A stretch of DNA of 63,999 bases, counting the filler, from Reclinomonas americana ATCC 50394 (taxonomy: Eukaryota), in the NCBI GenBank assembly GCA_048213135.1. It is 10 parts of 5 records of this genome, joined end to end, with 100 filler letters (N's around TTAATTAATTAA, not from the genome) between each part and the next. Parts side by side here need not be neighbours in the genome. Positions count along the whole stretch, not along the records: positions 1 to 6,194 come from PS015640.1; positions 6,295 to 12,311 come from PS015641.1; positions 12,412 to 28,462 come from PS015642.1; positions 28,563 to 46,133 come from PS015642.1; positions 46,234 to 48,923 come from PS015642.1; positions 49,024 to 52,031 come from PS015642.1; positions 52,132 to 58,814 come from PS015643.1; positions 58,915 to 60,551 come from PS015643.1; 2 more parts are not named here. One strand, written 5' to 3'. Position numbers and translations under genes: made by a program. The notes below the pieces were generated by a model. The model had not been told where the DNA came from and searched no databases. It was given only the letters and a program-made list of their open reading frames with translations. This document shows, piece by piece, positions 1-63,999 of this stretch. Within the stretch, counting starts at the first letter, position 1; the number at the start of each line of letters is the position of its first letter.

Positions 1-1563
1 CGGCACCCCGACAACGTGAAGGCCATCCACGAGGCTTGCTGGTCGTGGTGGCGCTTGGCGGCACATCTCGAGAATGCAGAGGATCGACAGCAGTTGGTGA
101 CGAGCTTTGCTCTCACCACCGAGTGGTCGATTGCACTGTTTGCGATCACTTGGGGTGGACCGCCGCCCGGATCGTCAACAGGCGAAACTGAGTGCACGCC
201 GGCTTCTGGTGAAGAGATCCAGCCCGACGAGGTTGAGAAGATGCAAGCGGCCCGCAACGTGTTGCCACTGTTGCACATCTCGCCGATTGGAGTGTGGCAC
301 GTGCGTGGCTCTGCTGAGAGTCCAGTCGACTATGCTCTGCTCACTGGCGGTCATGATTTTTGCGGCCATCAAGGTGAGTCGGTAGCTCTGGCGTGGTAAT
401 CGTCGCTAATCTCTTTTTTTGGTTCTTCTCATTGTACGTTTACTTACAAATTGGTTGCTGGCTTGTCAGTTGGTGACGCTGAGACGCTGTTTGCTGCATT
501 GGTGGCTCTGTTGCACGTGTGTCACGAATCGGTGCGCTCTCTTTGCGTTGAGCCAGACGGTACCATGCTTGAGGCGCTGCAGCACGTGTTTGTGGCACCA
601 GCGTCTCCGAAGCCAGGTTCGGCACATGGGATATCCTCTCTGCCTCACTTGGTCGTCCCTCTTACTTGTCGCGCCTACTTGTGAAGCTCGTACGTTGTCA
701 AGAACGGGCACGGAAGAAACGGATTCGGCAGTGCGAGACCAAGCACCGATTCCTGCGATATCCGAGCCGTTCGCGAAACGGTGCGGCTCACGAGCAGCTG
801 CCGAGCACGAATTCAGCGTGTTGCAGCGCTTGCGACAGGCTGCCTCGTCGCAGCCGTCTGTGCTGCAGCGACTTCCGACGCCTGTGGGTGTGCGTGGCGA
901 CATTCTTCTGCTGTTGCCACTGGCCAACGACACCATGCACGATATAGACGATGTGCGCGTGCTGGTCCGTGATGTGGCGATGGTGCTGCAGCATGCACAT
1001 CAACTGGGGTGGACGCACATGGACGTCAAGCCAGACAATATCATGTACAATCGGCGCGACGGCGCCGTTCTTATCGACTGGGGCCTGTCGTGCGATGTGC
1101 AAGTGTACAGGACTCGCCAGCACCAGTACATGGGCACGCGGCTATACGCGGTATGCGCGCATCACCCTAATGCACATACCTGTCACTGAATCACTATTTT
1201 ACTGTGTGTATCTGTGTGTCGCAGTCGCCAGAGGTGCGCGGCGTGGACCCGTTTGAGGAATGCAGAGGGACGGTGGCGCCGCCGGCCGACATGTGGAGTT
1301 TTGGTGTGACGGTGGCTTCGCTGGTGCTTGGCGGACTGCAGGGAGTGTCGGATTGGCTGATGATGCCCGAGGAGCAGAGTTTGCAGATCTGTCAAGCGCT
1401 GAAGAGGGCCGCGTCACATGCTCCGCGTGGTGGAGAACTTCACGCGTCGCTGCATTCGGTGGCGTCATTGGTGGAGCAGTTGCTGCAGTTCTGGCCGTCG
1501 GAGCGGTTGACGGCGGCGCAGGTGCTGCAGCATCCATTTTGCGCCGAGAAGAATGTCGTTTGA
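1..1563 (+). CDS. Crinkler-like protein kinase, copy 1 (5'-partial; introns about 373-469, 617-686, 1151-1224)
   Basis: Spliced frame gives PFAKR, HMDVKPDN, DWG, YA|SPE and DMWSFG kinase motifs; near-identical to 3619-5184. Confidence 0.8.
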
Positions 1564-2034
1564 CAACGCTGGCGATCGAAAATTCTCTCGTGGTCGATAT
1601 CTTCCTTGTATCAGTGCCAGAATGCCAATTCTGCGTTGCATACAGGAGATTATGAAGAGAGCGGAGTGCAGCGATGAAGGGCCCAGAGAGATCGAGCTCG
1701 AGTGCACGTGGTTTTGTAAACGCTCAATATCGAAATCTATGGCGCGCGAAGTTGTCTCATGCCCAGCTGGCACGAAAGCACCCCCGTATCCCCTTCTGCT
1801 TCTCCTCTTCATCACCACATACACAGCATGACGTTCCGAGCAGGTGGCTTGCTCTCCGGAGAGAGGCAGCGAACCGATAGATGTCCTCGACGTTCGTGTT
1901 CGCTCACTCTCCTCTTCCACCATGTTTCCTGGTTGCTTGCCCGCCGCACGTCGCTACGAGAGACCAAATGTGCTACGCACACGGATCACACGTCGGCGTC
2001 CTGCTCTTGTGTAAACACTGTTGCCGAGAGACGA

Positions 2035-5000
2035 ATGGCGTCGTCGTCGCCTGCACTTCCGCGTGAACGGCCGCTGGCGAATGTGCGAGATTACTATGGT
2101 GTGTGTAGGCGCATGTGTGAGTGAAGGAGAGGCAGAGAGCGGAGGAGAGGCACATACTGCATCGTCGCAAACAGGGATGATTTGTGTCACCTCCCTCTCT
2201 CTCCCTTTTCCTCGCTCCCTTCACACAGATCACTTTGGCATTCCCCGTGATGCCAGTGACGACGACCGACTGCAGTCCAAGGAAGACATGCGCGCGCGAA
2301 TGAGCCGGTTGACGGCTGCACTGGCGGAGGCCCAGCGCTTGTCGAATCGCCGAGTCGCGAACCAGATTCTGTCACGCTATTCCTCATTGTCGGAGCACTG
2401 CGAACGCCGCTATCCCTTTGTCGACGAGGACGAGGACACGATATCGATGGCAGGTGAGCGCGGCTGATATTCATATGAGGAGAACATGGTGCTTACGCTG
2501 AGATCGCGAAGCGCAACTTTTGACGTGGGCGGCTCATCGAAATCCAGCGTCTGCAAAGAACTGTGTGGCCCGCATGATCAGCTACATGCACATTGGCCGC
2601 GAACGCTCAGCACGCGATCTGCTGCTTGATCCCAACGCACGCAAGCTTCTTCTGGAGGGTGAGGTGCACAGTTGTTGTCTCTTCAGTCACCGCACCGCTG
2701 CGCACTTACAACTACGTATGTAGCCTTTTGTGTGTCGCAGCCGTTCGACGTCTTAAATCTGGAGCCAGTGAAACACGGCCTTCTGCAACCTGCGCTTCTT
2801 GATGACCGGCATGTCATCATTCAACGCATCAGATCGCTACTGCAGCCAGAGGACGACGATGAGAGTGTCACTCGGTCCGTACGCGTTTTGTCGACTCTAT
2901 TCTCTCGCTTCTCATCTCGTCCTCTAAGAATGTCGTACGCAGTGCACGCAAGGAGTGGATGCACGCAATGGACAAGATTGCCGGAAGGAACTACGCGAGT
3001 TGCGTTGTTGGAGTTGGAGAGCAGAGCGGAGCAGAGAGGCGAGCGCTGCGGGCCACTACCGCATTCGTCACTGGACTGTGACTCGTGCAATTTAACGTGC
3101 TCACTGTCTGACCTCTCGTGCGCAGTATTTGCGTACTCCGAGTTTGCCGTGGGAATGCGTCACTGGTCCACGACGCTCGGTGATCTGCTGCTGAACATGT
3201 TCGACGAGAGCAGCACGGTCAGCGTGGACTACGGTGCCGAGTTCAACCACTGCGTGTCTGACTTGCAGCTGAATGTGCGACTCTCGGACGCCGACGGCAG
3301 CACTGTGGCGCCTCTGTTCTTTGTCGAGTGCAGGGGCGGGAAAACGTATCGCGCAAGGTACATCGACTTGACCGATCATCACAAGCGTAAACTCACCACA
3401 AGTGTGCCTCCTCCCCATGCAGCTTCCGTGGTCATCGATGGCCAGAGGACACGATTGCCGCCGACACGCCACTGACGCGCGCTGTGCTATCATGCGATGC
3501 CGCGTATTTTGACAGTGATGGGTACAGCCCACCTCGAATGGCAACGGACGAGGACGATGCACGTGCAGCAGCATCGCCACACACCATGCTGCGCTCGCAG
3601 TTTCTTTGCGTTCTGGGCCCGCACCCCGACAACATGAAAGCCATTCACGCGGCTTGCTGGTCGTGGTGGCGCTTGGCGGCGCATCTCGAGAATGCAGAGG
3701 ATCGACAGCATTTGGTGACGAGCTTTGCTCTGACCACCGAGTGGTCGATTGCACTGTTTGCGATCACTTGGGGTGGACCGCCGCCCGGATCGTCGACAGG
3801 CGACACTGTGTGCACGTCGGCTTCTGGTGAAGAGATCGACTCCGACGAGGTTGAGAAGATGCGTGCGGCCCGCAGTGTGTTGCCACTGTTGCGCATTTCG
3901 CCGATTGGAGTGTGGCACGTGCGTGGCTCTGCTGAGTGTCCAATCGACTTTGCTCTGCTCACTGGCGGCCATGATTTTTGCGGCCATCAAGGTGAGTCGG
4001 TGGCCCTGGCGTGCAAATCGTCGCTAATCTCCTTTTTTGGTGCTTCTCATTGTACGTTTACTTACAAATTGGTTGCTGGCTTGCAGTTGGTGACGCTGAG
4101 ACGCTGTTTGCTGCATTTGTGGCTCTGTTGCAAGTGTGTCACGAATCGGTGCGATCTCTTCGCGTTGAGCCGGACGGCACCATGCTTGAGGCGCTGCAGC
4201 ACGTGTTTGTGGCTCCGGCGTCTCCGAATCCAGGTTCGGCACATGAGATATCCTCTCTGCCTCACTTGGTCGTCCCTCTTACTTGTCGCGCCTACATGTA
4301 AAGCTCGTACGTCATCAAGAACAGGCACGCAAGACACGGATTCGGCAGTGCGAGACCAAGCACCGATTCCTGCGATATCCGAGCCGTTCGCGAAACGGTG
4401 CGGCTCACGAGCAGCTGCCGAGCACGAATTCAGCGTGTTGCAGGGCGCTTGCGACAGGCTGCCTCGTCGCAGCCGTCTGTGCTGCAGCGATTTCCGACGC
4501 CTGTGGGTGTGCGTGGCGACATTCTTCTGCTGTTACCACTGGCCAACGACACCATGCACGATATGGACGATGTGCGCGTGCTGGTCCGTGATGTGGCAAT
4601 GGCGCTGCAGCATGCACATCAATTGGGATGGGCGCACATGGACGTCAAGCCAGACAATATCATGTACAATCGGCGCGACGGCGCCGTTCTTATCGACTGG
4701 GGCCTGTCGTGCGATGTGCAAGTGTACAAGACCCGCCAGCACCGGTTCATGGGCACGCGGCTATACGCGGTATGCACACGCATCACCCTAATGCACATAC
4801 CTGTCACTGAATCACTATATTACTGTGCATATCTGTGTGTCGCAGTCGCCAGAGGTGCGCGGTGTGGACTCGTTTGAGGAATGCAGAGGAACGGTGGCGC
4901 CGCCGGCCGACATGTGGAGTTTTGGTGTGACGGTGGCTTCGCTGGTGCTTGGCGGACTGCAGGGAGTGTCGGATTGGCTGATGGTGCCTGAGGAGCAGAG

Positions 5001-5184
5001 TTTGCAGATCTGTCAAGCGCTGAAGAGGGCCGCGTCACATGCTCCGCGTGGTGGAGAACTTCACGCGTCGCTGCATTCGGTGGCGTCATTGGTGGAGCAG
5101 TTGCTGCAGTTCTGGCCGTCGGAGCGGTTGACGGCGGCGCAGGTGCTGCAGCATCCATTTTGCGCCGAGAAGAATGTCGTTTGA
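2035..5184 (+). pseudogene. Crinkler-like REase-like + kinase gene, copy 2, with a +2 frameshift at about 4444
   Basis: Multi-exon model from ATG 2035. It has a PD-(D/E)xK-like segment VSDLQL...LFFVECR (about 3255-3333) and kinase motifs. CAGGGCGC here versus CAGCGC in copy 1 breaks the frame. Confidence 0.65.
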
Positions 5185-5378
5185 AAGGACCGCGGCCACT
5201 TGCGCGTCGGAGGGCGAACATTGAGTTGCGACTATGTAGCGGATCGGCGTGTCACAAGCGGCGTCCGCATCATGCGTGAGGGAAAAATCAGTGAACAGCA
5301 AGCAACTCCATGCCCCACCCACGTGCTTATCTCTCAGACAACAAACACTCTCCTCCACTTCATCACTATCCCCCTCCA

Positions 5379-6194
5379 TCACGGATGCGCCTTCAACTGA
5401 ATGCACGCCGACTGGCCGTGCACACTCGGCGAGCTGGGCGTGGCCAGCACGATATTGTTGGCCACTTGCACGTCCAGGTGCACATTGGAAGTGCTCGACA
5501 CGGCCTTGGCGCCGTTCGGGTAGTGCAGCGCAAACTGCGCAAACACCTCCGTCGGCGCCTGGATGCTGGTGTCGATGGTGAAGCAGAACTCAAAGTCGTT
5601 GGTGGTCGAGTCGTAGTGCATGCGCTCCGGCACGCCGGCGACGGCGCGAGCGTAGGTGCGACTGACCACGTTGACGAAGCCCGGGTCGGGCGGACTGCCA
5701 CCGTCCCACGCCATGCCCCACTCGATCCACGACTGGAAGTGCTTGTCGGCCAGGTCCATGACAAAGGCGCACTCGGCGAACTCCTTGCGACTGCACTCGC
5801 CAAACTGAGTGCAAAAATGCGAGGGAAAATGAGACGTCGGTAAGCAGAGGAGATTAGGGGAGAGCGACGCGCCTCGGTCATCATGCCGGCACCGCCCGTG
5901 CCCACCACATCCTTGGTGACGGCCTCAAAGACGAGCGGGCCAGTGACCGGGTCACAAAAGGCGCGACGGTCACCAAAGCTCGCGCAGTAGTAGTGACTGG
6001 TGCGCAAGAGTCAGCATGAAGAATGTGAGCGACAGAGAGACAGGCATGAACGCAACTAGGAGAGCACCGAGCGATTGCGGTACTCATCTCCACCCGGAAC
6101 ACTGCGTGGCGGGACAGTGAGTGAGCGGTGGCGAGGGACAACAGCGGAGCGACTGCGCCGACGAAACTGAGTGAATCCAGTGCCGGCAATCTTG
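5379..6194 (-). CDS. GH5 endoglycoceramidase-like glycoside hydrolase, 3' part
   Basis: Spliced: GTGFTHVPGGDEYRNRSVLSYHYYC...MMTE|FG (nucleophile motif)...SW.EW...SRTYARAVAG, plus a C-terminal beta-sandwich. Confidence 0.85.
5805..5872 (-). other. GC-AG intron (GAG|GCGCGT...CAG|TTT)
   Basis: Only this donor restores the GH5 TEFG motif in phase 0. Confidence 0.75.
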
Positions 6195-6294
6195 NNNNNN
6201 NNNNNNNNNNNNNNNNNNNNNNNNNNNNNNNNNNNNNNTTAATTAATTAANNNNNNNNNNNNNNNNNNNNNNNNNNNNNNNNNNNNNNNNNNNN
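6195..6294. other. Artificial contig linker N-TTAATTAATTAA-N (also 12312-12411, 28463-28562, 46134-46233, 48924-49023, 52032-52131, 58815-58914, 60552-60651, about 61778-61877)
   Basis: Identical 100-nt all-frame-stop spacers. Confidence 0.97.
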
Positions 6295-6350
6295 GAAGAA
6301 GATAGACGCGGAAAATTCATGCTTGCGGTCGTGACGTCGCACTTCCGCAG

Positions 6351-9300
6351 AGGCCGCGCTGCACAGCTGCTATGATGCTGTGGTTGATGGTGTGTATGTG
6401 TCAGTGCTTGACTGGAAGTCGTTCTTCGTTGGGCGAGGTATCTGTGAAGTCTCCGTTTACGTTGCGTGTTTGTCATGTCCCGCCTGTTCTCGCTGTTGTT
6501 GCTGTGAGCAGGAGTGAGCTTGTGTTCTGTTTGTGTCAGTGTCATTCCCCACTGCGTCTGTGCAAAAGAGAGAAGGAGAGACGTTGCATTTCTCCGCTTC
6601 TTATTTTGTGTGTGTGAGAGAGAGAGAGCGTGTGTCATTCCCCTGCGCAGTGTGCTGTTGTTGTTGCTCTTGTCGTGACGCATCATCATGGCGAGTGGGA
6701 GTGGAGTGCCGCATGAGTTGCGTGTCTCACTCATTGTGTTGTTGTCAGATGCATCATCATGGTCATTCTCACATTGTGTGTGATTCGCTCCCTGTCACTC
6801 TCTCCTCTCTCCTGTGCAGTCTTCATCACGATGCTGGTGATGAGGAATGCATGATTCGCCTTGCCAAGGCACTGTCTCGTCCGTGCACCCGCGCTCTGCA
6901 ATCCAAACTGGAGCAAGTGCTGCCGGCGTTTCTCGATTCGTATCCCGGTGTGAATCACGTCGCCGAGTGGTGCAAGGCGCCGAGTGAGCGTGATGTGCGG
7001 TGAGTGTGACTGTGGGAAGGATGTGGAAGTACATGATGGCAAGATGCAGATGGTGAGATGTGAATGAGAGAGGAAGAGAACAAGCAAGTGGCAGATGGTG
7101 ACGCACTTGTCATCCCTTTCTCTCCCATTCTCACACTCTTCGTTGTCTCACCACACACGACTCCACATTCTGTCTCTGATGAATGCCCTCTCTTTCTTGT
7201 CACACACATTCCTCACTCACCAGCATCCTCTCTTTCTTTGTGCCTTTCCCTGCATGCAGCACCATGCCAGACGGAGTGGACATGTGTGTCCAGTTGATCG
7301 AGAAGGAACAGCAGACGGTGCGCGAGTGGCGTCAGCGGGGCCGGCTGCACGACTGCCGTTCGTTTGATGCGATGTTGTGCTGCTCGATCTTGCTTCTCGC
7401 GGGTCATCGAGAACACCTGAGAGACGAGCCAGATCGTTTGATTCCAGCGGGCGATGTGGTGAGTGTGTGAGAAGGAGAAGGAGGAGGAGGAGTGTGATCT
7501 CCCTCTCTTTGTGTGATTTGTGTCTCTAACTCTCTTGTTGTCACAGCGCAATGCGATTGAGCGAATGAGGGAGGTGATTGAGCAAGCGAATCCCGCACGA
7601 GCTCGTGCACTCTTTGTGCCTCTGCTCGGAGACAGAGGAGGAGAGGGCGAACTGCACCAGCTTGTGCGACGACTACAGATTGGCCGGGACGTGGAGGAGG
7701 AGCTGGTGGCGCAGCTGAGCGAGGCTCGTGATGGTGAGTGAGAGGAGAGAGATGGCTGATGATTCGATGGAATGTGGAAGCTAATGCTGATTGGTGGTGT
7801 GTGAATGCAGGTGCACTGAGTCAAGCAGACCAATCATTGCTGCTGGTACACTTGGAGCAAGTTGAGTGGATTTGCATGCGAAAGCGGTGGCTTGCAGATT
7901 GCACATTGATTCCCACATACGTGTCTATTGATCAGAGGCGGATGGAAATGCACGATCACAGCGACTCGATGAGCATTTCGCCCTCTTCTCCCTCAGCTGC
8001 CGGTGTGTTCCATGATGGACCTGCACTGAATGTGCATTGGTGTGCATTCTCACCTTCCTTGGCCACGCAGCACCAGACAGCAGTCACCCACCCAGGACCC
8101 CGCTCATCGCCCACACCATCAACCCCGTGTCCACATTCCGCTTCCCGAGTCGTCGTGCACTGGCAGCTTCACTCGCCACGCGCATTGTGGATGCTGTGGA
8201 AGGTTGGGTGTTCCTTCTCTTTCTCCTTCTTCCTTCTCCACATTCGTGTGACTCATCACGTTGTCTGGTGATGGATGATTCTCGCACAGCACACCATCCA
8301 ATTATAGTGGTGCTGACGGGTGATGGTGGTACTGGCAAGTCGTTCCTGGCCGAGCTGCTGGTGACCGAGTTGCTGGCGACTCGCCGGTGGAAGGGATCGG
8401 CCGTGTCGGTGGAGATGCGTGGTCATGTGGGTGATGCGAGGGAGCATGTGAAGGTGTGATGAGGCAATATGCATGTTGTCTTTCATGATGCATCATCTCT
8501 TCTGCTGTCATTCTCACTCTTTCCCTCTCGTCATGCTGCAGGCGGAGACTGCTCTCGGCGAGTGTCTGCGTGCTTTTGTGACAGCACAGATGCGAGTGGA
8601 TGAAGTGGAGGGACGGAGGATGGCCGGTCAGGTGGATGCACTGCTGGCGAGTGGCGAGATGGAGCCAGCGCGTCGTCTCCTGCGACAGCTGGTGCATGCA
8701 TCTAGTGGAGTTGTGGTGCTTGACAATGTGGGATCGTCGGAGGAAGTGAGGAGTGTTGTTCAGTGTGCTGATGAGGGTGTGTTTGTTTGAGAGAATTCTC
8801 TTGCTTGGATGTTTGATCCTGACTTGATGTGCATCATGTGTCTGGCTGTGTGCAGATGGGATGGTGGCACCGATTGTGGTTGTGACGAGTCGATATGGTC
8901 GAGTGGCGGATGAGATTCGTGATTCTATGATGCACGAGGCCGATGTGGAGTGTGTGCGGGTGGAGAGTGTGGAGAACGAGGACATTGTGCAGCTGGTCGA
9001 GGATCGGCTTCGCGACGTTGTGTCGGTGGATGTGCGACGAAGGATTGTGGAGGCGCTGGAGAGTGGACAGCGGGAAAAGAGTGCACTGCGAGTGAGTGCG
9101 TGTGTTGGGTGAGTGAGCGTAAGTGAGTGGATGCATGGTGTGGATGAGAAGACTCACTCTTGTCTCTTCTCTTCTTCGGCATGCAGCTGGTTGCTGTCGC
9201 AATCACCAGCACAGCTGGTGGGGGCGCGACTGGAGGAGGTGCTGAGTGGCATTGGTGGCGATGCGCTGTCGCAGCTGCTGGAACGCAATATGATGTCACA

Positions 9301-11017
9301 GACAGCAGCCGCACGTCGTCTGTTGGTGCTGATCACGGCGTGCAAGGAACTTGGCTTGCCGGTGACAGTGGCACTCGCACGAGTGGCTCTCGGCGTGCTG
9401 CGAGTGATTCCCGATATGACGATGGATGTGGGTGGTGGTGATGAAGATGAGCAGGCGGCATGTCGACTGGTAGAGTTGAGTCAGTGTGTGTGTCGACTGC
9501 GATTGCATGGGCTGGCACAGGAGAGACGGAGGCGTGCACCCGAGGTGGTGGGCGAGCGACTGCAGTTTGACGAGATGAGTGAGGAGGAGGGGCGAAGAGT
9601 GCGTGCACGGCGTGATGAATTGGTGGGTGGTGGTGGTGGCGACGACGGAGTGGAGGATGTGCTGGAGGGTCTGTGCTTGTCGAATCTGGTTACGGTGGGT
9701 GTCAGTGGCGGCATGGACAGTGTGGCTCGTGTGTTGTGTGGTGAGCATGTGAGGGAGAGCAATGTTGTCATGGAGTATCGAGTGCACGACGAGATTGCTG
9801 GATGGATTGTGGGACAGTGTGGAGATGCAGTGTCACGAGTGCAACGACTGATTGTGCGACTTGTGTCTTGTGTGTTGAATGGCATTGATTCGCAGATGGA
9901 CAGTGACGGTGTGCTGTTGGTGTCACGTGACTTGCTGGGTGTGCTTCACACAGTGTGGCGACGGTTGGGAGACGATGACGGCATGTGGGCGAGTGATTTA
10001 GTTGGTGTGGATGGACTGCTGGTGCAGTGCAGGGCGGTGGAGTGGATTGGTGAACAGTGTGACAGATTTCGTTTGCCGTCACGTGGATTTGACGAATCCG
10101 TCACCTCTTCACTTGTGCAACGCGTGACGGAACGTAAAGATATTACATTGAGTCCACTGCGACCGCGGTTCGCCATTGTGGTGGCCAAGTGTCGAGCACA
10201 GTTGTTTGCCATGCTTCGTCGGCCGTATAGGCGCACAGCATCGTGGCAGAAGGCGTGGCATTTGTGCGAGGAGTGGGAGAGGGATGGCAGTGACGAGAAG
10301 ATAGTGTTGGATAGGATTGATATGCTTCGTTGCTTGATGTGGTACGCTTACGAATCATACCAGCTTCCATTGCTGGAGCAGTGCCATGAACGGCAGTGTG
10401 CGACACTGGGAGAGAGTCATCCAGATTCGCTGACGACGTTGTATTACCATGGACTCTACCTTTATAACCAGAGGCAACATGCCAGTGCTGAAGCGCTCTA
10501 CCGTCGGTGCTGGGAGATATTCCGAATGGTTCTTGGAGCTGAACATCCAGACACGTTGGCGTCTATGAGCGAGGTCGCGAGATGCATTCATGGTGACGAT
10601 CGTCTGCATGAGAAGGTTCAGCTGGACCGAGATTGCTTGCAGCTGTCAAAAGCAGCGCTGGGAGATCGGCATCCTGACACTTTCATGTCGATGCACAATC
10701 TCGCGTTTTCTCTCTACAAGCAAAACACCCCAGAATCACTGGCAGAAGCTGCTGATTTATACCATGAGTGTTTGGAGGGACAGCGAGGTGCGTTGGATGA
10801 CAAAAATGCAAGCATACTGACGACAGTACGGAACTACGGCAATCTGCTCATGAAGCTGGAACGATGGGTTGAATCCGAGGCCCTGCTGGTAAAGTGGGTC
10901 GAGGGTCGGCAAGCGATATTTGGTGGGGACGATCCGAGAACGGTGAGGGCCGTGGCTGCATTGGCTGAGTGCAGGCGACGTGCAAGAGAGGCCGCCGGTG
11001 TTGTGAATGAACAGTAA
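6351..11017 (+). CDS. STAND (NB-ARC-like) NTPase with C-terminal TPR repeats; NLR-like; multi-exon, 5' end uncertain
   Basis: Walker A VVLTGDGGTGKS (about 8305-8342), Walker B VVVLDNV, sensor VVVTSR, and TPR_10/12-type repeats (LGxxHPDTL) in the long last exon. Confidence 0.8.
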
Positions 11018-11183
11018 AGCAAGCACGGAATATGTAAGAGGATTTCCTTGCCCGTTTCCTCCTCGACTTGTCGCGACTTGCATGCGTGTCCGATTCCAGT
11101 TTGTCCGCGAGCGAAAAAACTTTTCACCTGCTCGCAAGATATCTCTGCGCCAAAGTTCTCTCTGTCGCCTTTGAACGACACAA

Positions 11184-11896
11184 CATGTCCGTTCCACGCA
11201 CCGTCGTTCTCATCAACGCCCTCGTGTCGTTGCGTGCAACTTCAATATTGTACGTGCGCGCTGGCGTCATGCTGACGTCGCCATGTACTCTTTGCGCGCT
11301 GCGCACACAGGCTTGTTTGTGGCCTGCAGCACATTTTCGTGCCAAAGATGGCACTCTCCGCCTTCTTCGGTGCGCTTCCTTTTCACGCCCTCAACAATTT
11401 CTCCGCACAGTGGACTGACTGATGACGCATGTATTTTTTTGCAGGCGAGGGTGTCAGTGCGACTCCCGAGTTGCAGGATGTCGTTCAGGTCATGTACATG
11501 CGTTACAGCAGAGTAGCATGTTCGAGTTTTGTTTATGCTCTCGCTCCCTCATGCATATACTGTGTGTGTGTTTTCGCCTGTATCTCCGCGTAGGTCCTCG
11601 GCGGGTTCCATTTGGTTGTCGCGCTTCTGCTCTACAAGTTACGAGCTTGCGCAACAAGCACACATCTCCTTGCCCCCTGTGCTCATTGCGCCCGCAGGCT
11701 TCCGTCCAACAAGGACAGCTTCACCACCGCTGGTCTGTGCCTGCTGATCAGCGCCGCCGCGCAGCTCTTCGCCGCCGTGTCGAACGGCATTGGTGGCGCC
11801 ATTTGCTACGGAGCGCTGCTCGCCCATGCCGCCTCAGGCGCTGTGGTACTGGCCACTGCCGGCGACGACGGCAAGACCGAGGGCAAGTCGCGCTAA
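11184..11896 (+). CDS. Small hydrophobic (membrane) protein of unknown function, multi-exon
   Basis: ATG near 11184 (MSVPRTVVLINALV), several GT-AG introns, hydrophobic last exon ending GKTEGKSR*. Confidence 0.45.
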
Positions 11897-11989
11897 GAGT
11901 CCCCCCCATATGTGTGCTTCGATGGATAAAATGAAGCTTCCACTGACCCCTTTCTTGGATCCAAAGGGTGCATTGGGAAGACGAGGGCA

Positions 11990-12280
11990 AACAAGAGTGA
12001 CAAAGTTGCTTGACGGCCAGTGAGAGCAACACGCAAACTCGATAACAAGAGCAGTGTACAACACGGTGGCGGTTCTCTTCTCTCTCGCATCCTCCCTCAC
12101 GCTCTCCGTGTCTGCACGGCAACGTGGTACAAGAATGACAAAGCTGCGCGAGAGAGCAACACGCAAACCCGTTGACAAGAGCAGTGTACAACGCGGTGGC
12201 GGTTCTCTTCTCGCTCTCCCTCTCTCTTTCGCACCATCCATGTCTGCACGGCCTACGTACAAGAATGACAAAGCTGGTCG
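11990..12280. repeat. About 130-bp degenerate tandem repeat (about 2.2 copies)
   Basis: GAGAGCAACACGCAAAC...CAAGAGCAGTGTACAAC...GTACAAGAATGACAAAG occurs twice. Confidence 0.8.
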
Positions 12281-12421
12281 ACACCCTTGCGCCATCGGCG
12301 AGAGAGCAAATNNNNNNNNNNNNNNNNNNNNNNNNNNNNNNNNNNNNNNNNNNNNTTAATTAATTAANNNNNNNNNNNNNNNNNNNNNNNNNNNNNNNNN
12401 NNNNNNNNNNNGTCTCTCTCT

Positions 12422-12474
<53 letters not shown>

Positions 12475-13298
12475 GTTCTCCCTTCCTCACTCTCACTAAC
12501 ACACACACACTCTCCCTCTCTCACTCTCTCACTCATTCTCTCTCTCTCTCTCTCTTGTCTCTCTCTGTCTCTCACCTGCGATCATCGTGATCCCTGCGCG
12601 AAGGCGACTGTGATCTCCGCCTCTCTGCTGGTGGTGGTGGAGGAGGAGGAGGAGGAGAGGGAGACCGTGAATGCGGCATCTCTCACAGACACACACTGTG
12701 ATTGAGTCCTGCTGGACAAGTCGCTCTCTTGTGTCACGTCGAAGCTCGCTGGGATCGAGAGGAGGAGAAGTGGCGATCAATGTGCTGTGAAGTGCTTGTT
12801 GTTCACAGTCGCAGGCAACACAGCTCATACGCTGACTTCTACGGGTTGCAATTGCAAATACGAATACAGCTCGATCGAGGAGTCCATCGCGAAGTGGTGA
12901 TCGAGAGACAGCGAGTGGTTTCTGCCAGTCTCAGCGAAGTATGCGTGAGGTAGTTCCTGCCAGACTCAAGGAACTGCCAGCTCTTTCCTCCCCTCCCCCC
13001 AACTTGCACAGCGAAGTTGCAGCTCACCGTCAGTCGAAGTGGCGAATAGTGCCTATGAGCCTCTGGAAGCAGGCAATTGAGGGGCAGGAGAAGTCGAAGT
13101 TCCAATTCCCTCCACGGAACTCGATTACTCTCCGCCACAGCACGAGTGGGATCGCGTGTCATGCGCTGTCAGAAAAGACAACGTGACCATCGAGTTACCT
13201 GAGCCACGAATCGTCACCACATCGACAGCCACCTCTCTACCCTTCTCTTCCCTCGCTCTTCTCTTCCCTCTCCTTCAGCAAAACACAAAAACTTCCAT

Positions 13299-15063
13299 TC
13301 ATCGCGTCACTGTCGGTCTGCTGCTGCTGCCGCCGCTCGAGCTCCACGCAGCCGGGGCCAGTCGCTCACCGCCACTTCCTCCGCCACCACTACCACCACC
13401 ACCACCACCACCGTTGCCACTATGGCTGCTGCTTCCTCCCACCAGCGGAGTATGAATGACGCGCTTCGTGGCGCGTCGTGCCGTCTCGTCGGCCGCCACC
13501 GCCGACAGAATGGCTTCGGTGATGCGGGCGGTCAGGCCCCACATGATCAGGTCGCCCGGCATGTGAAACACGGGCCCCGAGTACGTGTAGCGCGAGGTGG
13601 GAATGTCGAACTTGGATTCGTAGTTCTGCGCGGGAGAGGACGTCAGTCGAAGGAGTGCGACGAAGGAGGCATGAACAACGCAACGTCCACCAAGTAGCGA
13701 ACGGTGGGCAGAAGCACGGCGTCGATCTCGGCCTCTGTGGGGGGAAGAGGAGTTAGTAACAGGGAGGAGAGAGAGGGGTCTGCAAGGGTTGGAGTAATGT
13801 AATGTCCTCACAACACTGCAACGAGGATAACCGTGGCGCAACTCTATTGACAGGAACACAGAGAGATTGAGAGAGACAGAGAGAATAGGGGGGTGAGAGA
13901 GAGAAGAAGGAGGAGGAGGTGGAGGAGGAGGAGAAGAAGAGGAAGAAAAGAAGAGGAGAAGAAGAGGAAGAAAAGTAGAAGAGGAAGAAGAAGAAGAAGA
14001 AGTAGAAGAAGAAGGAAGTGAGGACGAAGAGAAGAAGTAGAGGAAGAGGAAAAGAAGAAGGAAAAAAGAAGAAGAAGAGGGAAAGAGTGAGTGTGAGAGC
14101 CAGCGAGCGAGAGAAATTCAGACTCTTGTGTACACTAGGGCCCAGCACGGATGAACGCAAGAGAAAACGAGCGCGTCTGAGAGAGAAAACAACAAACACT
14201 AGTGTCTCAGCACGGAGAGAAAGGAAGAGAAATAAATGTTCGTTTGCATGAGAGAACAGTTGCTTTGTGCGCAAGGCGTCTGCACGGCGAGAAAGGAAGA
14301 GAAAAGAGTGTTCGTTTGAGAACAGTTGCGTTGTGCTCAAGGCGTCTGCACGGGAGAAAGGAAGAGAAATGAGTGTTCGTTTGCATGAGAGAACAGCTGC
14401 TTTGTGCGCAAGGCGTCTGCATAGACGAAGCAGAGAGTGTGAGTGTGCTTCTGCTTAAGAGAGCAGTTGCTTTGGCATAAGGTGTCTGCATGGACGAGCG
14501 AGAGAACTAAGAGGCAGAACAAAAGCGAGAGAACGAAAGTGAGACACAGCGTGAGAGGCAGAGAAAAGAAAGAGATGTAGAAGTGAACCGAGGCTTCTCC
14601 CTTCCCCTCTCCCTTCCCCCTCCCCCCCCCCCCCCTCCCCCCTCGCACCTTGCAAGGTCATCTGCGCCGGCACCAGCGTCCCATTCAACACAGCCACCAG
14701 CGGCGTCACATTGATATTCGTCGAAAACGTATTAAACAGTGGCAACTCGCCGCACACCATGAGCGGTGTCACCCGCAAACCCGTCTCCTCCAGTGTCTCC
14801 CGCGTCGCCGTCTGCAGCGGAGTCTCATTGCTCTGTTGCATGCCACCGGGAAGACCTGCGGAGAGCATGATGTCAAGATGCGAAGATGCGCGCAATGTCG
14901 AGCGAAAAAAGGAGAGGGAGAAAGGCAAAGCAGAGGAGTGCAAGAGGACACTTGTGCAACTTCTCTCTGTGTGTGCTGTGAGAGCAGTGACTGGTGAATA
15001 TGCGCACAATCGCACATACCCGTACTGCTGTCAGTCATTCAACAGTCTCTCTTCCTCTGCGCT

Positions 15064-15096
<33 letters not shown>

Positions 15097-15643
15097 CAAC
15101 GCAGTTGTCTTCCTGCTTTCAGATCAGTCTCTCTTGTTGCTGTCAGTCATTCAGTCTCTTCCTCGTGTCTGCTCACTTTCTCTTTCTCTGCCTCAGTCTC
15201 TCTCTCCCATCTCTCCCCGCTCTCTCAGTCTCACTCAGTCTCTGTCTCTCTCTTTCAACACTGTTGTCTTCCCGCCTTCCTGTCAGTGTCTCTCTCTTTC
15301 TTCTCCTCCCCTTCTCCTCCCCTTTCCCTCCCCTTCTCCTCCCCTTCTCCTCCCCTTCTCCTCCCCTTCTCCTACCAATCTCCCCCGCATGCAACCCTCC
15401 ATTCCTCGCCGCCCGCCTGACCAGCAACAGTGCAGGCACCTCCGGATCACTCTCACTGCGATGAAACACCGCAAACACCGCACTGCCTCGCTGAGCAGCA
15501 CCTCGCCCTCTGCTGCTTGTTGCCTGCGCAGCTGTTCTCTGCGAATCCTCGCGCCACAGAGAGGTGCGCACAGAGGGCCATCGAATGCGACTGAGCGCGT
15601 GCGAGAGCTCGGTGAAGGAGAGCGAGCGCATGAGGCACTGCAT
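13299..15643 (-). CDS. Nudix hydrolase, CoA diphosphatase (NUDT7/NUDT8-like), 4 exons
   Basis: LLLVRRAA...HAGEIG|LPGG, Nudix box GGMQQSNETPLQTATRETLEETGL, and IMWGLTARI. Confidence 0.9.
14190..14500. repeat. Degenerate intronic tandem repeat in the Nudix intron
   Basis: Recurring TGTTCGTTTG...GAGAACAG..GCTTTGTGCGCAAGGCGTCTGCA units. Confidence 0.75.
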
Positions 15644-16436
15644 GGCCTCTCTGTCGCTGATGCAGCAGTCGCGAGCTACTGGGAGGACATTGACTACAAA
15701 CGTCGCTCTTCAAGTGCTACTCCTCGTGAAGTAGGTGCGCGTGCAAGGTGAGCACTTTGTCGAGGAGGTTCCGAAGTTGGATGCTGAGGAGCGCTCTGCT
15801 GCGTGTCGTGATCGTGATACTAATCATGATATCGATATCGAATCGCGATCGCTCTCTCAGTTGCCTTGATTCTCCTGTCCGTCGCTCTCCCTCAAGCGCC
15901 GCAGAGAGCTACGCGGAGGAGAGCGAGTGGCACTACATGGGTTCTCACTGTTGCAGCAGTCGATACTGGGAGGATCCGAACGTTAACGCATTGGTGCTGG
16001 TCGTTCTTTCAGCGACTAGAGCAGCTGATGCATGTACAAGGTCGGCGCCATGTTGAGGAAGCGGCACCTGGATGTCAAGGAACGGTACATGAGGCGATCG
16101 ATCGCGCGGTTGCTGCTTGCGCAGGCTTTGCTTCTCCGGACTCTCTCTCCTCCTCCACTGCTGGAGCGAGCTACATACGAGGCACTACAAGGCTCAGAGG
16201 GTGCTCTGAAGCAGACGATGGAGACAAGGATACTGTTGCGCTTTGGGCGCCGGCATCAAGACAGCTGTTGCTTGCTTGTTGGTGGAATGAATTGTTGTTT
16301 GCTATTATTCGGGCAACTGTTCTTGCCCCTCCCTCCCTCTCCTCTCCTCTCCCCCATTCGCTCCTTACTCTCCCTCTCGCCGCACTTCTCTCCTCCCTCA
16401 TCCCCTCCTTTCCCTTCGCTCCTTCTTTCCTTCTCT

Positions 16437-17486
16437 TCACTCCCACCAATCAATAGCCATCGGTTCCCGCACCCCACGCGGCCTCACCGGTCGTCGCCGA
16501 CTGGCGGAGGCCATGATCAGATCCTCCGCATCGGCCTCGGCCTCGGCCATGTCATCCCTCTCGTCGAACTCGCTGCGCAAGTCGTGCATGCGCAGCTCCA
16601 GCTCCTCCACCTCCTCTTCCTCCCCTTCTTCCTCCTCCTCGCCCTCCTCCTCGTCCTCCTCCGCCATCTTCCGCTGCTCCAGGCGCCTGGCTCGGGCGCG
16701 GAAATCCATCTCCGTCTCGGTCCACACGCACTTGTCGGGCGGTGGTCGCAGGCTGTCGGCACGCACCGGCAGCTGCCAGCGCGCCAAGTGACAGAGAACG
16801 CGCTCGGCCGACTCGCTGCATCGCGCGTGCTTGCCGAGGTGCTCAATGTGGGCGCGCACTCGACGGGAGGAGAGTGCGGCGAGGAGTTGTGGAGCTGCGC
16901 AGGAGGAGTAAGAAAACCGATGGTGGGAGGCAACGGATGACGAGACACACACACACCCCACGGCGCCAGCGCATCCACCAAATCGAGAATGCGACTGGCT
17001 TTCGCGACATGCGAGTCCTGCATCAGCAGGAACACGATACCGCCGACGGAAGCCAGCTGCGCAATGGCCCGCGCAAACACATTGTCGTGCACTGCCGTGT
17101 GGCGTGAGTCGTGCGAGGGACTGGGACCGAGAGACAAGTGTACGAAACAGGCGCACGACACGAGCGTGGCACATGCGTAGACGGACTGCGCGAGGCGCGG
17201 GGCGCCCTCTGGTGGCAGAAAAGTGCACAGCATGGCCAGACCACCGGCCTCCACCAGCCGGAGCACGGCGTGGCGGTGCGTGTAGCGGCACGATTCTAAT
17301 AAAGTGAGGCGATGGGAGAACAGGGGAGAATCGGGGAGGGCAGGCGCGCACCTTGAATGGCCTTTTGGATAACAAACAGGATAAAGGCGCGCATGTTCTC
17401 GGAGGTGGAGTCGCGGCGGAGGACGGTGAAGAGATCGGAGAAGGAGTGGATGACGGCGTCGATGCTCCCGACTGCGAAATGAAGGG

Positions 17487-17540
<54 letters not shown>

Positions 17541-20435
17541 GAGAGAGAAGAAGTAAGTAGTAGTAGTAGTAGAGAGAGAGAGAGAGTAGTGTGTAGTAAG
17601 AAGAAGAAGAAGAGAGTAGTAGTTGTCGACGACGACGACGTAGGTAGGTAGGGTAGGGAAGTAGGTAAGGTAAGNNNNNNNNNNNNNNNNNNNNNNNNNN
17701 NNNNNNNNNNNNNNNNNNNNNNNNNNNNNNNNNNNNNNNNNNNNNNNNNNNNNNNNNNNNNNNNNNNNNNNNNNNNNNNNNNNNNNNNNNNNNNNNNNNN
17801 NNNNNNNNNNNNNNNNNNNNNNNNNNNNNNNNNNNNNNNNNNNNNNNNNNNNNNNNNNNNNNNNNNNNNNNNNNNNNNNNNNNNNNNNNNNNNNNNNNNN
17901 NNNNNNNNNNNNNNNNNNNNNNNNNNNNNNNNNNNNNNNNNNNNNNNNNNNNNNNNNNNNNNNNNNNNNNNNNNNNNNNNNNNNNNNNNNNNNNNNNNNN
18001 NNNNNNNNNNNNNNNNNNNNNNNNNNNNNNNNNNNNNNNNNNNNNNNNNNNNNNNNNNNNNNNNNNNNNNNNNNNNNNNNNNNNNNNNNNNNNNNNNNNN
18101 NNNNNNNNNNNNNNNNNNNNNNNNNNNNNNNNNNNNNNNNNNNNNNNNNNNNNNNNNNNNNNNNNNNNNNNNNNNNNNNNNNNNNNNNNNNNNNNNNNNN
18201 NNNNNNNNNNNNNNNNNNNNNNNNNNNNNNNNNNNNNNNNNNNNNNNNNNNNNNNNNNNNNNNNNNNNNNNNNNNNNNNNNNNNNNNNNNNNNNNNNNNN
18301 NNNNNNNNNNNNNNNNNNNNNNNNNNNNNNNNNNNNNNNNNNNNNNNNNNNNNNNNNNNNNNNNNNNNNNNNNNNNNNNNNNNNNNNNNNNNNNNNNNNN
18401 NNNNNNNNNNNNNNNNNNNNNNNNNNNNNNNNNNNNNNNNNNNNNNNNNNNNNNNNNNNNNNNNNNNNNNNNNNNNNNNNNNNNNNNNNNNNNNNNNNNN
18501 NNNAGAGAGAGAGAGGGAGGAAGCAGAAAGAGAATTTAGTGAATAGTCAAGGGCAAGTGGAAGAGATGTTGTCGTGTAACAAAGAGAACAGAAGGCATTG
18601 TTTGCGCAACAGCTGGAAGTGGGAGAATGGAGTAATGTAGGAGAAGTGGGAAGGGAAGGGAAAGGGTAAATATATCATTATCACCGAGAACCATCATCGC
18701 TTGGACAAGTGAAAGGAAACGGTGGTCAATGAAGTAGCCCCACCGTTGTCACCAACGTGAGAAATAACATCCGTTGCTCTGTCAAGAAGAGGGGAGGGAC
18801 AACTGACACACAAGGCGAGAAAGTGACGCTGGTGTACGCTCGATCACGTAAACGCACATTTCGAGCGACAGGAATGGGCGTGAGTGCTACTCTCCTCCCT
18901 TCCCCTCTCCTCCCTCCTCTCCTCCCTCCTCTCTTTCTCCCCTTCCCATTCCCACCCACCTGCTGGCGCCTCTCGCATCTCAAAACACTTGGCCATCAGT
19001 GCTGACGCGTAAAATCGCACATCGTCGTCAAAGTCGGCGCCGTACTCGCCGGGTGGGGCGGTCACCAGGCGCAGGAGGGTCGGTGGGCCGTGGCGGTGCA
19101 TGAAGCGTGAGTAGTGGCCTGTGAGGACAGGAGAAGGGAAGTGAGGGGTGGGAGAGGGGGAGGGTGGGAGAGGGAGGGTGGGAGAGGGAGGGAGGGAAGG
19201 AGGGAAGGAGAGCGAATAGGGCAAGTGATTGCGAGGACTGAGACGAAGACTGAAGGCGTCAACGAGAGATGACGAGAGTGCAAGGAAACAATGCAAGGCA
19301 CGAAAGAACAAAAATCAATGAGGAAGTAAAGTCAGAGAGTTTACGAAGCAACAAGCAACTCATGAAAGAAAAGCGAATAGACGCAACAAGCCGGGCATGA
19401 ACATAGCGGATAGAGAGCGATTGCCAAAGTAGACACGGATGCCAGGAATGGCACGACAACAACACGACGACGCAGAAAGTCAAGAGGACAGTGGAAGAGG
19501 AGGGATGACCCTGCAAGGCACCCACAGAGAATGTCCTCGGAAAGGAAAGATGAACAGAACTGAGACAACAACAAGGGTGGTCGACGAGTGCAAAACATTG
19601 TTCAGGAGAGAGGCTCGTCGCAAGGAAGGCGCCCACAGAGAGCGTCCTCGGGAAACAAAAAGATGGACACAACTGAGATAACGGCGAAAGGGAACGTCAA
19701 GCCGTGGGAGAGGAGAATGCCAACGAGAGAAAACGAGAGATGCGACTCAGGGAGTCTTGCGGACACAACAAGATGAACACCGCTGAGGCAGAGATCGACA
19801 AGGTTTACAGAGAACGGAGGCAGAACACGTGACCATGGGAGAGGAGGAGCAAACGAGCCAGCGGAAACAACAAGACGGACGCAACTGCGATGAGGTTGCA
19901 GAAAACGGAGGAAGAACAGAGGACCATGGGAGAGGAAGAGGCACACAACAGGGAGTTCAGCGGAACAAGATGTACACAAGTGAGGCAGAGAACGACAAGG
20001 CTGACAGAAGGGAGACAGAACAGAGGACCATGGAGAGGGAGAACAGGGAGAGGCACGAAATGCGGAAACAACAAGATGGACACCACTGCCACGGGAAGAG
20101 CGAAGAGGCGGCCAGGGGAGTTAATCCAATGAGAGCAGTGGGTGGCCTCCAAACACCACACGAAAGAACACGAGCAACAAATGAGAGGAAAGAGAACAAC
20201 TGACGATGACGACAAGAATCTGTACTCTTCTCACTCCTCCCTTTCTCCCTCCCTCCCTCTTACTCCCTCCCTCTCACTCACCAAAGTTCGTCAAGTACTT
20301 TTTCAGCGCGTGCACCAAGTGATGATCGCGCTCCCTCAACTCGCCCTCATCCAAGCCCTTCGGGAGACCGATCGCCAGCGAGCACATGCGAACAATACGC
20401 CATCCCGACGGTGGTGGCAATCCGTATTCCTCGGG
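16437..20435 (-). CDS. ARM/helical-repeat-like protein with an acidic C-terminal region; multi-exon, ends uncertain
   Basis: Coding-like exons at about 20281-20435, 18960-19119, 17352-17472, 16955-17295 (RLVEAGGLAMLC) and 16440-16870 (poly-E). Confidence 0.5.
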
Positions 20436-21215
20436 GAGAACAGAACGCGAGAGAGAGCACGAGCATCCCATGTTGTCTGTGCTCTCACACTCTCTTTTAG
20501 ATCACTGATTGCTGTCTTTTGTGGCCGCGAATCACGACGACAAGTGCATCTGTCATATGCGTTCACATCCAATCTGTGGTGAGCTTTTCTGGCGACCACA
20601 GATGCCCCGTGTGATTGTGGGGGAGCGAGAGTGGGAGAAGGCTCTCTGTGTGCTCCAGCGTGGGTGCGTGTGTGAGAAACAAGTGAGCGGACACATGAAC
20701 GTCGCGAGCGGTGTTCGGTTCGGGCTCGTAACGCTGCCCACTGTTTTCCTCCTGCTGTCTGCTGCCATTTGTGATTGTGAGTGAACTCGCAAACGGTGCA
20801 CCTTGCCAATGGGCTGTCGGTTGCGTGAGCTCGAATATTGAGATCACGACTTCGCGTTCGTATGCAATTGCCGCTGCGATGCTGCAGCTGCGATCTGCGA
20901 GACACCACCTGCTGCTGGCTCGATGGCTCTTATGGCTTGATGCCACTCAATGTATTTATCATGGAGGCGGAGACAGGTGGCGAGGAGACTGAGGGGAGTT
21001 GAACCCTACGGCCTTCTTCATCGTCAAGAGGCTCGCTGTCCGAGTCGGATCCGGAACTGCTGAAGTTGTTGTCGTGGGAAGGCTGGTGCACGGACAGGCG
21101 ACACCGGGGCACTCTGGGGAGCGCTCCAAAGAAAATTCCTCAGTTTGTCGCGCCAAAGTCACCAGCAGCAGGTGGTGCCTCACATAGAAGCACACTTATC
21201 TCTCTATATTACTAT

Positions 21216-21905
21216 TCACACTTTCAATCCTGAACTGCAATCGCCACTCGTCGCGCACACAGTATTAGTGACCGGCGGCACCACTCCAGCTTTGAGGCAG
21301 CACGTCCCCGTTGAAGACGTGTAAGTCCAGCTCCCGCACGCCGCCTCGGCGGAGCACGCCACCGAGCAAGCTTGTGGTCCTCCGTACAAGTCGCTGTTGC
21401 AGCTCACATCCACACCACCTGTTCGAGCTATATGCACACGATACACACCACCTTTACATCAGCACAGGTATTGAAGGATTACGTGACAGCACACACACAC
21501 ACACACACACGCAACCAGAATAGATCTCAAAGTTCCAGCTGTCATACTTGGCCGCGAGTGTTTTCTTGCCCGACGACATGCAATAATGGGACCCACAGAT
21601 GTTGCTGGTCTCAGCATTGGCCACTGTGGCTGGAACAGTGGACTGGAAACTCTCAAGGATGAGCACGTGATGGCAACAAAAACCAATTCGCGCCAACATC
21701 CAACAACGTAATTAACCTGGAGCTTGCACAAATTGACACCGTCCGCGTTGCTGGCCGCTGCTCCATCCAAAAACGTCCATGATCGACACACCGGGTCGCG
21801 ATCACACAGGTCGCAGCACGCCAGCTCGTGCGCAACTCCCGTGTGCACCGTGTACACACTCCCTGGCCGGTCAACGGCTTCGATTGCGCACACCTCCAGA
21901 CCCAC
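21216..21905 (-). CDS. PAN/Apple (PAN_4)-domain protein, 3' exons; 5' end probably extends toward about 22400
   Basis: Two motifs: CCDLCDRDPVCRSWTF...CKLQ and CSVACSAEAACGSWTY...CCLK...SG. Confidence 0.7.
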
Positions 21906-22413
21906 TGTCGCACAACGCACCTCGCATAAGTCGAAGCGATACAAGCCCCAGATTGTGCAGCTCAGAAAGGAAACAGTATAGCTCTGCACAGCACTCCAGT
22001 GTTCCTTGTCTTGCACGAATCACGATCCAATTCGTCGCAATGTCTCGCTCACACTCACTACAGCTGTGACCCTTTTCACAACAATGGTTCTACGATGAAA
22101 AGAAGAACTGGAAAGGATACGATCGTGAGAGACTTTCCATCAATGTCTCTTCTCTTGCTGCTCTGGCTATATACTCTAACGTCTGCGTAACACCTGCAAG
22201 AGTGTGGTGCGCAACAACAGAAAGACCATGGGAACACGACAACAAAAAACGCCCACCAACAAACCTGGCCCCTCAAACTCGCGCATATCGTTGCATGACG
22301 TTCCTGAATATCAGTCAACACCACACAGCACACGCACAGCAGAAAGTCAGCATTTTTCTTCCGCGAATCAAACAGCAGAACTTGAAGGGTCTCTCTTCTT
22401 CTCTCTCGTTAAC

Positions 22414-25032
22414 ATGGTGGGCATGTTCAACGGGGCGACGGCGTTCAACCAGAGCATTAGTGGATGGAACACTGCTGCCGTCACCAACATGTCGTACATG
22501 TTCCAGGGAGCAACCGCGTTCAACCAGAACATTGGCGGATGGACCACCGCTGCCGTCGCCACCATGTTGTACATGTTTCAGGGGGCAACGGCGTTCAACC
22601 AGAACATTGGCGGGTGGAACACTGCTGCCGTCACCACCATGGCGAGCATGTTCAACGGAGCGACGGCGTTTAATCAGAACATTGGCGGGTGGAACACCGC
22701 TGCCGTCACCAACATGTCGAACATGTTCCAGGGGGCGACGTCATTCAACCAGAACATTAGCGGATGGAACACAGCTGCCGTCACCAACATGGTGGGCATG
22801 TTCTACGGGGCGACGGCGTTCAACCAGAACATTGGCGGATGGAACACTGCTGCCGTCGCCAACATGTCGTACATGTTCCAGGGAGCAACCGCGTTCAACC
22901 AGAACATTGGCGGATGGAACACTGCTGCCGTCGCCACCATGTTGTACATGTTTCAGGGGGCAACGGCGTTCAATCAGGACATTAGCGGGTGGAACACCGC
23001 TGCCGTCACCAACATGTCGAACATGTTCAACGGAGCGACGGCGTTCAACCAGAACATTGGTGGATGGAACACTGCTGCCGTCACCAACATGGCGGGCATG
23101 TTCAACGGGGCGTTGGCGTTCAACGAGAACATTGGCGGATGGAATACTGCTGCTGTCACCAACATGTCGAGCATGTTCAACGGGGCAGCGGCATTCAACC
23201 AGAACTGTAGTGGATGGAACACTGCTGCCGTCACCAACATGTCGAACATGTTCAACGGGGCGACGGTTTTTAACGGTGACATTAGCGGGTGGAGCACCGC
23301 TGCCGTCATCAACATGTCGAGCATATTCTACGGGGCAACGTCATTCAACGGTAACATTGGCGGATGGAACACTGCCGCCGTCACCAACATGTCGAGCATG
23401 TTCTACGAGGCGACGGCGTTCAACCAGAGCATTGGCGGATGGATCACTGCTGCCGTTACCGATATGTCGGCCATGTTCCAGGGGGCAGCGGCATTCAACG
23501 GTGACATTAGCGGGTGGAACACTGCTGCCGTCACCACCATGACGAACATGTTCTACTTGGCGGCGGCATTCAATCGGAACATTGGCGGGTGGAATGTGGC
23601 CCAAGTGACCTCGATGAACAACATGTTGGACAACAGCGGCCTCAGTGTGCCCAACTTCAATGCCATTCTGGTCGGCTGGGCCGCTCAAAACGTCAAGTTA
23701 GCCGTCACGCTGGGGGCCTCTGGCGTGTATTACGGTCCCACTGGAAGCACCGCCCGCAGCTGGCTGATCGCTTCCAAAATGTGGTCCATTACCGCGAGCG
23801 CGAACACCGCTCCGGCACTGACTGGAGCGAACGCACTGAGTGCCATCACCGAGGATCAGACCAGCAACTCGGGCGACTTGGTGTCGGCAGTCGTCAGTGG
23901 ACGTGTGACAGATCCCGATGCGTCGCGCGCGTCGGCAAAGGGCGTTGCCGTGACGGCTGTCAGTGTCACAGGCAGTGGTGTATGGCAGTACTCGCTGGAC
24001 AATGGCAGCTCATGGAGCAGCATGCCTGGCGGCCTGAGCAACACGATGGCGCTGTTGCTGCGAGACACTGACAGGGTTCGGTTCTTGCCAGACATTGCCA
24101 TTGGTGGCGCAGCGGGGGTGACTTTCCGTGCCTGGGACCAGACTGACGGAGGTGCAGCAGGGTCGCAGGCAGACGCGAGCTCGAACGGTGGGCTGACGGC
24201 CTTCAGCTCAGCGGTGCAGACTGCCTCGCTGACGGTGACCAGCATCAACGACGCGCCGGTCGCCGCCTCGGTCAGCTCTTCTGCCACGTACTATGCAGGC
24301 GGCAGCGGCATTGCGCTCGTCAGCAGTATGACAATCTCCGACGCGGAGCTGAGCCTTCTCAACAACTTTTCTGGTGCGACATTCACGGTGACGCGTGATG
24401 GCGGTGCCAGTGTGCAGGACGTGTTTTCCGCCGTGGGCACTCTTGGAGCACTAACTGAGGGCGGCACGTGTACTGTTGGCGGCACGGTCATTGGCACAGT
24501 CACGACCAACAGTGGTGGCACGCTTGTGCTCACATTCGATGCCAGCGCGACAAACGCGCTGGTGAATGCAGCGATGCAGCAGGTAGCGTACGCAAACCCC
24601 AGTGCTGCACCTGCGTCGACGGCGCTGATGCGGTGGACCTTCAGCGATGGCAACTCTGGCGGAGCACAGGGTACAGGTGGTGTTCTGAGTGCCACAGGCA
24701 CCGTGCTTGTGACGGTGGCTATGCCGCCCGCGCCAGTGTTTATCAACTTGACTCCGGGAACGTACACGCCACCGTCTGTTGCTCAGGTTGTGGTGGGCGC
24801 GCTGAGCGTGCCGTCGCCCGTGGTCACTGGCCAGTCGTACACGTTTTCGATAGTGGGCGGACCACACGGTGCCTGGTTCAACATTTCTGGAGGCAACCAA
24901 CTGCGCATCACTGCGGCTGGGCGGACTGGTCGGTGGCTGAGTGTCACGGTCGTTGCCACGAATACGAACTTGCCGAGTCTGACGGTGACGCGGACGCTGA
25001 CGGTTTCGCGAGCGATAGGTTTGTTCCAGTAG
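22414..25032 (+). CDS. Intronless bacterial-type surface protein: about 16 BspA/DUF285 25-aa repeats plus Ig/cadherin-like adhesin domains
   Basis: 75-bp repeats encoding MFxGATAFNQNIGGWNTAAVTNM, followed by WQYSLDNG...FRAWDQT and ISDAEL...WTFSDGN modules typical of large bacterial adhesins. The ORF starts mid-repeat. Confidence 0.88.
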   Translation: MVGMFNGATAFNQSISGWNTAAVTNMSYMFQGATAFNQNIGGWTTAAVATMLYMFQGATAFNQNIGGWNTAAVTTMASMFNGATAFNQNIGGWNTAAVTNMSNMFQGATSFNQNISGWNTAAVTNMVGMFYGATAFNQNIGGWNTAAVANMSYMFQGATAFNQNIGGWNTAAVATMLYMFQGATAFNQDISGWNTAAVTNMSNMFNGATAFNQNIGGWNTAAVTNMAGMFNGALAFNENIGGWNTAAVTNMSSMFNGAAAFNQNCSGWNTAAVTNMSNMFNGATVFNGDISGWSTAAVINMSSIFYGATSFNGNIGGWNTAAVTNMSSMFYEATAFNQSIGGWITAAVTDMSAMFQGAAAFNGDISGWNTAAVTTMTNMFYLAAAFNRNIGGWNVAQVTSMNNMLDNSGLSVPNFNAILVGWAAQNVKLAVTLGASGVYYGPTGSTARSWLIASKMWSITASANTAPALTGANALSAITEDQTSNSGDLVSAVVSGRVTDPDASRASAKGVAVTAVSVTGSGVWQYSLDNGSSWSSMPGGLSNTMALLLRDTDRVRFLPDIAIGGAAGVTFRAWDQTDGGAAGSQADASSNGGLTAFSSAVQTASLTVTSINDAPVAASVSSSATYYAGGSGIALVSSMTISDAELSLLNNFSGATFTVTRDGGASVQDVFSAVGTLGALTEGGTCTVGGTVIGTVTTNSGGTLVLTFDASATNALVNAAMQQVAYANPSAAPASTALMRWTFSDGNSGGAQGTGGVLSATGTVLVTVAMPPAPVFINLTPGTYTPPSVAQVVVGALSVPSPVVTGQSYTFSIVGGPHGAWFNISGGNQLRITAAGRTGRWLSVTVVATNTNLPSLTVTRTLTVSRAIGLFQ

Positions 25033-25042
25033 AAGTAGCGTG

Positions 25043-25087
<45 letters not shown>

Positions 25088-25644
25088 GCCCTATCACAAC
25101 ACTGAACCAAATCTTGGATAAAGTTATCCCCGTTATTTTTTTTACTTACTCCCCGTATTTAAAAACGAAAAAAANNNNNNNNNNNNNNNNNNNNNNNNNN
25201 NNNNNNNNNNNNNNNNNNNNNNNNNNNNNNNNNNNNNNNNNNNNNNNNNNNNNNNNNNNNNNNNNNNNNNNNNNNNNNNNNNNNNNNNNNNNNNNNNNNN
25301 NNNNNNNNNNNNNNNNNNNNNNNNNNNNNNNNNNNNNNNNNNNNNNNNNNNNNNNNNNNNNNNNNNNNNNNNNNNNNNNNNNNNNNNNNNNNNNNNNNNN
25401 NNNNNNNNNNNNNNNNNNNNNNNNNNNNNNNNNNNNNNNNNNNNNNNNNNNNNNNNNNNNNNNNNNNNNNNNNNNNNNNNNNNNNNNNNNNNNNNNNNNN
25501 NNNNNNNNNNNNNNNNNNNNNNNNNNNNNNNNNNNNNNNNNNNNNNNNNNNNNNNNNNNNNNNNNNNNNNNNNNNNNNNNNNNNNNNNNNNNNNNNNNNN
25601 NNNNNNNNNNNNNNNNNNNNNNNNNNNNNNNNNNNNNNNNNNNN

Positions 25645-27156
25645 GACGGCTGGTAACGTGAGCGCGGCCGGCAATGCGGTGGTTGGAGGCACTGCGACTG
25701 TGACTGGTCTGGTGACTGGCGGCAGCCTGACGACGGCTGGTAACTTGAGTGCGGCCGGCAATGCGATAGTCGGCGGCACTGCAACTGTGACTGGATTGGT
25801 GACTGGCGGCAGCCTTACCACGGCCGGCAATGTGAGTGCGGCCGGCAATGCAATTGTCGGTGGGAGCGTTGCAGTTGGGTCAACCTTGTCTGCAACGGGT
25901 CTAATTACCGGTGGCAACGTGTCGACTGCTGGCTCACTAAGTGCTGGTGGACTTGTGACTGGCGGTAGTCTTACGACAGCCGGCAATGTTTTAGCGGCCG
26001 GTTTATTGTCTGCCGGCGGCAATCTGTCGGTAACCGGAACTGCTACCATTACTGGTGGCCTCACTTCCGCCGGCGCAGTTAGTGTCAGTGGATCGTCAAC
26101 GTTCACTGTTGGTACCGGCACCACGACTCTGGGAGGCGCGTTGTCTGTGACTGGAACAACTACTATGTCTTCGACTCTGACTGTTGGTGGCTTGTTGGCT
26201 GCTGATGGTGGCTTGCGCCTTGCTTCCAGTGCGACTGCTATTGGTGCCACACCCTTTGTTGCTCGTCTCCAGTACATTGATTCGGGTGTAGATCAGGTGA
26301 GCAGCGTAATGTGTGTTGTTTTGTGCCTCCCTCTCGCCCAGTTTTACTCACTTGTATATTCTGTTCGTTAGCTCTGGCTGCGTGGTGCCCATGCGTATGT
26401 GGAGTTGACAACGACAGGCTCCGGCTCTCCCTCGGACTTGCGGCTGAAAACGAATGTTCAGAACATTGACGACGCTCTTGGTGCGATTCGTCGGCTGCAG
26501 GGACATACATTTGATTGGGCCGAGGTGCGTCCGCACTCTTACGCTTTTTGTTAGTTGGATTGGCGCCAATTGTTGCATTCTTTTGTCCGCAGACTGCCAA
26601 GGAGATTGGATACGTCCCTGGAAGGAAATCTATCGGATTCATCGCCCAGGAAGTGGAGCAGGTATTCCCGCAGCTGGTCTCGCTGCAGACGCGCCCTGAT
26701 GGATCGGTACGTGAAGTGGTGTGCTTGGGTGTTTATCTGGTTCTGTCATGGGCTCATGTCTTGTGTACACAGTCGATTCGTCGTGTGGATTATGGGCCTG
26801 TGGCTGCAATCTTGGTTGAGGCCGTGAAAGAGCTCGAGGCGAGAGCTGCGCCGGTGGAGCGCGTTGAAATTGCTGAAGCACGAGTAGATGCCGCTGAGAC
26901 GCGGGTGGAGGCCGCTGAGACGCGGGTGGAGGCCGCTGAGTCCCGTTTGAGGATTACCGAAAGCGATGCAAAGGCCACTGCTGACCGCCTTCAAGCTCTC
27001 GAGGCTCTGGTGCTGCGGATGAACGCCGTAGATTCTAGTCAGCCGTGGTGGCGTGACGCCGCCCTGATCAACTTGCTTTGCTGTGTACTTTTGTGCATTG
27101 CTGCGCTGTTGTTCTGCATCGGGGCGGTTGCTCGCCTTCGAGGTGGCAAGCAATAA
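25645..27156 (+). CDS. Phage tail-fibre-like protein with peptidase S74 intramolecular chaperone, coiled coil and C-terminal TM (5'-partial; introns 26297-26371, 26525-26592, 26707-26772)
   Basis: G/T/A-rich GNVSAAGN...GGSLTTA repeats; SDLRLK at 26432; GFIAQEVEQVFPQLV; VDY...LVEAVKEL; hydrophobic tail. Confidence 0.88.
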
Positions 27157-27202
27157 ACAGATTAGCATGTTTTGTGTATTTTTTTGGAGGGGTGTTAACA
27201 AA

Positions 27203-28420
27203 TCATGAGAACACGGTGACGAGCTCGGCGCCAGAACCGCGAACCATGACGACGCGCTTCAGATTGTGCGTCAGTTTCTCCATGTACTCCATGTCTGTGT
27301 GAAACAGTGTTAGTGTGTGTGTGTGTCGGGCGTGCATGTGTTTGGGACGTAACAGTAGGAACGCGGATAAGTTTCTTGCGGAGCTGGCATGTTGATGACC
27401 ACAAGATCGGCTTCCGAGGAATGCGACAGAATGGTCTTGTTTAGCGTCTTGGCCGAGTGCGTAAACTCCTCACGCGAAGTGCGATCGCTGCAGAGCAATT
27501 GCGTCAACACATGACGACGCAGCAGATGGGCAAGGAAAAGCAGCGTGCGGCGCGAAACTCCAGTGTCGACTCGAGATCAGTGCCGCCATAAGTCTGTGCC
27601 ATCAGCTCATCCATATCGAGCATTGACTCGGCACGGCTCATTTGTGCCGACTCCATGTATCGGTGGCGGCTCTGTGATGCCTGATCCACGTTGNNNNNNN
27701 NNNNNNNNNNNNNCGCTTGTACTGCACCATGCTGTCCTCGCGCTGCACAACAACAAGAAGACGAATCAGTGGCTGCACAGCGCTCAAACAATTTATGCTG
27801 ACAAACGCACCACTTGGACGACCTCCACTGTGGCGTCGATTCGGAGATCATACATGAGCTTCTGCAGGCTGGTGGTCAGTGCGGCCGAGCGCTCGGGCGA
27901 GTCGGCCAGAGTGAGAATGCGGATCTCGCACTCCTTCCAGATGTCGTGCTTGCGAAGCAAGTGCACCATCAGCAGCTCCAAGCCACCATCATCTGCAAAT
28001 AGATGCACTTGAGTGAGACTCGCAACAGGATTGTGAAACATTGCAAAGAGTGCAGACGCAACGAATGAACCACCAAACGTCAATGTGGCCGCGCATCTTC
28101 TGGCTCTTATCGACAGGGAATTCCTCCAGTCCTTTGCAGACCACCACGGCGATTTCGGCACGATGGGCGTCGGACAGCATGTTGACAAACGTGTTGGCCC
28201 ATTCTCTGTCCTCTCGCCAAGGACGTGGCCAGCCGATGACGATGGTGTTGGGAGCCAGGGGACCGAGGCCACAGCTCTGGACAAGTGACTGAACTCCGCG
28301 AGGGAACGATTCAGCAACAAAGGTGAGCGCAAAGCCCTGCACGCCAGCATCGTCCATCAGCGTGGCGAGTAGCTGTCTCTTGCGACGGGCGTCCTCCCAG
28401 TCGTCGGAGAAGTCGCCCTA
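27203..28420 (-). CDS. Cation-chloride cotransporter (SLC12/KCC-like), C-terminal domain, 5'-partial
   Basis: GLGPLAPNTIVIGWP, IDVWWFIHDGGL, LNKTILSHSSEADLVVINMP, YMEYME...VRGSGAELVTVFS*. Confidence 0.93.
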
Positions 28421-28562
28421 CACACACAGTGCACGTGAGCAGGGCACGCGACAACGGCGTCCNNNNNNNNNNNNNNNNNNNNNNNNNNNNNNNNNNNNNN
28501 NNNNNNTTAATTAATTAANNNNNNNNNNNNNNNNNNNNNNNNNNNNNNNNNNNNNNNNNNNN

Positions 28563-28889
28563 AAGTACGGCGAAGACGACCCGTACGTATACGAGCTCGA
28601 GGATCCGGATCTGGACGGCGGTATCCCTGACACCGTTTCGGCTGGCTTTGACATGGACTTGGTCGTGACGTGCATCGACGATTTGAGAGCTTCTTCCTCG
28701 TACTACGGGCTCGAGTCATCGTCGACCGTCCTCACGATCGGCCACGGCAACGTCGAGTTCCAGGAAGGCTGTGCCTACGACACCGGCAACGAGGGCGCCA
28801 GTGTGGACCACTTCTACGAGTTCGTTGTGCTAGTAATGCCGCTGCCGAAGGATGTGTTTGGCATGCAGTCGACGCCACAGTGCACGTGA
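28563..28889 (+). CDS. 3' end of an unknown acidic protein
   Basis: Open, codon-biased frame from the contig edge (YGEDDPYVYELEDPD...STPQCT*). Confidence 0.5.
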   Translation, partial: KYGEDDPYVYELEDPDLDGGIPDTVSAGFDMDLVVTCIDDLRASSSYYGLESSSTVLTIGHGNVEFQEGCAYDTGNEGASVDHFYEFVVLVMPLPKDVFGMQSTPQCT

Positions 28890-29506
28890 GGGGTTGCTTC
28901 GAATTCCGATTTTGGAACCTCTTCCGTATATGTTTCGTGTTGTTCTTTTGACTGTGAGTTTTTAGTGGGACTCTCTGCAGTACTTGCCTGAGTGAAACCC
29001 TTTTCTCATCGTTCATCTCGAGTGAGATACGCATGCTCCGTCAGCCGTGTACAACCACGCTTATGCGGTGAAGATCACAGTTCTCAAGATTGGTGTCTGT
29101 GTTGATGTTTTGGATACGGTTGAACTTGGTCATCAAGACAGCTGTTGCTTGTTTGTTGGTGAATGAATTGTTGTTGTTGTTTCGATAATACGAATGCAGA
29201 AGTCCTTCTCCGACGGACACGCAACAGCACACTCTCCTCCATAGTTATCTCCCCTTTCAGGCTGTATTCGTCGAGATTGATACACATGAAGGACACGGTC
29301 AACAAGCATAGGAGATCTACATCGATAACACACTTACAGTAGTCCTAGTTGTATTGTTGGAAAGCAGACGAGACTTGTACATGTTGGCAAACACTAATAT
29401 AAGTACTTGGTAGATGCTCGTCGTTGTTGTGTGAGACAGTGAAGTTTCAAACTGTTTTGTAGGAAAGATGTTGTTGCAAGCACTGCACCTCCGCGGAAGC
29501 TGCAGC

Positions 29507-30601
29507 TCACAAGTGCAAGGCAGGTTCCGCGAGGCACCGATGCACCACGACCTCGGCCTCCTCCACCACAAAGCAGCGCAAGACAAGCTCGGGCAGGCAC
29601 CGCGAATCCGACTCTTCCTCGTGTTGCATCTCCTGCACTGCCTGCATCGCCGACCGTGCAGTGATGAGCTCCAGTCGAGCGAGACCGCTCGGCGTGGACC
29701 ACACTCGCAGGGTGTTGTCTTGACTCCCACTGATAATGTGTTGACCGTCAGGAGAGACGGTGACAGAGTAGACTGTGCCTGTGTATCCCTTCAACCGTCG
29801 CACCACTTGCCCACTCTCCAGTGACCACACTCGCTCGGTCGTGTCAGAACTCCCACTCACCACTCGTTGACCATCGGGAGTGACGGCGACAGACCGCACC
29901 CATCCAGTGTGTCCCGTTAACTGTAGCACTTCCCTGCCACTCTTGAGGGACCACACTCGTGCGGTCTTGTCCTCGCTCCCACTCACAACGCACTGAGAGT
30001 CGGGAGTGACGGCGACAGACATTACCGCCCAAGTGTGACCCTCCAAGCGGCGTACCTCATCGCCACTCTCCGCACGCCACACTCGGATGGTATTGTCAAC
30101 ACTGCCACTCACAACATGGTGACCATCGGGGGTGATGACCACCGATGTCACACATCCGGTGTGACCCTCCAACCGGCGCACTTCCTCTCCGCTTGTCAAT
30201 GACCACACTCGGATCGTCATGTCACTACCCCCGCTCACAACTTGCTGGCCATCGGGAGCGACAGCAACACACCACACGTCTCCAGTGTGTCCCTCCAACA
30301 GTCGCACCTCTTCTCCACTCGCCAGTGACCACACGCGCACGGTCTTATCTCGACTCCCACTCACCACGCACTGTGAGTCGAGAGTGACGGCAACACAGTT
30401 CACCTTCCCAACGTGCCCCTCCATTCGCCGCACTTCTGCAACACTCGCCAGCGACCACACACGCACTGTCGCATCAGCACTGCCACTTACAATGCACTGG
30501 CCATCGCGAGTGGTAGCGACAGATTGCACTGCTTCTGTGTGACCCTCCAGGATACACTCGCGGAGGAAGAGAGGTGAGGCGAGTGCCACGCGGGCTGTCA
30601 T
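29507..30601 (-). CDS. Intronless WD40 protein (7 highly similar 42-aa repeats)
   Basis: Seven GH/GY...VAVTPD...VVSGS.D.T.RVW units. Confidence 0.92.
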   Translation of the reverse strand: MTARVALASPLFLRECILEGHTEAVQSVATTRDGQCIVSGSADATVRVWSLASVAEVRRMEGHVGKVNCVAVTLDSQCVVSGSRDKTVRVWSLASGEEVRLLEGHTGDVWCVAVAPDGQQVVSGGSDMTIRVWSLTSGEEVRRLEGHTGCVTSVVITPDGHHVVSGSVDNTIRVWRAESGDEVRRLEGHTWAVMSVAVTPDSQCVVSGSEDKTARVWSLKSGREVLQLTGHTGWVRSVAVTPDGQRVVSGSSDTTERVWSLESGQVVRRLKGYTGTVYSVTVSPDGQHIISGSQDNTLRVWSTPSGLARLELITARSAMQAVQEMQHEEESDSRCLPELVLRCFVVEEAEVVVHRCLAEPALHL

Positions 30602-30743
30602 TGCGCACACAGCTAAGTTTACCGCAGGCGTCCTGCATGACACATTTCCTCCTTCTTCACGCGACGCAAGGAGAGCGTTGGCAACGTTGTTGTGTGTGTG
30701 TGTGCAAGTGTGTGTGTTTGTGTGAGAGAGCAAGAGCGGCAAC

Positions 30744-32607
<1,864 letters not shown>

Positions 32608-32671
32608 GTGCGAGTTGGGAGGTGGATATGGTATAAAGAGAGAAAGCATTGTCGTAAAAGGGTGAGGCGAG

Positions 32672-32988
32672 GTGTGTTTCGGTGTCTCCCTTGGGTGCTG
32701 TGCTGCCCCTGCGTGTCTCCCTTGGGTGCTGTGCAGCCCCTGCGTGTCTCCCTTGGGTGCTGTGCGCCCCTGCGTGTCTCCCTTGGGTGCTGTCAGCCCC
32801 TGCGTGTCTCCCTTGGTGCTGTCGCCCCTGCGTGTCCCCCTTGGGTGCTGTAGCCCCTGCGTGTCTCCCTCGTTGCTGTAGCCCCTGCGTGTCTCCCTTG
32901 GTGCTGTAGCCCCTGCGTGGTTCCCCTTGGTGCTGTAGCCCCTGCGTGTCTCCCCTTGGTGCTGTAGCCCCTGCGTGTCTCCCCTTGG
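32672..32988. repeat. About 29-bp minisatellite, about 11 copies, running into a gap
   Basis: GTGTCTCCCTTG(G)GTGCTGT(A)GCCCCTGC units are head-to-tail with no spacers. Confidence 0.92.
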
Positions 32989-33211
32989 NNNNNNNNNNNN
33001 NNNNNNNNNNNNNNNNNNNNNNNNNNNNNNNNNNNNNNNNNNNNNNNNNNNNNNNNNNNNNNNNNNNNNNNNNNNNNNNNNNNNNNNNNNNNNNNNNNNN
33101 NNNNNNNNNNNNNNNNNNNNNNNNNNNNNNNNNNNNNNNNNNNNNNNNNNNNNNNNNNNNNNNNNNNNNNNNNNNNNNNNNNNNNNNNNNNNNNNNNNNN
33201 NNNNNNNNNNN

Positions 33212-33242
<31 letters not shown>

Positions 33243-33259
33243 AAAGGCACACAGAAGTC

Positions 33260-33720
33260 TCCAAACACAAAGATTCACTTTTCGCACACATCGTAACTGA
33301 ACTCGCAAACAGATCTCTCTCCTTTCTCTCTCACACAAACAATAGCTCTCTCTCTCTCACACACACAAAAGTCTCACTTGCACAAAGATTCATTTCGCAC
33401 ATACAAAAAACAGTGAAAAATCAAACTCTTTCTCTCCCTCAACAGCCTTCCTTCTCTCTCACACACAATCATTCTCTCTCACCTCTCTCTCAAACACACA
33501 CACACACACAAAAAAGTCTCACTTACACAAAGATTCATTTCGCACATACAAAAAACAGTGAAAAATCAAACTCTTTTTCTCTCTCACAAACAGCCTTCTC
33601 TCTCACACACACAATCGTTCTCTCTCGCCTCTCCAAACACACACAAAAGTCTCACTCACACAAAGATTCATTTCGCACATACAAAAAACAGTCAAAATCA
33701 AACTCTCTTCTCTCCCTCAC
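33260..33720. repeat. About 130-150-bp degenerate tandem repeat
   Basis: CAAAGATTCATTTCGCACATACAAAAAACAGT..AAAATCAAACTCT recurs 3-4 times. Confidence 0.85.
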
Positions 33721-33810
33721 ACACACACACGACGCACATGCTCTCCCCCATCCCTTCCCTTCCCTTCTCTCTCTCTCTCTCACACACCACCCTTTCCCTC
33801 TGGTCACTCA

Positions 33811-34238
33811 CCCAACTCAAACTTGACCATCACCGCCGCACGCTGCTTCACCTCGACCTCCGCCTTGTCCCACAATTGAGCAGGCGGCTGCGGTGGAGCC
33901 GACAAAGGCGCAGGCGGCGGAGGCGGCTTGGGCGCCAAGTCCACCTGTGACGACATCACCATCGCCGGCTTGACCACCGAGGCCGGCGCGTGCACGCCAG
34001 CCAACGTGGCAAGCTTAGGCTGTTGCTGCTGTTGTTGGCGAGTGGGCGCGCTGGTGGTGGCAGAGGAGGAGGGCGAGATGACGCGAGAGATGGCCACGCG
34101 CGGCACCAGGACGGCGCCATTACGCGCGCCACCAGTGCCAACGAACATGACGGAGCTCATGTGTTGCATCCATGCGTTGGACGAGGCTGAGGCAGAGAAG
34201 AATCGGCGACCGACTGACATTACTAACGCTTGTCTCAT
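33811..34238 (-). CDS. First exon of an unknown protein with a mitochondrial-presequence-like N-terminus
   Basis: MRQALVMSVGRRFFSAS..., open for about 140 codons, ending at a G|GTGAGT donor; downstream exons not found. Confidence 0.45.
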
Positions 34239-34628
34239 GATTTGCGTGCGCTTACAGATCCACTAATGGTTTCAAGACTATTAATGGCCACACTGTTGTG
34301 GTGGAGAATGAGGAGGAGAAGAGGGAGGTGGGAGAGGAGGTCTCAAAAGACGACGCCAGTTTGCTAATCGTTGAACCACGGCTCAGGCTGTGTGTCAAAG
34401 AGAAAGAATGACGAATAAGGAAGGTCCCGCGTCCCGCGCGGGTCCCGCAGCCGGAAATAGTCCGACCCCCGACGTCGACAATGATCAACGCAATGAGACG
34501 ATCGCTGTGCACTCAGGCGCTGAGTCAGCAGTCACCTCTGAGAGGTTGGTGATGAGGTACAAGAGACATGATGAGTGTGTGCGAGAGGGAAGAGAATGAG
34601 GACAAATAAGAGAGAGAGAGAGTGTGTG

Positions 34629-34695
<67 letters not shown>

Positions 34696-35033
34696 GAGGA
34701 GGAGGAGGTAGGGTAGGGTANNNNNNNNNNNNNNNNNNNNNNNNNNNNNNNNNNNNNNNNNNNNNNNNNNNNNNNNNNNNNNNNNNNNNNNNNNNNNNNN
34801 NNNNNNNNNNNNNNNNNNNNNNNNNNNNNNNNNNNNNNNNNNNNNNNNNNNNNNNNNNNNNNNNNNNNNNNNNNNNNNNNNNNNNNNNNNNNNNNNNNNN
34901 NNNNNNNNNNNNNNNNNNNNNNNNNNNNNNNNNNNNNNNNNNNNNNNNNNNNNNNNNNNNNNNNNNNNNNNNNNNGGCGCAGCACGTACATGCATTTGTC
35001 CGCGCGCTCACTGTTAGTTTGCGTCGCCCGCAG

Positions 35034-35949
35034 TGCCGGTGGACTGATCAGTCGCTGGGAGCTGCGCTCGGCACTGGCCGAGTCGGCGCCACTCGAGTTC
35101 AACAAGCGGCTGGCGCGCTACGAGGAGAGCAGCGAGGGGGTGACTGCGTACTTTGAGGACGGCAGCTCGGCGTGCATGGATGTGCTGGTGGGCGCGGATG
35201 GAGCGTGGTCGGTGGTGCGCAAGCAGCGGTGTCCGGCGGTGACGCCAGTGGATCTGGGGCTGGTCAATGTCGGAGGCACGGCGGACTTCACGCCGGCATT
35301 GCGGCGCAATGTGGCAGAGGTGGCGCAGTATGTGGACGACAATCTGGTGCGCGTGCTCGGGCGTCGCGGTCACACGCTGCTGTCGTTTGCGTTCCGTCCG
35401 CGCGATCGGCCGCAGCAGTCACAGGTGCTGTGGGCGCTCTCGTGGCCTCGCGATGCATGCACGCCTGAGCCGCTGGCCTCGTCGGCCGACGCGCAGCGTG
35501 CTGATGCGTTGCGTCGGGCGCGTGAGTATTTTGATTCGTCGGCGGTGGCGCACCTGATGGAGAACACCTCGTCGTGGCTCAACATGCGCAGCATTGTGTC
35601 GGCGCCGCTGCTGAAGCACAATCCGTATGCTGCCAGCGCATCGTTGGGACACGTGACGCTGCTCGGCGATGCCGCACACCCAATGACCACGCATCGCGGT
35701 CTCGGTGCCAACACGGCATTCGTGGACGCCGAGCGCCTGGCCGCCGCCATTCTCGAGGGGCGCCCGCTGCACGAGTACGAGGCCGACCTGTTCAAGCGAG
35801 GATTCGCGGCGGTGCGCGGGTCGCACCAGAGCACCGGCATGATTCACGCCAGTGGCACGCTGCCGGAGGCGATGCGCGGGGTCGCCCTCCGCGTTGTCAA
35901 TGTCGGCATTCGCGTGTGGATGGCCACGCAGCGAAAAAAGAAGACCTGA
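35034..35949 (+). CDS. Class A FAD-dependent monooxygenase, 3' exon (5' part in gap; possible first exon about 34409-34543)
   Basis: DG motif LVGADGAWSVVR and GD motif VTLLGDAAHPMT...GLGANTAFVDA. Confidence 0.92.
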
Positions 35950-36030
35950 GGCAACCAACAAGATACTAATAGAGAAAATGAGAACAAGGGCGTCGTAATA
36001 AACTTGATGCGCTGTGCTTTTCTTTTGTGT

Positions 36031-37845
36031 TCACTGCGGAACACCACGAGCTCTGATCAACTCGTCGGCTCGCGCACGGTCGGTCTGCGCCTGCGCCATG
36101 TTGCCGAGGCGCTCGGCGGCCGCCGCGCGGTTGTGGTAGGCCTGTGGGGGGAAAGAGGGAGGCGATGAGGAGAAGGGATGAGGGAGAGGAAGAGAGGGAT
36201 TAAAGGGAAGGGAGAAGAGAGAGGAAGAGAGGGAGAGAGGGATTGCAGGGGGAAAGAGAACGAGGGAGGAAAAGGAAGACTGGGAACAGGAGGAGAAGAG
36301 GAAAACGAGGGAGAGGCAGAGGAGGAGGAGGAGGAGGAGGAGGAGGAGGAGCAGAAGCAGCACAGCACCCTACATCGGCGTAATTGCCCGTGGAGAGAAT
36401 CATAGGAGGGGAAAGAAGACAGAGGAGGGGGAACGAAAATGGAGAGGCAGCAGCAGAAGCAGCGCCCTGCCTTGGCGAAATCGGGTGCGAGGAGAAGCAT
36501 GGAAAAGAAAGAAGAGGAGGCGGAGAGAGGAGGGGGACGGGAGGATGGGCAGAAAACAGAAGAAGAAGAAGAACAAGAGGGGGGAGGAGGAGGAGCAGAG
36601 GAAGAAGCCCCTACATCGGCGTAATTGCGCGCGAGGAGAGAATAATAGGAGGGGAAACAAGGCAAGCAGAGAACATAGAGGTCGGGGAGAGAGAAGTGGA
36701 AAGGCAGCAGCAGAAGCAGCGCCCTGCTTTGGCGAATTCGAGTGCGAGGAGAAAAATGGTGGCAGAAAAGAGCAGGAGGGTGAGGAAGAGGGGCAGAAGA
36801 AACAGAACAGCAGGAGAAGCAGCATACGAGTAATCCTATGCAACGAGAAAGAAAGAAGACGAGGAACAGGAGGAGGGAAAGAGAAGTGGAGAGGAGGCAG
36901 CAGCAGCAGCAGCCTACCTCGGCGTAATCGGGTGCGAGTCGAATGGCCATGGAGAAGTCTTGCATGGCTTGATCGCTGACCAGCACAAAACGAACACAAT
37001 GAATGACTAGCGCATGATATGTGAATCATCAGAAGCAACGCAACAGCTGCCCGCGCTGCAGGTGAATAAAACCGCGATTATTCCAGTATTGCGCTCCATT
37101 CGGTCTGCGCGATGCGTGGGTGAGGCTTCACTGAAGGCTGCAGAGAGCATCAACAGCAAAAGAGCGCAACTGGATTTGCAGCGCGCGGTTGTAGTCCTCG
37201 AGAGCCTTGTCCAGTTCGCCGAGTCGGAGGAACACCAGTGCTCTGCGTATCACAATCGTTCTGTCAACGCGATGCTTGACTTCAGACGAAAAGATAACAT
37301 GGCGCACCGATTGTTATATGCCTCCGCCAAGCCGGGATTGAGCTCAATAGCCTTGTTGAGATCCTGTTGCGCTCGTTGAATCTGCTCACAAGGAAAAGGA
37401 TGTCAGCTGGCAAGAAGCACAAGGTTGTAAAGCCAGCACACGCAACATCGCCCAAGCAGAAACACAGGAATCCGCGATTGTTGAAGCCTGCACACCCACG
37501 CCTTCAGTCATCGCCATACAATGACTGCAGTCAATGAGCATCCGTACCTTGTGCCGTCACACCATCATTGAGGTCAATCGCTCGCGTGTACTCGCGCTGC
37601 ATGAAAGGTGATCAACAGGTGCAGAAGAAAGAGGTTGATTCGATGGGCCACTCACCATGGCCTTCTCCGCATTGTTGCGTTGCTGATACACAAAGCCGCG
37701 CTTCAAGTGCTGCTCGCCCGTCAACCTGCTCACGCGAGTCAGTTCATGCCCATTCAAAGTGGAGAACATGAGGTCTCCGCGCAACTGCGCATCCTCATCC
37801 ATGGGCACGTCGGGGAAGGCGTTCGGGGGCACAGCCGGTGGTGCT

Positions 37846-37884
<39 letters not shown>

Positions 37885-39455
37885 ACTCGAATAGCTGGCG
37901 GCTGCGGTGGTGGACCAGCAGCCACTTGCCGTTGTGGCTGCCCGGCCACCTGCTGCTCTGCTCCCGGCGTGACGTCACCCAGCTGGCCGCGAAGCTGCTC
38001 GAACTCGCCGCGCAGAAGCGAGAGCTGGTCGCTGAGTTGCTCGATCTGGATGGCCGCGAGGGGAAGGGAGGGTGAGGGGGAAGGAAGGGGAAGAGAGAGG
38101 GAGGAGGAGAAGGAGAGGGAGGACGTGAAAAGAAATGGAGAGCACAGAAAGAGAGAGCCTTTTCCCTACCTGCAACTGCATGCGCTCCCGTTGCTCAGCG
38201 TGCAAACGCGTCGCCTCGTGCGCCTCCTTTGCCAGCTGCTCAATCTGTCGCCGCTGATCCACAATCAGTGGCTCCAGCGCCACGTACACGCACTGCGCCT
38301 CGTGCGCTGCCGCCTCGTCGTTGCGTCCACGCCACGAGCAGCCGTATTGGGTCAGTCGGCACGGGACGCGTCGGAACGGGCACTCGTTCTCTGAGCACGA
38401 AAAGGGGATGAGAACAGCGGAGAAGGATTCACTCTCCTTGTCCAACTCACCCACGTGATTCAGCAGCTCCGCCAACGGCATCTCCTTGTCGCACTCGGGA
38501 CACTTGCGCTTGCACACCGACGCATGCGCCTCGTAGTACTCCTGAATGGAGCACGTGGTCGGGCACCGCGGGCACCTCACGCGAATGCTGCTGTAGTCGC
38601 GATGCAGAAACGGTGGCGCCGCTTGCGCCGTCTCCAACGACGTGTCGCAACAGCCGCACACGTTGATGCGGCGCAGAGCAACGAGGTGCGCTCTGCGGTT
38701 GACTCGTGTGAGTAAGGAAAGGGGACATTGGGGTGGTCAATGAGCGCAACTTGCAGACCACATGCTGGCCCTGTGAGTGGACACAGCAACAAGGCGATGT
38801 GAGTGGCGAGTGATATGCACAGAGACAGAACACAGCCGCAACATTGGCACACAGCGCAAAGCTCGTGGCCGCCACATCCTGCACGAAAACGATCAGCGCA
38901 AGAACGCAAATAGAGAACAATGAAGGTACTACAGGATCCCACCTTGCACACGGCACAAACGTACCTGCGCGCACAAGAGGTCAGTCGCACGTTCCATGAA
39001 GGTCTCACTGATTCGGCTCTCAGTCACACTGTGGATTCACAAGCTCGCTCGCTCACTCACTCACTCCCTGTACTCACACTCACTCACTCACTCACTCACT
39101 CACTCGAGCTCACTCACTCACTCACTCACTCACTCACTCACTCACTCACTCACTCACTCACTCCACGCCTAAGTCGTCGCCTAAGACATCGCCTAATCAT
39201 CATTAGGCGCGCTCCCTCTCTCTCTCTCTCTTCCTCTCACTCACCGCTCAGCGAGTAATCGATACGCAGGCTCGCAATCATCCAGTGTGATGCCCGCAAC
39301 GCGCATCGACGCAGGCGCAGAAGACGACGAAGAACCTGAGAGAGAAGAGAGAGTGAGTGAGTGAGAGAGTGAGTGAGTGAGTGAGTGAGTGAGTGAGAGA
39401 GAGTGAGAGAGCGAGTGAGAAGAAGAGTGGGCAAACGCTCAACACCTTCGCTCAT
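36031..39455 (-). CDS. RING + TRAF-type zinc fingers + coiled coil + polyQ + TPR protein (about 12 exons)
   Basis: CAVC...CANGQHVVCKAH...CGCC; VRCPRC...H...C; CPFRRVPC...GCSW...H...C; TPRs AYNNRA, YWNNRG, AYHNRA. Confidence 0.85.
39040..39160. repeat. (CACT)n intronic microsatellite (also about 39350-39400 and 39680-39790)
   Basis: Direct reading. Confidence 0.9.
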
Positions 39456-39511
39456 CCTCAAAACACACAGTCACTGGCGACAATGCTCGCTCTCTCCACA
39501 GTCTCTCTCTC

Positions 39512-40348
39512 ATGGCCGACACGGACGACGAGCACACTGCCTGTGCTGCTGCTGCTCCCACTGCTGCTCGTTGGGCACTCGTTCTGCACGGAGGCGCAGG
39601 AGTCATCAGTGAGTGAAGAGGGAGGGAAAAGAGCGCGCGAAAAATTTTCCGAACACCATTCGCACCTCCTCGCTGTCTCTCTCACTCACTCACTCACTTG
39701 CTCACTCACTCACTCACTCACTCACTCTCTCTCTCACACACACACTCACTCACTCAGTCACTCACTCACTCACTCACTCACTCACTCACCTGTCTCTCTC
39801 ATTCTGTTATCAGGTGCAGACTCGTTTCTGCATGTTCAAGAGGAGCATCGCGACGCGTTGCGGGCAGCACTGGACGCTGGCATTGCTGTCTTGTCCGGAG
39901 GCGGTCGAGCAGTGGATGCCGTCGAGGTGAGCTGCTTGCAATTTGCTCGTTCACAGAGTGTGCTTATCTTGTTGTCCAAGGCCACGGTGTGCTCGTTGGA
40001 GGACTGTCCGCTCTTCAATGCCGGTCGAGGCGCGGTCTACAACGAGGCGGGCTTTCATGAGCTGGACGCGTGCATGGCGGATGGTGGGTTGAGTTGTCGT
40101 GTTCGTGTAGTTGCTTCTTGGGTTCTTGCTTCTCTGTTGATATTCCCTTGTTCACTCTGCACTTGAGCAGGGCCTCCTCTGTCTCCGCTCCTGGATTGAT
40201 CAGAGACAACCACTGCATCTTCACTTCTTGCTCGCTCACCATGAGCAGAGTTCTCCTTCGGGCTTTCTCTTCTCTGTTGGCATGCGTTGAGCTGAGCAAC
40301 CACTGTCCCTTCTCTCGTGTTCACTCTCCACATGCATTTGATCAGAGT

Positions 40349-40389
<41 letters not shown>

Positions 40390-42210
40390 NNNNNNNNNNN
40401 NNNNNNNNNNNNNNNNNNNNNNNNNNNNNNNNNNNNNNNNNNNNNNNNNNNNNNNNNNNNNNNNNNNNNNNNNNNNNNNNNNNNNNNNNNNNNNNNNNNN
40501 NNNNNNNNNNNNNNNNNNNNNNNNNNNNNNNNNNNNNNNNNNNNNNNNNNNNNNNNNNNNNNNNNNNNNNNNNNNNNNNNNNNNNNNNNNNNNNNNNNCT
40601 CTCTCTCTCAATTCTCGGGTTGATTGGACCCTTCTTCCCGCTCTCTTTCCGCATGAACAGAGTTCTCCATCAGTCTTTCACTTCTCCGTTGGTGTTTGTT
40701 GAACTGAGCAACCACTGCCCCTTCTCTTCGTGCTCACTCTCCACTTGGATTGCTGTGATCAGAGTTCTCCACAAGGCTTTTACTCTCAATCTCGAGTTGT
40801 CGCAGTGCCCTCTCTTCTTTCTCACATGAGCTGAGTACTTCCAAGCTTCCTCTCTCAATTCAATTCATGAGTTGAACTGAGCTGCCGCTTCATCTTCTCT
40901 CCAACTCGCTTCACCCCCTTCATCCTTATCTCGCTCTCTTGTCTCTTCGCAAGTGTCGGCCAGTGTGCAATCCCACCTCCTCCTGTCTCTAGTTCCTCTC
41001 GCTTGACTCGCTCCATCTTTCGCATCGTCTCAGCTGCATTCGTTGACGTTGCTGGTGTCTTCACTCACTCTCCCTTTGCCCACTCTCCTTCGCCAGGCTC
41101 CCAACCCGCCATGGCATCCGTCACCCTCTTGCAACGCGTGCGGCATCCCATTGTCGCCGCACGCCGCATCATGGACAAGTACGGCATTCTGACTCTCGGT
41201 GGACCGGTTCGTCTCTCCGCCCTCCGCCAACCGACACTCACTCACCACCCGCACGCAGAATGCCGACGCAGTGGCCGAGGAGCTGGGATGCGAGATGGTG
41301 GAGCAGTCGTTCTTCGACACGGAGCAAAGACTGCTGCAACTGGAGAGTGCGCGAGCGGCCGGTCGTGCATCACTGGACCACGGAGGCAGCATGACGGCGG
41401 TGACCAAGACCGGCAACGAATTTTGTGTGAATCGACCTGCCACGGCGGTGCCGCTGGATGGTGAGGGAGGAGGAGGAGGGGTGGAGGAGAAGATGGGTCG
41501 CCGTGTCTCTTTCGGAGCCTGTACCTCTCAGTCTTTCCATTGTGTTCCTTCTCCTCTTCTTAGCTCTGCCTGCTTACTATCTTGCTCCTCCTCCCTCATT
41601 CTGATTACTGTCATCCTCATCCACTCCTTTTCCTCTTCGCCTTCCCCTTTCACTCATTCCCCCCTCGCAGCCAAGTTCGGCACCGTCGGAGCCGTGGCAC
41701 TCGACGTGCACGGCAACGTGTGCGCCGGCACCAGCACCGGCGGCCTCACCAACAAAAAGGTCTCGCTTTCATTCCTCCCTTCCACCATCTTTCCCTCCTC
41801 CTTACACCCACGCAGGTGGGTCGCATCGGCGGAGTGCCCACCTTCGGCCACGCCACGATTGCGCGCAATAGCTTGTGCGGTCTGTCCTTCACCGGCATTG
41901 GCGAGGTGATGATGTATCACTGCGTGGCACACGACCTGCTGGCGCGCATGCAGTACAAGGACGTGTCACTGCGGGAGGCTGCTGACACGCTGTTTGACGA
42001 TGTGCTGCCCGACGACGTTGGCGGCATGATTGGCATTGATTGTCGCACTGGCGAAGTTGCGTGCAAGCCACGGATGAGAGAATGCGAGCACAGCTGACTG
42101 AACCATGCCTCTGTGCCTTCTTGCAGATTATTATCAAGTACTCCAGTGAGGGCATGTTCCGCGGCTGGGCCACGCCGCATGAGCGTGGTGTGGCCATTTG
42201 GGATTCTTGA
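39512..42210 (+). CDS. Isoaspartyl peptidase/L-asparaginase family (Ntn hydrolase, ASRGL1/IaaA-like), multi-exon
   Basis: LVLHGGAG, LEDCPLFNAGRGAV...ELDACMADG, GTVGAVALD...TSTGG, TGIGE, GMFRG. Confidence 0.93.
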
Positions 42211-42305
42211 GAGAGGAGGAGGGAATGAACGCCTTCCTCGTCAGTAACAACACACACTGTAATCCAACTTACACTTTTCTTTTCTTTTTTTCAAGCCCAC
42301 CAGCC

Positions 42306-45187
42306 TCACAGCACCGTGCAGCAGCACTTGTTCTGCCCGGCGCCTGCCCCGCCGGCACCACCAGGACCACCGCCCTCGGGATCCAAGTCCGCAGTGAATT
42401 CACCAATGCGACTCGGATTGATGCCGAGCCGCTGCTCCAGCTCGCGGCAGTACTCCTTCAACGCGCGGTTCTCCGCAATGAGGGCGCGCATGCGTGCTGT
42501 TCGCGGATCCACGTTGACTTGTGGGTTGCTCTTGATCTGCTTGGCACGATCGGCGAAACGCAGCGTGCTGAGCGTCTCTTCGTAGTTGAGCATGGCGGGA
42601 GAGATGTTGGCGATGATCAGAGTGAATGAGTTGCCGCCGAGAGAGTCTGCAGGTGTGGAGGGGCGAGTGAGAGAAGTGATAGAAGAGGGCAGGAGGAGAG
42701 GCGAGGGCAAGTGAAGGGAGGACGAGGGCAAGGGAAAGGAGGACGAGGGCAACGGAAAGGGAGAGGATGGGTGCAAGGTGGTGAGAGCACGAGAAGCGAG
42801 AATGAGAGGGCAAGAGAAGCGAGGAGGCGAGTGAAATAAGGGCGAAATTGTGAACTCGTGTGGAGCGAGAAGGTGGTGAAGGTGAAGCGAGAGAGACGGG
42901 GCCAACGGGAAAGGAGAGAGAAGGCGAGCAGACAACTGCAGAGAGGAGCGAGGATGTAAACTCAAAGGGTGTGACGAGGTGAGCGCAAGAGGAGCGAGAA
43001 GGCGAGATCACAAGAAGCAGGCATGAGTGCACAAGAGAAGCGAGGAGGACATTGCAATCGGAGTGACAAGGCGAGAGCAACAAAAGCGATAAGGCGAGAT
43101 CACATGAGTGCACAAGAGAAGCAAAGATGCGCATGCAACAGAGCGAGGGGTTGCAAGTGAAATCCCAGTGCACACCTTGCAACAATCTTGTCAGCTTCGA
43201 GTCGCGATACGGCACCTGAGAACGAGAATGAGAAAACAATGGCAACCTCTCTCGTCACGGTTAGCAGGTGACTCACATGACCGCGTTGTGACACAAGCGC
43301 GTTGATGACGTTGCCGAGAGCGCTCAGCGACTTGTTGATCTCCGCACCCTCCTTCAGCCGATCGCCGACAGCCAGTGTTTGACTCGCACGCTCCGAGCCG
43401 GCGAGATCCACCAGATGCAACTTGGAGGATCTCTCCGAGTAGCGCTCAGCGTCGTCGGCGTCCCACATGGTCAGCTGCGGAAGGTGGGAGATGAGGAGAA
43501 GGGGAAGGGGAAGGGGAAGGGGAAGGGGAAGGGGAACGTCGACAGAGAGAGAGAGAGCAAGGAAATAAGGAACTCTCGCGCAAGCTGCGCCTCACCCGTA
43601 AGCAACAAGAGAAGACGCAAAGTCTCAAAAGGAGAAGAAAAGAAGGGGAGAAGAGAAGACACGCGGAGGAGAAGAGCGTGTATGCAAAGTCGAATGCACA
43701 ACGCACGTCAAAGCAGGAAAGGAAGAGAGAGAGAGAGAGAGAGAGCAAGGAAACGAAGGAACTCTCGCGCAAGCTGTGCATTAACCAAAAGCAAGAAGAG
43801 CAGACGCAGAGTCTGACAGGAGAAGGAAACAAGGAGAGGAAGACAAGAGTAGGAGAGGAATCCGGTTGACACACAACTAGAATTCCAGGCACAGTTTCAC
43901 AGCCGCTGTGCAGCGCTCTCAAGAGCAACGGAGAGAGAAAAGAACCAAAAGAAGGCACAGGGGCCGACCGACTCAAACACAAGGACCCACAGACAAAAGA
44001 AGAGAGAAGACACCAAAGGTGAACGAACGAGGAGGAGCCTGGTTGACACGCAACGCGCAGAGATCAAATGTGGAAGTAGTTTCACAGTCGCCGTGCCGCG
44101 CTCTCAAGAACAACGGAAAGGAAAAGAACACGAAGAAGGCTCGAAGGCCAACAGATTCACAGACACTGGCTCGCAGAAATCAAGACACAAACAGGCAAAG
44201 AGAGAATGAGAGGAAGAGAACTTGGAAGATGAGAGGTGAACAAGGGACCAAGTGAGGGAGGAGTTGCGGACGGAGGAATGGGGAGGAGTAAGAAGCCGAT
44301 CATAAGTGGAAAGTAAGGCAAAGAAGAGAATGAACGAGACAAAAAGAAACTCTCCAAGACAAGGTAACAAGACGACCTCACAAGCTGATCTCAACGTGCT
44401 CTCTCTCTCTCTGCTGTACGGCCAAGGCGGATGTACGGTACAGCAGACNNNNNNNNNNNNNNNNNNNNNNNNNNNNNNNNNNNNNNNNNNNNNNNNNNNN
44501 NNNNNNNNNNNNNNNNNNNNNNNNNNNNNNNNNNNNNNNNNNNNNNNNNNNNNNNNNNNNNNNNNNNNNNNNNNNNNNNNNNNNNNNNNNNNNNNNNNNN
44601 NNNNNNNNNNNNNNNNNNNNNNNNNNNNNNNNNNNNNNNNNNNNNNNNNNNNNNNNNNNNNNNNNNNNNNNNNNNNNNNNNNNNNNNNNNNNNNNNNNNN
44701 NNNNNNNNNNNNNNNNNNNNNNNNNNNNNNNNNNNNNNNNNNNNNNNNNNNNNNNNNNNNNNNNNNNNNNNNNNNNNNNNNNNNNNNNNNNNNNNNNNNN
44801 NNNNNNNNNNNNNNNNNNNNNNNNNNNNNNNNNNNNNNNNNNNNNNNNNNNNNNNNNNNNNNNNNNNNNNNNNNNNNNNNNNNNNNNNNNNNNNNNNNNN
44901 NNNNNNNNNNNNNNNNNNNNNNNNNNNNNNNNNNNNNNNNNNNNNNNNNNNNNNNNNNNNNNNNNNNNNNNNNNNNNNNNNNNNNNNNNNNNNNNNNNNN
45001 NNNNNNNNNNNNNNNNNNNNNNNNNNNNNNNNNNNNNNNNNNNNNNNNNNNNNNNNNNNNNNNNNNNNNNNNNNNNNNNNNNNNNNNAGAAGAAGTAACG
45101 AACGAACGAAAACGAAAACGAAACTAACCTAACGAACGAACGAACGTAACGAACGAACCGACCACCACACGTACGTACTCTACCTAC

Positions 45188-45247
<60 letters not shown>

Positions 45248-46763
45248 TACAGCAATGAAATCGCTCGCCGCTCTCCCTTCCCCCCTCCCTTCCCTTATCG
45301 CCCTTTCTCTCGCTTCACGCAACATAAACCGTAAACACTGAATGACTGCGCGATGAGCGATCGTTCATCGCCGTCTCGCCCGTGGTTCGCCGAGCTGTGC
45401 CCGCTGCATACGCCTCCATGATATCCGACATGCTCTGCACCTCGACCTCGGTCAAATCTGCACGACACCGTGAGTGACACGCCACGGGGGAAAACACAAA
45501 AAGTCACGCAACTGTCGACATAGATACCGCGACCGCCTCGCGTGCCATCCTGCCTAATCTGCAACGGCCCATCGTCGGCATCGTCCGGCGAGTCCGCCGG
45601 CGACGCAGCAGCCGATGCAGCCGCTCGCCCACCTCGCGGCTTGGACGGCGATGCATCACGCGGCTTGGACGGCGACGCATTGCGGCCCTGGTTGGCCGGC
45701 GACAGCAGATCCTTCAGCTTTTCCATGTAGATCTCCAAGTAGCTCACGCGCAAGCGGTACTGCATCCGCGACGAGCGCTCGTTCAACTGCGCCAGCAGCT
45801 GCTCGACCAGTCGCGGGGTGATGCCTGGGAGGGGGAATGGGCGGGAGATGAGAATACGGACAAGGCGTAGAAGAAGAAGGCGATTGGGATGCACAGAGAG
45901 AGAGAGAGAGAAAGGATACGACGGTGGGAGCGCTGAGGCGCAAGAGAACACGGACAAGGCGTAGAACAAGAGAGCGATTTGGGCTGCAGAGACAGACAGA
46001 CAGAGAGAGAGAGAGACGACAGTCACACGAGCCTCGTTGCGACGACTGGAACCCTCCGCCTTCCATGGTGTGCGTCTTGCCGGAGCCCGTCTGTCCGTAT
46101 GCGAGAATCGTGGCATTGTAGCCCTGCAGCACGNNNNNNNNNNNNNNNNNNNNNNNNNNNNNNNNNNNNNNNNNNNNTTAATTAATTAANNNNNNNNNNN
46201 NNNNNNNNNNNNNNNNNNNNNNNNNNNNNNNNNAGTGGAAGGATGTTGGCCGCGGTGCCGCCGTAGATCACCTCTTGGGTGGTCTCCGGGCCAAAGGCTC
46301 GATCAAAGGCGAAGGTTCGTGCGGGGCCTTTGTTGATCTGAGGAAGGGAGAGAGTGAGGGAGGGAGAGGGAGGGAGGGAGTGAGCCACGCACCAGTGCCA
46401 CTTGAGCGCCTTCGGTTTGAACACAGACGCCACCATCCGCTGCATTCTCGCGTGCTGTTTGACACACAGAGAGTGAGTGTCCACTGCGCGACCCACTCTC
46501 TGCTTCTGACACAGACGCAAACCGTTGGGCGGTCTGGCGGTGGTGGCAGGAGGCAGGCAGGAAGAGCGATGAGTTCAATTTCGTTTTCGCGCGCGCGTTG
46601 TTGTCACTGTCATCTCTCACCTGACTCGCACGGCGACAATGACACTGGCGGTGCCGGCAGAGGAGCGGCCGAGTGCGGCGTTTGCTCCTCCTGTGCGAGC
46701 GGCGACGGGAGTGTCGGCACCGGCGGCGGCGGAGGCGTCGACGGCTCCGGGAATGTCTGCCAT
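42306..46763 (-). CDS. Kinesin (N-terminal motor, short coiled coil, C-terminal CCCTVL); spans a contig linker
   Basis: [77 protein letters not shown]. Confidence 0.95.
45825..46032 (-). other. GC-AG intron in kinesin (CGAG|GCTCGT...CAG|GC)
   Basis: Restores RGITPR (kinesin GIIPR motif); the nearest in-phase GT donor would give RGSCITPR. Confidence 0.65.
46523..46533 (-). other. 11-nt microexon of kinesin (ACCGCCCAACG)
   Basis: AG/GT-flanked and required for VRVRPPNARE. Confidence 0.75.
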
Positions 46764-47264
46764 TGATTTGATTGATTATTGTTTTGCCTCTCAACCGTCA
46801 GGACCGGCGGGCAGCAGTTGGTTTTCTGCGTGTTTTTCCTTTTTCTCTAATTGTACGCGCTGCTGCTTGTGGTTATGCTGTCTGGCGGTCATGGTTGCTC
46901 TGCGTGGGCCATGATCATGCATTCTTCACGATAAGTCGAATATCGACGCGACGTTGGTGCGCTACTGTGGATTTCGGCCCGAGGCTTGTCACCAGTGCAG
47001 CTATGCACTTGCAATGCCTGTTCCTCTGCTGCGGGTTTTTGGATTAGTAAAGTTGTTGTTGTTGTTGTTGTTGTTGGGGCATACAGCAAGAGCACCGTCG
47101 GCGGCAACGTCGCAGAAACGGTTGCGCACGCAATATTGGTTCGTAATTCATTCGTGCCGCTGCTCCACTCCGCTCATCGTTCATGCGGTGATGAAAGAGC
47201 CGGCAGCGATCATAATCAGACGACTATTTTGATGGACTGACATCAACTTTTCATTCACAAACAA

Positions 47265-47705
47265 TCACTCCTCGATCTTCGAGAAAGTGTTGGTGCCAAT
47301 GTTGAACGCGTCCCAGGTGGCGCCCGCCTCTTGTGAGAGGATCCAGAATGCGCGGACCTTCTTGTCGTCGATCTTGGAAAAATTCCAAGTCGTCGTCGAC
47401 GACCGCCAGCCGACAGTGAAACCACCGGTTACACCGCTCTCGCAGAGGCGGCCGACCAGGGGAAACCAGTTGCCAACGATGTCATGGCCTTCCTTCTTCT
47501 GGACGGCAGTGAAGTAGCGACCAGTGAACTCGCCGTCCACAGAAACCGAGTCGATCGTCATGCGAGACTCCAGCTCGTTACCCCACGTGCCGACGATCCA
47601 GCTGTGGTCGTGGACCTTGGCGTCGTCGGCATGGATGCCGGCGTCGGCTGCGGACGGCGCGGCGGCTGCGGAGATCGATCCGGAGGGGCCAGTATCGTCG
47701 CTCAT
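47265..47705 (-). CDS. Avidin/streptavidin-family protein, intronless, no signal peptide
   Basis: GTW.NELESRM, G.FTGRY.TAV, GFTVGW, STTTW, WIL, W.AFNIG.NTF.K. Confidence 0.88.
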   Translation of the reverse strand: MSDDTGPSGSISAAAAPSAADAGIHADDAKVHDHSWIVGTWGNELESRMTIDSVSVDGEFTGRYFTAVQKKEGHDIVGNWFPLVGRLCESGVTGGFTVGWRSSTTTWNFSKIDDKKVRAFWILSQEAGATWDAFNIGTNTFSKIEE

Positions 47706-48585
47706 TGCTTGCTCTCCGAGTTGAGTGGAAAAAAAGTGAGATGCCGGGTTTCTCACTGCGACTGGACGCAGCGCGCGATGCCGGCGCAATGCCGGAAATC
47801 AAGTTGTCCAGATTTAGACTCCCACACCTCCCAATAATAGCCTCTGTCCTGGTAGCCGTCGCCTACCAGCAATTACAGGCATTCCATCTGCTGCAAGCCA
47901 ACAGCCGGCGTGTGCGCATGCATATAACAAACGAGTCGTCAAAAATCCGACTTGTGCCACTGTGCACGTGTCGGCTGCGAGAATTCCGGCACAATCTGGC
48001 ACTCGTTGTTGTTTTGTAGATTGTCTTTTGGGCTCTTCACCAATGCCCCATGGCCAGTTCTGCCTCCGAAATTCAAACTTCGAATTCGAGGCTCCTAGGC
48101 CTGATCCGGATCGATATCTCACCAGCCTGACAGGGACAACTGTTGTACAAGCGACTAGTTCACGCTCTTTCTGAACCCTCAACGCACGGGAAAGAGGACC
48201 GACACATGCGAGGTCCAAGAATGAACCAGTGAGAGTTCCGAATTCGAACGCGCAGCGTGCACGATCTTTTTGCATTCTTTTCTGGAATTCGGCGTCAAAT
48301 CCACGCTTGTCATGAGCCGTGGTTTTCTCTTGCAGAACCGCCATCTCGACTTTTTCTCACCGTTTCCGTGATGTCGCACGCTGCGTGCATGCGAAGTTCT
48401 GGTCCTCACTCAAGATGGTGATCATCATGCAGCTGCGTTGCTCTTTGGATAAGTAACAAATCGCAGCTCTGTACTCTCGATCATGCAGCTCGACGATCCA
48501 CAGATACAACCTCGTCCTTACACTCTCCCATTTGCAATTGTGTCCTGTGCATTTTACATGCATTATCCTCCACTGCTTGCGCGCA

Positions 48586-49023
48586 ATGGCAGACTCCACG
48601 CCTCCCAGCAGCGCTGCCACCGCCACCACCACGCCCACTCCCACAGGCACCGACACTCCCACTCCCGATGGCACCACTCCCACTCCTCCTACTCCACCTC
48701 CACCAACAGCAGAGAAGCAACCAGAGGCACCCTCCTCCTCCTCCGCAGCTGCACCTGCCCCAGAAGAGGAAGAGGCAGAGGAGGCTGAGGAGGCGCAAAG
48801 CCCACTGCTCACCTCGGCCAAGGCCAGTGAGCAGCTGCGCATGATTGCTGCAGTGTTGGAGGCACTGTTGACTGCGTGTGGGACCAGCAGCAGTGAGGCA
48901 TCTCCGTTGCCAGGAGCAGGTGANNNNNNNNNNNNNNNNNNNNNNNNNNNNNNNNNNNNNNNNNNNNTTAATTAATTAANNNNNNNNNNNNNNNNNNNNN
49001 NNNNNNNNNNNNNNNNNNNNNNN

Positions 49024-49071
<48 letters not shown>

Positions 49072-52000
49072 AGGGAGAAGGGAAGGGGATGTGTGTGAAT
49101 GCACACATTGTATCTGTATGTGTGTCTTTATGTGAGAGAGAGTGTGTGTGTGTGTGAGAGAGAGAGAGTGTGTGTGTGTGTGTGTATGTATGTATGTGTG
49201 TGTATGTGAGTGAGTGAGTGTGGGGGAGTGAGTGCATGTGTAGGTGAAGGATTAGGCGACGGATAAGGTCACCTTTTGTGACACCTTTCTTTCTCTATCC
49301 CTCTTCCTCTCTCCCTCTCCCTCGCCCTCCCTCGCTCTCCCTCGCTCTCTCTCTCTCCACTCCCATGACACAATGCATTCACTCACATTTTTCTCCTTCA
49401 CTGACCCATTCTCGGCTCTTTTCTCTCTCTTTGTCTCTCAGCCTCCGGCAGCAGTGACAGTGCATCCTCAACTGCGTCGACATCGACCGCGCTGCTTGTG
49501 CAGACTCGGCGTGTGGCGCGAGTGTTGCAGGCGCTGATCCATGCGGCGACGATCATGGAGACGCAAGTCGCAGAGGTGAGTGTGCCCTTCTCCTGCAACC
49601 TCTCTCACTCACCCTCTAGTGGCAGAGGTACACAAGAGACCTTTTCTCATCAATAGCCCTCTACTGATTCACCTCTTTCTTATTGAGCATTCACCTGTCA
49701 TGTACCCGTTACCCTCTCTGCTTTGCACTCAAGCCCTCTTTCTCATTGAGAGCCATCGAGCGCCTTTCAGCATCGATGGCCCTCCCTTCTCCTTCTTGAA
49801 GCTCTCCCACTCTCGAGTGGCAGTGGTCTTCGAAAGCCCTCGTTCTCGCTGTCTTTTGAGGCAGTCCCCTTGGTGCACCTCCCTGGCAGTCACCCTCTCT
49901 CCTTCTTTGACTCTCACGCAAACCGTCTTTGTCATTGAGAGTCTTCGAGCACCTGCCTCTCACTTCTTCCGAAGCCGGAATTCAAACCCTCTCTCTCATT
50001 GGACCTCTCATCGCGCCTCCATTCTTCTGAACCTTTCATTCACACCTCTCTTTGGTGCAAGATGCACACATTGGCCTCTGCTTCCCACTCTGTGTTCCCT
50101 TTCCTCCCCTTCTCTCTTCTCCAGTGATCACTCTTTCTCTCCAACTGTTTCATACTCTCTTTTCTTATTCTGGTTCCAACCTGTTCTGTGTCATCCTCCT
50201 TGTCTCGCCACCTCCGTGTCAGCGACCCGTTGTTTCCAATCCTCCCATCTCCCCATCTCTTCTCTCTCATCGTGTTTCTCTCCCTTCTCCCCTCATCTTC
50301 CACTTATTCCCCTTTCCCCCTCCCTTCCCCCNNNNNNNNNNNNNNNNNNNNNNNNNNNNNNNNNNNNNNNNNNNNNNNNNNNNNNNNNNNNNNNNNNNNN
50401 NNNNNNNNNNNNNNNNNNNNNNNNNNNNNNNNNNNNNNNNNNNNNNNNNNNNNNNNNNNNNNNNNNNNNNNNNNNNNNNNNNNNNNNNNNNNNNNNNNNN
50501 NNNNNNNNNNNNNNNNNNNNNNNNNNNNNNNNNNNNNNNNNNNNNNNNNNNNNNNNNNNNNNNNNNNNNNNNNNNNNNNNNNNNNNNNNNNNNNNNNNNN
50601 NNNNNNNNNNNNNNNNNNNNNNNNNNNNNNNNNNNNNNNNNNNNNNNNNNNNNNNNNNNNNNNNNNNNNNNNNNNNNNNNNNNNNNNNNNNNNNNNNNNN
50701 NNNNNNNNNNNNNNNNNNNNNNNNNNNNNNNNNNNNNNNNNNNNNNNNNNNNNNNNNNNNNNNNNNNNNNNNNNNNNNNNNNNNNNNNNNNNNNNNNNNN
50801 NNNNNNNNNNNNNNNNNNNNNNNNNNNNNNNNNNNNNNNNNNNNNNNNNNNNNNNNNNNNNNNNNNNNNNNNNNNNNNNNNNNNNNNNNNNNNNNNNNNN
50901 NNNNNNNNNNNNNNNNNNNNNNNNNNNNNNNNNNNNNNNNNNNNNNNNNNNNNNNNNNNNNNNNNNNNNNNNNNNNNNNNNNNNNNNNNNNNNNNNNNNN
51001 NNNNNNNNNNNNNNNNNNNNNNNNNNNNNNNNNNNNNNNNNNNNNNNNNNNNNNNNNNNNNNNNNNNNNNNNNNNNNNNNNNNNNNNNNNNNNNNNNNNN
51101 NNNNNNNNNNNNNNNNNNNNNNNNNNNNNNNNNNNNNNNNNNNNNNNNNNNNNNNNNNNNNNNNNNNNNNNNNNNNNNNNNNNNNNNNNNNNNNNTTCCC
51201 CCGCCCCTTACCCCCCTCCCTTCCCCCCCTCCCTTCCCCCCCCTCCCTTACCCCCTCCCTTACCCCCTCCCTTCCCCCCTTCCAGGACACCGCCTACCAC
51301 GCCAAAGTCTCCGCCAAGAACGTGCGCGTGGCCGTCGACCGCGGCGAGCAGCTGCTGGCGGCCATGATTGACGCTGAGAAGATGGTGGTGCGACGCGTGG
51401 AGGAGTACGCCGAGAAGGGTGTCGGTTCGTCCTCACCTCCCCGTCAATTCTTCGTCGCGCACTGACCGCGATGCAGGCGATTTTCGCATGGTTACCTTTG
51501 AGGAGCATGTGGCGAATCGCGATAAGCAGCGCAAGCGCGTGTTGCAGGCCACCAGCGAGATGAACAAGGTGCTCGGACAGTTGCTCGACGTGCACTCGGG
51601 GCGAATGCAGTTTTTGCGCAGCAACAGGTGAGCGATGGAAGAAGCATCCTCTCCTCCTCCCCCCTTTTGTGTCTCTCTTACTCAACAGATACCCCCGTCT
51701 TTCTCGTTTCCGTTTCATCGTACTAGTATCCAATTTTCTCACGGTGTTCCTTCACATTTGATGTCCCTCTTCTGTCTCCTCGTAACCCTCCTTCCCCTTC
51801 CTGCCTTTTCTCCGTTTCCCGTCTGCATTCCCCTTCGCATTTCCCTTCCTCCTGTCCCGTCTGCATTCCCCTTCTCATTCAAATTCCCCCACTCCTTCCC
51901 CTATTCCTTCCCCCATTCCTTCCCCCATTCCTTCCCTATTCCTTCCCCTATTCCTTCCCCTATTCCTTCCCCCATCGCTTCCCCCATCGCTTCCCCCATC

Positions 52001-55000
52001 GCTTCCCCCATCGCTTCCCCCATTCCTTCCCNNNNNNNNNNNNNNNNNNNNNNNNNNNNNNNNNNNNNNNNNNNNTTAATTAATTAANNNNNNNNNNNNN
52101 NNNNNNNNNNNNNNNNNNNNNNNNNNNNNNNCTCCCTCCTCCTCTCCTCCTCTCCTCCTCTCCCTACCCGCTCCCCTCCTACTCTCCCTACCTCCTCCTC
52201 CGCCCCCCCCCCCCCCCCCCACTCCCTCTTCCCCTTCTTCTCCCCTTCCCCCGTAGCTCCTCCCTGGTGGACGACGTGCGCCACAACCTCGAGGAAGCCC
52301 GCCGCATCCTCGACCGCTTCATGGAGGGCCAGTTGACCAGCCCCGACCCCCCAGATTCCGACTCCGCCGCCGCCGCCGCCGGCAACCCTGCCGCGGAGTT
52401 GAGCGCCTCTCTGCAGCGTCACCAGTCGGTGGACCCTGATGGTGCAGTATTCCTCGCCCTCCCCCCTTCCCCTTCCCCCTTCCCTCACCTACCCATTCAT
52501 GGCAGTCCTGGTGACGCGTCTCGGCAGCTGGGCTGCGGGCGAGATGCAGCACACGCTGCATCAGTTCCTGCGCGCCTTCGGCGACTCGTACGCGCAAATG
52601 TGCGAGGACATTGGCCAACAGCTTCTCCTCACTGGCGAGCTGCGCACGAACCTGAAAGTGTCGCTGCTGCGCACGGGCTCTGGCGAGGTGCTGTCGGGCA
52701 TGGTGGCCAAGAACCTCCAGAGTCTGCTCTCGGCTGTTGCGCAACGTCCCATCAACTTTGCACCTCCATCGCGACGCTTTCTCATTCTGTCGCCCCTGCT
52801 CAGCTTTCGTCACGCATCCCTGGTATTGTCGACAACCTGCAGGCTGCGGGCGAAGCTTTTGCATCGCTTATGGCCGCCGACGGTCGCATGCTGGCCGCCC
52901 TTCGTCTGCGCGTGAAGAACCTGTCGGAGATTTGCGAAATGTACGACGAGGTGGCCGAGGTCACTCGCCGCAAGATCGCCACGGTGACGCACTTGGTCGA
53001 TCTGCGCAAGCGCATCTCCGATTCGAGTGTCACGGCGCTCGCGGCGGAGGAGGCGGTGCTCGATGCCGAGTACGAGCTCGACAAGATGATGCTGTGCGGT
53101 GCCGACGACACGGTGTGTGTGCCAAAGCAGCAAAGGTGTACTTGTTAAATGAGTCCCTCACTTTGTCTCGCATCCACCAACAGGCACTGACGTCTGCCGT
53201 GAAGCGATACGACGATGCCGTTCGCGAGCAGCGCAAGCAGCGTGAGCTGGCCGAAGAGATCTCCACCGTGTCGGTCGAATCATTCGAGGTCATTTCGTGG
53301 TAGCCTCCTCCCCCCGCTTGCGTTTTCTCGACTCATTCTGTGAGTTTTGCGACACAGGAGTGGGCGCCGGAGGCTGCCGTGTATCTCAACTCGGAGTTCA
53401 TGGAGGCGATCACGAAAATGTTCGCCGTGGATGAGGTCGACGCGTCGACCGTGGCCAGTCGAATTCCGCGCGGTATCCTCCAGGTCAGTCGCGTTTGCGT
53501 TCCCTCGTGTGTGTCGCAGTGGCTCAACTGTTTTCGCACAGGGTGGTTTGATGGTCAACCGCACTCTCAACGACTACGACTTGCACGAGGAGGTGGTGCC
53601 GCGCGTCTTCCGCGCCAAGTTTCGTGCGCACACACAGACATTGGTGCCTGCATTTGCACATTTTTCCAACCCCCTGCTGTTGCAGATACCGCAAGTGCAT
53701 GTGCACGTTGCAGGCGTATGTGCTGGAGGAGAGCATGGAGCAATTTGTAACCAGCGTATGGTACGTGCCTCATGCTTTGCCTGGTTTGTGGCCGTGACTC
53801 ATGCTCGCTGTGCACAGGATTTCTATGAATGTCGTCCACCACGGCATCATTCCCGTCACTGCATTCTTCTTCGAGGGCCACACGGCCTACGTGGAGCGTC
53901 CGTTCTACGGTGGCAACACTCTGCGTAACTGGTTGTGGCAGCAGGTATTCTTCACGGGGTTTAAAGGCACGCGTACCAGCTGAGCTCATGTTGTTGGCAT
54001 TCTCGCGCAGTTGGAGCCTCACGAGGACGAGATTCGTACCATCTTCCGACAGGTGCTGGAGGCCCTCGAGTGCCTGCACATGCACGGAGTTGTTCATGGT
54101 GAGTCATGTGGTTTATGAGTAGAAGAGGTTATGCTTTCAAAGTCCTCACTGCTGCATGCAGGCAATCTGACTCTCGACTCCATTCTCATCGACGAGGACT
54201 TTGCTGTGCGCGTCACGAATCTCGACTCGGTAAGTGGATCGAGTCATTCTGCGCGGAGGTGCCAGTTCGTACTGATCGTTGTGGATGGTGGTGCAGGCGT
54301 ACGTGCAGAACAGCGACATGTTGCAGCGCCCGCTGTTCGCTGGAACCATGATGAATGCCGATTACGTGGCACCGGAGTTGCTGAACAGGGTGAGTGGATG
54401 TGGACGAATGGAGAGGAGTAATGGGACGACAGAGCTTCTGTTGCACACTTTGCCTTCCTTTGCCCACGTGCTGCTCTCTCCCGTTGCTTCGTCTTCGAGT
54501 TGCAGTCTCTCTTTTTTGTTTTTGTATACCGTGTCTGTATGATCTCCTTGTCTTCGTCCTCGTTTCTTATTCTCTCTTTCTCTCTTCTCTCTCTCCCTTC
54601 GCTAATTTGGCTTGCTTCTGTGCCACTTCCTGCCCCCAGCTTGTATTCTCTCTCCTTCTATGTCTCTGTTGCAGTCGTTCTGTTTGTCTTTGTCCATCTG
54701 TCTTGCTTCTTTCTGTCACCTCATAAGTTTCACTCTTTCCCTCCTCCTCCTTCACCGCTCTTTTTGCAGCCTTCTTCGTTTTCTTGTCTCTTCTCTGTGT
54801 GTGTGTGTGTGCCTCGCTCTTTCTCCATAGTTGACAACCTTTCTCGTTTTTCCCGTCTTTCTCGCCCACCTCTCCTCCTCCGTTAAATCACTTACTTTTG
54901 CCCTCTCCCTTCTCTCTCTCGTCTCTCATTCCCCCACCACCACTCGCAGGACGCAACGCTGCCGAGCGTGGCCACCGACATGTGGTTTGTCTGCTTGTAT

Positions 55001-56732
55001 TCTCTTGCAGTGATGACTCTTGTGAGCTAAAGATTGTTGCACACCAGGTCGTTTGCCGTGTGCTTGTACAAGTGTGCGTTCATCATCCCCCCCCCTCGTG
55101 GCCACCGCCACTTCGCATGACTCACCTCCTTTGTTGCGTGTGAGCAGCGCTGGTGGACGAGCGCGCAGAAATCGCGTTCGACGACCGCGAGAACGTTGTC
55201 ATTGTCAAGGAGAAGGACATCCCCGTCAAGACGGTGAACCTGCTGCGCCATCTCCTCCGCTTGGACGCGTCCTCTCGGCTGGATGCCTCCGGCACACTTG
55301 CACACGAGTACTTCTCGACCTCGGTGGTGCGCAGTCTGGAGGCGTCGGGTTTGCTGGTGCGTTTTACCACTCGCTAGAGATTGCATTCGGCCCGTACTCA
55401 CTCTTCCGCTGCAGGTTCGACCGGAGCTCAAGCGCCGTGCACTGCAGCAAGCCGTCGCTCTCGCACGCACCAATGTTGGGTTCTTTATTACAAATCTCTT
55501 CATCACACAGCATCTAACTCGGGCACAACCACAGGACCGCGCGCCGGGCACTCAGATTGTTCCCGAGAACGGAGAGAGCATTTATGTGCGTGTATCTTTC
55601 TGCAGCAGTGAGTTGGTGGTTGACTTGGAGCTCACATGTAGTGTCGCTGACAGACGGCCATTCTTCGCGAGTGTGCTTCGAAGCATTACAAGTCAGGCTT
55701 CTGGCGCTATCCTTGGTACGTGGCCAACGCGCCACGCATCAACCGCTCCTTCACCGAGTTCTTTACCACCATGCGATACTCGGATGTGGTGCGTTGCTAT
55801 TTACAAACACTGCATGTGTGTGTCTGTCTCTCTCTGTGTCAGACTCCCCTGCCTGTCTGTCTGTCATTCTCTCTCTCTCTTTCTTTCTGCCTTCTCTCTC
55901 TTTTAACTTCTCGTCGTTTGCGTTCTCTCTCTCTCTGTCTGTCTGTCTGTCTTTCTCTCTCTCTCTCTCTCTGCCTTCTCTCTCGTGTCCGGTGAGGGAG
56001 GTAGGGAGGCAAGGAGACAGGGAGGCAAGGAGCAGGGAGAGACAGAAAGGACAGGAAGAGTCGGTGAGGTANNNNNNNNNNNNNNNNNNNNNNNNNNNNN
56101 NNNNNNNNNNNNNNNNNNNNNNNNNNNNNNNNNNNNNNNNNNNNNNNNNNNNNNNNNNNNNNNNNNNNNNNNNNNNNNNNNNNNNNNNNNNNNNNNNNNN
56201 NNNNNNNNNNNNNNNNNNNNNNNNNNNNNNNNNNNNNNNNNNNNNNNNNNNNNNNNNNNNNNNNNNNNNNNNNNNNNNNNNNNNNNNNNNNNNNNNNNNN
56301 NNNNNNNNNNNNNNNNNNNNNNNNNNNNNNNNNNNNNNNNNNNNNNNNNNNNNNNNNNNNNNNNNNNNNNNNNNNNNNNNNNNNNNNNNNNNNNNNNNNN
56401 NNNNNNNNNNNNNNNNNNNNNNNNNNNNNNNNNNNNNNNNNNNNNNNNNNNNNNNNNNNNNNNNNNNNNNNNNNNNNNNNNNNNNNNNNNNNNNNNNNNN
56501 NNNNNNNNNNNNNNNNNNNNNNNNNNNNNNNNNNNNNNNNNNNNNNNNNNNNNNNNNNNNNNNNNNNNNNNNNNNNNNNNNNNNNNNNNNNNNNNNNNNN
56601 NNNNNNNNNNNNNNNNNNNNNNNNNNNNNNNNNNNNNNNNNNNNNNNNNNNNNNNNNNNNNNNNNNNNNNNNNNNNNNNNNNNNNNNNNNNNNNNNNNNN
56701 NNNNNNNNNNNNNNNNNNNCTCGTCTTCTCTC

Positions 56733-56779
<47 letters not shown>

Positions 56780-58525
56780 TCCTTCTGCCTCCGTCCCTCT
56801 CATATGTATTCAATTCCCTTCGGTTTTGGAGACGAGAGCCCTGACTTTTCTCCTTTTTTGTTCAGCGGATGAGGCAAGTGCTCGGCGACGTGCGGCGAGG
56901 CGAGCGCGCGGAGATGGAGAGCGAGGTGAGTTTTGGCGTGGGCGGAGTTTCGCAAAGGGCTCAAAGTGGAACTTGCATGCAAAATCGGAGTGGCGGCTCA
57001 GCGGGGAGATTGTTCCTCTTCTCGTCCCCTCTATTGCCCTTCTCTCACTTCTGTTCAAGCGGTTATCCTCTTCCTCGCACTCTTCCATCGACTTGCTTAC
57101 CTCGTCCACGCAGTTCGTCTTTTTTTCTCTTGCTTTTCCACCATCTCATCGTTCTCTTTCTCCACCTCCTCGTCTCCTTCTCGCTGCAGATCAAGTGGCT
57201 CCCTCCGTTCTCTTTACTTCCTTGCCCTGTTCACTGCAGTTCAGGTACAACTCGCCTTTGCTTCACCGTCAAGTCGTTCTCTTCCTCCACTACCTCGTCT
57301 CCTTCTCGCTGCAGATCAAGTGGCTCCCCTCTTTCTCTCTTTCTTCCTTGCCTTGTCCGCTGCAGTTCAGGTACAACTCGTCTTTGCTTCACCGTCAAGT
57401 CGTTCTCTTCCTCCACTACCTCGTCTCCTTCTCGCTGCAGATCAAGTGGCTCCTCTCGTTCTCTTTTACTTCCTCGCCTTGTCCACCATTTCAGCCCGTA
57501 AATCTCTTGCTGTTCAGGAACAACTCGTCTTCTACTTCTCCTTCTTTTCCGCCATCTCTCTCTCTCTCCGCGTCCTCTTTCGCTCCGTCTCGACGCTACA
57601 GCCCTCTTTCGCCCATTTATTCTCTCTCGTTTTCGCCGTCTTTTCGGCGTTCTTCTCCTATTCTCTCTTCGTCATGCTCTCCTCTTGCTCCTCGCCCTCC
57701 CGATCAAGATGCTCGCCCCACATCCCTCTCTCGCAATTGTTTCTCTCAGTCTCTGTGTGTGAAAGAGTGAGAGATCCTCAGAGGCCATCCTCCTCTCTAT
57801 CACACACTCTTTGTCACTCTCTTTCTCTCTCGTGCACTCCCTCTTCCCCCCTTCCCTCCCTTTCCCCCTTTCCCCTTTCCCCCTTTCCCCCTTTCCCCCT
57901 TCCCCCTTTCGCCATTTCCCCCTCCCTCCCTTTCCCCCTCCCTCCCTTTCCCCCTCTCCCTCTCTCCTTTCCCCTTTCCCCTTTCCCCCTTTCCACCTTT
58001 CCCCCTTCCCCCCACCCACCCCTCTTCTTCAAATCGTGCAGTGGGAACGCGGAGAGAATGGCATGATGCCTGCCATCGGCGCACCGCTTTCGTGGTTCTC
58101 GGTTTGTGCGAGCGACATGCACTTGTCTGTGCGGCGTCCCCTCCTTCTCTGACCCGCGCGATGAACAGATCTATGGCATGATTGTCGCCAAGTTCCTCAT
58201 CGAGGACTGCACGATGCCGTGGACCAACTACTTCTGTGAGTTTGTATTCTTGCACTGCTCTCTGTCGTTGCCGATCGCACTGACGACGAGCACGAACAAC
58301 AGGTCCAATCCTTCTGCGCTACATTTGCCCGACAGAGAATGCACTCGCCGGCCCGCCTCAGATGACGCTGCGAGTTGCGAATCTCCCATTCTCATAGGGT
58401 GCTTCCACTGCTGACCACACATCTCCTTCAATGCGTTTTCATAGGATCTCGATGCTTTCAACCCGACCATGGCCAGAAGACTACGCATGATACTGGTGGA
58501 GGATCTGCCGACGGAGCTGCCAGAG
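48586..58525 (+). CDS. Large coiled-coil + pseudokinase + HECT-like protein (about 20 exons, 3'-partial; spans two linkers)
   Basis: Exon phases match across both linkers. Kinase fold HGNLTLDSILID, VTNLDS, YVAPE, DMWSFAV; then IYGMIVAKFLIED..MP...F and TLRDLDAFNPTMARRL resembling a HECT N-lobe. Confidence 0.75.
51895..52031. repeat. 12-bp intronic tandem repeat (ATTCCTTCCCCC-like)
   Basis: Direct reading. Confidence 0.85.
57165..57460. repeat. About 125-bp intronic tandem repeat (about 2.3 copies)
   Basis: CTCGCTGCAGATCAAGTGGCTCC at 57180, 57305 and 57431. Confidence 0.9.
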
Positions 58526-58914
58526 GTGCGGGGTCGTGGCGCCTGCAACTCGTCGTCACACTGCCCTTGACCCTTGACCCTTGACACTGCCAAACGAAGC
58601 CTTCACTCTCTCTCTCTCTCTGTTCTGCCTTTTGTCTCTGTTGACTCTGTTGTCTCTGTTGTGTCTGTCTGTCTGTCTGTCGATCTCTCTCTCTTTCTCC
58701 CTCTTCCCTCTCCCTCTTCCCTCTCCCTCTCCCTCTCCCTCTTGCCCTCTTCCCTCTTCCCTCTTCCCTCTTCCCTCTTCCCTCTTCCCTCTTCCCTCTT
58801 CCCTCTTCCCTCTTNNNNNNNNNNNNNNNNNNNNNNNNNNNNNNNNNNNNNNNNNNNNTTAATTAATTAANNNNNNNNNNNNNNNNNNNNNNNNNNNNNN
58901 NNNNNNNNNNNNNN

Positions 58915-60551
58915 AACAGTACCGGGAAGTGTTCGCGCTAAGACGTGAGGTGCTTGGTGACAGACATCCAGATACACTGTGGTCCATGTATTGTCTCGCC
59001 ATCTGCATTCAGGCCAGTGGCAACCTCGCCGAAGCCGAGCGACTGTATCGAGAGGTGCTGGTGCTGAGACGTGAGGTCCTTGGCGAAAGACATCCCGACA
59101 CGCTGTGGTCCATGTACAGCGTATCCGGCTGCGTACAAACAAGTGGGAATCTTGCCGAAGCTGAGCGATTGTATCGGGAGGTGTTGGCGTTGAGACGTGA
59201 AGTGCTCAGCGACAGGCATCCAGACACGCTGTGGTCCATGCATAGTCTCGCCGGCTGTCTCAAGGAGAGCGGCAATCTCGCCGAAGCCGAGCGATTGTAT
59301 CGGGAGGTGTTGGAGTCGAGACGCGAAGTACTTGGTGACAAGCATGTGGATACATTGACGTCAATGCACAATCTCGCCGACTGTATTCTGCAGAGCGGCA
59401 ATCTCTCCGACGCCGAACGACTGTTTCGAGGACTAGTGTCCTTGAGGCGTGAGGTGCTTGGTGAGAAGCACCGAGATACGCTCATAGCCATGAATATCGT
59501 CGCTGCCTGCATGCAGCAGAATGGAAAATTCGCTGAAGCCGAGCAACTGTATCGGGAAGCGCAAGTGCTTTTGTGCAAGGAGGTCGGTGACAAACACCCA
59601 GACACGCTGTGGTGTATGAGCAATTTTGCTCACTCTTTGAAGACCAGTGGCCACCTGTCACAAGCAGAGCGACTGTATCGACAAGTGTTGGCGTCGCAGC
59701 GCGAGTCGCTAGGTGACAAACATCCAACCACTTTTGTGAACATGAACACCCTCGCGGAATGCATCAGGGCAAGCGGAAAGCTGTTTGAAGCTGAAAGACT
59801 ACACCGAAACTTGTTGGCATTGCGGCGCGACGTGCTTGGTGACAAGCATCCGGACACGCTGTGGTCTATGAGTAGCATCGCCATCTGCTTCTCTGATAAT
59901 GGCCTTCACTTCGCAGCATGGGGACTGTATCGGGAGGTGCTGACATTAAGGCGCGACATGCTTGGTGACCAGCATCCAGACACAATGTGGTCCATGTACA
60001 ATCTCGCCAACTGCATCCAGGCCCAAGGCAATCTCACCGAAGCCGAGCGGCAGCATCGGGAGTTGTTGGCACTGAGACGTGAGGTGCTAGGTGACCGAAA
60101 TCCGGACACGCTGACGTCCATCGACAGTCTCGCCATTTGTATGCAGGCCAGCGGCAATCTTGTCGAAGCCGAGCGACTGTATCGCGAAGTTTTGGGGTTA
60201 AGACGTGAGATGCTGGGTGAAAGGCATTCAAGCACACGGGCATCCATGTACAGGCTCGCTGAGTGCATCCAGAAGCGAGGAAACCTCGCTGAAGCCGAAC
60301 GACTCTTTCGGGAGTTGTTGTTATTGGAGCGTGAGGTGCTTGACAACAGGCATCCAGCCACTCACGAAACCCTGCGTAGTCTCGCCAACTGCGTCCAATC
60401 TAGCGGCAATTACACCGAAGCCGAGCAACTTTACCAAGAGGTGTTCATGTTGAAGCGTGAGGTGCTTGGTGACAAACATCCGGACACGCTGACGTCCATG
60501 AGTAGTCTCGTCAGCTGTATTTACGCAAGCGGCAATCTTGCCGAAGCCGAT
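58915..60551 (+). CDS. Intronless array of about 13 42-aa TPR (TPR_10/12) repeats, partial at both ends
   Basis: Units of GNLAEAERLYREVL.LRREVLGD.HPDTL.SM..LA.C. Confidence 0.92.
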
Positions 60552-60936
60552 NNNNNNNNNNNNNNNNNNNNNNNNNNNNNNNNNNNNNNNNNNNNTTAAT
60601 TAATTAANNNNNNNNNNNNNNNNNNNNNNNNNNNNNNNNNNNNNNNNNNNNGTGGAAGGGGGATTAAAGGCAAGGAGGAGGGAGGGAAGAAAAAGGGCAG
60701 TGGCGGACGATGACTTCGATGGTAAGTACATGAGTAGCACGAATAAACGCGACACAGCCCCAGTTCTGCCAGCTCCCCAGTTGAGCAAGAGAAGTCAGAA
60801 AGCAGAACTGACGAAGATCTCCAACTGTCCGCGAAAATCACAGTTGTCTCGCCAGCCATCGATGTTGAGGCTTCTACACGTCTCGGATTCATTCTCCTCC
60901 CACCTTCTCCTCCACCACCACCACCACCTCCGCACC

Positions 60937-61334
60937 TCACGCCAGTGTGGCGGTGTTGGCGTGCGGGTGCGCCGGGTTAACGATGCGACGGCACGACTCG
61001 TTGGTGCACTGCGGACACCGCAACGGGTATTGCGTTGAGTGGCTTCGACCGGAGCTGAGGTGCTGCTGCACGACGTCGGAAAGGGCGGCGGCGAACTCGG
61101 GCATGTCGTTGAACATGGGTGTGCGCACAAAGTTCTTGATGCCCGCCTCCTGCGCGCGCGAGAATGAAAACGGGGGAGATAGATCAGAGAGAGGTGAAGG
61201 GACGGGAGACGCACGTGGGCCTCCTTCTTCAGCTCAATGTCCAACTCGGAGAGCGTCTCGATGTGGTCAGTGGTGAAGGCGACAGGGACCACGACCACGG
61301 ATTTGTGGCCGCGCTTGCCGAGGGCCACCACGGT
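60937..61334 (-). CDS. FECH: Ferrochelatase, last two exons
   Basis: VVPVAFTTDHIETLSELDIE, FND.PEFAAAL.D.V..HL, and C-terminal CPQCTNESC. Confidence 0.92.
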
Positions 61335-61450
61335 CTGCGGGAGAGGGAAGGGTGAGGGGAAGGGGGAAGGGGGGAAAGGGGATAGGGGGGAGGAGAGGAG
61401 GAGAGGGAGAAGGAGAGGGAGAAGGAGAAGNNNNNNNNNNNNNNNNNNNN

Positions 61451-61578
61451 ACAACCCCATGAGAAAGTCGTACTGCTGGGTGGCGGTCGCCGACGTCAAG
61501 TTCAACTCGACCAGCTGCGCCGACACGTACAAGGCACTCACCGTCAACTATCGCTGCGTGCCCGACGCGGCGGCGTGA
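61451..61578 (+). CDS. 3' fragment resembling the end of a SUEL/galactose-lectin domain
   Basis: C.V.V....F...C..TYK.L.V.Y.C pattern ending VPDAAA*. Confidence 0.45.
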
Positions 61579-61878
61579 GGGACAGAAAAAAAGGAACGGA
61601 AAAAAGCGAGAGAGCCAGTTGGAGACACTCGAGGAGCTCCACTGGACCCCCAGCCCATGTACAAGCGAGGAAGAGGAGGGAGAGAAAGGAGAAAAAGACG
61701 CAGCAAAACATGTGGTTATTGCATGGAAAAAAGAAAAAGGAAAATGAGTGAAAAACTAGAGAACTGTGTATTGCGAANNNNNNNNNNNNNNNNNNNNNNN
61801 NNNNNNNNNNNNNNNNNNNNNTTAATTAATTAANNNNNNNNNNNNNNNNNNNNNNNNNNNNNNNNNNNNNNNNNNNNA

Positions 61879-62562
61879 ATCACCGCCTGGGTCATCTACT
61901 GGTACTTTATCAACTCGTTCCGCGCACTGGCCAGCTGGGATCCGATCGAGTACGCCCTCATGCTGCTCATTCCGGCCATGTTCCACTGGTTGTACTTGTC
62001 GTTCAAGCAGGCGGTGTACTTGTGGCGAGCACGTGGACGCATGCTGCGACTGGCGTCGCAGTTGAATGGCGGAGGAGTGGAGCAGACGGCGTTCCATGCG
62101 GAGCTGTATGAGTGGGCGGTCGGAGGCAACCCGCTGTGGCTCGAGTCGGTGGTGCTGCGGGCGACCAACCCTGCGACTGAGATCGTCGATCAGCTGCAGC
62201 GCATCCATCAGGCGGCGGAGAAGGCGGCGTCGGCCAGCTACGCCGAGTGGTTGCAGGTGGAGGCCACGCGCTTTGCGTGGCTGTCGGGCATCGAGTGGCT
62301 GATGCTGCTGCTGAATGTGCTGGCCACGTACGGCTACGCCCTCGAGCCGCTGATGTTCCTGCTGCCCGACAGCGCCGCCGGTGGCTCGCCGGCGTGGCTG
62401 CACACCGCCAAGTTTGGCTACACCGACAACGATGCGCTCTTTTACGGCAATGTCATCGGCGACATTTGCTGGACGCTGGAGCCCGTCATCATCCTGGCCA
62501 CGCCGACGCTGATGCACAGCGTGATCGAGAGCAAGGCGGCGACACTGAAGAAGACGCAGTGA
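61879..62562 (+). CDS. Unknown multi-pass membrane protein, 3' exon
   Basis: Long codon-biased ORF with several hydrophobic segments. Confidence 0.65.
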   Translation: MTAWVIYWYFINSFRALASWDPIEYALMLLIPAMFHWLYLSFKQAVYLWRARGRMLRLASQLNGGGVEQTAFHAELYEWAVGGNPLWLESVVLRATNPATEIVDQLQRIHQAAEKAASASYAEWLQVEATRFAWLSGIEWLMLLLNVLATYGYALEPLMFLLPDSAAGGSPAWLHTAKFGYTDNDALFYGNVIGDICWTLEPVIILATPTLMHSVIESKAATLKKTQ

Positions 62563-62693
62563 TGCGGAGAGGCACTCAGCGATGGCGTTGTAAACAAGAA
62601 GGAAGCTGGTACATGCATTTTTTCTCTCTTTTTTTTCTCTCTGTTCGATCTGCACAAGTCTGCATACACACACATACACACACACACGATCAA

Positions 62694-63852
62694 TCACGTC
62701 TCGGGTAACGGGGCGCGGCAGGTGGGGCATTCCATTCTGTCAGGGAGCAAGGGTGAGAAGGTGAGGGGAAGGAAGGAAACAGAAACTGAGAGTCGCAACT
62801 TCATGGCCATCCACCGCTCCAGACACTCGGTGTGGAAGACATGATTGCACGGGGTGATCATCACACGTCGATCACGCATGGCCTCCCGCCGCTTCCGCTT
62901 AATGGCATCGCTCACTCCCGGTTCTGCAGGCAGATGGGATATTAGAGGAAAATCGAGCAATCCTGTATCACAAAGTGGTGCCTCACCTCTTGCTCTCCTG
63001 TCCTCGGCGTTCATCGACAGCAGCGGCACTGCATCCTCGCCTCTACCCGATTCGAGGTCGCGGAACTCGCGTGCCTCGTCCTCATCGTCGTCCTCGTCCT
63101 CACGCTCGTCGGCTGCCGATCGGTTGATCGACACAGCGGCGGGGCGCAAGGCCGATGATGCAGCCACGGCAGCCTGCGCAGCGGCTCGAGCGTTCTGCGG
63201 CGAGTCTCCCGCCGCACCCTCCACATCGTCGACCGTGTGCATGCAAATGACACAGTCGGGCGCCTCGTGGTCCTCCTCGATCCACGCACCGAGCCTGAAA
63301 AAGTCGTACTTGGCCGGCAGCCACTGCGTGGGATGAGAGGAGTCGTCGTGAGTGTTGATGAGCGGCAGAGTGCGCCTACATCGTGAAAACACACCGATCG
63401 CGGAATGAGGAAGCGCGGACCGAGCCAGTGCTGCACGAGAAGCAGTGCCATCTGGCCGAGCACCACCATGATAATGACAATGACCAACCACGGATCCGGG
63501 CGGATGCGGAAGAAGTTGTCGGGGCAGGCGAAGAAGTCTACGGGAGGACATGAACTCCACAGCAGCAGCACGAGGAGCAGATGAAGAGGTGAGAAACGCA
63601 ACAGGCCGGTACCACCAGACGCGTAAGGCTCATCACGATAATGTATTGCCTGTGCGCAGGGTCAGCTCGGTGCGCAGCACATGATCGCGTCGAGTAAAAA
63701 TGAAACGCAACGGATGCAGTGCACGCTGTGCATCGCGCCACACATTGCGCACGATTTGCGGAAGCCAGAAGCAGTACAAGGCGACGAAAAATATCCACAC
63801 GGACGAGCCCAGGTTGTACGCCAGGAACACGCCGCCAAGAAGCACTCCATCT
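62694..63852 (-). CDS. Transmembrane RING-H2 E3 ligase, TUL1/Dsc1/FLY-like, 5'-partial
   Basis: FWLPQIVRN, TRLVVPAYFFACPDNF, GPRFLIP, CVICM...TPCNHVFHTECLERWMAMKMECPTCRAPLP. Confidence 0.9.
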
Positions 63853-63999
63853 GTGGGTGGGTGCAAGTGAGTCGGAAATGTCGCTCAGCGGCCACACGAA
63901 ATACTTCTTGTTTTCTGCAGCTTCTCAATCGTCTCCCTAACTCCCTACCCTCCTGCCTTTTATCTCCCTCTCTCACTCTCCTTCCACCTCTCTTCCCTT

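Follow-up and report, generated by a model that had tools for sequence, protein, structure and literature searches.

Introns starting with GTTNCG could be confirmed as genuine in Reclinomonas americana ATCC 50394, and they account for about one in five short introns of the window, i.e., a stretch of 63,999 nucleotides joined from ten parts of five records of assembly GCA_048213135.1 (58.6 kb of non-N sequence), from whose sequence alone all results were derived. These starts form a discrete second donor class, GUUNCG(U), which we propose would be read in a displaced register by an snRNA presenting a G opposite the C at +5, a reading to which we assign a probability of about one half.

Gene prediction and enrichment of GTTNCG donors

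Genes were modelled with a Viterbi parser, either with donor information limited to GT/GC (naive parse) or after four refinement rounds with a donor table (final parse). The latter revealed 93 introns in 33 gene models, 18 with GTTNCG and 75 with other donors, counts that are partly circular since the refinement used the donor table. All 23 sites proposed in the initial annotation begin with the hexamer given for them there (17 GTTGCG, three GTTTCG, one GTTCCG, and one GTTACG, plus the tentative site 21515), and the claimed lack of G at exon position -1 was borne out in the 22 firm sites (A 12, T 7, C 3, G 0).

In the naive parse, GTTGCG was chosen more often than any other donor hexamer, namely for 8 of the 126 GT introns (8.3-fold enrichment relative to background, p = 6.5e-6), and GTTNCG as a whole started 12 of these introns compared to 101 of 7203 background GT sites (p = 2.6e-7). 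Both strands of the window contain 55 GTTGCG hexamers, 8 of which served as donors in the naive and 15 in the final parse, two of the latter within an antisense model regarded as false; intron starts make up roughly one quarter to one third of these hexamers. The heptamer GTTGCGT occurred 26 times on both strands, with a 7-mer mean of 7.1. The earlier estimate of 22 among roughly 100 introns is close to the final parse, in which the motif makes up ~19% of the modelled introns, in agreement with real GT-AG donors forming a major class; the sites fall in about 13 gene models rather than in the ten or so unrelated genes first named.

Of the 23 sites, 16 were retrieved by the parser; it missed 6056, 6167, 37044, 37446, 45323, 62799, and 21515, three of which (62799, 37446, and 37044) are proven by homology. 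In the naive pass, donors were often placed a few bases away. Two further donors, at 17148 and 37785, were added by the parser.

Individual sites

Table 1. Positions of GTTNCG donors and introns in the window, with their gene context and basis
Position	Strand	Feature	Length (nt)	Gene or context	Basis
2999..3125	+	GTTGCG intron	127	5' part of second tandem kinase gene	Naive and final parse, without homology check
5997..6056	-	GTTGCG intron	60	GH5-family gene	
6102..6167	-	GTTTCG intron	66	GH5-family gene	Open-frame argument
13626..13684	-	GTTGCG intron	59	NUDIX-domain gene	Naive and final parse; CTGAC branch motif
17092..17148	-	GTTTCG intron	57		Naive and final parse; outside initial list
21509..21515	-	GTTGCGT, G at -1		Start of GT microsatellite	Tentative exception of the initial list
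27295..27353	-	GTTACG intron	59	SLC12 gene	Naive and final parse
27488..27558	-	GTTTCG intron	71	SLC12 gene	Naive and final parse
27993..28062	-	GTTGCG intron	70	SLC12 gene	Naive and final parse
31992..32064	+	GTTCCG intron	73	Rpb5 gene, 3' of 32-nt micro-exon	
36976..37044	-	GTTGCG intron	69	TPR gene	Removal gives exact 34-residue TPR
37105..37170	-	GTTGCG intron	66	TPR gene	Exact 34-residue repeat
37382..37446	-	GTTGCG intron	65	TPR gene	Removal gives exact 34-residue TPR
37726..37785	-	GTTGCG intron	60		Final parse only; CTGAC branch motif; outside initial list
38693..38750	-	GTTGCG intron	58	Gene with weak TRAF/Sina-type zinc-finger matches	Final parse
38771..38842	-	GTTGCG intron	72	Same gene as 38750	Final parse
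42056..42126	+	GTTGCG intron	71	Asparaginase_2 gene	Naive and final parse
45317..45323	-	GTTGCGT donor		3' of kinesin exon covering profile 166-210	
45458..45512	-	GTTGCG intron	55	Kinesin motor	Naive and final parse
52736..52803	+	GTTGCG intron	68	16-intron gene, family unassigned	Naive and final parse
53619..53817	+	GTTTCG donor	199 with parser acceptor; nearer AG ~67 nt in		Final parse
58374..58444	+	GTTGCG intron	71		Final parse; CTGAC branch motif
62737..62799	-	GTTGCG intron	63	RING finger of DUF2921/RING E3-ligase gene	In frame
63538..63602	-	GTTGCG intron	65	DUF2921 gene	
63650..63711	-	GTTGCG intron	62	DUF2921 gene	

Six GTTGCG donors (63711, 63602, 62799, 37446, 37170, and 37044) are fixed to the nucleotide by exact continuity of Pfam profiles or TPR repeats, and no alternative GT-AG pair of equal length was found for any of them. 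The only equal-length alternative at 37044 is a GC-AG pair at +8, and no alternative pair was detected at 37170, 37446, 62799, or 63711. For the two DUF2921 introns, the profile breaks off at position 171 with the upstream exon and resumes at 189 with the downstream one, and the intervening 47-nt exon plus two split codons supplies 17 residues for 17 profile positions. At 62799, the ORF that reads through the intron interrupts zf-RING_2 with 21 extra residues; the exon stops at position 37 of this domain, and positions 38-44 are taken by the seven final RING residues. In the TPR gene, the exon upstream of 37170 covers TPR_1 positions 8-30, followed by a split codon (31), three residues (32-34), and positions 1-17 in the next exon; residue 2 of the exon downstream of 37446 begins a match to TPR_1 positions 18-33. 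Profile continuity, from 286 to 287, was likewise found across a GTGCGT intron of the ferrochelatase gene, used as a control.

Further sites are flanked by exons with profile matches. The exon upstream of 27353 matches SLC12 profile positions 350-381, the first residue downstream of 28062 is position 243 of the same profile, and the exon upstream of 42056, which is without an alternative pair, spans Asparaginase_2 positions 204-279. The exon downstream of 45512 begins with Kinesin profile position 166 and aligns from its residue 3 to KIF1A 183-223. Downstream of 45323 the Kinesin profile resumes at position 221 (exon 43277-43468), and the acceptor cannot be placed because the intron enters the N gap 44449-45087. 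In the Rpb5 gene, the exon downstream of 31992 begins at Rpb5_N position 50; the exon ending there had been taken for the start exon, but it is internal, and the true upstream exon lies at 30960-31061 (profile positions 12-38).

The only open frame in the GH5-family gene needs the introns at 6056 and 6167 both removed, and the initial argument that moving both cuts at 6056 by +1 would create a TAG is correct. The parser took GTGCTC at 6067 instead, and 6167 is absent from the parse because this gene is cut by the N mask. For 38750 and 38842, the naive parse had put the donor 11 nt upstream and 11 nt downstream, respectively. At the mRNA level, the boundary at 37785 leaves 1-3 nt of ambiguity, and 21515, where the parser prefers GTGTGT at 21510, is ambiguous as well.

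Characteristics of the class

By their sequence features, the GTTNCG introns are genuine U2-type GT-AG introns with branch point and acceptor common to the other introns. They are short (55-73 nt in 16 of 18), carry CTCAC or CTGAC as branch motif in 13 of 18 at a median distance of 16 from the acceptor, and have C at acceptor position -3 in 16 of 18. No U12 motifs were found among the 18, including the U12-type branch motif (0/18).

Nevertheless, GTTNCG is a separate, rigid intron-start signal outside the ordinary intron-start rules. An independent-position model predicts 0.19-2.6 such donors among the 93, compared to the 18 seen (p = 8e-11). The other donors follow G|GTGNGT (-1G 40/75, +5G 53/75, +6T 40/75), though this comparison class consists of the parser's own models and surely includes misplaced donors. 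G at -1 was absent from all 18 GTTNCG donors as opposed to these 40 of 75 (p = 9.5e-6), but it is scarce at non-donor GTTNCG sites, too (8/76). T at +7 was present in 17 of 25 GTTNCG donors versus 22 of 76 non-donor sites (p = 8e-4), and the displaced signal described initially was found again, as the G and T conserved at +5 and +6 in ordinary donors occur here at +6 and +7.

Of 33 GTTGAG sites, the naive parse used a single one as a donor, which lies on the wrong strand, and the final parse used none; GTTGTG was a donor at none of 37, so that at most one of these 70 sites is used. Since both hexamers are virtually never donors, C at +5 is obligatory in this class, while ordinary donors accept A, C or T at +4 (GTGAG 16, GTGCG 11, and GTGTG 7 among GTGNG donors).

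Proposed recognition and alternatives

The class, mostly GUUGCGU, is cleaved at its sole GU. As the signal of ordinary donors at +3 to +6 (G-N-G-U) has moved one nucleotide inward and the exon-end G is unused, U1, and later U6, may be displaced by one nucleotide in reading the site, such that intron G+1 faces U1 C9. Likewise, because +5C is obligatory and standard U1 has no useful pairing with GUUGCGU, the snRNA would present a G opposite +5C. The U1 pairing site would then differ from the textbook ACUUAC, either as an ACGUAC-like U1 common to both classes or as a second U1 paralogue. No snRNA genes were found in the window. The register, which we infer mainly from the missing -1G, was also compared via exon-flank likelihoods: a shift (-146.0 bits) beats a bulge (-167.8) by 21.8 bits, and a model without preference (-138.5) fits better still.

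It is unlikely that ordinary U1 reads the class in a shifted or +2/+3-bulged register as at human GUUAAGU sites, with proteins adding stability. Consistent with such a register, the motif equals an ordinary GTGCGT donor plus one T, lacks -1G, and has T at +7. These registers are proven in human cells (PMC4856993), and Fritillaria is described as having remodelled 5' splice sites with an unchanged U1 5' end (bioRxiv 10.1101/2025.08.15.670264). However, duplex energies calculated with a generic 11-nt standard U1 5' end, and not the sequence of this genome, were worse for GTTNCG donors (median -1.35 kcal/mol, AUC 0.27-0.30) than for random GT sites (-2.1 kcal/mol), whereas other donors reached -4.2 kcal/mol (AUC 0.73). 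Moreover, GTTGAG would gain ~4.4 kcal/mol over GTTGCG in the shifted register, yet it is unused like GTTGTG, and the +5C requirement is left without a reason. Because of this poor pairing and the two unused hexamers, variant U1/U6 snRNAs appear more likely than the normal-U1 analogy, both of which the initial annotation had put forward; its real major class, displaced G and T, and missing -1G stand, while the analogy with human GUUAAGU finds no support.

With regard to the preferred snRNA with G opposite +5C, a scan of 16 variants at U1 positions 5-6 ranked ACGUAC best overall (0.751), for the other donors alone (0.78), and for GTTNCG (0.67), although the scan was post hoc and such a G is bound to help a class defined by +5C. 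The nominal gain of the other donors is small (0.78 vs 0.73). In the minimum-energy duplexes with ACGUAC, G+1 pairs C9 in 13 of 24. At +4, ordinary donors have C in 25, T in 23, A in 20, and G in 7 cases, hence no clear preference for C, and the hexamer most frequent among them is GTGAGT, contrary to the prediction for a strong G at U1 position 5.

A dedicated second snRNA serving GTTNCG only, beside an ordinary U1, would correspond to a U1 paralogue that, with one base inserted, is complementary to GUUGCGU. The rigid and discrete motif would suit it, a U1 variant with a 1-nt insertion separated the class best in silico (AUC 0.85), and Physarum is reported to have both standard and modified U1 (bioRxiv 10.1101/2022.06.08.495308). 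Still, we regard it as rather improbable: its site would pair -1G too, which is never present, and a single altered U1 would require fewer assumptions.

Even less probable seems a U1-independent step, either at the U6 ACAGAGA or by a sequence-specific protein on UGCG(U) close to the intron start. According to Tan et al. (PMC4856993), U6 does not have to follow the register of U1. The class is without predicted affinity for standard U1, and pairing with U6 could account equally well for the G and U moved to +6 and +7. U6 ACA pairing likewise offers nothing opposite +5C, however, and we know of no candidate factor.

Mis-modelling of the donors, or their origin as the tail of a single degenerate consensus, is very improbable. 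The parser's seven misses, its displaced naive donors, and the degenerate look of many other donors would fit, but the six exactly fixed sites, the excess over the independent-position model, and the share of GTTGCG hexamers used as intron starts speak against it. Copies of a mobile intron family carrying its own donor are extremely improbable, since, although introner families such as Micromonas IE-A (PMC3879977) typically carry a rigid donor motif, a shared 8-mer links only 4 of 136 GTTNCG intron pairs compared to 132 of 1431 among other introns, and full intron sequences share only donor, branch point, and acceptor. GTTNCG introns were rejected as a repeat family, their bodies being unrelated.

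Comparison with known systems

Human shifted-register and bulge +2/+3 5' splice sites, as summarised in Tan et al. 2016 (PMC4856993), resemble the GTTNCG class in the extra U after GU, the conserved G and U at +6 and +7, the cleavage remaining at GU, and the dispensable exon-end G. In human genes they are rare and individually proven, while the Reclinomonas class comprises ~19% of the introns and needs +5C. For GTTNCG, no register is predicted to allow pairing with standard U1, whereas human shifted sites, with A at +4 and +5, pair well with it.

In Archamoebae, U1 has co-evolved with the donor, namely GUUUGUU with ACAAAC in Entamoeba and GUACGU with ACGUAC in Mastigamoeba (Roy and Bowser, bioRxiv 10.1101/2022.06.08.495308). 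They share with Reclinomonas an atypical donor in which +3 is U and +7 shows a preference, and their precedent of G at U1 position 5 pairing a donor C would exactly rescue GUUGCGU in the shifted register; they have one homogeneous donor in normal register, whereas Reclinomonas has two classes, one displaced by a base.

Similar to U12-type introns, a second rigid donor motif occurs alongside the major class in the same genes, but GTTNCG introns lack the donor and branch motifs by which the U12 type is defined, every donor is GTTNCG, and the major class is matched in branch point and acceptor. Finally, Fritillaria borealis displays a lineage-wide change of 5' splice-site identity as well, for which a shifted U1 register is proposed (bioRxiv 10.1101/2025.08.15.670264); intron ends described there are diverse and non-GT/AG, whereas Reclinomonas keeps strict GT-AG plus one added motif.

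Enrichment of GTTNCG donors

The initial annotation had described a recurrent class of 5' splice sites starting with GTTGCG, GTTTCG, GTTCCG or GTTACG (GTTNCG donors). Judged on the modelled introns of this one 64-kb window, the observation was confirmed, and the motif could be defined more narrowly as GTTNCG(T), in which C at +5 is obligatory. Each listed coordinate does begin with the hexamer given for it, and the last exon base is never G at the 22 firm sites (A 12, T 7, C 3), while G occurs only at the tentative site 21515.

The 63,999 bases included 5,389 N and revealed a GC content of about 56% in the non-N part, with short introns densely packed. There were 454 stop-free ORFs of at least 75 residues, of which all but the four closest to the end of the window (450 ORFs) were analysed with Pfam. 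This led to the recognition of about 20 genes on both strands, among them those for two tandem protein kinases, a GH5-family hydrolase, STAND/TPR and WD40 proteins, a NUDIX protein, a DUF285 protein, SLC12, Rpb5, a FAD-binding protein, an Asparaginase_2 protein, a kinesin, an avidin-family protein, a ferrochelatase, and a DUF2921/RING E3 ligase. Since an earlier screen based on codon score and a frame-necessity rule was too noisy, introns were predicted with a Viterbi gene parser, using codon log-odds from Pfam-supported ORFs and an acceptor/branch-point score, while donors had to be GT or GC only. This naive parse was refined by four re-estimation rounds with a smoothed donor hexamer table, which makes the final parse partly circular.

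The naive parse revealed 129 introns, 126 of them with GT, and the most used donor hexamer was GTTGCG with eight introns, accompanied by GTTTCG (2), GTTCCG (1), and GTTACG (1). Thus, 12/126 donors were GTTNCG compared to 101/7203 GT sites in the background (p=2.6e-7), and GTTGCG alone, enriched 8.3-fold (p=6.5e-6), ranked top among all hexamers. On both strands, GTTGCG was found 55 times and GTTGCGT 26 times, the mean 7-mer count being 7.1. The final parse gave 33 selected gene models with 93 introns, among which GTTGCG (13) was followed by GTGAGT (11), GTGCGT (7), GTGTGT (5), GTTTCG (3), GTTACG (1), and GTTCCG (1), so that GTTNCG donors accounted for 18/93. They were spread over about 13 gene models that are unrelated to each other. 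Of the 23 sites annotated initially, 16 were recovered and seven missed by the parser, which also added two others (see table).

Single junctions

Where the acceptor could be set (22 introns), the intron always began with GT and ended with AG. Removing the intron restored frame and collinearity with homologues exactly at six sites and approximately at four further ones (see table); the remainder came from the parser only. In the DUF2921 gene, the profile match stopped at position 171 in the exon before the intron at 63711 and resumed at 189 in the exon after 63538. Between the two GTTGCG introns lies a 47-nt exon, which together with two split codons encodes 17 residues for the 17 missing profile positions. 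The RING finger of the same gene carries a 21-residue insert in the read-through ORF, and without the 63-nt intron 62799-62737 the exon stops at profile position 37, while the last seven residues match 38-44. In the TPR gene, excision of three GTTGCG introns (37446, 37170, 37044) and one GTGCGC intron (37307) resulted in three repeats in a row, each exactly 34 residues long, with the usual conserved positions in place; exon-wise Pfam coordinates concur (18-33, 8-30, then 1-17 following three residues). For the six exact introns, no alternative GT-AG pair of equal length was found within 15 nt, the sole equal-length alternative in that range being a GC-AG pair at +8 of 37044. As a control, the GTGCGT intron of the ferrochelatase gene gave a continuous profile from 286 to 287.

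The argument that moving both cuts of the intron at 6056 by one base creates TAG held, and the two introns proposed there give the only open frame. The donor at 31992, taken initially as the end of the first Rpb5 exon, actually ends a micro-exon, while the tentative exception at 21515 turned out to be ambiguous. The Pfam scan for single junctions covered 97 of 138 predicted exons of at least 20 residues; the omitted 41 were long ORFs already scanned or antisense or low-score models. Homology searches for longer proteins related to 36060-37025 (-) and 27796-28356 (-) gave no matches. Comparison of the kinesin exon with metagenome contigs resulted in 37 loci, all with at most 61% identity (the higher values over short pieces only), and in no close relative for a comparison of orthologous introns.

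Discreteness and one-base displacement of the class

The 75 other donors followed the consensus G|GTGNGT (-1G 40, +3G 42, +5G 53, +6T 40). A degenerate single consensus does not explain the frequency of GTTNCG donors: a model with independent positions predicted 0.19 of them when built from the other donors and 2.6 when built from all donors, compared to 18 observed (p=8e-11). The class was also not independent of the -1 base, as G at -1 was found in 0/18 GTTNCG donors compared to 40/75 others (p=9.5e-6), and A at -1 was enriched (10/18 vs. 8/75). T at +7 was present in 17/25 GTTNCG donors, but only in 22/76 non-donor GTTNCG sites (p=8e-4). With T enriched at +7 and G absent from -1, the G at +5 and T at +6 of ordinary donors are moved to +6 and +7, leaving the G at the exon end unused. 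This pattern suggests that the class is read one base out of register. In a likelihood comparison over three exon bases, the shifted register exceeded the bulged one by 21.8 bits, and a model with no exon preference fitted best. Since G at -1 was also rare at non-donor GTTNCG sites (8/76), the register argument is suggestive rather than proof.

C at +5 and pairing to U1

Ordinary donors showed no strict choice at +4 (C 25, T 23, A 20 of 75), and those of the form GTGNG were GTGAG in 16, GTGCG in 11, and GTGTG in seven cases. A normal U1 that merely slipped by one position would lead one to expect this ordinary +4 usage at +5 of the GTTNCG class, which is not seen. The 55 GTTGCG sites of the window yielded eight donors in the naive and 15 in the final parse (two of these in an antisense model regarded as false), while the 33 GTTGAG sites yielded one (on the wrong strand) and none, and the 37 GTTGTG sites none in either parse (Fisher, GTTGCG vs. 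GTTGAG and GTTGTG: p=0.010 naive, p=1.3e-6 final).

Duplex energies were calculated with ViennaRNA for the conserved 11-nt U1 5' end, an assumed sequence that is not derived from this genome. The hexamer ACUUAC by which it pairs is cited in bioRxiv 10.1101/2022.06.08.495308. With this standard U1, the other donors had a median of -4.2 kcal/mol (AUC 0.73 vs. random GT sites), while GTTNCG donors had a median of -1.35 kcal/mol, below random (AUC 0.27-0.30), and G+1 lay opposite C9 of U1 in only 4/24. In the shifted register, a model GTTGAG donor was about 4.4 kcal/mol better than GTTGCG. Compared to the displaced sites described in human genes, the displacement of G/U to +6/+7 and the lack of reliance on G at -1 were shared, but on standard U1 the shifted register had no clear advantage in stability over the canonical register and gave no usable duplex. 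Thus, of the mechanism put forward initially, i.e., U1 read in a shifted or bulged register, the displaced signal and its status as a major class stood, while a human-style shifted register on normal U1 was insufficient. In these models, C at +5 is a requirement beyond what standard U1 can explain.

Scanning all 16 variants of U1 positions 5-6, ACGUAC separated all donors best from random GT sites (AUC 0.751 vs. 0.628 for ACUUAC), and it also ranked top within each group, with 0.78 for the other donors and 0.67 for GTTNCG donors. Its minimum-energy duplex placed G+1 opposite C9, i.e., in the shifted register, in 13/24 sites. A U1 variant with a 1-nt insertion performed better still for the class (AUC 0.85), but it predicts pairing to G at -1, which was never seen there. 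These scans were post hoc and used an assumed U1 sequence; they serve to order the hypotheses by fit and are no proof. A search with Rfam, at gathering thresholds and at E<=1, found no snRNA genes in the window, only sub-threshold non-snRNA matches at E<=1.

Based on these models, the most likely mechanism, with a probability of about 0.5, would be displaced-register pairing to an snRNA offering G opposite the C at +5, which could be either U1 itself, with an altered site, or a second U1. Ordinary U1 assisted by helper proteins ranks below it; the duplexes of standard U1 with GTTNCG donors are those described here as weaker than random. Recognition defined by U6 or by proteins is likewise ranked lower, as is an artefact, against which stand the enrichment in the naive parse and the six exact junctions. 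A stronger version, that the major spliceosome comprises two systems of 5' splice-site recognition, with ordinary U1 beside an additional snRNA dedicated to GUUNCGU, which would be U1-like or a U1 whose pairing site is altered or carries an insertion, seems rather unlikely. If true, about one fifth of the introns would form a third class, the donor being read differently from that of both standard U2-type and U12-type introns.

Intron type

Apart from the donor, the GTTNCG introns are ordinary by sequence, showing the ends, branch motif, and frame restoration of U2-type GT-AG introns. Sixteen of 18 were 55-73 nt long, with a median of 67 compared to 79 nt for the rest, and base composition was alike in both groups. 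A YTNAY branch motif was found in 18/18 (CTCAC or CTGAC in 13) with a median distance of 16 nt to the acceptor, and acceptor position -3 was C in 16/18 and C or T in all. U12-type introns have a rigid RTATCCTT-type donor and a TCCTTAAC-type branch site; the U12 branch motif was present in 0/18, and every donor was GTTNCG. Only 4/136 pairs had an 8-mer in common, compared to 132/1431 among other introns, as examined for a family of introners (mobile introns). With ordinary features, no U12 motifs, and unrelated intron bodies, the introns are therefore neither U12-type nor an introner family. Pairing of UGCG in the donor with CGCA before the acceptor was set aside, as CGCAG acceptors seemed, by impression rather than count, common in other introns too.

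Comparison with known systems

To our knowledge, displaced U1 registers have been known solely as rare exceptions in human genes, shown site by site. In the open-access texts searched, no description of a donor class like GTTNCG was found. The closest known cases are rare shifted or bulged registers in human (PMC4856993), co-evolved U1 sites of Archamoebae (bioRxiv 10.1101/2022.06.08.495308), and remodelled splice sites in Fritillaria (bioRxiv 10.1101/2025.08.15.670264). The best-scoring variant here, ACGUAC, is identical to the U1 pairing site reported for Mastigamoeba by Roy and Bowser (bioRxiv 10.1101/2022.06.08.495308), who also give U1 ACAAAC with donor GUUUGUU for Entamoeba and both standard and modified U1 for Physarum.

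One rigid displaced motif at about every fifth intron would provide a natural system for open splicing questions, i.e., how the position of cleavage is set without reference to the U1 helix, how U6 handles one extra nucleotide, and whether snRNA pairing sites can co-evolve with only part of an intron population. Gene finders with a single donor matrix would misplace such junctions, as the donor-naive parser did at several sites, leading to frameshifted or truncated gene models genome-wide.

Further features of the window

Features discussed in the text and additional observations, by window position (for single donors, the first base of the intron)
Position	Strand	Feature	Observation
10-1563; 2968-5184	+	Tandem paralogous protein-kinase genes	Pfam coordinates and intron positions agree; near-identical introns with GTATGC donors at 1151 and 4770
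5805-5872	-	Candidate GC-AG intron, GH5-family gene	Donor GCGCGT, just 5' of Glyco_hydro_5_C; only GC donor retained in selected gene models
6195-6294; 12312-12411; 28463-28562; others (11 places in all)		44 N, 12 bases, 44 N	Unlike larger gaps of 209-864 N
17148; 37785	-	GTTNCG donors added by parser	
21515		Tentative donor	G at -1
22414-25029	+	DUF285/BspA-like ORF	872 codons, no introns; flanked by intron-rich genes
25646-27156	+	Gene with Peptidase_S74 (endosialidase chaperone) domain	Intron splits the domain
28062		GTTNCG donor, SLC12	Approximate support: downstream exon on family profile from its first residue
30960-32604	+	Rpb5 gene	Crosses N gap 31171-31590 and long (TC)n and (CA)n tracts; true upstream exon 30960-31061
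31960-31991	+	Micro-exon of Rpb5 gene	32 nt
31992		GTTNCG donor	Approximate support: downstream exon on family profile from its first residue
42056		GTTNCG donor	Approximate support: preceding exon spans Asparaginase_2 204-279
45323		GTTNCG donor	Intron enters N gap
45512		GTTNCG donor	Approximate support: following exon begins at Kinesin profile 166, aligns to KIF1A from residue 183
47268-47798	-	Avidin-family gene	
52321-55791	+	Gene without recognised family	16 predicted introns

The short interruptions with 12 bases between two runs of N look like masking and not assembly gaps, and several gene models are cut by them. The DUF285/BspA-like ORF showed 33-64% identity to its best database matches, among which the named organisms were all bacteria or metagenomes (most matches were unnamed) and no paralogue from its own genome was present; by sequence, it may be of bacterial origin. 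In the gene with 16 predicted introns, donors were highly diverse (GTCAGT, GTCATT, GTATTC three times, GTAAGT, GTGAGT, and others), and the donor signal outside the two main motifs seems weak.
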